From a virus, in IMG/VR virus record IMGVR_UViG_3300045988_058288, positions 1 through 36,678 of that record: a stretch of 36,678 bases of DNA. The stretch is one strand, 5' to 3'. Of the stretch, positions 1-36,678 are shown piece by piece. The notes below the pieces were generated by a model that made no database searches, had not been told where the DNA came from, and was given only the letters and a program-made list of their open reading frames with translations. Position 1 is the stretch's first letter, and the number at the start of each line of letters is the position of its first letter. Both the position numbers and the translations under genes were made by a program.

Positions 1-46
1 ATTTTACCTCCTAAAACAAATATTCCTTATCTCTGACCACATATAT

Positions 47-55
47 AGTATAGCA
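47..55 (-). promoter_or_regulatory. Putative extended -10 promoter (TGCTATACT) for a gene that starts left of the window
   Basis: The minus strand reads TGCTATACT. An AGGAGG Shine-Dalgarno at 7-12 follows it and faces out of the window. Related to the TGCTATAAT elements at 166-174 and 1032-1040. Confidence 0.35.
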
Positions 56-93
56 TACAAGTATGTACTTGTAAAGTGTTTTTTTAGGAAAAT

Positions 94-119
94 AAAAAAA
101 GCCCTGTATAAACAGAGCT
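94..119 (-). terminator. Rho-independent terminator
   Basis: The minus strand reads AGCTCTG-TTTATA-CAGGGCT (one mismatch in the stem) followed by a T7 run. Confidence 0.6.
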
Positions 120-165
120 ACCATAAATTAATATCAAAATGTATATTAACCTCAAAGCCATATAT

Positions 166-174
166 ATTATAGCA
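166..174 (-). promoter_or_regulatory. Putative extended -10 promoter (TGCTATAAT)
   Basis: The minus strand reads TTTTATGTGCTATAAT, the same 16-mer found upstream of the endolysin gene. It lies about 50-70 nt upstream of the terminator at 94-119. Confidence 0.4.
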
Positions 175-176
175 CA

Positions 177-208
177 TAAAAACAAAGACCGTACAAAATT
201 ATACGGTC
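177..208 (-). terminator. Rho-independent terminator downstream of the endolysin gene
   Basis: The minus strand reads GACCGTA-TAATTTTG-TACGGTC followed by TTTGTTTTT. It sits 37 nt after the endolysin stop codon. Confidence 0.7.
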
Positions 209-244
209 TAATATACGAAAAATAGTTGAATGATTTGTGTTAAT

Positions 245-1006
245 TTATGCTACTTCAATTAATGGGCCACAATTTACCCAAATTCCACCGATTTTTGCAA
301 GATTCTTTTGCACATTGACTTCATCAACACGAATTCTAGTTACATAGACAACGGCATTTGTTGTATGCAATACGTTATCGTTATATCCATCAGAATTACG
401 CACCTTATCAACTAAGCGAATTGGAAACCAACCGCCTAATGGTTCAAGGTATGCGCATAAATCGTTATTGATTCGTTTCAAACCTTGATTACCAATCTTC
501 ATTTGAACTGATGTTACGTAGCTTCCTGCGTGTAAGATTTGGTCGATTGCTTCTACAGGTTGTGGAATGCTTGGTCTAACTGCTCCTGTATTTGCGAAGC
601 ATTTAGGTCTGAATGCAGTATCAAAGGTTGCATAATAAGGCAATTTAATCAAATTGAATCCCCCACCTTTTCCACCTTGGTTTTGGCCCAAAAACCATCC
701 TTGCTTTCCGTCAATATCAGAATCAAAAATAGCAATATGACTGTATGGTGTCCATCCTGCTACTTCTTTAAAGACTGCGATATCTCCGGGTTGCATGATT
801 GAGACCTCATTACAATAGTTTAAGATACCATTTGTTTTTCGATTGTTCCAAATGTCCTTAACAAATTTACTTGTTGTGCAATGAATAGCTTGATAGCCTA
901 AATCAATCATGTACTTTGCGAATCCGTCCCAACACTGCGGTCCATAGTATCCATCAATGTCGAATGCTTTGCCTAATACGGCTTTTTTGAAATTTTGATA
1001 ATTTAT
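245..1006 (-). CDS. Endolysin: N-terminal CHAP peptidase domain plus C-terminal cell-wall-binding-like domain; proposed ATA start
   Basis: The ORF track begins at M (910), but the frame stays open up to 1021. The upstream stretch encodes NYQNFKKAVLGKAFDIDGYYGPQCWDGFAKY, which holds the CHAP catalytic-Cys motif (GPQCW). A His region (YSHIAIF) follows downstream. AGGAGGA (1015-1021), an 8-nt spacer and ATA (1004-1006) give the proposed start. Confidence 0.8.
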   Translation of the reverse strand: MNYQNFKKAVLGKAFDIDGYYGPQCWDGFAKYMIDLGYQAIHCTTSKFVKDIWNNRKTNGILNYCNEVSIMQPGDIAVFKEVAGWTPYSHIAIFDSDIDGKQGWFLGQNQGGKGGGFNLIKLPYYATFDTAFRPKCFANTGAVRPSIPQPVEAIDQILHAGSYVTSVQMKIGNQGLKRINNDLCAYLEPLGGWFPIRLVDKVRNSDGYNDNVLHTTNAVVYVTRIRVDEVNVQKNLAKIGGIWVNCGPLIEVA

Positions 1007-1031
1007 TAAAAAAATCCTCCTTTATGCACTA

Positions 1032-1040
1032 ATTATAGCA
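1032..1040 (-). promoter_or_regulatory. Putative extended -10 promoter (TGCTATAAT) for the endolysin gene
   Basis: The minus strand reads TTTTATGTGCTATAAT, placed 10 nt upstream of the endolysin Shine-Dalgarno. Confidence 0.4.
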
Positions 1041-1057
1041 CATAAAAGAGGTTTTTA

Positions 1058-1495
1058 TTACTGATATACTGAGAACATTTCTCTTAATTTATCTCTGACC
1101 ATTTCTCTTTCTTCTTGAAAGTCGCTAGATGTTTTCATTTCTTCTAAGATTCCATACATAGCGCTAAGAAAAGCTTCTAATTCACGAATAGAATTTCGTT
1201 TATCGATTTCATTGTTATCTTTTCGATATTCTTTTTTCGCTTCTATATATTTTCTGAAATGGCTATTCATCAATGCGATATTGTCATCAATTTCTGTTCC
1301 TTCAATATTTGTATCATTTGTTCTTAATGCATTTATAGCCGTTCTTCCATCATCCATAGCTAGTATTGTATCAATGTCTTTGATATTGTCTAAAGCTTGG
1401 CTCATGACTTTAAAATCTAAATCATTGTATCCTTTTTCTAGTCCTCTCATTGCTTCGGTTAAGAGGTCTAGATTCCTTTTTCTAACCTCTTGCAT
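1058..1495 (-). CDS. Hypothetical coiled-coil protein (cargo module)
   Basis: ORF track, 145 aa. ATG preceded by TAGGTG. Charged and predicted helical; no family recognised. Confidence 0.55.
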   Translation of the reverse strand: MQEVRKRNLDLLTEAMRGLEKGYNDLDFKVMSQALDNIKDIDTILAMDDGRTAINALRTNDTNIEGTEIDDNIALMNSHFRKYIEAKKEYRKDNNEIDKRNSIRELEAFLSAMYGILEEMKTSSDFQEEREMVRDKLREMFSVYQ

Positions 1496-1502
1496 GATAC
1501 AC

Positions 1503-1922
1503 CTACGCTAATTTCTTAATGATGATATTTGCATTCTGAACAGATAAATCTAAGCCACTGTTATTTCCTAGCGTGATTGTATAAGAAGCTCCACAAGGTA
1601 CTTGAATCAATGTTGCGCCACTTACATTTCCATATGCGCTTGCAGTAGCTACATTATATAGAGATTCTGTTCCTCCTACTGCTTCTCCATTCTGTTCTAA
1701 TTCTAAAGAAGCAACTCCTACCGTTGCACTTGTAATATCTGCCGTATATTCTACTTCATAGATTCCTTGTTTCGTCAATGTAAATAATCCACTTCCTACA
1801 TCATGAGCAAGCCAACCTTTACAAGCACATTGACAAGATTTCGTCCTTACTCTGTCCGTTGGAAATAATACATTTTGTCCGTTTGCTACTGTTTGTACTG
1901 CCGTTGCTATACTATTAATCAT
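1503..1922 (-). CDS. Hypothetical protein resembling the BclA C-terminal / C1q-TNF-like jelly-roll domain
   Basis: 139 aa with GGAGGAAAAGAAA-ATG. It shows the beta-rich pattern (GLFTLTKQGIYEVEYTADITS...LELEQNGEAV...ITLGNNSG...NANIIIKKL) typical of exosporium/collagen-like protein C-terminal domains. This call rests on recall only. Confidence 0.4.
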   Translation of the reverse strand: MINSIATAVQTVANGQNVLFPTDRVRTKSCQCACKGWLAHDVGSGLFTLTKQGIYEVEYTADITSATVGVASLELEQNGEAVGGTESLYNVATASAYGNVSGATLIQVPCGASYTITLGNNSGLDLSVQNANIIIKKLA

Positions 1923-2004
1923 TTTCTTTTCCTCCTATATAAAATAAATGGGTAGCCTTTCGACTACCCTATAATCCAAAGGCTATTGCCTAATCTCTTT
2001 CGAG

Positions 2005-2616
2005 CTAGATTTGGTTACATCCACAACCTGTCATATTATATGCATAATAAGGTGAGCAAGTAAGATATGCAGGTTTTGGCGTTGGTTGCAATGTGTTAAT
2101 GATATTAGCAGATTGTGCCTGTTGGCTTAATTGGAAGTTTGCAGTTAATAAATCTCTATCTCTGTCTGCTAATTTATCACGCAATTCTTGCATTGTGTTA
2201 GCATTGATTAATGCTCTTGTTGCCTCACCTTCTGAGTGGATTGCAGTGGTAATATCACACGTGTTTTTGAAACTTTGTGTGTTTACACCATCAATCGCTC
2301 TTTGTGTTGCACAACAACATTCTTGATTCTGTTGTCCTAGATTCTGCAAACCTAATTGAGTTGTGTATCTACTCTCTAAAATGTCTCTTGAATTTTGGAA
2401 ACCTTGGCTAGATACATTCTGATTTGTGTTGAACAAATCACGTTTAATAAATTCTTGATTCATTAATTCATCATTCTGTAAGTTGCCATTGTTACCCCAA
2501 TTTCCACCAAAAAGTAAGAATAAAAGGATAATCCAAATCCAATATCCTCCACCAAATTCATTGTTGTTTCTGTCTGCTAAATCGTACATTGGTTGAATAC
2601 CATTCATGCTTTCCAT
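2005..2616 (-). CDS. Hypothetical membrane-anchored, Cys-cluster protein
   Basis: 203 aa with AAAGGAGGAAATATAA-ATG. One N-terminal TM segment (YWIWIILLFLLFGG), a Q/N-rich coiled region, and CCC and CGC clusters. Confidence 0.55.
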   Translation of the reverse strand: MESMNGIQPMYDLADRNNNEFGGGYWIWIILLFLLFGGNWGNNGNLQNDELMNQEFIKRDLFNTNQNVSSQGFQNSRDILESRYTTQLGLQNLGQQNQECCCATQRAIDGVNTQSFKNTCDITTAIHSEGEATRALINANTMQELRDKLADRDRDLLTANFQLSQQAQSANIINTLQPTPKPAYLTCSPYYAYNMTGCGCNQI

Positions 2617-2640
2617 TTATATTTCCTCCTTTCAACGCAA

Positions 2641-2850
2641 TTAGCGTTTTAGCCCATATTGACTAGCCACATTTTCAAATTGTTGCTTCTGTTGTGGCGT
2701 TAAATTCCCCATCATATTACTTAGCAATACTTGGGGATTCTGCCCACTCTGCATTAATTGTTGTAATTGATTAAATGCTTGTGGGTTTCTTTGTTGCAAC
2801 ATACCCATCAACATTTGTTGAGGGCTCATCATATTCATTAAAGGATTCAC
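2641..2850 (-). CDS. Hypothetical Q/M-rich low-complexity protein
   Basis: 69 aa. GTG start 7 nt after AAAGGAGC, with a GTGA overlap onto the upstream stop. Confidence 0.5.
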   Translation of the reverse strand: MNPLMNMMSPQQMLMGMLQQRNPQAFNQLQQLMQSGQNPQVLLSNMMGNLTPQQKQQFENVASQYGLKR

Positions 2851-3272
2851 GCTTTAAGCTCCTTTCTAGGCGTTTCTTTCTCTGCTCTTGTATTTATATT
2901 ACTTCCGCCTTTTAGACCTAATATCATAGCTTCTAGCTTATCTAAGCGTTGTTCTATGCCATCTTTCTTCGGTTCTGTTTCTTCTTGGAATCTGTATTTT
3001 TTGAAACTGCCGTCTAAAGACTTCATGTAGAATACAGAATCATTTCTATCTAGCATAATACTAGGCAAACCATTCACCATCATATTCCTTGCTTCTTGCT
3101 CATTATTTACCCACTTACCATTAAAATCATTCAATGCCATGTTAGGCGTGATTTGGTTGTTAATGTTAATAGGTGGAATATTTGCCATCTGTTGAATTGT
3201 CTGTAATTGCGATTCAATCATCTGCTTTTGATTCATTAAATTGTTAATTCTGTCATTGATTGGATTATACAT
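2847..3272 (-). CDS. Hypothetical protein (first gene of the cargo module)
   Basis: The ORF track starts at GTG 3281. The ATG at 3270-3272 has the better context (AGAGGTGA plus 5 nt). Confidence 0.55.
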   Translation of the reverse strand: MYNPINDRINNLMNQKQMIESQLQTIQQMANIPPININNQITPNMALNDFNGKWVNNEQEARNMMVNGLPSIMLDRNDSVFYMKSLDGSFKKYRFQEETEPKKDGIEQRLDKLEAMILGLKGGSNINTRAEKETPRKELKA

Positions 3273-3350
3273 TTCGCTCACCTCTTTACACCTTTAATTA
3301 TATTCATGAGCAATTTCAATTTGTTTCCACATTAATATCAAATAAATGTC

Positions 3351-3375
3351 AAAAAAAAGAGGTCTTTCAACCTCT
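3351..3375 (-). terminator. Strong rho-independent terminator
   Basis: The minus strand reads AGAGGT-TGAAAG-ACCTCT followed by T8. It begins at the stop codon of the sigma-like reading frame. Confidence 0.8.
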
Positions 3376-3641
3376 TAATTCTCGTCTAGATACGTTTCTT
3401 TTTCACTGTTTTTTCTTGGTGGTAGGATTGCGCTATACTTTTCTACTTCATCATACTTGTTCTTAATCCTTTTAATAATTCTATTAACACTAGAAACACT
3501 CATATTCAATTTATCGGCTTGTTATCTAACTGTCCATCCGTATATTCTTGTTCTTAGAATCATTTCTTCATCTTTAGTTAATAAAGCTAGATTAATAAAC
3601 TCTTCTAAAATAATCTTATTCCAAGGTACTTGATTCGTCAT
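3375..3641 (-). pseudogene. Sigma-70 region-4-like HTH regulator interrupted by an in-frame TAA
   Basis: The frame from ATG 3639-3641 reads MTNQVPWNKIILEEFINLALLTKDEEMILRTRIYGWTVR, then TAA (3522-3524), then QADKLNMSVSSVNRIIKRIKNKYDEVEKY... up to TAA 3375-3377. The stop falls in the middle of the region-4-type helix-turn-helix. Confidence 0.5.
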
Positions 3642-4116
3642 TGTCTTCGTTAACGATTTTATCCGCTACTTCCAAACCTTTAGTTAATACACTAGGCACG
3701 CTATATCCACATTGTACAAGATTCTCAATAATGCTACGCACTTCATTAATACATAAAGAAGCCAATACAAACCAACCTAATAATGTGGTTACATGGAAAT
3801 CAATCCCTAGCATTTTTCCAATCTCAACCAAGAATGCACTGAATGTGAACGCAACTACAATCATAATCCAATAGCCTAGCTTTTTAAGGACTCCAATCCA
3901 TCCTTTATTGCTATTGATTTTGTGATTAATCGCCGACTTCATACATCCTGTTATATAATCTACTACATTCATAAATAAGAAGAATGCAAATAAATACCAA
4001 TGTTCACCTAATACGTATGTTAATACGGCAACGGCTACACCACCAATTGCATTCATCTTGTCTAGAAAATACATACTTCTTGTTATTTGTTTAAATCCTC
4101 CATTTTTCTTTTCTAT
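3616..4116 (-). CDS. Holin (phage_holin_4_1 / TcdE-like family); proposed ATA start
   Basis: Multi-TM protein (AIGGVAVAVLTYVLGEHWYLFAFFLFMNVVDYITG...GYWIMIVVAF...) in the lysis position. The track's GTG (4123-4125) lies inside the Shine-Dalgarno AAGGAG (4125-4130). The ATA at 4114-4116 is 8 nt downstream of that SD. Confidence 0.7.
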   Translation of the reverse strand: MEKKNGGFKQITRSMYFLDKMNAIGGVAVAVLTYVLGEHWYLFAFFLFMNVVDYITGCMKSAINHKINSNKGWIGVLKKLGYWIMIVVAFTFSAFLVEIGKMLGIDFHVTTLLGWFVLASLCINEVRSIIENLVQCGYSVPSVLTKGLEVADKIVNEDNDESSTLE

Positions 4117-4128
4117 TAAATTCACTCC

Positions 4129-5142
4129 TTACATGATTTTTAAATTATCAACCTCTAATTCTAAGGTTCTATATCCACTTTTAATGACTTCAAATATATT
4201 TCTAATTCTCGCAGTCATTACTAGTCCAATATCTGCTACTATAACATCAACTTTATCACCTAAATCAAAATCAACTTTGTATTCGTATGAATCCGTATTC
4301 AATCCGAAATTCACATTTTCTTGAATTTGACAATCTGCTAGTTTTTCAATTCCTTTCTGAATAAGTACCTTTTTATATTCATCAAGTGTCACATCGTCCC
4401 CCATACGCTCAGAACGTGCGTCTACGAACAATTTTTTAATTCTTTCATTCTTATCTATTCTAGCGTCATATTCTACATAAATACGCTCTTCTGACTGTCC
4501 TTCACCACAAATAATCGCATAGTTCTTGTATTTACTAGAATCAATCATAACGTCCGGTTCTTCAATGTTTCCAAACTCTGTAGAGAATGTAACAAAGTTG
4601 TTTCCATCTGCATTGTTCTGAGTCAAATCACGACCTCGATACAACACGAATGTGAACGTACTTGACACATAGTCATATTCTATGCGGAAAGACAATTCTA
4701 ACGGATATAACAACTCATAAAGCTTCTCGTCAAGGTTTGCTCCTGTTTCTTGAAAATCTACTCTATCGGTAATGGATTCATCATATCTATATTCCATTTT
4801 CCATGAGCAATACTTGTCTAATAGCTTTTTTACTACATCAACAATCTTTCCACTGCTTGAGAACGTAGGATAAATACAATCATCTGCTAGAATCTTTTCA
4901 AAGAAAGAGCCTTTTAGCAACATTTGTTTTGTGTTGTTTGAAACTGAATAATGCGGTATTTCTACGATTCCTAACTCTTTATCCTCAGTAGAATAGATAT
5001 ATTTAATATCGTTTGAGTACTGACCTATATCAATATAAATCTCGAAATCTCCTGTTTCATAATATCGCCGATTCCACTGCACGTTATAAGGTGCTAGATG
5101 TGTAACGATATTGAAATCTTTATCTAATCCAAAGTAAGACAT
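4129..5142 (-). CDS. Tail-associated protein, siphovirus Gp37-like family
   Basis: 337 aa. The N-terminus MSYFGLDKDFNIV...PYNVQWNRRYYETGDFE is typical of this family. It lies directly downstream of Dit. Confidence 0.6.
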   Translation of the reverse strand: MSYFGLDKDFNIVTHLAPYNVQWNRRYYETGDFEIYIDIGQYSNDIKYIYSTEDKELGIVEIPHYSVSNNTKQMLLKGSFFEKILADDCIYPTFSSSGKIVDVVKKLLDKYCSWKMEYRYDESITDRVDFQETGANLDEKLYELLYPLELSFRIEYDYVSSTFTFVLYRGRDLTQNNADGNNFVTFSTEFGNIEEPDVMIDSSKYKNYAIICGEGQSEERIYVEYDARIDKNERIKKLFVDARSERMGDDVTLDEYKKVLIQKGIEKLADCQIQENVNFGLNTDSYEYKVDFDLGDKVDVIVADIGLVMTARIRNIFEVIKSGYRTLELEVDNLKIM

Positions 5143-5143
5143 A

Positions 5144-6013
5144 CTATAAACCTAAATACCTTTCATTGTAATAAACCGTACAAGCTAGGTTCGTATCTCC
5201 ATTGTCTGCCGTATATCCTATGATATTTTCACCTAACTGAATCGTCATATCATTGAATGATGATGTTCTATCAACTTTTCCGATACAATTCACACCATTC
5301 TTTTTAATCGAAATAGGTTCTGAAACTAAATCAATTTCTAACACATCACCATTGTGTAGTGTATCTAATACACGAATATATTTATCTTTATTGAATAGTT
5401 TCGGATTTGTTACCTCTCCAAATGCTTCAATAACGGCTCTACAGTATGTTTCTGTATCACCTTGATTATCAATATAGATTTCTCTAGCGAATGTAAATGT
5501 TCCAAAGTTTACGCCTGTTTCCGGTATTTCAAAATTGAACGCTAAACCTTCACCAATTTCTGCGATATTCCTTGCGAAATCATCAAATGAAAGCAATAAA
5601 GGTTGTGTACATAGAATTGTAAAGTTAAACTCTAAATCTTTGTAAATGTTAACAGTAGGCAAGCTATACGCATATAAACGACCTCTGCAATATTTCTTTT
5701 CTCCCATGTACTCAACTATCACATCAAATACATGAGAATATTGGAAGAAGCGCCGTAGCTTCTCCCTTTCTTCTCTTTTTTCTTCTAGTGAACCTTTAAA
5801 GGTAGCTTTCACGCTTCTTTCTTTCGTTGGAATACGTGAACCGATTAATCTAGCACCATTTCCGAATGCATTGTCTTGAGTTGTGTATGAAGGTGCTACA
5901 TAATCAAATCCATCTAATCCGTCACTAGATGGTATTCTCCATCTTTTGTTGTCGATTTCAAATTCTTTGCCATCATCCCTACGGACAATAACTCTTACTT
6001 TATTGATATCTAT
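5144..6013 (-). CDS. Distal tail protein (phage tail family, Dit-like); proposed ATA start
   Basis: The track starts at GTG 5812, but the frame is open up to 6058. The upstream part encodes DINKVRVIVRRDDGKEFEIDNKRWRIPSSDGLDGFDYVAPSYTTQDNAFGNGARLIGSRIPTKERS. GGAGGTG (6021-6027), a 7-nt spacer and ATA (6011-6013) give the start. The ATA overlaps the TMP stop as ATAG. Confidence 0.7.
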   Translation of the reverse strand: MDINKVRVIVRRDDGKEFEIDNKRWRIPSSDGLDGFDYVAPSYTTQDNAFGNGARLIGSRIPTKERSVKATFKGSLEEKREEREKLRRFFQYSHVFDVIVEYMGEKKYCRGRLYAYSLPTVNIYKDLEFNFTILCTQPLLLSFDDFARNIAEIGEGLAFNFEIPETGVNFGTFTFAREIYIDNQGDTETYCRAVIEAFGEVTNPKLFNKDKYIRVLDTLHNGDVLEIDLVSEPISIKKNGVNCIGKVDRTSSFNDMTIQLGENIIGYTADNGDTNLACTVYYNERYLGL

Positions 6014-8589
6014 TGAACAACACCTCCATATCCATATCTTGCTTGCATTCGCAACATTCTAGCGATTTCATCCGGACTTTGAGCTTTATTGTAGAAGTTG
6101 ATGGTCTGCCCATTGTTATTTGTCGTTACACTTGGCATAATTTGAGCCATATCTTTAGCTACGGCACGAATCCATGCTTTATTTTTTTCTAAAGGTACGA
6201 CTGCTTCTGCCCCATTACCTTCTAATAAACCGATTTGGCCACGCTTCAATACACCACCACGCTCTAGCCTAGGGATTCTTCCAATGTGAACTCCGGGAAT
6301 CTTGTTGATGATACTTATTGCACCGTTAATGCCACCGATAACACCATTTACCATTCCTTTTACACTAGAGACTAATGAACCTACTGCTCCTTCAATTCCA
6401 CCGAATACACCACCTACAAACCCTTTTAAACCGCTCCATGCATTCTGTATTCCTTGTAGAACATTTGAAATTTTATTTCCTACATTGTCCATTACGCCTT
6501 GAACTTTAGACCAAATACCATTGAATACATCAGAAACCGTAGATTTGATATTATTGAAATATTTATTGATATTATCAATAACACCTTTAACTTTGTCTCC
6601 AACTCTGTTCATTGTATCTTGAATCTTACTCCAAATATTGTTTATGATGTCCGAAACTATCTTAAATAAATTGCTTACGAATCCAATAATCGCAGTAACT
6701 ACTTCGCTAACTTTGCTCCAAATATTCTGAGCAACCGTTAATATTACAGACCAAATATTCGCTACAATTGTAGCTACAATTTGAACAATAGGCATGATAA
6801 AGCCTAGTATTGTTGCAATTGCAGTTCCGACATACGTCACAACCATAGTTATAAATGAAATGATTCCACTTACCACACTTCCAACTACTTGAAGAATAGA
6901 TGTTATTACAGGAATCATACCGATAACTGTTTGAATAATCTTCTTAATGATTGCTAGAATCGGTGGTCCTACAACGCTAAGAATCTTTTGAGCTTGGTTA
7001 ACAACATTTTGAATTGCGTTACCAATTTTACCTAAGATTTCTTTTGCGATAGGTTCAAGCGCAACTTTCATTTCATCAATAGCTTTTCTAACTTCATCAA
7101 ACGCAGGAGCTAACACTTCGGAAACTTGATTTGTTAATTCTGTAATTCCACTTGTATCAATCTTACTTAATACGCTTGAAATTACATCACCAACTTTAGC
7201 AAATCCTTGTTGAATGCCTTGAATTGCTACTGTAATTAATCCTACAATGCCTGCAAGAATAGGGGTAATAAGTTCGCCTATTGGAGTAAATGAATCAAGA
7301 AATGCGCGTCCTAAGCCACTTAAAGCGTTCTTTAAGCCACCATTTGCGATATCTTTAACTTTATCCATTGCCCCTTCTACGTCTTTATATTTATTCCCTA
7401 CTGTCGTTAAGGACTGAATGAATCCGGCGTTGAAATCTTCTCCCATTGTGCCGAAAGCCGTTGCAGATTTATTCAACTTTTCTTGTTCATTTGTAGTCTT
7501 TGAAATATCTTCTACAATCGCATTCACAACATCTTTTTGAGTTGCTCTTCCTTCTTGCCATGCCTTAAATACATCTTGTGTTTTGGTATCAAAACTATCT
7601 AAAGCTCCTTCAATAGTTCCATCAACTAACCTTGTGGTAACTTCGTTGATTGCGTCATTAACTTTATCAAGGTTATAAGCTCCACCATCTAATCCATTCT
7701 GCATTAATTGGAAATATTCATCTGCCGAATATCCTGCTTGTGCAAATTTACCGGAGTATTCTGAAATGTTGTCGCCTAACTCATCTGATTTGTTTAAACC
7801 ATTCTGAGCACCTGTAGCCATAAGGTCGAAAGCTTCTTGAGAAGTGATTCCGAATTGCTTCATTAATTGTTGAGCACCTCTAAGAGTTTCATTCTCATCC
7901 ATATCGAATGTATCTCTTAAAGTTAATAAATCCTCGGTCACGTTCTTTAGGTCAACATCACTTATGCCTTGCATTTGTTGCTTGACTCTGCCCATCATAT
8001 CGGCAACATCTGAAACATCTTCACCGAAATTGTTTGACCAAACATCACGAGCAATGTTTTTAAATTTGCTCATTTCATTGCTTGAAGCACCTGTTTGAGC
8101 TTGAAATTTAGCCATAGCGTCATCTAATTCAGTAGCTTGATTTACACCTGTCTTAATTGCTAATTCCATTCCACCGATAGCTCCTGCTACGGCAGTAACA
8201 CCAACAACACCTCCTGCGCCTAATCCTGTTAGGGTTTCAGTGATTGCAGTAGCTTCCGGACTAATATTCTGAATCTTTCCTAATAGTCCATCAAATCCAC
8301 CTTGAATTGATTCTAAGGCACTGTTTCCTACTTGTTTAAATACATCAAATTTAGAACCTGTTTCTTGCGTTTCTGTTTGTGTATTCTTTTGCTCTTCGTT
8401 TAAATCTTTAAGTTTATCTTTAATCTTTGGTGGTGCTTTTGAACCATCAGAACCTAGCTTGTCGATTGCTTTTGAAGTTTCTTTGATAGCATTTGTAGCT
8501 CCACTTGTGACTTCATGAACGGATTTCAGTCCATTCTCTAGACCACTTGTATCAATCTTTGTATCAAACTTTAATGTTCCGTCTGATAT
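6010..8589 (-). CDS. Tail tape measure protein; proposed ATA start
   Basis: The track starts at ATG 8169. A further 140 in-frame codons upstream read ISDGTLKFDTKIDTSGLENGLKSVHEVTSGATNAIKE..., a typical TMP N-terminus. An in-frame TGA sits immediately before ATA 8587-8589. GGAGGTGG (8598-8605) lies 8 nt upstream of that ATA. Confidence 0.8.
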   Translation of the reverse strand: MSDGTLKFDTKIDTSGLENGLKSVHEVTSGATNAIKETSKAIDKLGSDGSKAPPKIKDKLKDLNEEQKNTQTETQETGSKFDVFKQVGNSALESIQGGFDGLLGKIQNISPEATAITETLTGLGAGGVVGVTAVAGAIGGMELAIKTGVNQATELDDAMAKFQAQTGASSNEMSKFKNIARDVWSNNFGEDVSDVADMMGRVKQQMQGISDVDLKNVTEDLLTLRDTFDMDENETLRGAQQLMKQFGITSQEAFDLMATGAQNGLNKSDELGDNISEYSGKFAQAGYSADEYFQLMQNGLDGGAYNLDKVNDAINEVTTRLVDGTIEGALDSFDTKTQDVFKAWQEGRATQKDVVNAIVEDISKTTNEQEKLNKSATAFGTMGEDFNAGFIQSLTTVGNKYKDVEGAMDKVKDIANGGLKNALSGLGRAFLDSFTPIGELITPILAGIVGLITVAIQGIQQGFAKVGDVISSVLSKIDTSGITELTNQVSEVLAPAFDEVRKAIDEMKVALEPIAKEILGKIGNAIQNVVNQAQKILSVVGPPILAIIKKIIQTVIGMIPVITSILQVVGSVVSGIISFITMVVTYVGTAIATILGFIMPIVQIVATIVANIWSVILTVAQNIWSKVSEVVTAIIGFVSNLFKIVSDIINNIWSKIQDTMNRVGDKVKGVIDNINKYFNNIKSTVSDVFNGIWSKVQGVMDNVGNKISNVLQGIQNAWSGLKGFVGGVFGGIEGAVGSLVSSVKGMVNGVIGGINGAISIINKIPGVHIGRIPRLERGGVLKRGQIGLLEGNGAEAVVPLEKNKAWIRAVAKDMAQIMPSVTTNNNGQTINFYNKAQSPDEIARMLRMQARYGYGGVVQ

Positions 8590-8609
8590 TCAATTTGCCA
8601 CCTCCTTTT

Positions 8610-9173
8610 CTAAACATCAAAATATGAATCAAATTCATCTTTCATTTCTTGTTCCTCTATTGTTAACTCGATTTGGAAAGACCACGCTTCTTTTGCTCTT
8701 TGATATGCTTTATCTTGTGTATCATTTTTTGAAGGCTTTTCATATCCTCTAACACTCTTTGCATATCCCCACAATGTAGAATCACCAACAATATTATTCG
8801 CTAATGCTAAGAACTTATGCCAATGCATATCACATTCCGTTAAATCAATGCCGTAAAGTTGCATAAAAGCCGAATATATATATTCACCATCTTGTACATA
8901 GTCTAATGTTTTAGTACCTGTAGAATCACTTCTAGGCGTGCTAGAAGGATTATATAGGAATCGTTCTAACTCTTTTAAAATATGCTTGTCTATGATAGGT
9001 GGTTCATCTGCGAATAAATAAGAACAATCTACTTCATCAACAACATGATTGTTGAATCGTTCTAATTCTTCATAGAATCTTATCCACAATCGAAAGTCTG
9101 TATTTAATAAAATAGGCTCGCCATCTAGCGATTGTATGCTATTTGGCAAGCCTTTTATGCGTAAATCAATCAT
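8610..9173 (-). CDS. Bacteriophage Gp15-family protein (tail assembly-associated)
   Basis: 187 aa with an ATGA overlap onto the upstream gene. Located between the chaperone-like ORF and the TMP. The family call is from recall of the motif LLNTDFRLWIRF. Confidence 0.55.
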   Translation of the reverse strand: MIDLRIKGLPNSIQSLDGEPILLNTDFRLWIRFYEELERFNNHVVDEVDCSYLFADEPPIIDKHILKELERFLYNPSSTPRSDSTGTKTLDYVQDGEYIYSAFMQLYGIDLTECDMHWHKFLALANNIVGDSTLWGYAKSVRGYEKPSKNDTQDKAYQRAKEAWSFQIELTIEEQEMKDEFDSYFDV

Positions 9174-9532
9174 TTCTTCGCCGAAATGCTAGAAACAGTT
9201 TTGCTTGCGTCAAGAAATTGCTTCATTCCATTTGTTCCGAATGTTGTTTTTAATTTCTTTTCTAACTGTTCAACCGTTTTCTTTGAATATTCATCATCAA
9301 TCAAATTGACAATATACAATACTTCCATCAAATCAACTTGTTCAAAGTCTGCACTTCCTAACATGCTTTCAATTTGTTCATCTGTTAATACTGTTTTTAA
9401 ATAGTCGAATTTTGCTCGATATGCTTCTTCATGCGTTGCGTGAAATGCGTTACAAGCGTCCTCTGCTTTTAATACTTCAATTGTTTTAGGTGGGATTTCA
9501 TACTGTTTCCCTTCATACGTGATTCTATTCAT
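9170..9532 (-). CDS. Tail assembly chaperone-like protein
   Basis: 120 aa, acidic, located between the major tail gene and the Gp15/TMP genes. AGAGGTAA plus ATG. Confidence 0.5.
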   Translation of the reverse strand: MNRITYEGKQYEIPPKTIEVLKAEDACNAFHATHEEAYRAKFDYLKTVLTDEQIESMLGSADFEQVDLMEVLYIVNLIDDEYSKKTVEQLEKKLKTTFGTNGMKQFLDASKTVSSISAKK

Positions 9533-9550
9533 GATTTACCTCTTCTTTCT

Positions 9551-10057
9551 TTATACTTCTGATGTGCCTTCTGTAAATGTTACTGCTCCATCTGCTACCC
9601 TTGCAGTACCGACACGAATGTCGCTTGCAAAGTTAATGTTGAAGTTGATTTTTGAATCAACACCACTTAATGTGTCGAAAATTAATTTAGCGTCAACTTC
9701 CCACGCTTTATAGCCTTTAGTTTTGTCTCCGTCAAACATAAATACAAGTAAAGCTTTTGTATTTACTTCTTCGTTGTTTGGTACGGATTTCATCATTTGT
9801 TCGTAAATGTATTCAAAATCATCTTCACCTTTAATCATTGTTAAATCTTGCGAAATCTGAGGTGAATAACTCTTTAATGATTCTGTTGGGTTCTTATCTG
9901 CGATAAAGTCATACGTTTCAGTTTCACTATTGAATGAAATATCTAAAGTTGTAGACTTTTTAATTCGCTTGTAACCTTCTCCCATTTGTAAGAACAATCC
10001 AATCATATACTTCTTGACTGTCTGTCCTGTAGTTACTTCAGTTCCTTGAGTTGCTAT
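9551..10057 (-). CDS. Major tail protein; proposed ATA start
   Basis: The track ATG at 10006 has no Shine-Dalgarno. The frame is open from a TAA two codons before ATA 10055-10057. AAGGAG (10066-10071) lies 8 nt upstream. This adds MATQGTEVTTGQTVKKY to the N-terminus. Confidence 0.65.
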   Translation of the reverse strand: MATQGTEVTTGQTVKKYMIGLFLQMGEGYKRIKKSTTLDISFNSETETYDFIADKNPTESLKSYSPQISQDLTMIKGEDDFEYIYEQMMKSVPNNEEVNTKALLVFMFDGDKTKGYKAWEVDAKLIFDTLSGVDSKINFNINFASDIRVGTARVADGAVTFTEGTSEV

Positions 10058-10476
10058 TAATTAAGCTCCTTTCTGTATTTAATTTGAATAGTCAATGCAT
10101 ATACTGCTTGATTATCCTCATTTGTGTATAGATATAAACCACTTGAAACGGAAACATCATCACAATGTCTGTTTCCGTCTAGTTGTGGTAATTCTCCGCT
10201 TAAATTCTTTTCATCAATCCAATTTTCTAATTCTTCTAGAAAAACATTATTGTCTTGTCTTTCTGATTCAATCTGTGTATTCCTACGAGTTAGAAACGTG
10301 TAGTATTCTGTACACATTTGAGAGCCATCAATGTATGTATCTACAATTGCATTAGGTTCTTTGTACAATGCATAAGAGATAGCTTGTTGCGCTAGAACAT
10401 CCGTTTCAATACGTTCATCTATCTGTATATTTCCATAGCAATATAGCCATTGAATCAACGCTTTTGATACTGTCAT
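10057..10476 (-). CDS. Head-tail joining / tail terminator-like protein (assigned by position)
   Basis: 139 aa with GGAGGTAGTGA-ATG and an ATGA overlap onto the upstream stop. Confidence 0.5.
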   Translation of the reverse strand: MTVSKALIQWLYCYGNIQIDERIETDVLAQQAISYALYKEPNAIVDTYIDGSQMCTEYYTFLTRRNTQIESERQDNNVFLEELENWIDEKNLSGELPQLDGNRHCDDVSVSSGLYLYTNEDNQAVYALTIQIKYRKELN

Positions 10477-10835
10477 TCACTACCTCCTATCATCTGTTGT
10501 GCTTTCTTTAAGATTGTTTCTGCTCCACCATTTCGCATAGCTTTTTTAAACCAATGGTCTGTTTTACCTCCAACGAAATGAGCATTCTCTTTGTTGTAAT
10601 ACCAACGCCGAGCATATGGAGCACTTGGTCCACCTTGCTTTACTAATCCACTACCGATTTGTGTTAATCGTGTAGCCGAGTTAATCAATGCTCCTGTGTC
10701 TCTAGGCGTATAGGGTGTCATAAGCCTAATGACTTCGGAATCAATCATTTGTTGAACTCGTCCACGTTCTTCAAGTCCTCTTGATTGTTTAATTTGGGGA
10801 ATTGATTCAACATCAAGTTTGACTTTTATTCCTAT
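10473..10835 (-). CDS. HK97 gp10-family head-tail protein; probable ATA start
   Basis: The track's TTG (10853) lies inside the GGGAGG motif (10847-10852). ATA 10833-10835 overlaps the upstream stop as ATAG and lies 11 nt after the SD. The start assignment is less certain than for the other ATA genes. Confidence 0.55.
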   Translation of the reverse strand: MGIKVKLDVESIPQIKQSRGLEERGRVQQMIDSEVIRLMTPYTPRDTGALINSATRLTQIGSGLVKQGGPSAPYARRWYYNKENAHFVGGKTDHWFKKAMRNGGAETILKKAQQMIGGSE

Positions 10836-11251
10836 TGGCCAACAACCTCCCAATGCTTCAACATATCAACATTCGTACAATCTGTTACGCTTTGAATCGT
10901 TGTCCATTTGTATTTCTTTTTAGCTTCGTTTATTGCTTTAATTGTGGATAAATCTTCTTCGACTTCTCCATAGAATACGAAATCTGTTTTATCTGTATTT
11001 AATGTGAAGTGCTTTTGCTTCTCATCATTTGAAAGTTTCGCATATGCGTAAGGTTCAACATATCCCTCACGATATAGAATTGTAATATTTGTGGATGTGG
11101 CTATGCTAAGAATATTACCGTTTGCAGTTCTAACAGTTGATTGTCTCCACATACATTTATCAAGTATAGAAGCTTGAAACTTATCTTCTCTTGTCAATGT
11201 ATCGTAGTAGTGATTAACAAGCGTGATTGAATCTTCAAAGAAACCTGTCAT
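10832..11251 (-). CDS. Head closure / head-tail adaptor protein (assigned by position)
   Basis: The internal ATG at 11249-11251 forms an ATGA overlap with the upstream stop. The track's longer start at 11296 is unlikely. Confidence 0.5.
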   Translation of the reverse strand: MTGFFEDSITLVNHYYDTLTREDKFQASILDKCMWRQSTVRTANGNILSIATSTNITILYREGYVEPYAYAKLSNDEKQKHFTLNTDKTDFVFYGEVEEDLSTIKAINEAKKKYKWTTIQSVTDCTNVDMLKHWEVVGQ

Positions 11252-11595
11252 AATGCAATCCATCTTTCTTTCATTAAATCTGTATCGCCTAACCAAAAGG
11301 CTATGATATCCTCAAGCATGTTCCTTTTATCCGAGTGTGTAGTGTTTGTAAAGCTTTTGGAATATCCACCATTTGAGATACTTGATACACCATCAATCGA
11401 ATCTTGAAAGATTACATTGTTTAATACATCACAGATACAATCTTTTAAAGTACCTTCGTTCTGTTCATTAATAGAATCAACATTAACATACTTCAATACC
11501 ATTGCTTCTGCTTTGTAAGAATACTGATTGAATTGATTTTCATCAAATTTAGGAAAATGGGAATTGTAATATTCCCAATCTAAAATATTGTTCAT
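11248..11595 (-). CDS. Head-tail connector protein (assigned by position)
   Basis: 115 aa with AAAGGGGGTTGTAAA-ATG. Confidence 0.5.
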   Translation of the reverse strand: MNNILDWEYYNSHFPKFDENQFNQYSYKAEAMVLKYVNVDSINEQNEGTLKDCICDVLNNVIFQDSIDGVSSISNGGYSKSFTNTTHSDKRNMLEDIIAFWLGDTDLMKERWIAL

Positions 11596-11615
11596 TTTAC
11601 AACCCCCTTTTTTTG

Positions 11616-11756
11616 CTATTTTTTCTTTTTATCTTGAGGTTTAGCTTCCTCTTTTTCTTCTGTGGGTTCTTCTTCGTCATTTGAAAGTTTCACATATGCG
11701 TAAGGTTCAACCTTTTTATCGATAGAAGGATAACCCCATCCGATTTCCACTGCCAT
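11616..11756 (-). CDS. Small hypothetical ORF (46 aa) after the capsid gene
   Basis: Encodes MAVEIGWGYPSIDKKVEPYAYVKLSNDEEEPTEEKEEAKPQDKKKK. TAATG overlap with the MCP stop. It contains a 38-bp copy of sequence from the 10832-11251 gene. Confidence 0.3.
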   Translation of the reverse strand: MAVEIGWGYPSIDKKVEPYAYVKLSNDEEEPTEEKEEAKPQDKKKK

Positions 11757-12625
11757 TACTTCGCACTAGCAGATAAGTAAATACCTGCTACCTTATTTTG
11801 GTATACATCGACGATTCCATATTTACGATATTTTAGTACATCTGAATCTGATTCAATGTTATTGCTTGCCGGAATTACATTTGAAACGGTGTGTTTATCC
11901 CATTTCATAACGGCAGGTTTGTGAACAATCAAGAAGTTGATTACGTGTCCATCCTCCGCTTTTTCGTATCCGCCCTCTAACTCTGTGTCTTTTCCACTCA
12001 ACAATTTGATTTTTGTGTAAAAACGACTAGCGGGTACAGGAACAACCTTTGCAAATCCTTGTAAAGCTTCACGAGATTTGTAAGTGTCCAACGCCTTAAC
12101 GCTATTTAATAATGTTGGTGTTGAATACAAGATACGTTGTTCGCTAGGAACTTCATCCTCATCCATTTTAGTGATAGCCGTTAATAATGCGCTCAAGAAC
12201 TCTTCTGCACCTGTATAATCTTCTGAAACCTTTGTGATTCCTGTTGTTCCGGCAATTTTGGCGAATGTGTAAGCGTCTGCTTCCGGTGCTACCTTTGTTC
12301 GCATTAATTCTGCTCCTGCCATGCCAAATGCAATGTTCATTGATTCTGCGTTATCTTGTGTATCGACTGAGATTTTAGTACCTCGGTCATAGTCGAATGT
12401 AGCAGTTTTCCATTCTAACTTAACTGAGTTACCTGTATAACCACTGTTTCTATCGTAGTTTCCTAAACCTTTAACAGATATTTGTGGATAGATGATTTCT
12501 TTTGCATTTGCTCCTGCTCGTACCATTGTAGCGTCTGCATTTAAATCACCTGTAACTGAAGCTAACTTATATACCTCATCCAAATTTGAGACATACGTTT
12601 TAGCTAATGCAATTTCATTTGGTAT
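11756..12625 (-). CDS. Major capsid protein; proposed ATA start
   Basis: The track starts at TTG 12583. The frame opens at a TAA two codons before ATA 12623-12625. AGGAGGA (12634-12640) lies 8 nt upstream. This adds MPNEIALAKTYVSN ahead of LDEVYKLASVTGDL, a typical MCP N-terminus. Confidence 0.75.
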   Translation of the reverse strand: MPNEIALAKTYVSNLDEVYKLASVTGDLNADATMVRAGANAKEIIYPQISVKGLGNYDRNSGYTGNSVKLEWKTATFDYDRGTKISVDTQDNAESMNIAFGMAGAELMRTKVAPEADAYTFAKIAGTTGITKVSEDYTGAEEFLSALLTAITKMDEDEVPSEQRILYSTPTLLNSVKALDTYKSREALQGFAKVVPVPASRFYTKIKLLSGKDTELEGGYEKAEDGHVINFLIVHKPAVMKWDKHTVSNVIPASNNIESDSDVLKYRKYGIVDVYQNKVAGIYLSASAK

Positions 12626-12639
12626 TAATTAAATCCTCC

Positions 12640-13224
12640 TTATTTCTTTTCTGTAGTTAAGCCCATTGCCTGTCGTAACAATAAATCTTCGGCGTTTGGG
12701 TTATCTCCTTGCCCACTGCTTCCAACAATATTACCTTTAACACTAGGCTCATTTTGTTTTTCTTCAAACAAGATTGGCTTATTCTCTTTCAAAGTTTTGA
12801 AAGCTTTGTCAATATCATTTGTTTGGTCTTTTGAATTTAGTAAATCATCATAGTTGAATTGTGATTTTGCTAATTCGAAATCTTTACATCCGTATTCTTT
12901 AGCTTTTGCGCTTAATACAGAATCAAGATTCATTTTGCTAATCTGAGTTTCGTATGTAGTCTTTTGAGTATCAATATCATTCGTCAATGTATTGATTTTA
13001 TTTCTCAATTCTTCTACATCAACTCCATCATAGCTTTTCTTGAAATCATCAAACTTTGTTTGAATATCCTTTGCGTTGTTCTCTGCTAAAGATAGCTTTT
13101 CTTTTTGCTTGTCAAACTCCGCAATCGTCTTGTAGTTGTCATTTACTAGCTTTGTAATTGATTCCTCTTGCTCTTTAGTTAATTCAATGTTTGATTCTTT
13201 TAAAATTTCAATAATGTTTTTCAT
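12640..13224 (-). CDS. Scaffolding protein (GP20-like)
   Basis: 194 aa, coiled-coil and acidic, immediately upstream of the MCP. TAGGAGGGCAC-ATG. Confidence 0.65.
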   Translation of the reverse strand: MKNIIEILKESNIELTKEQEESITKLVNDNYKTIAEFDKQKEKLSLAENNAKDIQTKFDDFKKSYDGVDVEELRNKINTLTNDIDTQKTTYETQISKMNLDSVLSAKAKEYGCKDFELAKSQFNYDDLLNSKDQTNDIDKAFKTLKENKPILFEEKQNEPSVKGNIVGSSGQGDNPNAEDLLLRQAMGLTTEKK

Positions 13225-13320
13225 GTGCCCTCCTAAAGTTATTTATAAACCGAATCTTCTCCGGTATGGCTTTGGCTAACTATATTTTAGCTTGAATAAT
13301 AGCTCACATTGTGAGCGTTT

Positions 13321-14502
13321 TTAGCCGATTCTAAGCCTGTCGTTGTGAACTCTGTCTCCCATTTCAGAACTGAAAGCTTTATACATTGCATTTGCGTGTT
13401 TTAGCTTGATTTTGGATTCTGTACTGCTTAATCCTTGATTGTCCAATAAGATTACTTCCCTCTTTAATGCTCTGATGTTTCTTTCTAATTCTCTTTGATA
13501 CTGCCTAGCTTCATATCCTTCATATTTTTTCCCTTGGAATGTGAAAGGCTTTGTATCAATATTCTTTAACTGCTCTTTTGTATATGCGTAAGGCATATCA
13601 ACATCCCAAACCGGTTGAGCAAAGTGTCTACATCCATAGTCTTTTTCTTCTCCATGCGTTAATTCATACAAGCTAGGATATAGTTTCCCTTGCGTATCGT
13701 ATCGCTTTCCTTGCCATTTCTTATGGCTTGGTCTTGCGTTTGCGTGAGCGTCAAACTCAAATACAGTAACGCCCATATCTTTAGCACATTTATTGTTAAT
13801 TTCTTGTGATGATTCTTTTTCTGCGTACTGCATTTGTTGCCTTACCCATACATCTACATTTCTTTTCACGCCTGTATCATATTCAACAATCTTTACACCA
13901 CTATCCGCTAGTTTAGAAATAGCTTTTCTACAAGAATCATCAATAGTACATTTACCACCTACTACATTCTTAACTTCTTCTTGAACTACCTTTGTAAAAA
14001 ATACCGGTAATTTATCTTTACCGATTGCATACGTGTTAGCACTCGTCTTGATATATTTCTTCCAACGCTTTGAAGTGTCATTTTGTGGACTAATATATAA
14101 ATCTATCTTGAGCTTATTTTTGATAGGTTTCCCACTTGCTTCTTTGATTAAATCAAGTGTTCCTTGCTTATTTTCTTCTAAATCCTTTTTTGATTCCTTA
14201 ATTACATCTTTTTTTAGGCTTTTTGATTCTTTTTTCGTAAATTTACGCAAATCTACGAGTGATTTTGCCAATATCTCATTAAATTTTGCGTTTTCTTCGG
14301 TGGCTTTTTCTAAAACTTCACGAATTTTATTAGATACGAATATCATCATTCCTAATTCAAACACACTAGCACGCTTTACACTTTTTCTTTCTCTTTCTTC
14401 GAGCTTTCTTCTTTTCTCAATCTGCTTTTGTAGGCGTTCTTGTTTCCTCTGCTCTTGCCTTTTTTCACGTTTTTGTTCCCTTTGTTCTTCTTCGCTTAAC
14501 AT
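13321..14502 (-). CDS. Minor capsid / head morphogenesis protein (SPP1 gp7 / Mu F-like)
   Basis: 393 aa. The C-terminal region (FEFDAHANARPSHKKWQGKRY...YGCRHF) is typical of this family. The N-terminus is a highly charged K/R/E tract. Confidence 0.65.
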   Translation of the reverse strand: MLSEEEQREQKREKRQEQRKQERLQKQIEKRRKLEERERKSVKRASVFELGMMIFVSNKIREVLEKATEENAKFNEILAKSLVDLRKFTKKESKSLKKDVIKESKKDLEENKQGTLDLIKEASGKPIKNKLKIDLYISPQNDTSKRWKKYIKTSANTYAIGKDKLPVFFTKVVQEEVKNVVGGKCTIDDSCRKAISKLADSGVKIVEYDTGVKRNVDVWVRQQMQYAEKESSQEINNKCAKDMGVTVFEFDAHANARPSHKKWQGKRYDTQGKLYPSLYELTHGEEKDYGCRHFAQPVWDVDMPYAYTKEQLKNIDTKPFTFQGKKYEGYEARQYQRELERNIRALKREVILLDNQGLSSTESKIKLKHANAMYKAFSSEMGDRVHNDRLRIG

Positions 14503-14520
14503 TTATATACACCCCCTATA

Positions 14521-14543
14521 GAAAAAGGGCTTAAATGCCCTTT
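14521..14543 (-). terminator. Rho-independent terminator after the fibre/XkdX module
   Basis: The minus strand reads AAAGGGC-ATTTAA-GCCCTTT followed by TT. Confidence 0.6.
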
Positions 14544-14559
14544 AAAACGCTTTTAAAGC

Positions 14560-14679
14560 TTATTTAATTAATTCTTTTCTCTGAGTTTCTGTAATCCATC
14601 CGATGGAAGCAAAGATTTCTAAATCACTCTTTGTAAATAAGCCTAATTCATAATACGATTTAATTAATTCATAACTCAT
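14560..14679 (-). CDS. xkdX: XkdX-family small phage protein (39 aa)
   Basis: Not in the ORF track because it is under 60 aa. Encodes MSYELIKSYYELGLFTKSDLEIFASIGWITETQRKELIK, with GGTGAAGTAGT-ATG. Confidence 0.6.
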   Translation of the reverse strand: MSYELIKSYYELGLFTKSDLEIFASIGWITETQRKELIK

Positions 14680-14680
14680 A

Positions 14681-15022
14681 CTACTTCACCCCATTCATCT
14701 GAGCTTTTAATTGAGCGATTTGTAACATCAATTGTGCGTTAATCTTCTCTTGTTCAGTCGGTACTGCTTTTGGTTCTTCAATTGTAGGTTTGTCTCCTTC
14801 TGCAACCTCAATCACTTTACCTTCTACATATTTGTAGTTATATCTTCCGTATTTATCAACTAATCCGTTTTCTAGATATAGACCTTGAGCATGTGCGTAT
14901 CTATCGCCTTGCCCTTTGTCAATCTCTGTCATAGTTGACTTTTCTTCTTCTGATAAGAAGATTTCTGAATTAATAGATGTAATGTTATTTTCTGAATCTT
15001 TATTAATATATACTTTTACCAT
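14681..15022 (-). CDS. Hypothetical protein in the XkdW-like position
   Basis: 113 aa with GGAGTAATAGAC-ATG. It precedes the XkdX-like gene. Confidence 0.5.
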   Translation of the reverse strand: MVKVYINKDSENNITSINSEIFLSEEEKSTMTEIDKGQGDRYAHAQGLYLENGLVDKYGRYNYKYVEGKVIEVAEGDKPTIEEPKAVPTEQEKINAQLMLQIAQLKAQMNGVK

Positions 15023-15033
15023 GTCTATTACTC

Positions 15034-16032
15034 CTATTCATCATCATAAATTTCTGCGTCTAGATTAATTCCACCGCCTACTTTAATTACATAACTAATA
15101 GTCGACCCTCCACGTTGAATTAATTTACTTAGCAATGCGCTTGAAGGTGTTAATGCTAACTCTTTGTAACTGTCTACGCTTGCATTAGTAATATCTTGAC
15201 GTTCTAAATTGATAGCGTCTGTGCTTGCTCCTGTATAAATCCATCCTTCTAAAGTTATATTACTTGAATCTACGGATGGCTTGGAAATTCTCATTGAATT
15301 AACCTCCGGAATATTAAGGTAAATTTTACTGTCTGAAAAAAAGCCACTTCTAGCTCCGGTAATTGGTTGAAAATACCACATACATTTTTGATATTCTTCA
15401 CTATAAATTGGGTGGAGAAATGCAGTAGCGTGTTTACCTTTTTCCAATTTAACCCATTCAATTATGCAAGCTCCATTCTGTGATGTAGTACCGAATCTGA
15501 TGATACTTAATGGAGTACTTGAACCATCAAGTGTTAGCGTGTGGATTCCGTTGGATGTGATTTCTTTTTTTCCAATGAAAGCGTCTTTACCATGAAGACT
15601 ATCTCCTCCTTCTTTCATAGCTTCAAGTCTAAACGAACCTACAATAGAAGATACCTTTATCGAAATTGTAAATTCCTCATTTAATTCAGTCTCCAAGATT
15701 TGGCTTATATAATTCTCTAAATTTCCTAGAGAGTTAGTTGTTGCGCTTCCACCTTTATAGCTTATCCCATTATCTAATTGCTTTACTGTTGTATTATAAA
15801 TTTTCCATCTATCAAATGAATAATTATTTTCACTGTACGTTGTAAACCCACGTTGATTTACTTTAAAATCCGGATTAATCAATAAATTCGGATTGCTAAA
15901 TTTAGTTCCTAGATACTCTACAAGTTTTGATAATAAACCTTTTTTTAATCCTGCGCCATTGTGTACAGGCAATAGGCTATTATCTGTAAAGCTAGGCAAT
16001 GCGTCTAATTCTGTTACTTGTTTTCCTGCCAT
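15034..16032 (-). CDS. Tail fibre / receptor-binding-like protein
   Basis: The true start is probably ATG 16030-16032 (AAGGAGGAATAAC-ATG), giving MAGKQVTELDALPSFTDNSLLPV... The C-terminus is beta-rich. The family is not identified. Confidence 0.5.
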   Translation of the reverse strand: MAGKQVTELDALPSFTDNSLLPVHNGAGLKKGLLSKLVEYLGTKFSNPNLLINPDFKVNQRGFTTYSENNYSFDRWKIYNTTVKQLDNGISYKGGSATTNSLGNLENYISQILETELNEEFTISIKVSSIVGSFRLEAMKEGGDSLHGKDAFIGKKEITSNGIHTLTLDGSSTPLSIIRFGTTSQNGACIIEWVKLEKGKHATAFLHPIYSEEYQKCMWYFQPITGARSGFFSDSKIYLNIPEVNSMRISKPSVDSSNITLEGWIYTGASTDAINLERQDITNASVDSYKELALTPSSALLSKLIQRGGSTISYVIKVGGGINLDAEIYDDE

Positions 16033-16033
16033 G

Positions 16034-16279
16034 TTATTCCTCCTTGATTTTATATTTCCAATCATTACCGACTTCTCCACTTGCGACCTCGTAAGACCAA
16101 TCGGCTAGGATTGTATTTCCCTTTTCATCAACCAAATCTTGAGTGCTTGTTGCGTTCAAATTCGTGGTAAAGTGATTATTCATCACCATTTGATTCAATG
16201 CGTTATGTGATGTTGTTACAGACTTTATTTTCGAGACAAGCCACTGAATAGAAGCTTTGTCTTTAAATACGAAAGACAT
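16034..16279 (-). CDS. Small fibre-associated protein sharing a C-terminal module with the 17525-18334 gene
   Basis: 81 aa. The C-terminus NHFTTNL...LVDEKGNTILADWSYEVASGEVGNDWKYKIK parallels the C-terminus of the 17525-18334 protein. Confidence 0.5.
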   Translation of the reverse strand: MSFVFKDKASIQWLVSKIKSVTTSHNALNQMVMNNHFTTNLNATSTQDLVDEKGNTILADWSYEVASGEVGNDWKYKIKEE

Positions 16280-16282
16280 ATG

Positions 16283-16891
16283 CTAACCCCACATTGTGTT
16301 TAAATCGTTTGTTGTAATCGCCGTTAATTCTGATTTCTTAACATACGCAGATAAATCAATGTCTGTATTACCAATCTTTTCATATGTCTTTGTCTCTGAA
16401 AGCCAAATATACTCATCATAGATATCTTGTGTTCCATGTGAATGTGCTAACAGATAAATTACACCATTTGAACCTGTAGCAGGTAAGCTCGTTACCTTTT
16501 CATATCTAATAGATGTAATATTACCGACTGCCGAATTAATCAACGATTGTACTTGTGATTGCGTTTGATACCCTTTAGCCGTGATAATTGACTCAACGCT
16601 CGTCGCCGACTGATATCCACTGTCATTTGTTAATTGTGATGTCTTTGTAGGCACTGTAACATCCACGGCTTTTGAGTTTGGCGTTAATTTCGTACCATTT
16701 ACCTTTACAGACTCAATCACATTCACTTGAGCACCACTTGCGATACCACTTAATTTTTGCTTTTCTGCGCTAGTATAGTCATTTGTCGATAAGCCTTTAC
16801 CACTTACGACATCAACTTTCCCACCTAACGCCGATTTAATTTTGCTAATCAAGAGCGTCAATCCACTCTTATCTAAATATTCAATAGCTAT
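16283..16891 (-). CDS. Fibre protein; proposed ATA start
   Basis: The track starts at TTG 16861. ATA 16889-16891 lies 7 nt after GGAGG (16899-16903). This adds MAIEYLDKSG ahead of LTLLISKIKSALGGKVD, a fibre-type N-terminus. The protein contains a LSTNDYTSAEKQKL motif. Confidence 0.6.
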   Translation of the reverse strand: MAIEYLDKSGLTLLISKIKSALGGKVDVVSGKGLSTNDYTSAEKQKLSGIASGAQVNVIESVKVNGTKLTPNSKAVDVTVPTKTSQLTNDSGYQSATSVESIITAKGYQTQSQVQSLINSAVGNITSIRYEKVTSLPATGSNGVIYLLAHSHGTQDIYDEYIWLSETKTYEKIGNTDIDLSAYVKKSELTAITTNDLNTMWG

Positions 16892-16902
16892 TCTTTTTCC
16901 TC

Positions 16903-17232
16903 CTATAGACTATTCCATAATTCATCTAGTTCGGTTGTTGATACAGAAGTTACAGAACCTTCTGCCATAGCTCCAATATCTTCCGGAGTATATACCGGTC
17001 TTGTTTCTGCTTTCGCCCATGTTGGAACTGTTGGGTCTATTTCTTCAACCTCTCCAATGATTTCATTACCATTTAATTTAGGCTTGTTCTTTAGCTTGTT
17101 GTAATCACTTGTACCTTCAACAAACTTCTCATCTAAGCCTAAAGTTAATGTTTCTTTATCTTCATTGATTTCAATTTGAAGCTTGTCTGATTCATCCTCT
17201 ATATTCATTTGAATATCTTTCATTAGAATCAT
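16903..17232 (-). CDS. Hypothetical structural-module protein
   Basis: 109 aa with an ATGA overlap onto the upstream stop. Confidence 0.5.
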   Translation of the reverse strand: MILMKDIQMNIEDESDKLQIEINEDKETLTLGLDEKFVEGTSDYNKLKNKPKLNGNEIIGEVEEIDPTVPTWAKAETRPVYTPEDIGAMAEGSVTSVSTTELDELWNSL

Positions 17233-17528
17233 GTAATCACTTCCTTATTCAATACTCTATATACCTTTGTTGTTTTGATAGGAGAAGCAATAGCAACTCC
17301 TCCTTTTGTAATCATTCTTAATTGAATATTACAAGTACCCTCTTTGAAATTGAGCGTTTCTTCTTGGCTTAACAACACTGAAATAGTATTCCCTTCAACG
17401 TCTAAATCACTTGATTCTTTTTTCAAGATATATCCGTTCTGTTCAAATACCACATAGATATTCTGCATTTCATTTAAATCAATATCGTTTATTGTTATTT
17501 GAATTGTTGGCGTAGTTCCTTGTCTCAT
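17229..17528 (-). CDS. Hypothetical structural-module protein
   Basis: The start is probably ATG 17526-17528, which forms an ATGA overlap with the upstream stop, rather than the track's TTG at 17549. Confidence 0.5.
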   Translation of the reverse strand: MRQGTTPTIQITINDIDLNEMQNIYVVFEQNGYILKKESSDLDVEGNTISVLLSQEETLNFKEGTCNIQLRMITKGGVAIASPIKTTKVYRVLNKEVIT

Positions 17529-18334
17529 GATTTCACCTTGTAAGTCCAATCTTTGCCTACTTCACCTTTATCAACTTCATACGCCCAATCTGCTAGAATC
17601 TCATGACCATTCTCATCTACTAGTGTTCCATCTTCTGTTAATAGAATTGTAGTGAAATGGTTCTCCATAATCATCTTTTCAATATTTGAAATTCTGTTCG
17701 ATAGCTTCCCTGCCGTATTTGCGTCTAACGTATCTTTTACAGTTTCAAACCAATCATTGAATTCTGTTCTATTTGCATTCATTTCAGATTCATTCTGAGC
17801 CTTAATTTCTTTGAATAGCTCAGTTACTTGAGTAAATAAATCCAACGATTGTACGCTTTTAATAGCGCTTGTAACTGCTCCACAACGTGTAAAATCTAAT
17901 CTTGTATCAGTAATATCTGAGCCTTTAACTTCGCTTGCATTGCCTGTTACTGTTACCGTAGCTAATACTAAATCGTAAATAGAATCACTTCTTGTGATTC
18001 CATCATTGATATCACTTGCTACTAAGGTAATGTTTCTGTATGCGTCATTATCATTCAGTCTAAGAATAATATTGTAGCTTTTAGTTGCGCTATTCTTTTC
18101 TAGTGTGATGGTTTCGTCATCTTTCTGCCAATAGAACGCTCCGTTAATATTTGCTCTTCCTGCCTTAACTGTAAGTGTTAAGCCTTGAGCTTTCTCAACC
18201 CTTAAATGGTCTGAACTAGAATCATCTACGAACACGCCATTCGTAAAATAGCTTGAGAACAATCTTCTGAAAGCGTCATATAATACTAATCTATCGCCAT
18301 TTCTTGAGACGAATGGAAAATATGTAGTTGCTAT
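17525..18334 (-). CDS. Fibre / structural protein; proposed ATA start
   Basis: The track starts at TTG 18262. The frame opens at a TGA two codons before ATA 18332-18334, and that ATA overlaps the portal stop as ATAG. This adds MATTYFPFVSRNGDRLVLYDAFRR. GAGGGGGA lies 9 nt upstream. Confidence 0.6.
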   Translation of the reverse strand: MATTYFPFVSRNGDRLVLYDAFRRLFSSYFTNGVFVDDSSSDHLRVEKAQGLTLTVKAGRANINGAFYWQKDDETITLEKNSATKSYNIILRLNDNDAYRNITLVASDINDGITRSDSIYDLVLATVTVTGNASEVKGSDITDTRLDFTRCGAVTSAIKSVQSLDLFTQVTELFKEIKAQNESEMNANRTEFNDWFETVKDTLDANTAGKLSNRISNIEKMIMENHFTTILLTEDGTLVDENGHEILADWAYEVDKGEVGKDWTYKVKS

Positions 18335-19734
18335 TCTTCGTCATCCCCCTCTCCATCATCTTGAATTTCTTCATTCAACAATTCCGTTGCTTCTTCTTCT
18401 GTGAATCCGTATTGTTTCATTAAATACATAATCTTTAATCTTGGAATATCAAATGTAAGTGCGTCATTTCTTAACGCTTGTGCCGTGCTTTGCTTATCCT
18501 CAATGTATGTATCGTCATAATCAATAGCAATGTCTAATGAATTGATATTAAGCTTTCTGCCTTGTGTTAATTCATAGAAGTATGCTATTGCTTGAATGAT
18601 ATCTTGAATATATGCAGTAGATTCTTTACGTTGTGAATTTACTTCTTTCATTGCGTCTTGATTTTCGCCGATATATTCTGTAGCCGTTACGATTCTTCCA
18701 CTTTCAAACGTGTATTTCTTCGTGCCAAATCCAAACATCATTGATAATATGCTCAATGCCGTTTCTAGTGATTGTACAACTTCTTGTGTTCTAACTGTTG
18801 GATTGTATTCCTGCCATAAAGCTTTTTCTTCCGGAAGCTTATCTCTACCTAACTGAACGAAAATCTTTTTCATTTGTGGATTCATCTTAATCTTTCCATT
18901 CTCGTCTTTCTGCATTAATGCTTCATTCACAAGAACGATTTTATCTGATTTCAACAAATCACGATTCCACATTGTCATTGTTAAATCGATTGTTTTCAAT
19001 GGAGCAATTGCGCTCCAAATCTTCGGCAAGCCGTAACCTTGCATTTGTAAGTTGTTTACCTTTGCGTTTCTCATAATTGCAAACGGTTTTACAACATCTA
19101 GTTGAACAATCTGAGCACGGTCTTTTATTTCTTCGCCTGTTTCTTTAAAGTAATGTGTTTCTGCAATATATCTTTCGTCTTGCCCTTTTAGGAACATGAC
19201 CATCACATATACTTTTTTTAGTTTCTCATAATTTACTCCAACGAAAGCCACTTCCACAATTTCATCGTTAATAACAGTTAATGGTAGGATATTCATTGAA
19301 TCACAATAGTTGATTCTGATTTCTCCCCCACTAAAACTACCATCTTCATAAATCTCGGCATTCGATACCGTCACATAAGCTCCTACTGTGCCGTTTGCAG
19401 ACATTTGCTCAACTTGCTTCCTATACATAACATCAAATCTATTCTTTGTTAGAATGTCTGAAATAATGTCATTTGTTGTACTGTCCTCAGTTGCGTTTAT
19501 ATCTAGGATTTCAATGAGGTTCGCGTCATCCTCGCATAGACGCTTTGCAAAGTCTGTTTTATCAAGCGTGTATTCCTCATTGTTCAAGGTGTATGCCGTA
19601 TGAAATTCTGTTTCGGTATTCGTATACCACTTATTACACAATTCAATAATTTCAATTGCGTTTGTATCTACATAATACCCTCTTTCGTTTAGGTAATTCT
19701 GAAACCACGGTCTACGTGTGTTAGATGTTTCTAT
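18331..19734 (-). CDS. Portal protein (SPP1 gp6-like); proposed ATA start
   Basis: The track starts at TTG 19641. The frame opens one codon before ATA 19732-19734. AGGAGG (19741-19746, minus-strand reading) lies 6 nt upstream. This adds METSNTRRPWFQNYLNERGYYVDTNAIEIIE. Confidence 0.75.
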   Translation of the reverse strand: METSNTRRPWFQNYLNERGYYVDTNAIEIIELCNKWYTNTETEFHTAYTLNNEEYTLDKTDFAKRLCEDDANLIEILDINATEDSTTNDIISDILTKNRFDVMYRKQVEQMSANGTVGAYVTVSNAEIYEDGSFSGGEIRINYCDSMNILPLTVINDEIVEVAFVGVNYEKLKKVYVMVMFLKGQDERYIAETHYFKETGEEIKDRAQIVQLDVVKPFAIMRNAKVNNLQMQGYGLPKIWSAIAPLKTIDLTMTMWNRDLLKSDKIVLVNEALMQKDENGKIKMNPQMKKIFVQLGRDKLPEEKALWQEYNPTVRTQEVVQSLETALSILSMMFGFGTKKYTFESGRIVTATEYIGENQDAMKEVNSQRKESTAYIQDIIQAIAYFYELTQGRKLNINSLDIAIDYDDTYIEDKQSTAQALRNDALTFDIPRLKIMYLMKQYGFTEEEATELLNEEIQDDGEGDDEE

Positions 19735-19737
19735 TTC

Positions 19738-21072
19738 TTACCTCCTTAAATCTATATATCCACTATGGGTTATAAATGTATAGCAGAACGAATCCCAATC
19801 ATCATTGATATTGTTTACGTTCTCATCTTTTGGAATGTCTTTCTTTTCATCCCATACTAATTCGCTCAATGCGTTTATTAAGTTCTTACAGTGTTCTTCT
19901 ATCTTTAACCTACCTGTTACAAGTAAGCTATCAACCGTTATAGGACGGTCTGTAAGCTCATTCTTCTTAACCGGTGCAATTATACTACCATCTAATCCTT
20001 CGGCGTAAAAATAAGCTCTAAGCGTGTTTATCAACGTATTAGAAGCACTGTCCGGAAATATCCATTCTACATATCCGTAACATTCAATACAACGCTTATA
20101 GAACCTTACAAACGCTTTGCAGAACTTTGTTGCGTCTATTGCATTTGACTTTGCCATATCTCCCTCATCGAGCGCCCACACACAATCCCAATCATTTGTG
20201 AATCCTGTTAAGTGCCATGAGTACTTTGAACCATTGTCTCCAAAGTCAACGCCTATGATTAAATGACTAAACCTTTTTCCTTGTTCTTTCATCTTCTCTT
20301 TTAAATGTTGATACTTGAATAAATAAGGTTTGCAGTTATTAGCAAAATAAGGGAACACAAGTCCTTCGGCTTCTTCCCTTTGCCCTTTTATATCTCTTTT
20401 GTAATAAACGCTATTCTTATCGTATGATTTCAAGACCGTTCTTATCTGCTCATCACTCAAAGAATAATTATCAACTAAGGTGGTATGCCCATAGTTGTAG
20501 CCATATGTAGAATCTTTATTCTGTTGCTCCTCATGATATCTCAAGAAATCTGTGTAATACCAATGATTCTTGCCTTTGGGGTTTAAATCATGAAATATCT
20601 TTCGATTGCTTGAAGCTATCGTTCTATCCATCACTTCTTGTAGAAACTCAATGCAACAAAGATTTGCTTCTGTTACATATGCCATTCCATATGAATAACC
20701 ATGTATCGCATTCTCTGAGCCTTTCTTAGCGCCACCGGCAAAGAATACAACCTTTTCTCCTACCTTTGTATTGATGTAATAACAATCCTTGCCTTCATAC
20801 TTCCCTACCTTGAACCTATTCGCAAAGTAGTTTTGTAAGCCGTATCCGTTACAATCTCCAATATTCACACGTGCAGATGATGTATCTGTTCCTGCTATCA
20901 AATGGAATTTATCCGGATGTGTTTCTAAAGCGATACAGAAAGCGTATGTGTTGAGTACGTTCTTTCCTCCACGTTTACCACCTTCTAAAACATTAAGCCA
21001 TGAATCAAATGTTTTTTTAAGATAAGTTAATTGTTTTTGATTGAATGGTGCAGGCTTATTCAAAGTCTTCAA
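19738..21072 (-). CDS. terL: Terminase large subunit
   Basis: 444 aa with a Walker-A-like GGKRGGKN and C-terminal nuclease-type acidic motifs. TTG start, coupled to terS by a 17-nt overlap. Confidence 0.85.
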   Translation of the reverse strand: MKTLNKPAPFNQKQLTYLKKTFDSWLNVLEGGKRGGKNVLNTYAFCIALETHPDKFHLIAGTDTSSARVNIGDCNGYGLQNYFANRFKVGKYEGKDCYYINTKVGEKVVFFAGGAKKGSENAIHGYSYGMAYVTEANLCCIEFLQEVMDRTIASSNRKIFHDLNPKGKNHWYYTDFLRYHEEQQNKDSTYGYNYGHTTLVDNYSLSDEQIRTVLKSYDKNSVYYKRDIKGQREEAEGLVFPYFANNCKPYLFKYQHLKEKMKEQGKRFSHLIIGVDFGDNGSKYSWHLTGFTNDWDCVWALDEGDMAKSNAIDATKFCKAFVRFYKRCIECYGYVEWIFPDSASNTLINTLRAYFYAEGLDGSIIAPVKKNELTDRPITVDSLLVTGRLKIEEHCKNLINALSELVWDEKKDIPKDENVNNINDDWDSFCYTFITHSGYIDLRR

Positions 21073-21442
21073 TTCTTCTTTCTTTTGCTACATCTGTAAT
21101 CATAGCTTTATTAATTGCATTTACTTCTGAAGCGTCAAAATGTGTTTCTACCTTATCTGCTTGACCTAGGAATTGTTTTCCTAAGAAAATAGCCATTGCA
21201 GGACTCTTTGAAGCAAGTTTAAATTGCGCTCTTCGTAACGAAATTCTTCCTTGTGCGCCGAACCTTTTTAAACATTCGGAGAAATCAGTTCCATATGTAC
21301 GTTTACACCAATTTGATAATGTCTTATCTGTCGTGTTAAAAAAGTAGCATACTTCTGCTTGTGTGCATTGAATAGCTAACAATTTTTCAAATTCTTCTTT
21401 GTCGAAATCCTTGTTAGGCCTTCCAACTTTTCCATTCGCTAT
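21056..21442 (-). CDS. terS: Terminase small subunit (HTH); proposed ATA start
   Basis: The track starts at TTG 21382. The upstream frame reads TAG AAA GGG GAT GTA ATA ATA GCG..., which adds MANGKVGRPNKDFDKEEFEKL. The start is ATA at 21440-21442 or 21443-21445, after the AAAGGGGA motif. Confidence 0.7.
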   Translation of the reverse strand: MANGKVGRPNKDFDKEEFEKLLAIQCTQAEVCYFFNTTDKTLSNWCKRTYGTDFSECLKRFGAQGRISLRRAQFKLASKSPAMAIFLGKQFLGQADKVETHFDASEVNAINKAMITDVAKERRIEDFE

Positions 21443-21499
21443 TATTACATCCCCTTTCTATATTTATCACTCAATATTTTTGGTGTACAATGTTCCAAA

Positions 21500-21778
21500 T
21501 CAACTTTGTGGTGCATTCTTTTCGTAATGTGCGATGTCATCAATCTTTAATCTAATAGTTTCTGCTTTATCACCCTTGTATTCATCAACGTATAATTCAT
21601 TTTTATCGCCGTTATACGTTACTTCATAATAATCATCCGTGCTCATAGCACTAATCAATGCTTTATTGTTTTGAAGTACTTTAACCATCCATACAACAAA
21701 CATTTCACTGATTGCAATATTTGGGTTTACTCGAAATACTGCATTCATTGCTAATTCTTGAAATTCTTTTGAACCCAT
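21500..21778 (-). CDS. Hypothetical protein (first late ORF)
   Basis: 92 aa with AAGGAGGAGAAT-ATG. Confidence 0.55.
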   Translation of the reverse strand: MGSKEFQELAMNAVFRVNPNIAISEMFVVWMVKVLQNNKALISAMSTDDYYEVTYNGDKNELYVDEYKGDKAETIRLKIDDIAHYEKNAPQS

Positions 21779-21796
21779 ATTCTCCTCCTTATTATT

Positions 21797-21821
21797 AAAA
21801 GAACCGAGACAAATGCTCGGT
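21797..21821 (-). terminator. Hairpin plus T-tract between the tRNA and the late ORFs (terminator or attenuator)
   Basis: The minus strand reads ACCGAG-CATTTGT-CTCGGT followed by TCTTTT. It ends about 18 nt before the ATG at 21778. Confidence 0.5.
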
Positions 21822-21903
21822 AATATATCAAAGCCTAATTGTATGCCATTGTTGGTATTTAATATCTAATTTGGGAAGGACTTACTGATAGGCTTTGTAA
21901 ACA

Positions 21904-21979
21904 TGGTTGCAGGAGAAGGAATTGCACTCTTCGACCTCTAGCTAATAAGACTAGTGAGCTACTACTGCTCTATCCTGCT
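21904..21979 (-). tRNA. tRNA with UAU anticodon and initiator-like identity elements
   Basis: The reverse complement reads AGCAGGA TA GAGC AGTAGTA GCTC A CTAGT CTTATTA GCTAG AGGTC GAAGA GTGCAAT TCCTTC TCCTGCA A CCA, 76 nt in total. It folds as a cloverleaf with these elements: an A1xA72 mismatch, G2:C71, C3:G70 and U8. The D stem is GAGC/GCTC (A11:U24). The 7-nt anticodon loop is C-U-UAU-U-A and the variable loop is AGGTC. Discriminator A73 and the CCA end are encoded. The T arm is imperfect, with a bulged C and a loop that is not TTC-type. Confidence 0.75.
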
Positions 21980-21985
21980 AAAACA

Positions 21986-21994
21986 ATTATCGCA
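21986..21994 (-). promoter_or_regulatory. Putative extended -10 promoter (TGCGATAAT) directly upstream of the tRNA
   Basis: The minus strand reads TTTTTTCATGCGATAAT-TGTTTT-A. The 6-nt gap places the predicted transcription start at tRNA position 1 (21979). Confidence 0.4.
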
Positions 21995-21996
21995 TG

Positions 21997-22018
21997 AAAA
22001 AATGCTCACATTGTGAGC
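21997..22018 (-). terminator. Rho-independent terminator overlapping the stop codon of the 22006-22332 gene
   Basis: The minus strand reads GCTCAC-AAT-GTGAGC followed by ATTTTTT. Confidence 0.55.
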
Positions 22019-22332
22019 ACTTTCTTTAAGTTTTTATTTATTTTTCTTGGGATTTCTTCTCTTGCATAACCTACAATATTAGATGTTTTTTCTGCACTGA
22101 ATCCCTTTATATATCTATACTCAATCATTGTCCTAGTAGTATCGTCAAGTTGGCTTAATTTGTCTTTTACATAGTTCATTCTTCTTGCATAATCTGCATG
22201 AGCCAAGAATAGCTCGGCTTTTAAAGGATAAATAGCTTCATCCCTTTGTAGCTCTGCTATCTTTTGCTCATAATATGTGTATGATTGGCATTCACACAAG
22301 AAGTGTCTCTTAATATCTTCATACGTGCTCAT
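22006..22332 (-). CDS. Putative late-gene transcriptional regulator (sigma region-4-like HTH; ArpU/RinA-type position)
   Basis: 108 aa. The C-terminal RTMIEYRYIKGFSAEKTSNIVGYAREEIPRKINKNLKK resembles region 4. It is the last early gene before the terminase module. Confidence 0.45.
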   Translation of the reverse strand: MSTYEDIKRHFLCECQSYTYYEQKIAELQRDEAIYPLKAELFLAHADYARRMNYVKDKLSQLDDTTRTMIEYRYIKGFSAEKTSNIVGYAREEIPRKINKNLKKVLTM

Positions 22333-22532
22333 GAACTGTATACCTTATACAATCTATCTTTTAATTCGCCAACTTCACTTCTTAATTTCTTGATTTCTTT
22401 AGCTTGAGTATGAATTGTTGTGTTTCTTTCTTTTATAGTCTGCTCCAATTCAATATTCTTCCTTCCTTGTCTATTGTTTTTAGAAATTAACTCTTTAATC
22501 CTTTCTTCATAATTCATTTCTATTAATTTCAC
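22329..22532 (-). CDS. Hypothetical coiled-coil protein
   Basis: ORF track, 67 aa, overlaps its neighbour. Confidence 0.5.
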   Translation of the reverse strand: MKLIEMNYEERIKELISKNNRQGRKNIELEQTIKERNTTIHTQAKEIKKLRSEVGELKDRLYKVYSS

Positions 22533-22535
22533 CTC

Positions 22536-23018
22536 CTAGAATGGTAAATCATCTGAAGCAATATCTAAATCACTTTCACCATTATATTCTTGTTGTGCAA
22601 TTTGTTGTGTCAAACTAGGTTGCGTATATGTGTTTTGAACGCCGTAAGTGTTGTTATATGCTCGATTAGGTTGTTGATATGTATTTACATTATGATTGTA
22701 ATTTTGCCCATTAGAAGCGTTTTTAGGCGGTAATTGTACGTTACTAGCTACAACTTCAGTGATATATATTCTTTGCCCTTGTTGATTCTCATAATTTCTA
22801 ACACTGATTCTTCCTTCAACTGTAACTAAATCACCTTTCTTGCAATACATATTTACGATATCTGCCAATTTATTCCATGCTACACAATTAATAAAATCTG
22901 TAGTATCATTGTATCCATTTACTGCTACTGTAAACTTTGCTACGCTATTTCCATTTTGTGTTTTTGATAGTTCAACATCTTTAGTTAGATGTCCTGCTAT
23001 TACTGCTACATTAATCAT
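22536..23018 (-). CDS. ssb: Single-stranded DNA-binding protein
   Basis: The N-terminal OB fold begins MINVAVIAGHLTKDVEL. The tail is Q/N/Y-rich and the acidic C-terminus ends in DDLPF. Confidence 0.9.
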   Translation of the reverse strand: MINVAVIAGHLTKDVELSKTQNGNSVAKFTVAVNGYNDTTDFINCVAWNKLADIVNMYCKKGDLVTVEGRISVRNYENQQGQRIYITEVVASNVQLPPKNASNGQNYNHNVNTYQQPNRAYNNTYGVQNTYTQPSLTQQIAQQEYNGESDLDIASDDLPF

Positions 23019-23033
23019 TTTTTTACCTCTTTT

Positions 23034-23552
23034 CTAGTTTTTGCTTACCTCACAATTATCTAAGATTTCACAAATTGGAATATTTGTATCAATGTCTTTA
23101 AAATATCCCTTTTCACGCATTTTAAACAAATGTGTTTGATTTGCAATTTTATTATACGTTTTAAAATCTTTATGCACACTTAACAAATCATACTCAAATT
23201 GAGTTAGCTTATATGTTGGCTTTTTGTATGGACTTGCCAACCATTCAAATCTTTTTTCTCCACAACAGTCACAATTGAAATCGCATTCGTCACAATTTGT
23301 ATCTTCACATGGTTTAGGCTCGCCATTTACTACCGCTAAATTATATTTAACATTTTGCACAATTTCATCTTTGAAGTGTTCGTAATTAGTTTCTGCTTTT
23401 TCTTCAAAATGCTCATTTACTAGTTCACGTAAAAGATTTAAATTGTCGTCAAATCTTCTCGTTTGACTGTTTAAAAAAGTAATACCGTAAAAAGCGTCAT
23501 TCATTTCTTTTAATGCTTTTTCATATTCTTCTTTTGTTGTCATTAAATCCAC
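23034..23552 (-). CDS. Hypothetical Cys-rich protein
   Basis: 172 aa with the cluster CEDTNCDECDFNCDCCGEKRF. Confidence 0.5.
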   Translation of the reverse strand: MDLMTTKEEYEKALKEMNDAFYGITFLNSQTRRFDDNLNLLRELVNEHFEEKAETNYEHFKDEIVQNVKYNLAVVNGEPKPCEDTNCDECDFNCDCCGEKRFEWLASPYKKPTYKLTQFEYDLLSVHKDFKTYNKIANQTHLFKMREKGYFKDIDTNIPICEILDNCEVSKN

Positions 23553-23767
23553 CCCAATTCCTTACACTGTTGATTAATTGCTAGTAATAAATCATTCTCG
23601 ATTACAACTTCCATATTAGTTTCTATTTCAATTTCGTTTTCTGATAAATTAAATATGATTTCAAAATATCCACTTCCAAAATCTTGCGAATAAGTTATTT
23701 TCCCATTTTCTACATTCTTCTTATATCCGAGTTCTTCAAATGTTTCTATTGTGCTCATCATGACCAC
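23543..23767 (-). CDS. Small hypothetical protein, paralog 3 of a tandem trio
   Basis: Shares the FEELGYKK...IIFNL...QQCKELGW pattern with the two upstream ORFs. Confidence 0.5.
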   Translation of the reverse strand: MVMMSTIETFEELGYKKNVENGKITYSQDFGSGYFEIIFNLSENEIEIETNMEVVIENDLLLAINQQCKELGWI

Positions 23768-23985
23768 CCTAATTCCTTCATCTGTTGTTGAACCGCTTTT
23801 AACTCATTTGCAGTTAAACTTTTTATTGAATTTGCCATCCCACATTCCGTATATGAATAAAAGATTTTATCTTTTAAATTAAATTGAATTATGTAACGCA
23901 TAATACTTCCTTTTTCATACACAATACAATCGCCAAAAGTACGTTTTTTATACCCTAGCTTTTTAAACATTTCTTTTGCATTCAT
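23758..23985 (-). CDS. Small hypothetical protein, paralog 2
   Basis: Pattern MFKKLGYKK...IIQFNLKDK...QQQMKELGW. Confidence 0.5.
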   Translation of the reverse strand: MNAKEMFKKLGYKKRTFGDCIVYEKGSIMRYIIQFNLKDKIFYSYTECGMANSIKSLTANELKAVQQQMKELGWS

Positions 23986-24250
23986 AAATAAATTTATCTC
24001 CTAATTCTTCCATTTGTTTTTGAATAGCTAATATCTCTTTGATACTTAAAATATATGGGCAACATCCACCTTTTGGACCAAAGTAAATAGAACAATATGA
24101 TTTATCCTTTAAATCGAACTGTATGCAACATGAACCAATTCCACTAGGCTTTTTGTATACAATAAACTGTTCATTTTGCAAATCCTGTTTTTCATAGCCT
24201 AATCTTTTGAACATTCCTTTAGCAGTTATTTTCATTTTGATTTTCCTCAT
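23963..24250 (-). CDS. Small hypothetical protein, paralog 1
   Basis: Pattern MFKRLGYEK...CIQFDLKDK...QKQMEELG. Confidence 0.5.
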   Translation of the reverse strand: MRKIKMKITAKGMFKRLGYEKQDLQNEQFIVYKKPSGIGSCCIQFDLKDKSYCSIYFGPKGGCCPYILSIKEILAIQKQMEELGDKFIYECKRNV

Positions 24251-24602
24251 ATGGCTTTGGTAATTGTCTCCAAGCTAAATCTTCTATTTCAATTCCACTG
24301 AAAAGCTCATATCCTTCATCTGCTTCACGCCAAGTATCTTGCCATACGCTATCACCATCAGACACAAGTATTTCTTCATCAACATCAGGCAACTCACAAT
24401 TAAGTACACCTTCTTCATCAAAAGTGAACGGAATCCATTCAAATGAATCTACTTTGTCAACTAATTCTTGCAATGTTCCACATGCGTTAGAATAAAAATC
24501 TTGCAAATACCTCTGAGTGTAATATCCATCACCACTTTCATCTAACACTATGTTTCTGATTTTGTTTAAAGCTTCTTGATATTTATTCATTTTCATCTTC
24601 AT
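24219..24602 (-). CDS. Hypothetical acidic protein
   Basis: ORF track, 127 aa. Confidence 0.5.
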   Translation of the reverse strand: MKMKMNKYQEALNKIRNIVLDESGDGYYTQRYLQDFYSNACGTLQELVDKVDSFEWIPFTFDEEGVLNCELPDVDEEILVSDGDSVWQDTWREADEGYELFSGIEIEDLAWRQLPKPYEENQNENNC

Positions 24603-24891
24603 TCTCTCCCTCTAACTTCTGCCCACAAAAAGGACAACGAGGATATAACTTTCCATCAGTTCTTGTTGCAATAATAATTCCGCCCTCTCCGCAATTTGGA
24701 CACACTAGATGGTAATCTCCGAAAATATCATCTTGTATTACTACAGGTTTCTTTGGCGTTTCTTTATCCGTAAGGTCTGCCAAAAATTCAAAATATACCT
24801 TGTCACGAGCAGTCTCTTCTATCATTGCTTTTCCACACACAAATTTATAATCTTTTTCAAGAACTTGTAACATTTTTTGATATTCATTCAT
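24583..24891 (-). CDS. Hypothetical zinc-ribbon protein
   Basis: Contains CPNCGEGG...CPFCGQ motifs. Confidence 0.5.
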   Translation of the reverse strand: MNEYQKMLQVLEKDYKFVCGKAMIEETARDKVYFEFLADLTDKETPKKPVVIQDDIFGDYHLVCPNCGEGGIIIATRTDGKLYPRCPFCGQKLEGENEDENE

Positions 24892-24917
24892 ACGCTTTTA
24901 TCTCCCTCTTTAAATCA

Positions 24918-25196
24918 TCAATAGAGTTGATACTCATATGCCTTTATCTCCCTTTTTAAATCGTCAATGGCTTTCTTAACATCCTTTAAATCCATATCAA
25001 AGTTACTAACTAAATCTGCCATACGATTGTTAGAATAGCTCTGTAAAGCCGATTCTAGCGTTGTATGGTATGAGATAGGCTTTTGTGCGTCTATCTCATT
25101 TCCTTCTTTATCCTTACCCTTTACGAACGTTACAAGGGCGAATGAACCACCGTTAGAAGTGATTGCATAATTATTTTGTAATCTAATCATTTTCAT
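24918..25196 (-). CDS. Hypothetical protein
   Basis: ORF track, 92 aa. Confidence 0.5.
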   Translation of the reverse strand: MKMIRLQNNYAITSNGGSFALVTFVKGKDKEGNEIDAQKPISYHTTLESALQSYSNNRMADLVSNFDMDLKDVKKAIDDLKREIKAYEYQLY

Positions 25197-25203
25197 TCTC
25201 CTT

Positions 25204-25509
25204 TTAACTCATTAATTTATTTTTGTAACGATTATCCAATTCTTCCATAACATGCTTTCCACCATATAGTTTCGATGCGTAAATAATGTAGTCTAATTCA
25301 TCTAGCATACTGTTCATCAAGTCTTTATTGGTACAGACAAATTTAATATTATTTTGCAAAGATAAATAAGTTTGCTCAATTTGTTTATCGATTTCAGAAG
25401 CACTGCTTTTATCTAATCTGATAAAAGTATTTATTTTTATGGAATCTTCTCTTTGCTTTTTTCTTTCCTTTTCTAAGCTTTTTTTCAATTCTTTGTTATT
25501 CATTTTCAA
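25204..25509 (-). CDS. Hypothetical protein
   Basis: ORF track, 101 aa. Confidence 0.5.
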   Translation of the reverse strand: MKMNNKELKKSLEKERKKQREDSIKINTFIRLDKSSASEIDKQIEQTYLSLQNNIKFVCTNKDLMNSMLDELDYIIYASKLYGGKHVMEELDNRYKNKLMS

Positions 25510-25741
25510 TCTCCTTTTTTATCAATTTCAATTCATTCATAAAATATTCCATTCTATGAATTTCTTTTTCACGATGGTCTATTCTTTGGGCTAAATCAGT
25601 GTATTTATCTTCTATACTAACTAACGAATCTTTTAAGATTTTAGTTTTCAATTCCTCAAGCTCTTCATCTCTGAATTTATTTTCCATTCTAATTCTTGCT
25701 TGATAGACGATGATTAATTCATCAATTCTTTCTTCAATCAT
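25496..25741 (-). CDS. Hypothetical coiled-coil protein
   Basis: ORF track, 81 aa. Confidence 0.5.
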   Translation of the reverse strand: MIEERIDELIIVYQARIRMENKFRDEELEELKTKILKDSLVSIEDKYTDLAQRIDHREKEIHRMEYFMNELKLIKKEIENE

Positions 25742-25994
25742 TGTTTGCCTCTCTAATACAATTTAAATTGAGTAAAAATTCTTTCTTCAAAACGATTTGG
25801 TTTGCATTTCTTTCTACAATTTTGTGCAAACTACATATTCTGCTATTATCAACTTCTGATAAGCAGTCAGATTCTTTTAAAACATTCTCCAACTCATCTT
25901 TATACTTTTTTAGACATTCTGTGTCATCTTCAATTTCTATAGTGTACATTTCAATTAAAGATTCAAGTCCTTCTTCAATCCTTGTTTTAATCAT
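25734..25994 (-). CDS. Hypothetical protein
   Basis: ORF track, 86 aa. Confidence 0.5.
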   Translation of the reverse strand: MIKTRIEEGLESLIEMYTIEIEDDTECLKKYKDELENVLKESDCLSEVDNSRICSLHKIVERNANQIVLKKEFLLNLNCIREANND

Positions 25995-26224
25995 TGTTCT
26001 TGCTCCTTTAGCTTTTTAACAAACTCATCAACATATTTTTTGTTTTGTACCGCTTTCTTTAGTTTCCTTAAATTTGCGTTTTGCTTTTTTCTCAGTTTCT
26101 TCATAAGTAATTCTTGTTCTTTTTTTGAATCATCCTCAAGCATTTGTCTAAATTGTTCTTTAACCTTTTTTTTATACTCTTCTTCTGTGAATCTGTTTTT
26201 TTCTAATAATTCTTTTTCTTCCAT
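25991..26224 (-). CDS. Hypothetical K/E-rich protein
   Basis: ORF track, 77 aa. Confidence 0.5.
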   Translation of the reverse strand: MEEKELLEKNRFTEEEYKKKVKEQFRQMLEDDSKKEQELLMKKLRKKQNANLRKLKKAVQNKKYVDEFVKKLKEQEQ

Positions 26225-26395
26225 TTAAAAATCATCCTCCTCATTTGAATCATCATTGTACATATCTTCAATTGATTCAATTAAGTTATTTACGAGATTT
26301 TCGTATTCCTCTTTTGACATAGCTTCAATATTGTCATTGAATGTTATTAAAAGATTGTATTTTTTTCTAATTTCTTTGAATTCATCAAACGTCAT
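26225..26395 (-). CDS. Small acidic hypothetical protein (56 aa)
   Basis: Not in the ORF track. Encodes MTFDEFKEIRKKYNLLITFNDNIEAMSKEEYENLVNNLIESIEDMYNDDSNEEDDF. It has an ATGA overlap with the upstream stop and fills an otherwise unexplained gap. Confidence 0.45.
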   Translation of the reverse strand: MTFDEFKEIRKKYNLLITFNDNIEAMSKEEYENLVNNLIESIEDMYNDDSNEEDDF

Positions 26396-26631
26396 AATTT
26401 CACATCCTCATCTTGTGGCATTTGGAATGTTTCACAGTATGAACATTCGTGCCATTCTTGAATATCGTTTAAAACTGCTAAAGCTTTATATTTAGTAGTA
26501 TATGTACCTAAATTAACGCTTATACCACTTTTGCCACTTAATGTAATCACTGCATATTTAACGCCGTGTTCTTCAATTGCGAAAAAGTCGCAATCCATTA
26601 AAATTTTTCCATCTTGGCTTCTAATCCACAT
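26392..26631 (-). CDS. Hypothetical protein
   Basis: ORF track, 79 aa. Confidence 0.5.
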   Translation of the reverse strand: MWIRSQDGKILMDCDFFAIEEHGVKYAVITLSGKSGISVNLGTYTTKYKALAVLNDIQEWHECSYCETFQMPQDEDVKL

Positions 26632-26633
26632 GC

Positions 26634-27149
26634 CTAGTACCCACTTTCTAGTCTTTGATAATTCACTTTGTTCTTGTCACAATAAGCGTCATATACTTGT
26701 TTAATTGTGAATCCTATGTATTCAGTGATTGCAATTAATACCGGAATAATTGAACTTTCAAAAATAACTAAACGAGTTAATACTTTAGACAGATTACTTT
26801 TTTTAGTTCTTAACCGTTTTAACATTCCATTCGATAGTTCTTCCTCGTTTAAATAACTTAATCGTGCTTCTTCTCCGAAATTAAAATGATTCTGATAACT
26901 TAACACGAAATGCCAAATGTCTACTAACTCTCCTAGAACCTTATCATTATCAACAGGAGCTTGTGTCCTTTTCCACCAACACCAATTCCCTTTTAATTCG
27001 TGTGTTAATTCTCCCACTTCATCAAGGATTGCCATTCTTAAATTCTCTTCATCAATTTCAGTTAATCCGTATTCCTTCATAATTGCTTCATCTAGCTTTT
27101 CCTGCATTTGAAGCATTTCTTTAATTAATTCATATTCTTTGCTTGTCAT
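26634..27149 (-). CDS. Dimeric (all-alpha) dUTPase-family protein
   Basis: The segment LDEVGELTHELKGNWCWWK...LGELVDIWHFVLS resembles the dUTPase_2 / MazG-like fold. This call is from recall only. Confidence 0.55.
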   Translation of the reverse strand: MTSKEYELIKEMLQMQEKLDEAIMKEYGLTEIDEENLRMAILDEVGELTHELKGNWCWWKRTQAPVDNDKVLGELVDIWHFVLSYQNHFNFGEEARLSYLNEEELSNGMLKRLRTKKSNLSKVLTRLVIFESSIIPVLIAITEYIGFTIKQVYDAYCDKNKVNYQRLESGY

Positions 27150-27162
27150 TTGTTATCTCCTT

Positions 27163-27420
27163 TTATAATTCAACATTTTCAATCAATGCTCTTTTTTCGA
27201 GGATTGATAAATATAATCCCATGTACCTTTTCTGCTCCCTTAGTAATTCAAGTGGGCAATCATGCTTAGTTACTTCTTTCCCAAGCATTTCTTCAACTTC
27301 AATTTTGTTGCAGAAATTCTTCAATTTCTCATATCTGATTTTTACTTGGCGATATTCTGCTACAAATCTTTCTTTGTAATCGCTTGAACACATTAATTCA
27401 ATTGTTTCTTTTAATTCCAT
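27163..27420 (-). CDS. Hypothetical conserved phage protein
   Basis: 85 aa with the motif SSDYKERFVAEYRQ. Confidence 0.5.
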   Translation of the reverse strand: MELKETIELMCSSDYKERFVAEYRQVKIRYEKLKNFCNKIEVEEMLGKEVTKHDCPLELLREQKRYMGLYLSILEKRALIENVEL

Positions 27421-27457
27421 GTTGTTTTTCTCCTTTTTCTAACATCATTTAATCCAT

Positions 27458-27715
27458 TTATTTCACTTCATCAAAGTCCGAATAATATTCAACGCTTACG
27501 ACTTCACCGTGCTTCGTTTGTAATTCTATTATTCTTTTTTCTAGCTCTTTGTTTTGATATTCAAGCGTTCTGATTCTTCTTCTGTATTCTTCGTATTTAA
27601 AAATACATTTACAAGCTTTATCCTGTTCTTCTTGAATCCTTTTTCCTACCATTAGGCTATATAGAAGAAGTGTTGCACCACTTCCACATATAGCTCCACA
27701 AATCCAATTAATCAT
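27458..27715 (-). CDS. Hypothetical membrane-anchored coiled-coil protein
   Basis: N-terminal TM segment followed by a coiled coil. Confidence 0.5.
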   Translation of the reverse strand: MINWICGAICGSGATLLLYSLMVGKRIQEEQDKACKCIFKYEEYRRRIRTLEYQNKELEKRIIELQTKHGEVVSVEYYSDFDEVK

Positions 27716-27724
27716 TTGTTCACC

Positions 27725-28429
27725 TCAAAATAATCTCTTTTCTTCTATTCTTTTTAACCTGTAGCCTATCCTTCTATATTCCTCATATACAGGCTTCCAT
27801 ATCAATTCGCATTGCTTACGTTCGTTTGGAAGATATTTTTCCATGACTTCCAACTCATCCTGTAGATGTATTGCAAATGGGCATCCTTTACAACCTGTCC
27901 TTTTAAAATTGTATGGTGGATAGTAAAGCTTGCATAATTTAATGTTTCTTTCTTTTACGTACCATTCCATCCAATCATCATTCAAAGGATTTAAAGGCTT
28001 GAATTTAACAACTTTATTATTTTTGGTTAAAATACATCCTTCGTGCATTGACCTAATTCCACCCTCGGCTTGTCGAGTACCAATAATTGCAATTCCCCTT
28101 TTATTTTCTTCTTCCCATTTATGTAATGGCTTTTTCTTCAACTCATTACAACAATTTGGACTTAAAGGAATATTGAAATCTTTTGAAAATTGGTATTTCA
28201 GTATGTTTGGACATTTAAATTTTGCGGATGCTTCTACTCCACTTGCCTTTACACCTTCATAATAATTTCTGTTTGATTTTTCAAAATCGCCTTTTAATTG
28301 AAATATCCGCACCTGTTCCGCATGAAATTTTGATTTAAAAGGATAGCCTTTTTCTTTTAACATTTGCGGAATGTTCACTTTTGAATTTACAATGACAAAT
28401 CTAAAATCATTTTCTGTCATTTGATTCAC
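27725..28429 (-). CDS. PAPS-reductase-family-like protein lacking a recognisable PP-loop
   Basis: Contains NCCNELKKKPL and GTRQAEGG motifs and a C-terminal CKGCPF. No SGGKDS-type N-terminal motif is visible. Confidence 0.5.
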   Translation of the reverse strand: MNQMTENDFRFVIVNSKVNIPQMLKEKGYPFKSKFHAEQVRIFQLKGDFEKSNRNYYEGVKASGVEASAKFKCPNILKYQFSKDFNIPLSPNCCNELKKKPLHKWEEENKRGIAIIGTRQAEGGIRSMHEGCILTKNNKVVKFKPLNPLNDDWMEWYVKERNIKLCKLYYPPYNFKRTGCKGCPFAIHLQDELEVMEKYLPNERKQCELIWKPVYEEYRRIGYRLKRIEEKRLF

Positions 28430-28432
28430 TTT

Positions 28433-29197
28433 CTATGCTCCAAATAGTTGTGCTCTAAGCCTGTTAAATTCATCTTGTACTTCTTTATCTGTTTTTGTGT
28501 TTTGCTCTGCATAAAACTTTGAATCAAGTGTGATAGGCTTATCTTTATTTCTTTTCATCCATTCATCATGAACCCATTTCTGAATCACTAGTGAATGATT
28601 CTTGTATTTCTTTCCACTCGTTTCAATGTACTCATCCAAAATCTTTATATGCTCATCTAATGAATCGCCATATAAATCTAATAGGTGTGTGTGTTCTTTA
28701 TCTGTTAATAGAACGTGTTGATATTCACCGTATTTGTGTTTGGGTGTATATATATCTTTTTTATTATTAAATTTATTATTAATAACTTTATTATTATCCT
28801 TAACATTTTCGTTTATAGGGGTATTAACATTTTTGTATACACCCTCTAAATCTTTTTGTATATACCTATTAACATTTTCGTTTATAGGGGTATTAACAAT
28901 ATACAAATGTCTTCCGATAATTTCTTTTGTTCCTTCTTTATATAGTGTTTCTACTGAAATATATCCTTTTCTATTAAGAGTGCTAATCCATCTACTTACT
29001 GTAATTTTAGAAACTTTATATAAATCTGCGAAATATTGATTTGTTGCCCAACAATATCCTTTTTCATTACATAACGAAGTTATTTCTCCGTATAACAGTT
29101 TTGCATTTGGTGGAAGTTCTTCATCGTATCGGACATTTGCAGGTATGATTGCAAAGTACGATTTTTTAGGTTCTGATATTCTAATCACCTCCACCAA
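28433..29197 (-). CDS. Replication initiator / replisome organizer (N-terminal wHTH, DnaD-like C-terminal region)
   Basis: N-terminus: YFAIIPANVRYDEELPPNAKLLYGEITSLC...ISRWISTLNRKGYI. C-terminus: KHKYGEYQHVLLTDKEHTHLLDLYG...GKKYKNHSLVIQKW. Confidence 0.6.
   Translation of the reverse strand: MVEVIRISEPKKSYFAIIPANVRYDEELPPNAKLLYGEITSLCNEKGYCWATNQYFADLYKVSKITVSRWISTLNRKGYISVETLYKEGTKEIIGRHLYIVNTPINENVNRYIQKDLEGVYKNVNTPINENVKDNNKVINNKFNNKKDIYTPKHKYGEYQHVLLTDKEHTHLLDLYGDSLDEHIKILDEYIETSGKKYKNHSLVIQKWVHDEWMKRNKDKPITLDSKFYAEQNTKTDKEVQDEFNRLRAQLFGA
28800..28898. repeat. Two perfect 30-bp direct repeats (candidate origin iterons) inside the initiator gene
   Basis: TTAACATTTTCGTTTATAGGGGTATTAACA occurs at 28800-28829 and 28869-28898. 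Each copy encodes NTPINENV in the protein. An AT-rich tract lies adjacent at 28750-28799. Confidence 0.6.
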
Positions 29198-29528
29198 GCA
29201 CTACGACTTGCTTTAGAATTTCATCAATGATTTTGTCGGTGTATTTTAGATATTCTATAAATTGCGTATCGCTTATATATCCTTCTTCTTCAAGCCCTCT
29301 GTAAATACATATAACTCTTACTTCATTTAATTTCTCACGTGTATACGAGCAGATTGTTTTAGCTCTTAATATAAACTGTTTCGTTATCTGTCTGAATGTT
29401 TCTGCTTCGTTAAATAAATCATTTGCGCTTGCGTTTTCATTTCGCTCATCTGCAATTTTGTAAAAATTCTCTATATTATCAAAATAAATTTGCTTTGCTA
29501 CGTTTACTACCATTTCTTGCTCTCTCAT
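29181..29528 (-). CDS. Hypothetical protein
   Basis: ORF track, 115 aa. Confidence 0.5.
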   Translation of the reverse strand: MREQEMVVNVAKQIYFDNIENFYKIADERNENASANDLFNEAETFRQITKQFILRAKTICSYTREKLNEVRVICIYRGLEEEGYISDTQFIEYLKYTDKIIDEILKQVVVLGGGD

Positions 29529-29917
29529 AATATTTCTACCTCTATCCTTGGATTCTCCTTATCTGTAAATACTGAATGATTCACTTGATTAATGTATTTC
29601 CTTGAATCATCCTCTAATATTCCTGTTCTAACTAATGAATCTTGAATGAATTTAGTTGCAAATGTGATATTGTCTATATCCCTTCTATTGTCTTGTTCAT
29701 ACCAATTAATATTTAATTTAATTGGGTAGTTCTTAACTTCGTATACCTCACCGAAATTTACTGCCTGTAAGATATAAGCCATTACAAGACGCTCATTCTT
29801 TTTCACCATTTCTGCTCCCTTGTAACGATTTGCACGGCAAGCTCTAATATATTCATTCAATCCATCTAGTTTTCCTTTAATTACAAACTTTATTTTTCTC
29901 ACCCTTGATTCCTTCAT
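29525..29917 (-). CDS. rusA: RusA-family Holliday junction resolvase
   Basis: 130 aa. The segment RRDIDNITFATKFIQDSLVRTGILEDDS matches the RusA acidic catalytic motif pattern. Confidence 0.7.
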   Translation of the reverse strand: MKESRVRKIKFVIKGKLDGLNEYIRACRANRYKGAEMVKKNERLVMAYILQAVNFGEVYEVKNYPIKLNINWYEQDNRRDIDNITFATKFIQDSLVRTGILEDDSRKYINQVNHSVFTDKENPRIEVEIL

Positions 29918-30428
29918 CTAAGTAATATTGAGTACTGATTCCTAATTGTTCTGCATAATCTAGTATGCAATCAATTAAATTTCCCATTTCTTTTGTACTC
30001 ATCCGTGAACTACCTATAAATACTCTACATTTTATAAATTCTTTTCCGTTTTCTCTTGTTTCTGTACCTAACGCCTGTACTGCTCTAACTCCATGCGCAA
30101 CACATAAATCGTTGTAGCCTTCTTTAACGACTAAAACATATGTATATTTTTGCTTTGCCATTCTCAAGAACTCGCAGTACATATCCCACGTATCTCTATG
30201 GCTTGCGTTTTCATTGCTACATATATCTCCGATTAAGCCCCACATAAGGTCATTTTGTTTAAGTGTACGTAAATGCTTAACCGAATCTATAATTACGCTA
30301 TATTCCCCTTTTTCGAGTGTCTGAGCATATGATTCGTATATTGGCTTAGTTAATTCAAATGTTATTTCTAGGTTTCCATCTTCGTTTCTTGATTTACGAA
30401 TGAAGTTACCTATCAACTTTGTTTTCAA
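29877..30428 (-). CDS. NinB/Orf-family recombination mediator
   Basis: RTLKQNDLMWGLIGDI parallels lambda Orf RSLDQNRKLWACLGDV, and IGSSRMSTKEMGNLIDCILDYAEQLGI parallels GQSTSRMRVGEFAELLELIQAFG. Confidence 0.65.
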   Translation of the reverse strand: MKTKLIGNFIRKSRNEDGNLEITFELTKPIYESYAQTLEKGEYSVIIDSVKHLRTLKQNDLMWGLIGDICSNENASHRDTWDMYCEFLRMAKQKYTYVLVVKEGYNDLCVAHGVRAVQALGTETRENGKEFIKCRVFIGSSRMSTKEMGNLIDCILDYAEQLGISTQYYLDEGIKGEKNKVCN

Positions 30429-30655
30429 AATCTAATTTGCTCCATTTCTTCAAATTTCTGAAGTCTGAACAATTCTTTTTGCTCTTCTGTGATTCCTAGT
30501 TCTTTCATTCTATTAACATCTGTCCAAGAATCTTGATATGGATTAAAATTCTCATCCATGATGTAATTCTCTAATTCTTCAATTCTTTTAGCTTGAGAAT
30601 AATAGACTTCTCTAGGATATGATTCTTGATTCGTGATAACATTGTATGAATGCAT
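30425..30655 (-). CDS. Hypothetical protein
   Basis: ORF track, 76 aa. Confidence 0.5.
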   Translation of the reverse strand: MHSYNVITNQESYPREVYYSQAKRIEELENYIMDENFNPYQDSWTDVNRMKELGITEEQKELFRLQKFEEMEQIRF

Positions 30656-30664
30656 ATTTACCTC

Positions 30665-30961
30665 CTACAAATAATTCTTATGAAATATCTTCATAAATTC
30701 ATTTCTTGTGTGTTCTTCTTCAAACGCCTGCTGGCATTCCTTTTTAAGTTTCATGTCTAATTTGTGATTGAAATGTACTCCTTCACTGCTCATGTTATGG
30801 TGCTTTGCACACAATCTTACATAACACCCATGTTCAATTGATTTCTTTCTGTTCGCAGTGCCGAAATATATTTCATGTGTATGTAAATTTAAAGTTGAAC
30901 CACATACATAACATTTAGACATGTCTTTTTGCAAAATTGACTTATCTCGTTTTATTTCCAA
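30665..30961 (-). CDS. Cys/His-rich protein (HNH / NinG-like, uncertain)
   Basis: Contains the pattern CYVCGS...HTHEI...LCAKHHN. Confidence 0.35.
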   Translation of the reverse strand: MEIKRDKSILQKDMSKCYVCGSTLNLHTHEIYFGTANRKKSIEHGCYVRLCAKHHNMSSEGVHFNHKLDMKLKKECQQAFEEEHTRNEFMKIFHKNYL

Positions 30962-31257
30962 GTTACCTTAACACTAGATTTAACTTGTGTTTCCTTTGCT
31001 AATTGGTGCATAAGACCTAATTCGTTCACTAATTTTGTATCAATAGTTGTTCTTGTGTATGGTTCTACATATGCAATTTTCACAACATCATTTTCAAATG
31101 ATTTGATACCGTTCTTTTCCATAGCTTCTAAGATATTTTTCTTAATATCTTTTTCTAATTTATCCATTTCTTTTTTGTATTCTTGAAATGATTTCAATTT
31201 GTTCAGTGCTTCCTTTTGAATTTCAATTTGTCCATTTGTTACGTTTACTAATTCCAT
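30952..31257 (-). CDS. Hypothetical protein
   Basis: The true start is probably ATG 31255-31257 (GGAGG plus 8 nt), giving MELVNVTNGQ... The track's longer start overlaps the sak-like gene. Confidence 0.5.
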   Translation of the reverse strand: MELVNVTNGQIEIQKEALNKLKSFQEYKKEMDKLEKDIKKNILEAMEKNGIKSFENDVVKIAYVEPYTRTTIDTKLVNELGLMHQLAKETQVKSSVKVTWK

Positions 31258-31270
31258 TTTTCTTTCCTCC

Positions 31271-31930
31271 TTACGCTTTTGCGTTTTCCTTGTAAATATC
31301 ACCGTATGCCTTGAGTAATCCAACTAGATTGTTTCCATTTAGATTTGCAATGTCTTGTGATGTGATTTTATATTCGGCTTTCAAATGCTCACAAAATTCT
31401 TCTGAATGTGTATCGATACCTAGTTTTTGAAGTGCATTTTGTGCCTTAAAACATCTCATTTTGATTTCTTCAAGCTTCTTTTCTACCGCTTGTTCTTTTT
31501 CCTTTTTCTGTTGTTCAATCTTTTCTTCTTCCGGTAAATCTTCACCCGCATAGATGTATAAACCTAAACCATGGCGAGCGATTGCTTTTGTTAAGCTTCT
31601 TTGAATTGCTTTATTCACATCAAATGATGTTAGCTTATCAAGTGTAATTGATTTGTTTTTGTAATCCATTACTGGTAATTCTTCAATGTGTTCTAGTCCC
31701 TCAATGGTTACACTTGTCTTAACCCAAGCAGTGCGACCATCTGTAAAGTAATTAATAGGTCCGTAATCTGTTCCACGTTCATAAATCTTATATTGTGCGT
31801 TTGGATATTTCTTTTTAACCTCACCCCATGCAAATGCCCAAGATAAATAACTTAATCCATTTTTAGATTCCACTTTGTCTTGAACATTAATACTATTCAA
31901 TGTTTCAAATACTGATTTCTTTTCTTCCAT
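31271..31930 (-). CDS. Sak / Rad52-like single-strand annealing protein (DUF1071-type)
   Basis: The segment GLSYLSWAFAWGEVKKKYPNAQY...TAWVKTSVTIEG is typical of the Sak family. Confidence 0.7.
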   Translation of the reverse strand: MEEKKSVFETLNSINVQDKVESKNGLSYLSWAFAWGEVKKKYPNAQYKIYERGTDYGPINYFTDGRTAWVKTSVTIEGLEHIEELPVMDYKNKSITLDKLTSFDVNKAIQRSLTKAIARHGLGLYIYAGEDLPEEEKIEQQKKEKEQAVEKKLEEIKMRCFKAQNALQKLGIDTHSEEFCEHLKAEYKITSQDIANLNGNNLVGLLKAYGDIYKENAKA

Positions 31931-32029
31931 CTTCCGTTTTCCTCCTTTATCTGCTATAATGTATGTGTTCTTAATTTAAGAACGTCATTTCTTGTGTGTG
32001 CGTGCTTTGTCGAGTGCGCACCTCTTTTT

Positions 32030-32260
32030 TTATTGAAATAACATTGCATACGTTTTACCAAAACATGAAATAGTCATTAATAGAATCATAATTGTTGCGA
32101 ATAACAGAATATTCACACAAGTTGTGATTCTTTTTTGATACCTTTTTTCTCTGCGTATCTCTTTTTCTTCCTTGCTTAAATATCTTCTTTTTGGATTAAA
32201 TGGATAAATACTCAACTCCATATCATCCTCTTGAATTGCGTCCATTCTAATTTGTTCCAT
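32030..32260 (-). CDS. Hypothetical membrane protein
   Basis: 76 aa with a C-terminal TM segment. Confidence 0.45.
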   Translation of the reverse strand: MEQIRMDAIQEDDMELSIYPFNPKRRYLSKEEKEIRREKRYQKRITTCVNILLFATIMILLMTISCFGKTYAMLFQ

Positions 32261-32264
32261 TTCC

Positions 32265-32543
32265 TTATCTCCTAAATGATTTTCTAAACTCCGGACAACA
32301 TTTTAAGAATGTTTCTGTTGGAATTACATTTTGTGACACGTTCTTATAAATAAATGTGTCTTTCCAATCAATTCCGTTATCCTTTGCATATTGCTCACGA
32401 ACTGATTTCATCACTTTATGTGCATTATTTCGTTGCCCTCCTGTTGATAAATCACCCCATTCAAACAATGAAATTAAGTCATCTTTATCTAATAAGGCTT
32501 TGTAATTAATAATCACACGCATACACCTCCATTCTAGATTCAC
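32265..32543 (-). CDS. Hypothetical protein
   Basis: ORF track. The real start is probably a few codons internal, near GGAGGTG. Confidence 0.45.
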   Translation of the reverse strand: MNLEWRCMRVIINYKALLDKDDLISLFEWGDLSTGGQRNNAHKVMKSVREQYAKDNGIDWKDTFIYKNVSQNVIPTETFLKCCPEFRKSFRR

Positions 32544-32709
32544 AAGTATTGATTTTATTCACTTCATCCAAATCTCTAACATTCAATTGATTCGCAATTT
32601 CTTGCGCTTCAACTTCATCATGTGCTTCAACTTCGAATGTGACATTTGCAGTCACATCGAAGGTTACATGATACGTTCTAGTCACGTTTCTCACCTCTTT
32701 TCGATTCAT
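32506..32709 (-). CDS. Hypothetical protein
   Basis: ORF track, 67 aa. Confidence 0.45.
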   Translation of the reverse strand: MNRKEVRNVTRTYHVTFDVTANVTFEVEAHDEVEAQEIANQLNVRDLDEVNKINTCESRMEVYACDY

Positions 32710-32833
32710 CTAAGATACAAGCGATATATCCTTGATAAAATTCCGAAAGTTCATAGCCTTTCTTTTTTAATTCGCTTAAGGCTTCAAAAATTCTTTTGTC
32801 TAGTATTGTTTCACCTCCATAACCTGTCATCAT
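32678..32833 (-). CDS. Small hypothetical ORF (51 aa from ATG; start ambiguous)
   Basis: Not in the ORF track. Encodes MMTGYGGETILDKRIFEALSELKKKGYELSEFYQGYIACILDESKRGEKRD. The ATG-ATG pair has no Shine-Dalgarno. An in-frame ATA follows GGAGGTG by 5 nt. Confidence 0.3.
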   Translation of the reverse strand: MMTGYGGETILDKRIFEALSELKKKGYELSEFYQGYIACILDESKRGEKRD

Positions 32834-32882
32834 CAGTGCTAGTAGGTCAACTCTAGCAGATAAGCCTTTCGGCTTATTTCGA

Positions 32883-33164
32883 CTAATTCATTAATGGTTC
32901 TGCATTTTGATTGATTCGCTCAACTTGATTCAATTTAAATAAGTAAGCTTTTGCTAAGAAGAAATTGTTTTCAACTTTTTCTTCTCCGTTTGTATCTGTA
33001 TATTTTTTCGCTTTTGGTTTCCAAAGTTTTGTACAAACTGTAGCATGCTCACCTTTCTTAACTTTGAATCCCATTTCTTTCCATTTTTGGAAAGTGTGCA
33101 ATGGTTCAAATTCTCCCATGCCTAATGTTTTCTTTGTGTTTTGGATAATTTCTTCGTTTGTCAT
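32883..33164 (-). CDS. ArdC N-terminal-domain-like (ssDNA-binding / anti-restriction-like) protein
   Basis: The segment HTFQKWKEMGFKVKKGEHA resembles the DUF1738/ArdC-N motif. This call is from recall only. Confidence 0.4.
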   Translation of the reverse strand: MTNEEIIQNTKKTLGMGEFEPLHTFQKWKEMGFKVKKGEHATVCTKLWKPKAKKYTDTNGEEKVENNFFLAKAYLFKLNQVERINQNAEPLMN

Positions 33165-33181
33165 TTCTTGTGTCCTCCTTA

Positions 33182-33427
33182 TTAATCCAAGTTTGCTCTT
33201 AAAAGACTTAATGTCTTTTTTGATTCATTCATAATTGTTTTTAATCTGTTTAATTCGAAACTGTAATATTGAAGCGTTTCAAATTTATTCTCATTAACAT
33301 CTAGAATTAAATCTTTCTTTAATGCTTCAATGTCGTTTTCTGCAAGCTTAATCTTTGTTTCTAACACCCAAATATAATTGTCTATGCCTTTTTCTTTTGG
33401 TTGTGTTGAATAATCAATTTTGTTCAT
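33182..33427 (-). CDS. Hypothetical coiled-coil protein
   Basis: ORF track, 81 aa. Confidence 0.5.
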   Translation of the reverse strand: MNKIDYSTQPKEKGIDNYIWVLETKIKLAENDIEALKKDLILDVNENKFETLQYYSFELNRLKTIMNESKKTLSLLRANLD

Positions 33428-33431
33428 TTTC

Positions 33432-33656
33432 TTAATCCTCCCATTTTAAAATTCCTTCTAATTCGTATTTGTATGATTTGTGAATCAACAATTCCTTTTC
33501 AAGTTGTTCAATCCTTTCGCAACTTCGCTTTACGCAATTTAAATTTTCTCTTTGTGCTTCATTAACCAACCATTCTTTTTCTTGTTCTAGTGAGCGTTCT
33601 TTGCTTTCAATTTGCCAATTTATTCTAACTAGCAACTTTTCAATTTCTTTTCTCAT
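33432..33656 (-). CDS. First early gene product, hypothetical coiled-coil protein
   Basis: The ATG at 33654-33656 has GGAGGAG plus 6 nt upstream. The track's ATG at 33671 lacks a Shine-Dalgarno. Confidence 0.5.
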   Translation of the reverse strand: MRKEIEKLLVRINWQIESKERSLEQEKEWLVNEAQRENLNCVKRSCERIEQLEKELLIHKSYKYELEGILKWED

Positions 33657-33670
33657 TTCTTGCTCCTCCA

Positions 33671-33700
33671 TGTTTTGTAATATTTTGTAATGTTTTGTAA
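33671..33700. repeat. Three tandem 10-bp repeats T(G/A)TTTTGTAA in the early-transcript leader
   Basis: tgttttgtaa / tattttgtaa / tgttttgtaa, read directly from the sequence. Confidence 0.7.
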
Positions 33701-33703
33701 CTT

Positions 33704-33790
33704 ACGTGTATAGTATACAACACAACGTGTACATTTACAAGTGTAAATTGTAATTTTTGTGTACATTTATATTTTTAATGATAAAATGAA
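33704..33790. promoter_or_regulatory. Divergent promoter/operator region of the lysis-lysogeny switch
   Basis: The minus-strand early promoter reads TTGTAA, 17 nt, TATACT (plus coordinates 33735-33740 and 33712-33717). The plus-strand repressor promoter has an extended -10 TGATAAAAT (33779-33787). GTGTACATTTA repeats sit at 33727-33737 and 33759-33769. The palindrome ATTTACA-AG-TGTAAAT spans 33733-33748. Confidence 0.55.
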
Positions 33791-33809
33791 ATAAAGGAGG
33801 TTATTTTTT

Positions 33810-34184
33810 TTGACTACAGGAGAAAGAGTAAAAGAGTTAAGGAATGCATTAAATTTAACTCAAACAGAGTTTGGCTCAAGAATTGGTGTTTCTAGAAATT
33901 CTGTTGCAAGCTATGAAAGTGGTGTTAGAAATATGAATGATTACATTCTTAAAAACATCTGTAGAACATTTAACGCCGATTATTTTTGGCTTACTGAAGG
34001 AATTGGAGATATGTTCTTGGATGTACCGGATAACACTATTGACGAACTCATAGAAGAATACCAAATCAACCCAAACCAAAAGCCACTTATAAAGGCTTAT
34101 CTAAAATCAAGCGAAGAAACAAAGGAAAGGTTATTAGATTTCATTTATGGAATCATTAAGGAATTAGACAATGAGAATTTATAA
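33810..34184 (+). CDS. XRE-family HTH repressor (CI-like)
   Basis: Contains the HTH RVKELRNALNLTQTEFGSRIGVSRNSVASYESG. TTG start 9 nt after AAGGAGG. Divergent from the early operon. Confidence 0.75.
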   Translation: MTTGERVKELRNALNLTQTEFGSRIGVSRNSVASYESGVRNMNDYILKNICRTFNADYFWLTEGIGDMFLDVPDNTIDELIEEYQINPNQKPLIKAYLKSSEETKERLLDFIYGIIKELDNENL

Positions 34185-34776
34185 AAAAAGGCGATATTCA
34201 ATCGCCATTGCATTAGTATTATGTTTAGGATTATTTATTCCTGTAAATGTATATGCTTTTAATAACGAAGTTCAATATTTAACTACATCAGAAGCAACTA
34301 AAGAATATAAGATTAAAAAGAAGGACATGAAAGCTCTTGTTAAGGTAATGAAAAAGCTAGGTGTTCCTAAGAAATATATTGATATTACAGATTATAAAAA
34401 AGATGTATTCACTATAAATTATCTTGAAAATAGCTATACTGCTACTGTTAAAAAAGGAAAAGTAAAACGTGTTAATCAAGGCGATTTCATTTTGTATAAA
34501 AAAGGTGAGGTATATCAAAAGATTACTGACTCATATATCACAAATTCAGATAAAATCGGTATTCATGAATCTGTAGAAAATGCAGTAAATGAAAATGTAG
34601 GAACTCAATGTACATTCCAAGATTATAAAGAATGGGATTATAGAAGAGCCGAGAACATCTTTACAATTAGAGGACAAGCCGAAGCAAACGGAACTACATA
34701 CAACTTTGAAGTGAGAGCTAGATGGGATAGAATGCACTCACACCCTATAACAATAGATTCGGTTACATTGCAATAA
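34171..34776 (+). CDS. Secreted or membrane-anchored protein co-transcribed with the repressor (moron; candidate superinfection exclusion)
   Basis: Signal-peptide-like N-terminus MRIYKKRRYSIAIALVLCLGLFIPVNVYA. No family recognised. Confidence 0.55.
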   Translation: MRIYKKRRYSIAIALVLCLGLFIPVNVYAFNNEVQYLTTSEATKEYKIKKKDMKALVKVMKKLGVPKKYIDITDYKKDVFTINYLENSYTATVKKGKVKRVNQGDFILYKKGEVYQKITDSYITNSDKIGIHESVENAVNENVGTQCTFQDYKEWDYRRAENIFTIRGQAEANGTTYNFEVRARWDRMHSHPITIDSVTLQ

Positions 34777-34804
34777 AAAAGAGCGAAATTTAATCGCTCT
34801 TTTC
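34775..34804. terminator. Bidirectional rho-independent terminator
   Basis: AGAGCGA-AATTTAA-TCGCTCT, flanked by an A-run on one side and a T-run on the other. Confidence 0.65.
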
Positions 34805-34918
34805 ATCTGTGGAATTTATCCAAATCCGTTGAGTATACTCATATACCTTTGCCACTTCTTTTTCTTCTAACTCTTCTAACATTCTATTAATTAATACATA
34901 CATTTCATACTTCGTCAT
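34790..34918 (-). CDS. Small hypothetical ORF (42 aa) downstream of the integrase gene
   Basis: GGGGGA plus 6 nt plus ATG. Encodes MTKYEMYVLINRMLEELEEKEVAKVYEYTQRIWINSTDEKSD. Not in the ORF track. Confidence 0.35.
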   Translation of the reverse strand: MTKYEMYVLINRMLEELEEKEVAKVYEYTQRIWINSTDEKSD

Positions 34919-35000
34919 GTGGCATCCCCCTTTCTTTATAATTATTAATAACTCTAAGGCTATAACACATATAACTATATTTCAAGGGTAATTTTTAGTT

Positions 35001-36098
35001 CTAGAATTTGTCTTTCTCCATAAATTGTACAATACCTTTATCTGCTTGTGGTAGCCAATGAGCGTATACTGAAAGCACTATATCGAGGTTATCTCCTAAT
35101 CTTTTCGCAATATCGTATACAGAGAAATTCACTGTTCCATCTGTAACCATATTGTTAATCATATAGCTTGCACATGAGTGCCTTAAATCATGTGTTCTAA
35201 TAATAGGTATCTGCTCATCTTTTTGTAGCTTGATATTTGTTATTCTGATTACACGTTTTAATTCATCTTGTACTCTATTCACATAGAACGGTAGTGTAGT
35301 TCCGAAAATATAATCATCTGCTTTTGCGTGTATCTTCTCTTTAAATGTCTTGTATTCATCAACTAAGAATTGTGGCATGGTAATTGTTCTATAACTGTTA
35401 TTTGTTTTAGGCGTTGTAGCCTTTCTAAGAGCGTTTGACCACGTTTTATTAATCTTTATAGTGTTATTAATAAGGTCAACATCTTTCCATTGCAGAGCCA
35501 ACGCTTCGCCTATTCTCATTCCCATGTAGAATTGATTCGTAAACAACAAATGAAATACTTCTTTTTCTTCATTTACAATAAACTTGTTGAATTGTTCTAC
35601 TGTCCAATATTTCATTTCCTTTTTCTTTTCGTTGGGGTCTTTTTTCAAATCAATCTTATTGCATGGATTTACTTGAATATACCCTTGCCTTACTGCATAG
35701 TTAAGAACTGCTCTGAATTTTGCATAGCAATTTACCATTGTAGAAAAAGACATGGATTCCAACAATTCATTTATTACAGATTCAATTTCATTTGTTGTAA
35801 TCTTTCTTATTTCACAATCGCCTAATCTATCTTCCCAAAGTTTCAATATAGCTCTTTGCGTTAAGTATGAGCTTTCCTTAATTCTCTTTTCCGAATATAC
35901 TTGATATTGATAAGATAGTTCATTGAATGTGATAGTTGCGTTTGGTTCTTTTAAATTCTCTTTGAAGATAATCTCTGCCTTTATAGCGTCTTTCTTTTTT
36001 TCAAAACCACGCTTCTTATATTGCTTGGTCTTTCCATTCAATTTGTATGAACCGTAATACATCCATTTGCCTGTTGCTTCATCTTTCTTGACTGCCAT
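35001..36098 (-). CDS. int: Tyrosine recombinase / phage integrase
   Basis: N-terminal SAM-like domain and a catalytic region containing HDLRHSCASY and LSVYAHW. The start is probably ATG 36096-36098 (AGAGGTG plus 6 nt), giving MAVKKDEATGKW. Confidence 0.85.
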   Translation of the reverse strand: MAVKKDEATGKWMYYGSYKLNGKTKQYKKRGFEKKKDAIKAEIIFKENLKEPNATITFNELSYQYQVYSEKRIKESSYLTQRAILKLWEDRLGDCEIRKITTNEIESVINELLESMSFSTMVNCYAKFRAVLNYAVRQGYIQVNPCNKIDLKKDPNEKKKEMKYWTVEQFNKFIVNEEKEVFHLLFTNQFYMGMRIGEALALQWKDVDLINNTIKINKTWSNALRKATTPKTNNSYRTITMPQFLVDEYKTFKEKIHAKADDYIFGTTLPFYVNRVQDELKRVIRITNIKLQKDEQIPIIRTHDLRHSCASYMINNMVTDGTVNFSVYDIAKRLGDNLDIVLSVYAHWLPQADKGIVQFMEKDKF

Positions 36099-36140
36099 TT
36101 CTTGCACCTCTTTTCTACATAATACACAAGAAAAAGGATA

Positions 36141-36172
36141 AAAAAAAGGCATATTTCAAGTAAAAATATGCC
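36141..36172 (-). terminator. Hairpin plus T7 terminator upstream of the integrase gene
   Basis: The minus strand reads GGCATATTT-TTACTTG-AAATATGCC followed by TTTTTTT. Confidence 0.55.
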
Positions 36173-36201
36173 AAAAATATGCCAATACTCCTATATATGC
36201 C
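36164..36201. repeat. AAATATGCC / ATATATGCC direct repeats (candidate integrase arm-type sites)
   Basis: Copies at 36164-36172, 36175-36183 and 36193-36201. Confidence 0.4.
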
Positions 36202-36222
36202 TTATATATAGGCTTTTATATA

Positions 36223-36678
36223 TTATACCATATTAAAATGAAATCCTTTATATTCAGCACTCGTATTTGTACATGCATTTACAAGTGTGTCTGACAAAAT
36301 TTTTAAATCACTTTCATTTACACCCTCATGATAAATTACATCCACAAGTTTGTCTTCATCATCATACGAAGAAGTTAATCCATTTTCAGCAATTTCTGTT
36401 TGAAATTGTTTAGCCGCCTCCTTAGAATCAAAGCTATATGTAAGTGTGACCGGAAGAATTTCTTCTTCAGCCTCTTTAAATCCCATAATATCCGATTCCA
36501 TATTTTTTAATGGACTTACACTTGGTTGAATCTCTTTTTCAATAGGTTCATCAATATCTGGGCATAAGAATTCATCTAACTCTTCCTGTCTTTGTTTATC
36601 ACGACGTACTTTGCCAGCAACTGCACATGCGCCAACTGTAATGGTTGCAGCACCTACTAAAAATTTAAAAAGATTCAT
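36223..36678 (-). CDS. Hypothetical membrane-anchored protein (flanking or cargo gene)
   Basis: 151 aa with N-terminal TM segment MNLFKFLVGAATITVGACAVAG. The start codon is at the window edge. Confidence 0.5.
   Translation of the reverse strand: MNLFKFLVGAATITVGACAVAGKVRRDKQRQEELDEFLCPDIDEPIEKEIQPSVSPLKNMESDIMGFKEAEEEILPVTLTYSFDSKEAAKQFQTEIAENGLTSSYDDEDKLVDVIYHEGVNESDLKILSDTLVNACTNTSAEYKGFHFNMV

Follow-up and report, generated by a model that had tools for sequence, protein, structure and literature searches.

ATA start codons in a gut Holdemanella prophage and a candidate initiator tRNA with anticodon UAU

In a gut Holdemanella prophage, ATA takes the place of ATG at the opening of at least 13 genes, including capsid, tail, packaging and lysis genes, and the share of ATA-started genes amounts to about a fifth of the phage genes. 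The window, i.e. the whole stretch of DNA that we analysed, is 36,678 nt long (IMG/VR record IMGVR_UViG_3300045988_058288). We consider it about 80% probable that, in addition to the initiator of the host, this phage has a private one of its own, with an anticodon changed from CAU to UAU, and that at least 13 genes have switched from ATG to ATA to match it.

Genes starting with ATA

All the genes described here are on the minus strand, hence their ATA codons read TAT on the plus strand. The eleven ATA codons reported in the preliminary description were all found at the coordinates given there, each with a Shine-Dalgarno (SD)-like purine run 5-10 nt upstream. The small terminase gene terS (21056..21445) has a tandem ATA, at 21445-21443 or 21442-21440, with the SD AAAGGGGA. 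The portal gene (18331..19734) has its ATA at 19734-19732, with the SD AAGGAGGT, and its stop codon overlaps, as ATAG, the ATA at 18334-18332 of a gene (17525..18334) formerly labelled fibre-like, which instead matches the head-protein family phrog_1220. The label of fibre was also given to the gene at 16283..16891 (ATA 16891-16889, a codon that is ATG in some relatives), and its sole match is to a family of unknown function, phrog_24103. The major capsid protein (MCP) gene (11756..12625) has its ATA at 12625-12623, with the SD AAGGAGG; that of a minor head or connector-type protein (phrog_556; 10473..10835), at 10835-10833, overlaps the upstream stop codon as ATAG; and a protein in the major-tail-protein position (phrog_3099; 9551..10057) starts at 10057-10055. 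The tape measure protein (TMP) gene (6010..8589) has its ATA at 8589-8587, right after an in-frame TGA, with the first canonical start 140 codons downstream, and its stop codon overlaps, again as ATAG, the ATA at 6013-6011 of the distal tail protein (Dit) gene (5144..6013). The last two of the eleven are the holin gene (3616..4116; ATA 4116-4114), with ATG at the corresponding position in three relatives, and the CHAP endolysin gene (245..1006; ATA 1006-1004).

The count of eleven stands for these genes and is too low for the window, which has at least two further ATA starts. The first belongs to an early gene, that of the replication initiation protein (28433..29179), with its ATA at 29179-29177 and the SD GGAGGTG 6 nt upstream. 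The second is a 64-aa open reading frame (22329..22523), which probably starts at ATA 22523-22521, with the SD AGGAGGTG 6 nt upstream, and is ambiguous, as an ATG lies two codons downstream. Likewise, the view that ATA starts are a property of late genes only was right as to their enrichment (11/31 late genes against 2/34 others, p = 0.004) and wrong as to exclusivity, since the early replication initiator also has one. Many late genes retain an ATG start, and this split, for which a private initiator does not account, counts against it.

In nine of the 13 genes (terS, portal, the genes starting at 18334 and 16891, MCP, the gene starting at 10057, TMP, Dit and endolysin) there is no in-frame ATG, GTG or TTG between the upstream stop codon and the ATA. 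The first canonical start of these nine lies 10-140 codons downstream of the ATA, in agreement with the internal position attributed to it before. To count starts in the window, we required an SD 5-10 nt ahead of the codon, 70 or more codons following it, and a distance of up to 30 codons from the frame opening. Under these criteria, ATG was counted 27 times, ATA 11, GTG 5 and TTG 2.

Validation of the ATA starts

From family profiles, homologue starts, ATA/ATG interchange and coding variation, all of them sequence comparisons, we conclude that the start codon of these genes is ATA, as was proposed in the preliminary description. Across several metagenomes, more than 35 related contigs keep the ATA; "A ATA" is conserved in them, while the flanking bases vary. 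The codon aligned with the ATA of the MCP is ATG in 44 of 46 distant MCP homologues, and in three genes the same codon is ATG in occasional close relatives, i.e. ATA and ATG interchange. The extended N-termini had been described as genuine protein sequence and, in fact, the family profiles align from residue 2-10 in most of the ATA-initiated proteins. Precisely, MCP residues 3-288 align to profile positions 3-294/297, and the alignment begins at residue 3 (profile position 8) for the head protein, at residue 4 (profile position 4) for the protein starting at 16891 and at residue 2 (profile position 5) for the endolysin, whose CHAP domain starts at residue 18, 15 residues ahead of the first ATG. 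In the segments between the ATA and the first canonical start, variation is distributed over the three codon positions as 72:44:208 (chi-square p = 1e-31), which marks these extensions as coding.

An artefact, whether a G to A change at the starts due to sequencing or assembly or a true start at the internal canonical codons, would agree with the shortened versions given by public gene callers, in which the TMP has 719 aa instead of 859, the portal protein 436 aa, and the MCP, Dit, endolysin and others are shortened as well. We consider this explanation to be effectively refuted, with a negligible residual chance, by a conserved ATA in over 60 contigs, which differ widely in sample and assembler, by AATG, which is not depleted, by extensions that behave as coding and match family profiles, and by the CHAP domain, which an internal start would truncate. 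Whatever reads the ATA codons, about one gene in five in these phages is already shortened or overlooked by standard gene callers.

The tRNA gene and its surroundings

Just upstream of the late operon there is a tRNA gene of initiator type with anticodon UAU (21904..21979, minus strand), mentioned in passing as "the tRNA" in the preliminary description and most likely the key element. It matches Rfam RF00005 with 43.2 bits (gathering threshold 29), while an ARAGORN scan of the window found no tRNA. The cloverleaf of the phage tRNA family, with 95% of the cells paired and compensatory changes at 9 pairs, was equalled by none of 500 shuffles; hence, both by score and by covariation, this is a tRNA. 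The copy in the window has an A1xA72 mismatch, G2:C71, C3:G70, A73, A11:U24, the anticodon loop CUUAUUA with U37, the anticodon stem pairs A29:U41, G30:C40 and U31.G39, and an encoded CCA end. With a bulge of one nucleotide in the T arm, G at position 55 and a short D loop, this variant raises a question about its folding quality. The T arm is canonical in the variants L149, L150, L154 and L168, and ARAGORN labels such variants tRNA-Ile(tat). Thus, tRNA finders at present either overlook this tRNA or call it tRNA-Ile.

An extended -10-like element, TGcGATAAT, can be read on the minus strand at 21986..21994, 6 nt upstream of tRNA position 1, and has a counterpart, TGtAATAAT, in relatives; it was not reported by a consensus scan, and it may be the tRNA's own promoter. 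Between the end of the early genes and the tRNA, a terminator-like 7-bp G+C-rich hairpin followed by TTTTTT was read from the sequence at 21997..22019 on the minus strand, and the scan placed it on the opposite strand. Another terminator-like hairpin, found by the scan, lies between the tRNA and the first late ORF (21803..21821, minus strand).

Initiator or elongator

A11:U24 is diagnostic of initiator tRNAs, while elongators have Y11:R24. None of the UAU variants in the phage family has a 1:72 pair, the two bases being A.A in the window and in all the variants of its clade, C.A in lineage L154/L132 and G.A in lineage L168, and G2:C71, C3:G70, A73 and A11:U24 are invariant. The annotated E. 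coli tRNAfMet genes have these initiator features in the same alignment (A:U at 11:24 in metZ), whereas the E. coli elongators for Met, Ile, Ile2, Ala and Gln (metT/U, ileX, ileV, alaV, glnX/W) have a paired 1:72 and C11:G24. Identity is 64-77% to E. coli tRNAfMet against 47-56% to the Met and Ile elongators, and metZ has exactly the same D stem (GAGC/GCUC) and variable loop (AGGUC). Judged by these features, this UAU tRNA derives from an initiator. The formylase determinant is the 1:72 mismatch together with 2:71 and 3:70 (PMC5389676).

Two features typical of initiators are absent. The anticodon is not CAU, and the pairs 29:41, 30:40 and 31:39 are not all G:C: the window has A:U, G:C and U.G, i.e. 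one G:C only, and the other variants have G:C, G:C and U.G, with C:G at 31:39 in L091 and G30:C40 invariant. G29:C41 together with G30:C40 is found in 6 of 35 IMG/VR contigs of the window's clade and, in further contigs, in the L149/L150-type, L154/L132 and L168 variants. Mycoplasmas have natural au/GC/gu anticodon-stem variants (PMC5389676), but these exceptions remain R:Y at the third pair, which is Y:R in the window. Such a stem would weaken P-site selection in E. coli, and this counts against the initiator reading. Other departures from tRNAfMet are U instead of A at position 37, the bulged T stem and short D loop mentioned above, and the fact that the tRNA is phage-encoded, presumably alongside the host initiator.

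The tRNA could instead be an ordinary elongator tRNA-Ile(UAU) serving a codon rare in the host, with the ATA starts read inefficiently by host tRNAfMet, for example to keep proteins low or in a way tied to IF3. Codon supplementation is the standard account of phage tRNAs (discussed in PMC10264068), ARAGORN's label goes in the same direction, and ATA makes up 8% of the Ile codons in the host flanks against 15-26% in the phage. In-frame ATA codons number 11-20 per 1000 codons in the phage against 7 in the host flanks, and the tRNA may also work in elongation. However, only the anticodon fits such an elongator, since 1:72 is unpaired in three mismatch forms, 11:24 is A:U and position 37 is not a purine (t6A37 in these tRNAs). 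Moreover, the homologue in the sister clade is a CAU initiator tRNA, the relatives without the tRNA lack the ATA starts (see below), and internal ATA codons are fewer in the late genes, where the ATA starts sit, than in the early ones. Weak initiation is also hard to reconcile with ATA in the genes of the major capsid and tail proteins, of which the largest amounts are needed. We therefore regard the elongator explanation as unlikely.

Co-occurrence of the tRNA and the ATA starts

By the SD-anchored count, the clade with the UAU tRNA has 295 ATA and 282 ATG starts, the sister clade with a homologous CAU initiator tRNA has 5 and 83, and the clades without such a tRNA have 20 and 302. The comparison with relatives that had been proposed thus reveals that the ATA starts and the UAU tRNA co-occur across lineages, and the ratio of 11/27 in the window against 5/83 and 20/302 bears out the view that these codons are not noise. 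The CAU sister tRNA scores 65-68 bits with the tRNA model built here and has three G:C pairs and G.G at 1:72. When contigs were sampled by way of DUF6275, the neighbouring gene, all 20 carried the UAU tRNA. The pairing recurs in two more divergent lineages. Lineage L154/L132, with 54% MCP identity, has the C1xA72 tRNA and ATA starts at terS, portal and MCP, and lineage L168, with 43% GC, has the G1xA72 tRNA and an ATA start at the portal gene. Since the co-occurrence belongs to one broad group of related phages, it represents few independent evolutionary events. Against it count the UAU initiator-like tRNAs with A37 (L130, L127 and L128), which have no ATA starts nearby.

The base at position -1 also distinguishes the ATA starts. 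It is A at 13 of 13 ATA starts and at 24 of 52 canonical starts in the window (p = 2.9e-4), and at 284 of 295 ATA sites across the UAU clade. U37, to which it is complementary, is invariant in the phage tRNA family.

These coincidences, and the match of anticodon and codon, would be left unexplained if ATA initiation were a trait of the host (a relaxed start selection in Holdemanella/Erysipelotrichaceae) or were due to some other phage factor that affects IF3 or the ribosome, with an incidental tRNA. Erysipelotrichia are related to the Mollicutes, which have unusual initiator tRNAs (PMC5389676), and IF3 mutations increase AUA initiation, but in E. coli merely 1.5-2 fold (PMC9723500). In the flanking Holdemanella genes, a small sample, the SD-anchored count gave 13 ATG and 0 ATA starts, and no translation-factor-like gene was found in the phage by PHROG and Pfam annotation. 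A host trait or other factor seems to us decidedly improbable, even more so than an elongator.

Discussion

If the phage does have a private initiator, its action might proceed as follows. The tRNA would have its own site of transcription where the early and late genes meet, and would be charged by a host synthetase, most likely IleRS, although the enzyme is uncertain because U37 and U34 match poorly the known identity sets of both IleRS and MetRS. With its acceptor-stem features it would be expected to be a substrate for formylation and a poor one for EF-Tu, and it would occupy the ribosomal P site on an SD-positioned AUA. AUA is disfavoured by IF3 with the normal initiator (PMC9723500), and full codon-anticodon complementarity would pass IF3 proofreading. 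U37 probably forms a fourth base pair with the A before every ATA start (AAUA:UAUU), which would offset three weak A-U pairs. If the private tRNA reads the ATA starts, translation of the capsid, portal, tail, tape-measure, small terminase, holin, endolysin and replication-initiator genes would depend on it rather than on host tRNAfMet. The purpose might be to gate or time these genes, or to free the phage from host tRNAfMet.

More tentatively, at somewhat less than even odds, we propose that some gut phages have a natural two-channel initiation code. In it, the phage tRNA would read the four-base AAUA through anticodon and U37 and start proteins with (formyl-)isoleucine, the essential structural, packaging, lysis and replication genes would be translatable only with this tRNA, and the tRNA would have evolved from a phage-borne CAU initiator.

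Such a code would be the natural counterpart of engineered orthogonal initiator tRNAs (amber initiator, i-tRNA(AAC)), in which a change of anticodon moves initiation to the complementary codon. The classical work on initiator anticodon mutants is reportedly that of the RajBhandary and Schulman laboratories. Engineered anticodon mutants start at the complementary codon and are charged with the amino acid specified by the new anticodon (bioRxiv 10.1101/2021.05.25.445580). Those are man-made and used on single reporter genes, whereas the phage pair is apparently natural, concerns about a fifth of the genes and has the extra changes at U37 and 31:39. The elongator tRNA-Ile(UAU) of some bacteria and the B. 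subtilis tilS suppressors share the anticodon, likely AUA-specific with unmodified U34; on B. subtilis ribosomes an unmodified UAU binds strongly to AUA and weakly to AUG, and it sustains AUA-as-isoleucine decoding in vivo (PMC3919564). The phage tRNA differs from them in its initiator-type acceptor and D arm and in U37.

As in stop-codon recoding by the suppressor tRNAs of gut phages, a phage tRNA would alter codon reading, with the recoded codon concentrated in late structural and lysis genes; that recoding acts on a stop codon in elongation, this one on a start codon in initiation, with in-frame ATA presumably still read as Ile. Mitochondria also use AUA as a regular start codon, but with a single tRNA-Met that, with a modified C34, reads AUG and AUA in both initiation and elongation, while the phage would have a separate UAU initiator beside the normal system. 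We found no natural precedent for a private start codon with its own initiator tRNA, which so far has been engineered only.

If this is confirmed, a non-AUG initiator tRNA with start codons dedicated to it would be known in nature for the first time, and natural reassignment of the genetic code would extend beyond sense and stop codons to initiation itself. The phage would also provide synthetic biology with an evolved orthogonal initiation pair ready for use, with design hints in U37 paired with A at -1, the altered 31:39 pair and the strong SD sequences. For the phages themselves, the reason why they carry initiator tRNAs, and the independence of their translation from host tRNAfMet, become testable.

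ATA codons as translation starts

All eleven ATA codons that the preliminary description had proposed as starts were found in place, as TAT on the plus strand, each with a Shine-Dalgarno (SD) sequence 5-10 nt upstream. We found two more, those of the replication initiation protein (29179) and of a 64-aa ORF (22523), and a 42-aa ORF at 32806 is possibly another ATA-started gene. The earlier claim that such starts are restricted to late genes held as an enrichment (11/31 against 2/34, p = 0.004) and not as exclusivity, the replication initiation protein being also ATA-started.

The lack of a canonical alternative was confirmed for 9 of the 13 ATA genes, which have no in-frame ATG, GTG or TTG between the upstream stop and the ATA, and in which the next canonical codon lies 10-140 codons inside the gene. 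An unbiased count of the codons lying behind an SD and close to a frame opening gave, for the window, 27 ATG, 11 ATA, 5 GTG and 2 TTG. SD duplexes were stronger in the ATA genes, a comparison that is partly circular, SD strength having served to choose the starts.

The extended N-termini are covered by homologues, PHROG and Pfam profiles aligning from residue 2-10 in the major capsid protein (MCP), the head protein (start at 18334), the endolysin, the tape measure protein (TMP) and the products of the genes starting at 16891 (phrog_24103) and 10057 (phrog_3099); in the endolysin, the CHAP domain begins 15 residues ahead of the first ATG. The MCP start is ATA in 35 close relatives, with a variable second codon (CCA, GCA, GCG), and ATG stands at the aligned codon in 44 of 46 more distant MCP homologues. 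Projecting start codons back in this way to distant homologues was informative for the MCP and one TMP only, the other genes having either N-terminal indels or no homologue in the compared loci. Among relatives, A ATA is kept at all other ATA sites with variable spacers, and a few relatives carry ATG at the same codon in the 16891 gene, the 10057 gene and the holin gene. Since variation between the ATA and the first canonical start is distributed as 72:44:208 by codon position (p = 1e-31), these segments are coding in the ATA frame. On five lines of evidence, all from sequence comparison, we consider the ATA codons to be real starts. An artefact, such as motif-wide G>A miscalling or base modification, was excluded: the coding strand contains AATG as often as AATA, and ATA is conserved over contigs from many samples and assemblers.

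In three cases (18331-18334, 10832-10835 and 6010-6013) the ATA start overlaps the preceding stop as ATAG, the ATA counterpart of the familiar ATGA translational coupling; the 10057 start shares one base with a TAA (TAATA). The holin frame (4074-4116) contains, besides the ATA at 4116, a second ATA at 4086, with GGAGG 10 nt upstream, and an ATG at 4074, and may represent a dual-start holin/antiholin arrangement drawing on both initiation channels. Public gene calls in related contigs (L133, L135-L144) shorten the ATA-started proteins and leave unexplained gaps: the called TMP is 719-735 aa long in most contigs against 859, and the called portal, MCP and distal tail protein (Dit) measure 436, 275 and 187-234 aa, respectively.

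The tRNA gene

ARAGORN reported no tRNA in the window. The Rfam tRNA model matched the minus strand at 21979-21907 with 43.2 bits, against a gathering score of 29, and the gene ends at 21904 once the encoded CCA is included. Its sequence is AGCAGGA-UA-GAGC-AGUAGUA-GCUC-A-CUAGU-CUUAUUA-GCUAG-AGGUC-GAAGAG-UGCAAUU-CCUUC-UCCUGCA-A-CCA, and its anticodon, UAU, is the exact complement of AUA. The failure of ARAGORN is probably due to a bulged nucleotide in the T stem; in relatives, variants with a canonical T arm were labelled "tRNA-Ile (tat)" and bulged ones were missed. Over 11 distinct variants of the tRNA, 95% of cells of the cloverleaf were paired and 9 pairs had compensatory changes, and none of 500 shuffled controls was as good.

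The gene lies directly after the terminator-like hairpin closing the early region and ahead of the first late ORF and terS. Two terminator-like hairpins flank it (21803-22019), and an extended -10-like element, TGcGATAAT, is located 6 nt upstream of tRNA base 1. The downstream hairpin, which separates the tRNA from the first late ORF, points to a short transcript made constitutively, antitermination allowing passage into the late operon. A leaderless tRNA with A1 as transcription start was considered and is mentioned as a remark only, the spacing of the -10-like element fitting the window's clade but not the more distant L132.

Initiator character of the tRNA

We aligned the phage tRNA with the annotated tRNAs of E. 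coli K-12, precisely tRNAfMet and the Met, Ile, Ile2, Ala and Gln elongators. An unpaired 1:72 position and A11:U24 are common to the phage tRNA and tRNAfMet, and both are absent from all these elongators; G2:C71, C3:G70 and A73 are also present in the phage tRNA, and in the E. coli set they occur in the Met and Ile2 elongators too. Identity was 64-77% to tRNAfMet and 47-56% to the Met and Ile elongators. The determinant for the formylase is the 1:72 mismatch together with 2:71 and 3:70 (PMC5389676). Position 1:72 is mismatched throughout the phage family with different kinds of mismatch (A.A, C.A and G.A, and G.G in the sister clade whose homologous tRNA has a CAU anticodon), and this variety indicates selection for non-pairing.

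The three anticodon-stem G:C pairs are incompletely kept, being A:U / G:C / U.G in the window and G:C / G:C / U.G in other variants; G30:C40 never varies, and the two versions of the stem are linked by three compensatory double changes. Natural exceptions to the three pairs, of the form au/GC/gu, are found in mycoplasmas (PMC5389676). Every family member has U at position 37, which is unusual. From the comparison with tRNAfMet and the elongators, we classify the phage UAU tRNA as initiator-type.

Co-occurrence of the tRNA and ATA starts

Co-occurrence was evaluated with a covariance model of the tRNA and an SD-anchored start spectrum, and ATA starts did covary with the tRNA across related phages. 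Late regions of the UAU clade, i.e. the window's relatives with a UAU tRNA, had 295 ATA and 282 ATG starts, against 5 ATA (all one dubious site) and 83 ATG in the sister clade, whose MCP is 55% identical, and 20 ATA and 302 ATG, the background level, in more distant relatives without such a tRNA. The sister-clade tRNA is homologous (65-68 bits) and has a CAU anticodon, G1.G72, A11:U24, all three G:C pairs and no encoded CCA; it is located at 9260-9334 of contig L035 (also in L036-L040 and L060), about 740 nt upstream of an ATG-started MCP gene, and likely represents the ancestor state of the UAU tRNA.

An exact pattern found the tRNA in 29 of 35 contigs with a close MCP; most of the others stop short of the region, and L017 and L031, which may span it, matched no tRNA pattern at all. 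When contigs were sampled via the neighbouring DUF6275 gene, the tRNA was present in 20/20. The pairing recurs in two further lineages: in L154/L132 (54% MCP identity) the terS, portal and MCP genes and three others start at ATA alongside a C1xA72 tRNA, and in L168, a contig of 43% GC, the tRNA is G1xA72 and the portal gene starts at ATA.

The main alternative is that the tRNA is an ordinary tRNA-Ile serving elongation at a rare codon, as the share of ATA among Ile codons, 8% in the host flanks against 15-26% in the phage, would suggest. It does not account, however, for the initiator features, for the sister clade's homologous CAU initiator, for the confinement of ATA starts to tRNA-bearing phages or for their use on the most abundant virion proteins. 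Host-wide relaxed initiation, or a phage factor other than the tRNA, is not supported either by the small sample of host flanking genes (13 ATG and 0 ATA starts) or by the annotation, in which a search for accessory factors (a TilS-like enzyme, a deaminase, an IF3-like protein) gave as sole candidate a weak PAPS-reductase-like (PP-loop) match at 27725-28429 with no link to the tRNA. This match lies in the early region, which also encodes a Sequestin-domain protein (27163-27420) and a dUTPase_2 protein (26634-27149).

Other UAU tRNAs

A canonical initiator anticodon arm with UAU (TCGGGCTTATAACCCGA) had 9 matches in viral contigs, all of them chance coding sequence and no tRNAs. A looser initiator-like pattern retrieved UAU tRNA genes from five bacterial genomes (Arthrobacter, a Thermoleophilia MAG, a Terracidiphilus MAG, an Arsenophonus endosymbiont and a Collinsella MAG) and from a high-GC viral contig (L130/L131), the genes including L128:4492-4568, L127:4515-4591, L125:2339-2414, L129:93-169 and L130:4204-4280. 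Their position 37 is A (C in L127), never U, and the gene from the Arsenophonus endosymbiont is a canonical tRNAfMet with C34U. No ATA starts were seen near the tRNAs in the three contexts examined (L127, L128 and L130). Given the A or C at 37 and these contexts, we do not take them as evidence for the same system; they may be copies that have mutated, or something different.

Genome, integration sites and host

The window is a 36.7-kb siphovirus-type temperate genome with nearly every gene on the minus strand: the integrase at 35001-36098, a divergent repressor pair at 33.8-34.8 kb, early genes from 33.7 to 22.0 kb and late genes from about 21.8 kb down to 245. Megablast against GenBank phages gave no close relatives, and a portal-based scan of GTDB genomes found no prophage host. 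The host was assigned via the genes on either side of identical prophages found in ENA contigs: human-gut assemblies hold such prophages between rplQ/O-methyltransferase and ecfA-ecfA-ecfT-truA-rplM-rpsI, and we assign the host to Holdemanella (Erysipelotrichaceae) because the L13, S9, TruA and methyltransferase proteins of the flanks match its proteins exactly.

Chromosomal sites of related prophages differ (L137:13162-14472 and L140:12873-14183 compared with L138:13417-18391), some being beside ecfA/rplM-rpsI, downstream of rplQ, and others beside the gene of a CCA-adding enzyme of the PolyA_pol family. The terminase module (window 19738-21445, set against L031:534-2185 and L005) shows mosaicism: in many close relatives terS and TerL are only ~42% and ~64% identical to the window's, their TerL being nearer (~73%) to those of L154 and L168, and the alternative terS likewise starts at ATA (GGGGGTATTAAA ATA GCA). 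Over its first 5.2 kb (1-5200) L017 is not similar to the window and lacks homologues of the portal and terminase, the remainder being 85-92% identical; this part is either a different module or the product of a chimeric contig.

Proposed mechanism and significance

An A precedes the start codon in 13/13 ATA starts of the window against 24/52 canonical ones (p = 2.9e-4), and at 284 of 295 ATA sites across the clade; all ATA starts in L154 and L168 conform. Since mRNA base -1 faces tRNA position 37, here U, a four-base AAUA:UAUU interaction is plausible and would strengthen an all-A-U duplex. Extended codon-anticodon pairing at -1/37 was reportedly described in older E. coli work.

We propose that an initiator tRNA, as shown by the sister clade's CAU version, was already present in the phage lineage, that one branch changed its anticodon to UAU and came to have U37 and a different 31:39 pair, and that the start codons of many genes would then have changed from ATG to ATA by drift or selection. 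The ATA-started proteins would probably begin with (formyl-)Ile. IF3 judges complementarity and not codon identity. AUA with the normal initiator is disfavoured by IF3 (PMC9723500), and tRNAfMet mutants with an engineered anticodon start translation at the codon complementary to it, using the amino acid specified by the new anticodon (bioRxiv 10.1101/2021.05.25.445580). On B. subtilis ribosomes an unmodified UAU reads AUA well and AUG poorly, and the strain's tRNA of this kind carries isoleucine (PMC3919564).

A full-text literature search turned up engineered orthogonal initiators, AUA initiation in mitochondria and stop-codon recoding by phages, but no case in nature of a bacterial or phage initiator tRNA that has an anticodon other than CAU and serves start codons of its own. 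We rate such a natural initiator as categorically new in nature, though its parts are known, with the caveat that the evidence is all comparative. As to its purpose, the level of the tRNA may gate or time the production of structural, lysis and replication proteins, or the tRNA may confer independence from host tRNAfMet, for example against toxins that target it.

Follow-up and report, generated by a model that had tools for sequence, protein, structure and literature searches.

The cassette that separates the regulator gene from the packaging genes of this prophage probably encodes, as judged from its sequence, a phage-borne initiator tRNA whose target codon has been shifted from AUG to AUA. 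The pairing of this tRNA(UAU) with phage genes that start with ATA, which a sequence-only reading had proposed by analogy with suppressor tRNAs, survived all the checks that we ran; it rests on the initiator identity of the tRNA, covariation across its cloverleaf, conservation of the ATA starts, their enrichment among late genes and a match between U37 of the tRNA and an A at mRNA position -1. That reading had listed five features for the cassette, and each was found, on the minus strand, where it had been placed. It had also remarked that it had met no description of a reassigned start codon, and our search of the literature on this question likewise turned up no report of phages with ATA starts or of an initiator tRNA that naturally reads AUA. 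The window, by which we mean the whole 36,678-nt stretch of DNA analysed, is prophage DNA, and the host is the gut bacterium Holdemanella.

The initiator-type tRNA lies at 21904..21979 on the minus strand and is supported by an Rfam match, covariation, BLAST and its presence in relatives. Rfam RF00005 matches positions 21979-21907 with 43.2 bits (gathering score 29; E-value 1.4e-7 for the region and 4.2e-6 for the whole window), and the CCA end is genome-encoded at 21906-21904. The anticodon loop CUUAUUA places the anticodon UAU at 21947-21945, which bears out the tRNA(UAU) proposed earlier, and U37 at 21944; a shifted anticodon register was dropped, as it would break the reading frame. ARAGORN reported no tRNA in the window and labels close relatives of the window tRNA as tRNA-Ile(tat). 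In the window copy the T stem has a 1-nt bulge, the T loop UGCAAUU has G at position 55 and the D loop lacks GG. Its folding stability was no better than that of shuffled sequences (z = -0.32), which counts against the initiator reading. Across 11 variants from four lineages, eight pairs carried compensatory changes and 95.7% of cells were paired, values that none of 500 shuffles attained; the compensatory changes fell in all stems but the D stem, which is invariant, and pairing was about 98-100% in all tRNA stems. All 31 evaluable relatives, from many samples, carry the tRNA.

Elongator tRNAs have a Watson-Crick 1:72 pair, a pyrimidine11:purine24 pair and a purine at position 37. The window tRNA has instead an A1xA72 mismatch, A11:U24 and U37, and it shares with an elongator tRNA-Ile(UAU), such as that of Mycoplasma mobile, the anticodon and the name that standard software gives to its relatives, while differing from it at 1:72, 11:24 and position 37 and in overall sequence affinity. 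Among the variants, 1:72 is AxA, CxA or GxA in nine of 11 and U-A in two. G2:C71 and C3:G70 are invariant in all 11 and A73 is present, in keeping with the formylase determinants; the D stem is GAGC/GCUC throughout. The part played by 2:71, 3:70 and related determinants of initiators, formylase recognition included, has been described (PMC5389676), and A11:U24 is among the initiator features listed elsewhere (bioRxiv 10.64898/2025.12.21.695813). The run of three G:C pairs in the anticodon stem is incomplete, with A29:U41, G30:C40 and U31.G39 in the window and G:C, G:C and U.G at 29:41, 30:40 and 31:39 in its relatives. The middle pair G30:C40 is invariant across the 11 variants; in E. coli this pair is reported both to suffice and to be essential, and natural exceptions are known (PMC5389676).

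Taken against bacterial tRNAfMet, which has the anticodon CAU and is carried by some phages, the window tRNA is alike in the 1x72 mismatch, G2:C71, C3:G70, A11:U24, A73 and G30:C40, in the variable loop AGGUC and C32/A38, and in having nearest BLAST relatives annotated as tRNA-Met. It is unlike it in having UAU for CAU, a change found in every family member, in U37 for A37, in U31.G39 and in the loss of part of the run of three G:C pairs, of which the window retains one and its relatives two; the bulged T stem, G55 and the D loop without GG set apart the window variant only. Full-length BLAST matches in GenBank phages were, among the annotated ones listed, all tRNA-Met and none tRNA-Ile, and three of the four unannotated gut-phage matches retrieved were CAU initiator-type tRNAs.

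The ATA starts were called by assigning one start per ORF together with a census of Shine-Dalgarno (SD) sites, which replaced a crude SD-codon count confounded by ATG-adjacent codons. The coding strand holds 45 strong SD sites, 19 of them followed by a canonical start; at gene junctions, 11 SD sites lack a canonical start, and each of them is followed after 4-11 nt by an in-frame ATA with which an ORF begins. PHROG profiles align from the N-termini set by ATA, as in the major head protein, and independent assemblies show the same ATA sites. ATA together with A(-1) is invariant at 12 of the 13 sites (6-75 relatives per site) while the flanks vary, many of these counts being non-independent because the relatives come mostly from a single family of closely related phages; at one site, close relatives have either ATA or ATG. 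None of the 19 host genes flanking the prophage starts with ATA. Code 4 and other stop-codon reassignments were dropped, since the ORFs are intact under table 11. Of the gene models looked up as exact sequences, the 383-aa integrase and the 221-aa lysin had no database record; others did.

All 13 ATA-start genes lie on the minus strand and open with A|AUA shortly after a strong SD site, and 11 of them are late: terS, portal, two head, major head, probable major tail, tape measure, Dit, holin, lysin and one of unknown function. The small terminase gene terS (21056..21445; phrog_606) has consecutive ATA codons at 21445 and 21442 and starts with ATA in 15 of 15 relatives. The portal gene (18331..19734) has its ATA behind AAGGAGGT and keeps it in 64 of 64 relatives; the homologous portals of two other lineages, L062 and L069, start with ATA too. 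In the adjoining head gene (17525..18334) the ATA overlaps the portal stop codon (ATAG) and is present in 63 of 63 relatives, and residues 3-224 of the protein align with positions 8-248 of phrog_1220. A 202-aa structural-region protein (16283..16891; residues 4-200 against 4-195 of phrog_24103) has the start that varies: among 30 relatives it is ATA in 23, ATG in six and shifted by an alignment gap in one. The major head gene (11756..12625) has ATA behind AAGGAGG, conserved in 37 of 37 relatives, and its product matches phrog_422 with E 2e-65 (residues 3-288 against 3-294). A minor head or connector-region gene (10473..10835) has an ATA overlapping the upstream stop codon (ATAG). The 168-aa protein encoded just upstream of the tail chaperone genes (9551..10057) is probably the major tail protein; its residues 10-167 align with positions 4-169 of phrog_3099, and the next ATG, 17 codons on, would trim into the family core. 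In the tape measure gene (6010..8589; PhageMin_Tail) ATA directly follows an in-frame stop codon, and one has to go 140 codons further to reach a canonical start. The gene for the distal tail protein Dit (5144..6013; phrog_33) starts with ATA, as do that of the holin (3616..4116; phrog_199), where another ATA lies at 4086 and an ATG comes 14 codons after the start, and that of the CHAP-domain endolysin (245..1006), where ATA lies behind AAGGAGG. The two early members are a gene of the replication module with an HTH_36 domain (28433..29179), whose next canonical start is 91 codons downstream, and a short ORF with a coiled-coil product (22329..22523), immediately upstream of the regulator gene, with ATA behind AGGAGGT. 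The start of the latter is ambiguous because an ATG follows two codons after the ATA; all of 75 relatives have its A-ATA, with variation at positions -2 to -6.

Late genes start with ATA in 11 of 31 cases, compared with two of 35 early genes (Fisher p = 0.004), an enrichment of the kind expected of recoding in late genes. Internally, ATA makes up 1.15% of codons in late genes, 2.04% in early genes and 0.87% in the host. Position -1 is A at all 13 ATA starts vs 25 of 53 canonical starts (p = 3e-4), and also at five of five ATA starts in L062 and at the one in L069. This A(-1) is complementary to U37, a match absent from the earlier reading, and pairing of position 37 of tRNAfMet with mRNA position -1 has been shown experimentally with A37U/G mutants (PMC10018350). 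The normal initiator reads AUA weakly in vivo, at about 7.5-15% of AUG (PMC5499595). The major head and the probable major tail proteins use ATA despite this weak reading. An excerpt of the same study reports that, once the initiation region had been optimised, an AUA mRNA performed about as well as an AUG mRNA in extracts of E. coli (PMC5499595), so the host initiator could contribute at the ATA starts.

The window family combines the tRNA with ATA starts, and so do the L062/L047 and L069 lineages, portal included, such that a matching anticodon accompanies the recoded starts in each. The portal of L112, 44% identical, starts with ATG, and no tRNA was found in the 3.1 kb upstream of it; a portal-based search for related loci otherwise returned only relatives at 96-99% identity, so that the contrast between tRNA-less and tRNA-bearing phages is that of one distant record. 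In the related L035-type phage a member of the tRNA family has U1-A72 and A37 and all of the late genes visible, at least 14, start with ATG, which counts against coupling between the tRNA and ATA. Wider searches added little: megablast matched the cassette to nothing in GenBank phages, no new locus came from a second viral scan, which looked for U37 plus GCAACCA, and a degenerate tRNA pattern run on genome contigs picked up chance matches and a few high-GC initiator-like UAU tRNAs but no low-GC copy in a host. High-GC initiator-like UAU tRNA loci in genomic contigs and viral sequences had no convincing ATA starts nearby.

It seems quite unlikely that the molecule is an ordinary elongator tRNA-Ile(UAU) serving internal AUA codons, with host tRNAfMet reading the ATA starts weakly and perhaps down-tuning the genes behind them. 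The name that ARAGORN gives the relatives would fit such a tRNA, as would the rarity of AUA in host flank genes, its roughly twofold use in early phage genes and the use of AUA by a normal initiator, equal to AUG in the excerpted in vitro result and reduced in vivo. Yet three different bases serve to keep 1:72 unpaired, there is no variation at A11:U24, G2:C71 or C3:G70, the body of the tRNA resembles genes annotated as tRNA-Met with none listed as tRNA-Ile, and U37 stands where elongators have a purine. The late genes, situated beyond the tRNA in the downstream direction, contain fewer internal ATA codons than the early genes yet use ATA for 35% of their starts; the most abundant virion proteins combine ATA with the strongest SD sites, and the A(-1) at every ATA start fits U37. 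Improbable too is a back-up or escape initiator that would replace cleaved or depleted host tRNAfMet, its arm changes dodging a nuclease and its U34 wobbling to AUG, with the ATA starts a product of AT-biased drift. This would accommodate the tRNA of L035-type phage beside ATG-only late genes, the site that alternates between ATA and ATG, and the clustering of departures from the canonical initiator at anticodon-arm positions 31, 34, 37 and 39; phage tRNAs whose anticodon-loop changes evade tRNA-targeting defences are described in an excerpt of a published study (PMC10264068). No nuclease or shut-off function was identified in this analysis, however, free drift predicts otherwise than ATA and A(-1) held invariant at 12 of 13 sites amid varying flanks, and the late bias and the U37/A(-1) match suggest dedicated use. 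A back-up role addresses why the tRNA exists and is compatible with reading of AUA starts.

We give very little credence to a pseudogene or chance tRNA-like sequence combined with ATA starts that are mis-called, the true starts being canonical ones downstream, or that stem from sequencing or assembly errors, and sequence comparison already contradicts it. The silence of ARAGORN on the window, the irregular T arm and D loop, the choice of downstream starts by public gene callers and the ATG two codons into the ORF at 22523 would be explained in this way, but the compensatory changes at eight base pairs, the near-complete pairing of the stems, the recovery of the tRNA in every evaluable relative across many samples and the identity of ATA sites across independent assemblies would not. 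Moreover, the downstream starts lack SD sites and would remove conserved N-terminal profile positions, and in the tape measure and HTH_36 genes they are as far off as 140 and 91 codons.

The reading of the tRNA as an AUA-shifted initiator is also informed by its setting. The regulator gene (22006..22332, minus strand; 108 aa, ATG start) is the last one ahead of the packaging module, and the C-terminal ~65 residues of its product are like sigma-70 region 4. The match to Pfam Sigma70_r4 is below threshold (E 0.0076, 16.2 bits; gathering score 24.1), and PHROG 36 'transcriptional regulator' matches with E 8e-4. An AlphaFold2 model (pLDDT 80) resembles many solved sigma region-4 domains with an rmsd of about 2-2.5 A; among these short region-4 matches Foldseek probabilities reached 1.00, with weak E-values of 0.09-1. 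At the corresponding place in L069, L062 and L035 there are ORFs whose C-terminal sequence is also region-4-like, BLASTP being significant for L069 only, and a search of 5.8 billion proteins returned only four close homologues, none with a Pfam domain. The gene ends, as had been proposed, in a terminator-like hairpin, GCTCACA-ATG-TGAGC (22019-22003, minus strand) followed by TTTTTT (22002-21997), which overlaps the regulator stop codon and is kept in relatives. A scan of 1.4 kb found two such sites (22019-21997 and 21821-21797) compared with 0.4 +/- 0.7 in shuffles; both have the G+C-rich hairpin and T-run of intrinsic terminators, and termination is predicted at each.

The extended -10-like element that had been placed at 21986-21994 on the minus strand, TGCGATAAT, is present, and nucleotide 1 of the tRNA is the seventh base past its hexamer. 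It is kept as TGN(A/G)ATAAT in relatives that have the same upstream region; at 21994-21986 no -35 element was found and the promoter scan did not flag the site. Given this spacing, transcription could plausibly begin right at nucleotide 1 of the tRNA, for the window family only, as in L062 the best -10 match lies 17 nt upstream of the tRNA. Beyond the tRNA, a structured 3' trailer is possible at 21829..21897 on the minus strand, where CAAAGCCUA (21897-21889) could pair with UAGGCUUUG (21837-21829); the signs of it are weak, namely a minimum free energy fold with z = -2.1 and, among relatives, one compensatory pair, C-G to U-A via U.G and CxA intermediates. Abutting the second hairpin, the extended -10-like TGaTATATT (21822..21830, minus strand; promoter scan site 21849..21822) is a candidate late promoter and only a lead, the count of such scan sites being not above shuffles. 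The second hairpin itself, ACCGAGCATTTGTCTCGGT (21821-21803, minus strand), with a TCTTTT tail to 21797, is conserved in the family, and in L035 and L069 a hairpin and T-run directly follow the tRNA.

Between the two terminators lie the -10-like element, the tRNA and its trailer of about 80 nt, and this unit sits between the regulator and the packaging genes. In the window family and three other lineages the tRNA looks like its own small unit, so the second hairpin, correctly located beforehand and labelled an attenuator, is more simply the 3' end of that unit. For the same reason, of the two placements first offered, at the head of the late transcript or in a separate small unit, the latter is favoured. 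The hairpin does end some 18 nt before the next ORF, which had been taken to open an ATA-start operon; that ORF (21500..21778, minus strand; DUF6275, 92 aa) has an ATG start behind AAGGAGG, and the first ATA-start gene of the late operon is terS, at 21445.

In siphophages of Firmicutes, late-gene activators of the RinA and ArpU type are encoded just upstream of terS. The regulator here is similar in being a small gene with a sigma-region-4-like DNA-binding domain directly before the packaging module, and dissimilar in having no significant match to a curated family; it is a candidate activator. In mitochondria, AUA initiation is carried out by tRNAMet with the modified wobble base f5C34, a single tRNA serves initiation and elongation, and internal AUA is Met. 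The phage system likewise uses AUA to start translation by way of an altered position 34, whereas its internal AUA is not unusual and its separate initiator is supplied by the virus. A further parallel is with stop-recoded crAss-like and Lak phages, in which a phage tRNA also reads a signal that the host reads otherwise and the signal clusters in the late genes and those for structure and lysis. Here, in contrast, the recoded signal is a start codon and not an in-frame stop, all ORFs being intact under table 11, and the tRNA is an initiator that we propose to act in the P site, with no need for interplay with release factors.

Laboratory constructs offer a precedent. E. coli tRNAfMet with mutated anticodons (CUA, GAU, GAC, AAC) starts at the complementary non-AUG codon, and the amino acid carried by engineered initiators tends to follow the anticodon (bioRxiv 10.64898/2025.12.21.695813); starts at matching non-AUG codons are also described in an excerpt of a further study (PMC11744186), and earlier work is credited in part of the former to Chattapadhyay et al. 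1990 and Mayer et al. 2003. The phage tRNA shares with these constructs an initiator body and an altered anticodon, and differs in being natural, phage-borne, conserved and matched by recoded starts in the genes of the phage itself.

It may be that the phage tRNA, charged with Ile or Met and probably formylated, enters the P site, where its loop 5'-UAUU-3' (positions 34-37) would pair with mRNA A(-1)AUA(+3). Efficient translation of the ATA-start genes would in that case depend on the presence of the phage tRNA, and proteins might begin with formyl-isoleucine instead of formyl-methionine. The tRNA would be missing while the first early genes must be made, which would fit the late bias of ATA. 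Host ribosomes would accordingly support virion production and cell lysis only after the phage tRNA is present. We put forward tentatively, at somewhat less than even confidence, that this is natural orthogonal initiation, in which the tRNA reads A|AUA through positions 34-37 and the starts of packaging, capsid, tail and lysis genes have moved there as a lock or timer laid over transcription. A strict late-only switch downstream of the regulator is disfavoured, because two ATA genes are early and the regulator-position ORF of L062 may itself begin with ATA. The arrangement may be an adaptive timer or safety lock on structural and lysis genes, or it may be a tolerated by-product.

In practical terms, standard tools miss this tRNA or name it 'tRNA-Ile', and in public databases they leave roughly a third of this family's late proteins shortened. 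If confirmed, the tRNA would be, as far as the literature searched shows, the first natural dedicated non-AUG initiator tRNA, and within the same scope the first recoding of a start codon, rather than a stop codon, by a virus. It would mean that a single small RNA can re-set start-codon identity in nature, and would offer synthetic biology a ready-made orthogonal initiator, already tuned in a Firmicute and with a quadruplet contact between position 37 and mRNA position -1. For the temperate phages that carry it, it would constitute an extra layer keeping lethal late genes silent.

The window, 36.7 kb at 33% GC with nearly all genes on the minus strand, is organised like a temperate siphophage genome, running from integrase, lysogeny switch and replication genes through packaging and head to tail and lysis. 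In exact-protein look-ups, close relatives proved to be prophages inserted between rplQ and an ecfA-ecfA-ecfT-truA-rplM-rpsI cluster, and the flanking S9 and TruA are Holdemanella proteins (Erysipelotrichaceae, human gut). Comparison of the relatives L053, L056 and L057 with L054, L055 and L058 showed that such prophages use two or more distinct host sites for integration.

Calling one start per ORF, with direct inspection, we found 13 genes in which ATA heads the open frame a few bases past a strong Shine-Dalgarno (SD) site. All are minus-strand genes. Two are early (29179, HTH_36; and 22523, ambiguous because an ATG lies two codons downstream); the others are terS (21445), portal (19734), a head protein (18334), an unknown protein (16891), the major head protein (12625), the gene at 10835, the probable major tail protein (10057), tape measure (8589), Dit (6013), holin (4116) and CHAP lysin (1006). 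The coding strand carries 45 strong SD-like sites, 19 of them ahead of a canonical start; where a site at a gene junction lacks one (11 sites), an in-frame ATA follows in every case at a distance of 4-11 nt, and the remainder are inside genes. PHROG profiles begin aligning at the ATA-defined N-termini (major head residues 3-288 to profile positions 3-294, E 2e-65; residues 4-200 to positions 4-195 of phrog_24103; residues 3-224 to positions 8-248 of phrog_1220), and the next canonical start can lie 67-140 codons off. Relatives keep the ATA at every site, with 23 ATA and 6 ATG at one of them, an exchange that points directly to this codon as the start. Sequence comparison thus indicates that the ATA starts are real.

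At two 'ATAG' junctions (18331-18334 and 10832-10835) the downstream ATA start overlaps the upstream TAG stop, the ATA analogue of ATGA translational coupling. The holin has candidate ATA starts at 4116 and 4086, each with its own SD-like site, and an in-frame ATG at about 4074, 14 codons in, resembling holin/antiholin dual-start motifs. Automatic callers truncate ATA-start genes, as in public calls for the relatives L051, L052 and L053-L060 (terS 46 aa, portal 436 aa, tape measure 719 aa), so that database proteins of this phage family are N-terminally short.

ARAGORN reported no tRNA in the window. The Rfam tRNA model scored 43.2 bits (gathering score 29) at what was the sole Rfam family detected there, and the miss is explained by the irregular elbow of this sub-variant (a one-base T-stem bulge, T loop UGCAAUU, D loop AGUAGUA); the D loop and T arm are canonical in the sister phages L045 and L061. 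Two linked elbow forms occur (window 21922-21935 and 21959-21965): in the majority form, to which the window belongs, D loop AGUAGUA goes together with T loop UGCAAWU and a bulge in the T stem, the second has canonical AGUGGUG with UUCAAWU, and no mixed forms were seen. Pattern scans found the tRNA in dozens of viral and metagenomic contigs, most of those supporting the analysis belonging to one closely related phage family, and it is present in 31 of 31 portal-anchored relatives with sufficient upstream sequence. The eleven different tRNA sequences represent four lineages: the Holdemanella phage family (several sub-variants), L047/L062, L069 (43% GC) and L035 (29% GC).

Across these variants 95.7% of cloverleaf cells are paired, with compensatory double changes at eight pairs, values reached by 0 of 500 shuffles; in slid registers pairing falls to 39-57%. 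Only 1:72 is systematically unformed (AxA, CxA or GxA in nine variants, U-A in two), and varied bases with constant non-pairing are the mark of selection acting on the mismatch. No variant departs from G2:C71, C3:G70, A11:U24, G30:C40 or A73. In bacterial initiators the formylase determinant consists of the mismatched 1:72 together with 2:71 and 3:70, and G30:C40 is the one of the three initiator G:C pairs that is sufficient and essential in E. coli (PMC5389676); A11:U24 is also among bacterial initiator features (bioRxiv 10.64898/2025.12.21.695813). When the most canonical variant was searched against GenBank phages by BLAST, the annotated full-length matches listed were all tRNA-Met, and three of four unannotated gut-phage matches fetched were ordinary CAU initiators. 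The family departs from the initiator body in its UAU anticodon, U37 and U.G at 31:39, the window also having A:U at 29:41. Compared with a standard initiator, the window tRNA lacks CAU and the full set of three G:C pairs and shares the other defining sequence features; the structural features of an elongator tRNA-Ile are absent. On this comparative evidence, the tRNA is real and initiator-shaped.

Several observations tie this tRNA to the ATA starts. ATA accounts for 35% of late starts (11/31) and 6% of early ones (2/35; p = 0.004). Internal ATA codons are scarcer in late genes (1.15%) than in early genes (2.04%), so codon-usage compensation fails to explain why the tRNA heads the late region. 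The 19 host genes flanking the prophage start only with ATG or GTG, and no low-GC copy of the tRNA turned up when one genome for each bacterial and archaeal species was scanned with a degenerate pattern. Two other tRNA-bearing lineages likewise show ATA starts preceded by strong SD sites: L062 has five, among them a portal-sized ORF of 458 aa and another ORF of 294 aa, and L069 has its portal. In L112, a distant relative whose portal is 44% identical, the portal starts with ATG and no tRNA lies within 3.1 kb upstream. In vivo, AUA is used weakly by the normal initiator, at about 7.5-15% of AUG (PMC5499595); despite this, the major head and probable major tail proteins start with ATA.

The nucleotide at -1 is A in 13/13 ATA starts (for example 19735, 12626, 8590 and 1007) compared with 25/53 canonical starts (p = 3e-4), and in 6/6 ATA starts of L062 and L069; among relatives A-ATA is invariant and positions -2 to -6 vary. 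G at +4 is likewise enriched (8/13 against 12/53). Position 37 of the tRNA (21944) is U in exactly those lineages with ATA starts; the L035 tRNA has A37, and its phage shows no ATA starts. Pairing between tRNAfMet position 37 and mRNA -1 has been shown in E. coli with compensatory A37U and A37G mutants (PMC10018350). Loop bases 5'-UAUU-3' could pair with A(-1)AUA, four A-U pairs replacing the usual three, and the sequences suggest such a four-base contact. The U37/A(-1) match is a specific, independent agreement between tRNA and start sites.

The sequence-only reading had placed regulator, terminator, extended -10, tRNA and second hairpin in series on the minus strand, and each was found there. 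The 108-aa regulator ORF (22332..22006) ends within a terminator-like hairpin (22019-22003) followed by six T; the extended -10-like element TGCGATAAT (21994-21986) follows, and the 76-nt tRNA (21979-21904) begins six bases past the -10 hexamer. About 80 nt past the tRNA is a second hairpin with a T-rich tail (21821-21797), both hairpins being flagged by a terminator scan (2 observed, 0.4 expected). The next ORF, eighteen bases on, heads what had been called the ATA-start operon; it is a DUF6275 ORF starting at 21778 with ATG, not ATA, behind AAGGAGG. Both in the window family and in three further lineages, the tRNA has the packaging genes on one side and, on the other, a small ORF whose C-terminus is region-4-like. 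Terminator-like hairpins bound it on one or both sides, so that it looks like a separate small unit. The second hairpin, previously read as an attenuator, is most simply the terminator of that unit. Transcription starting at tRNA nucleotide 1 is predicted by the -10 spacing in the window's family, where the element is kept as TGN(A/G)ATAAT, but is not a general property, as the best -10 match in L062 sits 17 nt upstream of the tRNA.

A weak -10-like site, TGaTATATT (21830-21822), abuts the second hairpin; if it is the late promoter, its transcripts would start within the hairpin arm and so avoid termination. As a late promoter it is only a lead, since promoter-like sites here are no commoner than in shuffles. 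Adjoining it, a nine-base stem in the tRNA 3' trailer joins 21897-21889 to 21837-21829. Relatives differ at one of its pairs by a compensatory change from C-G to U-A, U.G and CxA occurring as intermediates, and the stem could be an RNA structure or a protein-binding inverted repeat. The regulator's likeness to sigma region 4 is weak by sequence; its AlphaFold2 model gave sigma region-4 domains as best structural matches, so its C-terminal domain may resemble them. Only four close homologues, and no Pfam family, were found among 5.8 billion database proteins. An ATA may also open the region-4-like ORF that precedes the tRNA in L062 (reverse-strand position 2376).

The late bias fits the timer or licensing role predicted earlier, but is explained equally well if the tRNA is merely absent while early genes need translating. 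The trait may also have arisen otherwise, for example as a back-up or nuclease-resistant initiator still reading AUG by wobble, as in L035-type phage, which also carry the tRNA, every one of at least 14 late genes starts with ATG; against a different origin being the whole account stands the U37/A(-1) agreement. L035 and L113-L115 represent a related 29% GC gut phage whose visible late genes all start with ATG, and the L035 tRNA (U1-A72, A37) matches the window tRNA in genomic position. High-GC initiator-like UAU tRNAs also occur in unrelated bacteria and phages, mostly with three G:C pairs and A37; no convincing ATA starts were found near those examined (bacterial L031-L034; viral L036, L037/L046 and L044).

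The nearest known systems are ordinary initiator tRNAs, including phage-borne copies, laboratory initiators with altered anticodons, stop-codon recoding by phage suppressor tRNAs, and mitochondrial AUA initiation. Full-text literature searches on this question found neither a natural AUA-reading initiator tRNA nor an ATA-start phage, and we file the system as a variant of the initiator tRNA and of phage tRNA-based recoding. The amino acid carried could be Met or, since in engineered initiators it tends to follow the anticodon (bioRxiv 10.64898/2025.12.21.695813), Ile. We consider it probable that the ATA starts are where this tRNA initiates; that it would act as a full orthogonal lock on translation of the ATA-start genes is a more tentative proposal, which we judge somewhat less likely than not.

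Follow-up and report, generated by a model that had tools for sequence, protein, structure and literature searches.

As far as we know, all natural initiator tRNAs that have been described decode AUG with a CAU anticodon, and it is this same tRNA that initiates at non-AUG codons, through mismatches. The determinants for Fmt are the 1-72 mismatch, 2:71, 3:70, and R11:Y24 (PMC5389676, PMC9976931), and initiation in E. coli is sustained by G30:C40 alone, with au/GC/gu variants occurring naturally (PMC5389676). Position 37 of the initiator pairs with mRNA position –1, and the A37U change favors complementary contexts (PMC10018350). With the normal initiator, AUA starts are reported to have approximately 7.5 to 15% of AUG activity in vivo and were on a par with AUG in one in vitro system (PMC5499595). 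As outlined in one preprint and the work it cites, initiators with mutated anticodons start at the complementary codon, are charged according to the new anticodon, and are partly formylated (bioRxiv 10.64898/2025.12.21.695813); together with a second preprint (10.1101/2021.05.25.445580), it describes, in outline, orthogonal initiation with partial formylation. Gut phages are known to recode stop codons via phage-encoded suppressor tRNAs (Borges et al., bioRxiv 10.1101/2021.08.26.457843). In the literature searched, we found no description of a natural initiator with a changed anticodon and a private ATA start.

The window analyzed here is the whole 36,678-nucleotide stretch of IMG/VR virus record IMGVR_UViG_3300045988_058288. 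It is AT rich (33.5% G+C), and exact matches of the flank proteins S9 and TruA identify the prophage host as Holdemanella, a human gut bacterium in which this prophage is common. The window carries a tRNA gene that is flanked by a late-regulator-like gene on one side and the packaging genes on the other and is remote from the prophage's integrase end. We propose, with a probability of about 0.7, that it encodes an initiator tRNA whose anticodon has been changed from CAU to UAU and which is the dedicated reader of the ATA starts of the phage. The locus comprises the following features:

21904..21979, minus strand: tRNA gene on an initiator-type scaffold (sequence; Rfam RF00005, 43.2 bits; covariation in 33 relatives)
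21986..21994, minus strand: extended –10-like element TGCGATAAT, read from the sequence, ending 6 nt before tRNA position 1
21997..22020, minus strand: terminator-like hairpin and T run that end the upstream regulator gene
21795..21821, minus strand: conserved terminator-like hairpin ACCGAGCAUUUGUCUCGGU with a T run, located some 85 nt downstream from the tRNA
22006..22332, minus strand: small sigma-region-4-like regulator with an ATG start, directly upstream of the tRNA

The gene reads, on the minus strand from 21979 to 21904, AGCAGGAUAGAGCAGUAGUAGCUCACUAGUCUUAUUAGCUAGAGGUCGAAGAGUGCAAUUCCUUCUCCUGCAACCA. A first-pass annotation made from the sequence alone had proposed a 76-nt minus-strand tRNA here, and the Rfam tRNA model bears this out: RF00005 matches 21979..21907 end to end with 43.2 bits (gathering score, 29; E value, 4.2e-6), a score above the gathering threshold that, with a cloverleaf backed by covariation, makes the gene a member of this family. 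The anticodon UAU lies in the loop CUUAUUA (C-U-UAU-U-A), which places U at position 37, and the acceptor end has an unpaired A1×A72, G2:C71, C3:G70, A73, and an encoded CCA (ACCA end), all as annotated; on rereading, position 1 remained unpaired with 72, and the RF00005 alignment likewise marks 1:72 as a nonpair. The D stem is GAGC/GCUC, giving A11:U24, and the variable loop is AGGUC. The annotation had also listed departures from the initiator consensus, which are real. The anticodon stem (A29:U41, G30:C40, U31-G39) lacks the three consecutive G:C pairs, its 31:39 pair being U-G (Y:R), unlike the R:Y of the natural variants; the reservation about the missing G:C pairs is softened because the retained pair is the middle one, G30:C40, which suffices in E. 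coli (PMC5389676). In the D loop (AGUAGUA) the G18-G19 pair is absent, and the T loop, UGCAAUU with G55, sits on a stem with a one-base bulge and an A52/C62 ambiguity; the bulge had been recognized correctly but not its identity, since the base is not C but A or G here and C or U in relatives.

The tRNA gene is real and structurally conserved, with bacterial initiator hallmarks. The evidence for the structure lies in its covariance-model score and in the covariation of 33 relatives, in which 94.7% of cells are paired (38 to 49% in slid controls) and 14 pairs have changed on both sides, and not from the folding energy, which is unremarkable (z = –0.95). The window copy has the lowest Rfam score of its cluster (43 versus 49 to 55 bits). 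ARAGORN, which the first-pass annotation had recommended, calls no tRNA in the window and labels near-identical copies in relatives tRNA-Ile(tat). Gene finders label this tRNA as tRNA-Ile or miss it.

The tRNA falls within a large family of phage tRNAs that share its odd D and T loops and otherwise have CAU anticodons and classic initiator features. Of the 33 distinct relatives, 24 have no pair at position 1:72 and 8 have U:A, while none has G:C; 30 carry G2:C71, 30 carry C3:G70, and 32 carry G30:C40. Conservation of the A11:U24 arm in the family is uninformative, because the search pattern fixed it. Within the UAU group, there are two anticodon-stem versions that differ by three compensatory pairs, and some relatives also keep G29:C41. 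U37 is present in all 10 distinct cluster variants and in the tRNAs of two further loci, L128 and L130, which have C1×A72; one relative has U1:A72 instead of the mismatch. The gene has been kept in more than 40 independent assemblies, where variation is confined to the bulged base and anticodon-stem changes are compensatory. In a comparison with E. coli metZ, metT, metU, and ileX, the scaffold is nearest to the initiator: relatives of the window copy (a variant from L004, and L130) are 77% identical to tRNA-fMet and 57 to 64% identical to elongator Met/Ile2.

The nearest CAU relatives (L036/L083; 83 to 86% identity) belong to unrelated phages that have no ATA starts. Other UAU tRNAs on initiator-like scaffolds occur in L126/L127 (64% G+C; loop CUUAUAA) and L129; start codons in these loci gave no usable signal. 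A scan for GAU or AAU anticodons on the same scaffold found none. When the region was compared with 50,697 phage records by megablast, no match was obtained, and distant blastn gave tRNA-level matches only, e.g., tRNA-Met of Mycobacterium phage Phabba (78%). The tRNA had no blastn match in E. coli genomes, a genome-contig scan returned only two chance matches, both inside archaeal coding sequence, and a metagenome scan yielded one locus, L130.

The two hairpins place the tRNA between two terminators. The –10-like element reads TGTAATAAT in most relatives and is conserved across 36 distinct flank versions; the promoter scan did not list it for lack of a good –35. It may serve as the tRNA's own promoter, from which transcription would begin at A1 or close to it. 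The regulator upstream has weak matches only (Pfam Sigma70_r4, E value of 0.0076; phrog_36). The name ArpU was considered for the regulators upstream of the tRNA and dropped, as the window and L130 versions do not align and the sigma-like matches are weak.

In 13 minus-strand genes of the window, a Shine-Dalgarno site precedes an ATA that stands right at the beginning of the open frame, and 11 of these genes lie within the packaging-to-lysis block (packaging, virion, lysis):

21056..21445, minus strand: small terminase (TerS), ATA-ATA start after AAAGGGGA; phrog_606
18331..19734, minus strand: portal protein; AAGGAGG, 6 nt, ATA, one codon past an in-frame stop
17525..18334, minus strand: head-module gene, ATA start overlapping the portal stop (ATAG)
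16283..16891, minus strand: structural-module gene; AGGAGG, 7 nt, ATA
11756..12625, minus strand: major capsid protein; AAGGAGG, 9 nt, ATA
10473..10835, minus strand: minor head protein; GGGAGG, 10 nt, ATA; moderately secure
9551..10057, minus strand: probable tail tube gene; AAGGAG, 8 nt, ATA
6010..8589, minus strand: tape measure protein; AAGGAGG, ATA as the first codon after a stop
5144..6013, minus strand: distal tail protein (Dit); GGAGG, 9 nt, ATA
3616..4116, minus strand: holin, two ATA codons (4116 and 4086), each with a Shine-Dalgarno site
245..1006, minus strand: CHAP endolysin; AAGGAGG, 9 nt, ATA
28433..29179, minus strand: replication initiation protein, an early gene; GGAGG, 8 nt, ATA; phrog_19658 from residue 6
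22329..22523, minus strand: small coiled-coil protein; AGGAGG, 8 nt, ATA; ambiguous, with an ATG two codons later

When codons that follow a strong Shine-Dalgarno site and open at least 60 codons are counted, ATG comes first (24) and ATA is tied second with GAA (12); most of the other high-ranking codons adjoin a real start. Among strong-Shine-Dalgarno genes, ATA starts are found in 9 of 17 late genes versus 2 of 18 early genes (p = 0.012). In the portal, capsid, tail, and tape measure genes, the ATA is 0 to 1 codons from the upstream stop, and the next canonical start is 14 to 140 codons away. PHROG and Pfam profiles align from residues 2 to 10 of the ATA-start proteins, and these alignments put the ATA exactly where homologues have ATG/Met. 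The clearest case is the capsid, whose residues 3 to 288 lie on phrog_422 positions 3 to 294 of 297 and whose homologues at about 70% identity have MPN/MAN starts exactly on the ATA column. Residues 4 to 200 of the structural-module product (16283..16891) lie on phrog_24103 positions 4 to 195 of 197, the minor head protein aligns with phrog_556 from residue 2, the tail tube protein with phrog_3099 from residue 10, and the tape measure protein with its profile from residue 7; in the endolysin, CHAP covers residues 18 to 100 and phrog_291 begins at residue 2. Canonical starts would remove conserved sequence or lie far inside: the GRPNK motif of TerS is upstream of its first canonical TTG (codon 25), the N-terminal CHAP part of the endolysin (...GPQCWDG...) is upstream of its first ATG at 910, and the first canonical start lies 31 codons downstream of the ATA in the portal gene (phrog_533 aligned from residue 22), at a codon 26 TTG in the head-module gene, and 67 codons downstream in Dit; the first ATG of the tail tube gene lies 17 codons downstream and the next ATG of the tape measure gene 140 codons downstream. 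Gene finders truncate or miss ATA-start genes (capsid, 275 instead of 289 amino acids; portal, 436 instead of 467), and TerS has only 46 amino acids in public gene calls. A change of genetic code was considered as well and is excluded by open reading frames that are intact under table 11.

The ATA starts are also conserved across relatives. The portal ATA context is identical in 35 relatives, and in a further locus, L131, the head-module orthologue also starts with ATA after AGGAGG, and the ATA start of the minor head protein is conserved. In the phage population, ATA-start genes are polymorphic for ATA/ATG; the structural-module gene at 16283..16891, for instance, has ATA in 22 copies and ATG in 7. 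L130, whose portal and capsid are 61% and 54% identical to those of the window phage, encodes a C1×A72 tRNA that has canonical loops and an identical CUUAUUA arm, and it has four ATA starts, its regulator gene being among the ATA-started genes. Five relatives in which neither Rfam nor ARAGORN finds the tRNA have 37 ATG starts and 1 ATA start (Fisher p = 2e-5), and the host flank genes start with ATG in 13 of 13 cases. The tRNA and the ATA starts are present together in diverged lineages and absent together from relatives, although the tRNA-positive lineages are related phages and a single evolutionary origin may underlie this co-occurrence. In L131, ATA starts are numerous and its stretch contains no tRNA, which is uninformative: the expected tRNA site falls just outside, as judged from five cluster members in which the tRNA is followed, 1.5 to 1.7 kb downstream, by the same QueT-like gene. 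The base preceding the ATA start is A in 28 of 29 gene families versus 43 of 82 ATG families (p = 8e-6), and A precedes 34% of internal in-frame ATA codons. This A at –1 is complementary to U37 of the tRNA.

Three independent lines, namely the family context, the ATA-start genes, and the co-occurrence of both elements, support the first-pass inference of an initiator retargeted from AUG to AUA. On this reading, the tRNA would be transcribed from its own extended –10 promoter and charged, by default with isoleucine via IleRS, as suggested by the shared A73 and by the anticodon, the chief identity determinant, or alternatively with methionine; MetRS requires C34. t6A37 is a strong determinant for bacterial-type IleRS (PMC9976931), and U37 removes it, so that charging with isoleucine may be poor. 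Formylation would proceed through the 1×72 mismatch, G2:C71, C3:G70, and A11:U24, after which IF2 would deliver the tRNA to the 30S P site, where G30:C40 would secure acceptance. Codon recognition would involve three Watson-Crick pairs with AUA and, in addition, pairing of U37 with the A at mRNA –1; this fourth pair would compensate for a codon-anticodon helix made only of A:U pairs. ATA starts would be read only poorly by the host's CAU initiator, and the phage tRNA would thus be needed for the virion and lysis proteins to be made efficiently; with terminase, portal, capsid, tail, holin, and endolysin on a private ATA start, virion production and lysis would hinge on it. The arrangement may act as a regulatory gate, or it may be a dependency that became fixed once ATG-to-ATA drift was tolerated. 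Two early genes and the L130 regulator are also ATA started, and a plain gate on late genes is therefore an incomplete account. We give somewhat better than even odds to the fuller picture of natural orthogonal translation initiation, in which the tRNA reads A-AUA, virion and lysis genes use a private start, and their proteins may begin with (formyl-)isoleucine.

An unlikely variant of this reading makes the tRNA a general replacement initiator that reads AUG by U-G wobble as well as AUA when a defense system or toxin cleaves or sequesters the anticodon loop of host tRNA-fMet, the ATA starts being nearly neutral G-to-A drift. Phage tRNAs often have altered anticodon loops, which have been proposed as anticodon-nuclease evasion, and VapC-type toxins cleave tRNA-fMet (PMC10264068); starts that are polymorphic in the population and not strictly confined to late genes, in an AT-rich genome, would also suit drift. 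However, this host has no identified tRNA-fMet-cleaving nuclease or toxin, the A that nearly all ATA starts have at –1 indicates selection on these sites rather than pure drift, and the starts are enriched in late genes (9/17 versus 2/18). Even so, the tRNA would still be an AUA-reading initiator, differing in purpose only.

It is improbable, too, that the gene encodes an elongator tRNA-Ile(UAU) for internal AUA codons of an AT-rich phage, with the ATA starts acting as unlinked attenuators read weakly by host tRNA-fMet. ARAGORN's label for the relatives agrees with such an elongator, as does the variant that pairs U1:A72, and tRNA-Ile(UAU) is known in lactic acid bacteria, as cited in PMC9976931; the scaffold, however, is closest to initiators, with an unpaired 1:72, A11:U24 instead of the elongator Y11:R24, and U37 instead of A37/t6A37. 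Codon compensation would predict AUA usage above that of the host; AUA accounts for 27% of Ile codons in early genes versus 11% in the host flank, but for only 15% in the late genes, which are the most highly expressed. The 7.5 to 15% of AUG activity that AUA retains with a normal initiator (PMC5499595) would permit attenuation, yet weak starts on capsid, portal, and tail tube behind perfect Shine-Dalgarno sites would be paradoxical. Moreover, the ATA starts follow the tRNA across lineages, and the A(–1)/U37 complementarity is specific to starts.

A nontranslating tRNA-like element (a decayed pseudogene, attachment-site remnant, defense-protein decoy, or processing signal) is very improbable: ARAGORN misses the window copy, its D loop, T loop, and T-stem bulge are noncanonical, and its folding z-score is only –0.95, but the gene is conserved across the assemblies with compensatory anticodon-stem changes, its odd loops recur in a large family of phage tRNA-Met genes that are normal in other respects, and the ATA starts would be left unexplained; the attachment-site remnant in particular is ruled out by a full-length, covarying gene in mid-prophage, distant from the integrase end.

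If our reading, that of a dedicated initiator for ATA starts, is true, this would be the first case in nature of a dedicated tRNA reassigning a start codon, an initiation counterpart of gut-phage stop-codon recoding, and a ready-made orthogonal initiation pair for synthetic biology. Databases would then already contain hundreds to thousands of misannotated copies; one capsid cluster has 1224 member sequences, and a tail-region protein (window 1503-1922) has index entries in 583 blocks of the collection. The system would also provide a natural setting for testing the quadruplet pairing of positions 37 and –1 and the minimum number of G:C pairs, out of three, that an initiator needs.

Among known tRNAs, E. 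coli metZ (tRNA-fMet) shares with the window tRNA the 1×72 mismatch, G2:C71, C3:G70, A73, and templated CCA, as well as G30:C40; the GAGC/GCUC D stem with A11:U24, the AGGUC variable loop, and the ...GCAACCA end are identical in the two, and the first-pass annotation had noted the match to E. coli tRNA-fMet for the variable loop and the 3' end. The phage-encoded tRNA differs from metZ by UAU instead of CAU, U37 instead of A37, A29:U41, U31-G39, the D loop AGUAGUA, the T loop UGCAAUU (G55), and the one-base T-stem bulge. It thus departs from the CAU anticodon with methionine identity that characterizes initiators, and it appears to serve complementary start codons in its genome, at about 13 Shine-Dalgarno-preceded ATA starts. 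Elongator tRNA-Ile(UAU) of Mycoplasma mobile and lactic acid bacteria likewise has a UAU anticodon reading AUA and carries the same standard-tool label, but it has a paired 1:72, an elongator D stem, and A37, whereas the window tRNA has an initiator acceptor and D stem and U37.

Engineered anticodon-mutant initiators (Schulman, RajBhandary, the amber initiator, i-tRNA-AAC) also combine a changed anticodon with an initiator scaffold; they are laboratory constructs, whereas the phage tRNA is natural, coupled to about 13 recoded genes, and has U37 matched by A(–1). Stop-recoding gut phages share with this system a phage tRNA that alters codon reading and recoded codons concentrated in late, structural, and lysis genes, whose translation is made dependent on the phage tRNA, as proposed here. 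They differ in that a start codon and an initiator tRNA, not a suppressor, are involved here, and the meaning of internal sense codons need not change. Finally, position 37/–1 quadruplet pairing (Esposito 2003; Hollerer and Jeschek 2023, PMC10018350) rests on the same complementarity between 37 and –1; in the known cases, this is a modest modulation by A37 with U(–1), whereas in the phage the pair appears to have been switched to U37/A(–1) and to be nearly obligatory (28/29).

The tRNA gene is encoded on the minus strand (21979..21904; AGCAGGA-UA-GAGC-AGUAGUA-GCUC-A-CUAGU-CUUAUUA-GCUAG-AGGUC-GAAG(A)G-UGCAAUU-CCUUC-UCCUGCA-ACCA) and matches the Rfam tRNA model over its full length (43.2 bits, E = 4.2e-6; gathering score, 29). 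The cloverleaf is its minimum-energy fold, with an ordinary folding energy (z = –0.95). Every tRNA feature listed by the first-pass annotation, together with its structural caveats, is present in the window sequence, and the 1:72 mismatch is also a non-pair in the Rfam alignment; only the bulged T-stem base, given there as C, has to be corrected, being A or G in the window copy and C or U in relatives. The proposed ARAGORN check recovered near-identical copies in relatives, labeled tRNA-Ile(tat), but missed the window copy, with no tRNA called anywhere in the window. E. coli metZ (tRNA-fMet gene) has exactly this D stem, AGGUC variable loop, and GCAACCA end. Over the whole molecule, the window copy is 66, 65, and 61% identical to E. 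coli tRNA-fMet, elongator tRNA-Met, and tRNA-Ile2, respectively, and discriminates less than the two relatives compared below. The G:C pair retained in its anticodon stem is the middle one, G30:C40, the one that Shetty et al. showed to be essential within this G:C trio in E. coli; they also report natural au/GC/gu variants (PMC5389676).

An exact-pattern scan of IMG/VR requiring the D arm and CUUAUUA loop of the window copy matched 34 loci. Relaxing the anticodon arm added 49 loci from very diverse environments, all with a CUCAUAA loop (CAU anticodon), the unusual AGUAGUA D loop, and a UGCRA T loop. A separate scan of this scaffold for GAU or AAU anticodons gave no match. An alignment of 33 distinct tRNA sequences supports the predicted cloverleaf: it is paired in 94.7% of cells, versus 38 to 49% in controls with slid pairing partners, 14 of 21 pairs are altered on both sides, and the covariation score is 0.559 versus 0.07 to 0.14. 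Position 1:72 is unpaired in 24/33 sequences, U:A in 8, and never G:C; 30/33 have G2:C71, 30/33 have C3:G70, and 32/33 have G30:C40. In the UAU group, the anticodon stem occurs in two versions (CUAGU/GCUAG and UCGGU/GCCGA) separated by three compensatory pairs around a constant loop, which argues for selection on a putatively functional anticodon arm. Identity to E. coli tRNA-fMet is 77% for the UCGGU variant and for the tRNA of L130, a diverged relative, versus 57 to 64% to elongator tRNA-Met and tRNA-Ile2.

Several variants surround this family. In the L125 locus (6725-6800), the position-1 A is lost, so that U1:A72 replaces A1xA72 and the Rfam score is higher (54.5 bits); the mismatch is thus not strictly fixed within the cluster. 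Loci L035-L083 (IMG/VR, alignment A2) represent a widespread phage tRNA-Met(CAU) family with an initiator-like scaffold, the AGUAGUA D loop lacking GG, and a U-G-C-R-A T loop. T-loop position 55 is G in 31/31 distinct sequences selected by the AGUAGUA D arm alone, and in loci L126 and L128 a GG-containing D loop goes with UUC in the T loop; the pattern suggests that the 18/55 tertiary pair covaries. Many AGUAGUA-type tRNA-Met genes lie within large phage tRNA arrays with a second tRNA-Met alongside. Phages carrying them have extra RNA genes (L044 2502-2574, L050 1399-1473, L051 10281-10684), namely, CUA-anticodon, amber-suppressor-like tRNAs (tRNA-Pyl by ARAGORN) and, in one, a tmRNA. In other, unrelated phages (L126/L127, 64% G+C; L129, 7630-7704), tRNAs with a UAU anticodon likewise have acceptor and D arms of initiator-like type but retain A37 (loop CUUAUAA).

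The tRNA is flanked by two terminator-like hairpins, one closing the small upstream regulator gene, which is sigma-region-4-like, and the other ~85 nt downstream. A conserved TGnNATAAT element, unlisted by a consensus promoter scan, ends 6 nt before tRNA position 1. From these elements, we infer that the tRNA may be its own transcription unit, with a transcript starting at or near A1. The early region also encodes a PAPS-reductase-like protein (phrog_424; 27725-28429, minus strand), a fold whose superfamily also includes several tRNA-modifying enzymes, and, per relatives' annotation, a Sequestin-family protein (27458-27715 or 27163-27420, minus strand).

All window genes except the repressor region are on the minus strand. 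Codons with a strong Shine-Dalgarno (SD) site in front and 60 or more open codons behind were surveyed, giving minus-strand counts of ATG 24, ATA 12, GAA 12, GTG 3, and TTG 0; the other high-ranking codons are mostly adjacent to a real start. The same survey of the plus strand gave no such signal. A relaxed SD criterion contributed two extra ATA-start genes.

Predicted ATA starts in the window (SD site, spacing, and start codon, followed by the next canonical start or other landmark)
Portal, minus strand: uuAAGGAGGuaagaaAUA, one codon past an in-frame stop; next canonical start at +31 codons
Major capsid, minus strand: AAGGAGG, 9 nt, AUA; +14 codons
Tail tube-like gene, minus strand: AAGGAG, 8 nt, AUA; +17 codons
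Tape measure, minus strand: AUA immediately after a stop; +140 codons
Dit, minus strand: GGAGG, 9 nt, AUA; +67 codons
Endolysin, minus strand: AAGGAGG, 9 nt, AUA; +32 codons, past the CHAP GPQCWDG segment
Small terminase, minus strand: AAAGGGGA, 4 nt, AUA-AUA; the first TTG lies beyond the GRPNK motif
Gene after portal, minus strand: ATA start overlapping the portal stop (ATAG) at 18331-18334

Profile matches confirm the predicted coding starts at ATA codons. Capsid residues 3-288 fall on positions 3-294 of 297, and residues 4-200 of the phrog_24103 match on positions 4-195 of 197; the endolysin match begins at residue 2 (CHAP domain, residues 18-100) and that of the tape measure at residue 7. 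Capsid homologues of ~70% identity begin MPNNI.LAK.. or MANTIALAK.., column for column with IPNEIALAK.. in the window. Of ~13 ATA-start genes in total, 11 lie in the packaging-to-lysis block; among strong-SD genes, ATA starts account for 9/17 late versus 2/18 early genes (P = 0.012). At the terminase/portal junction (19735-19740, minus strand), the two genes are in the same frame, with only TAA-GAA-ATA between them. The holin (3616-4116, minus strand) has two ATA codons in frame, one at 4116 behind AAGGAG and one at 4086 behind GGAGG, which may form a holin/antiholin dual start.

Public gene predictions shorten or miss ATA-start genes (P0001-P0003; L124, L125, L131). The capsid of ATA lineages is listed as 275 or 256 instead of 289 amino acids (cluster P0001, 1224 member sequences), the portal as 436 instead of 467, TerS as 46, and the endolysin without its CHAP N terminus.

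The prophage flanks encode ecfA, ecfT, truA, rplM, and rpsI; their S9 and TruA proteins are exact Holdemanella sequences (H. biformis, H. porci; Erysipelotrichaceae), and host flank genes start with ATG in 13/13 examined. The assembly collection lists a protein of the tail region (1503-1922) in 583 blocks, on contigs of up to 589 kb. The portal gene has an ATA start context in 35 related loci, and the tRNA is present in every related locus that extends to its site. One and the same gene can carry either start within the population, as does the gene at 16891 (22 ATA, 7 ATG), which shows the two codons to be exchangeable there. L130 (metagenome contig OKRT01001577.1), whose portal and capsid are 61 and 54% identical to those of the window, has a tRNA with C1xA72 and ordinary D (AGAGGUA) and T (UUCGAUU) loops that nevertheless shares the anticodon arm U31-CUUAUUA-G39. 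Four L130 genes (portal, capsid, regulator, and one other) have SD plus A-ATA starts, and the two capsids align from residue 1. In five loci from relatives with capsids ~70% identical, neither Rfam nor ARAGORN detects the tRNA over 10 kb on either side, and the combined starts are 37 ATG and 1 ATA; ATA versus ATG counts differ between tRNA-positive and -negative lineages (P = 2e-5), the positive lineages being related and possibly of single origin. Some cluster members (L022, L030, L087, L089, L118, L123, and L131, e.g., L131 56-1238) carry an insertion between the tRNA and terminase genes with a 244-amino-acid gene and an ATA-started QueT-like gene (queuosine-precursor transporter family), which may be linked to 7-deazaguanine modification of tRNA or DNA. 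L132, a tRNA-lacking relative, has a group I intron (9687-9910; RF00028, 79.5 bits) in its tail region, adjoining an HNH/NUMOD4 homing-endonuclease-like gene.

The case for P-site reading of the ATA starts by the U37 tRNA, and not by the host initiator, is made most strongly by the base at mRNA position –1. When starts in all fetched loci were clustered into N-terminal families, –1 was A in 28/29 ATA families, the sole exception having ATA directly followed by ATG, versus 43/82 ATG families (Fisher P = 8e-6); A precedes 34% of internal in-frame ATA codons. Pairing between initiator-tRNA position 37 and mRNA position –1 is known from A37U and A37G mutants assayed on ~45,000 mRNA variants and, earlier, from chloroplasts (PMC10018350). 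A U37 tRNA is expected to prefer A at –1, as observed, whereas A37 of the host initiator would favor U. The fourth U37:A(–1) pair would stabilize an all-A:U codon-anticodon helix, giving a reason for the otherwise puzzling U37. Among published cases collected in PMC5499595, the normal initiator yields ~7.5 to 15% of AUG output on AUA in vivo, and more in one in vitro system, so ATA starts lacking this tRNA would be weak, not silent.

The tRNA could also bring some benefit to elongation at internal AUA codons, whose share of Ile codons falls from 27% (early genes) to 15% (late genes) and 11% (host flank genes); the acceptor end, A11:U24, and U37, however, speak against an EF-Tu substrate. Isoleucine is the default guess for its amino acid, weakened because t6A37, a determinant of bacterial IleRS, is impossible with U37 (PMC9976931). 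When the anticodon of an initiator is changed by engineering, the anticodon-matching synthetase charges it, formylation is partial, and initiation takes place at the complementary codon (bioRxiv 10.64898/2025.12.21.695813).

Taken together, these sequence comparisons support the first-pass proposal of an initiator retargeted from AUG to AUA. We give a probability of roughly 70% to an AUA-reading initiator serving phage ATA starts by this specific mechanism; with a defence-evasion variant included, an AUA-reading initiator becomes highly probable. We class the combination as an initiator tRNA with phage tRNA-dependent recoding. A full-text literature search found neither a natural initiator tRNA whose anticodon differs from CAU nor phage ATA start usage tied to a tRNA. 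The nearest known systems are engineered orthogonal initiators, the stop-codon recoding of mostly late genes by suppressor tRNAs in gut phages (bioRxiv 10.1101/2021.08.26.457843), and the loop changes proposed to let phage tRNAs evade anticodon nucleases (PMC10264068).
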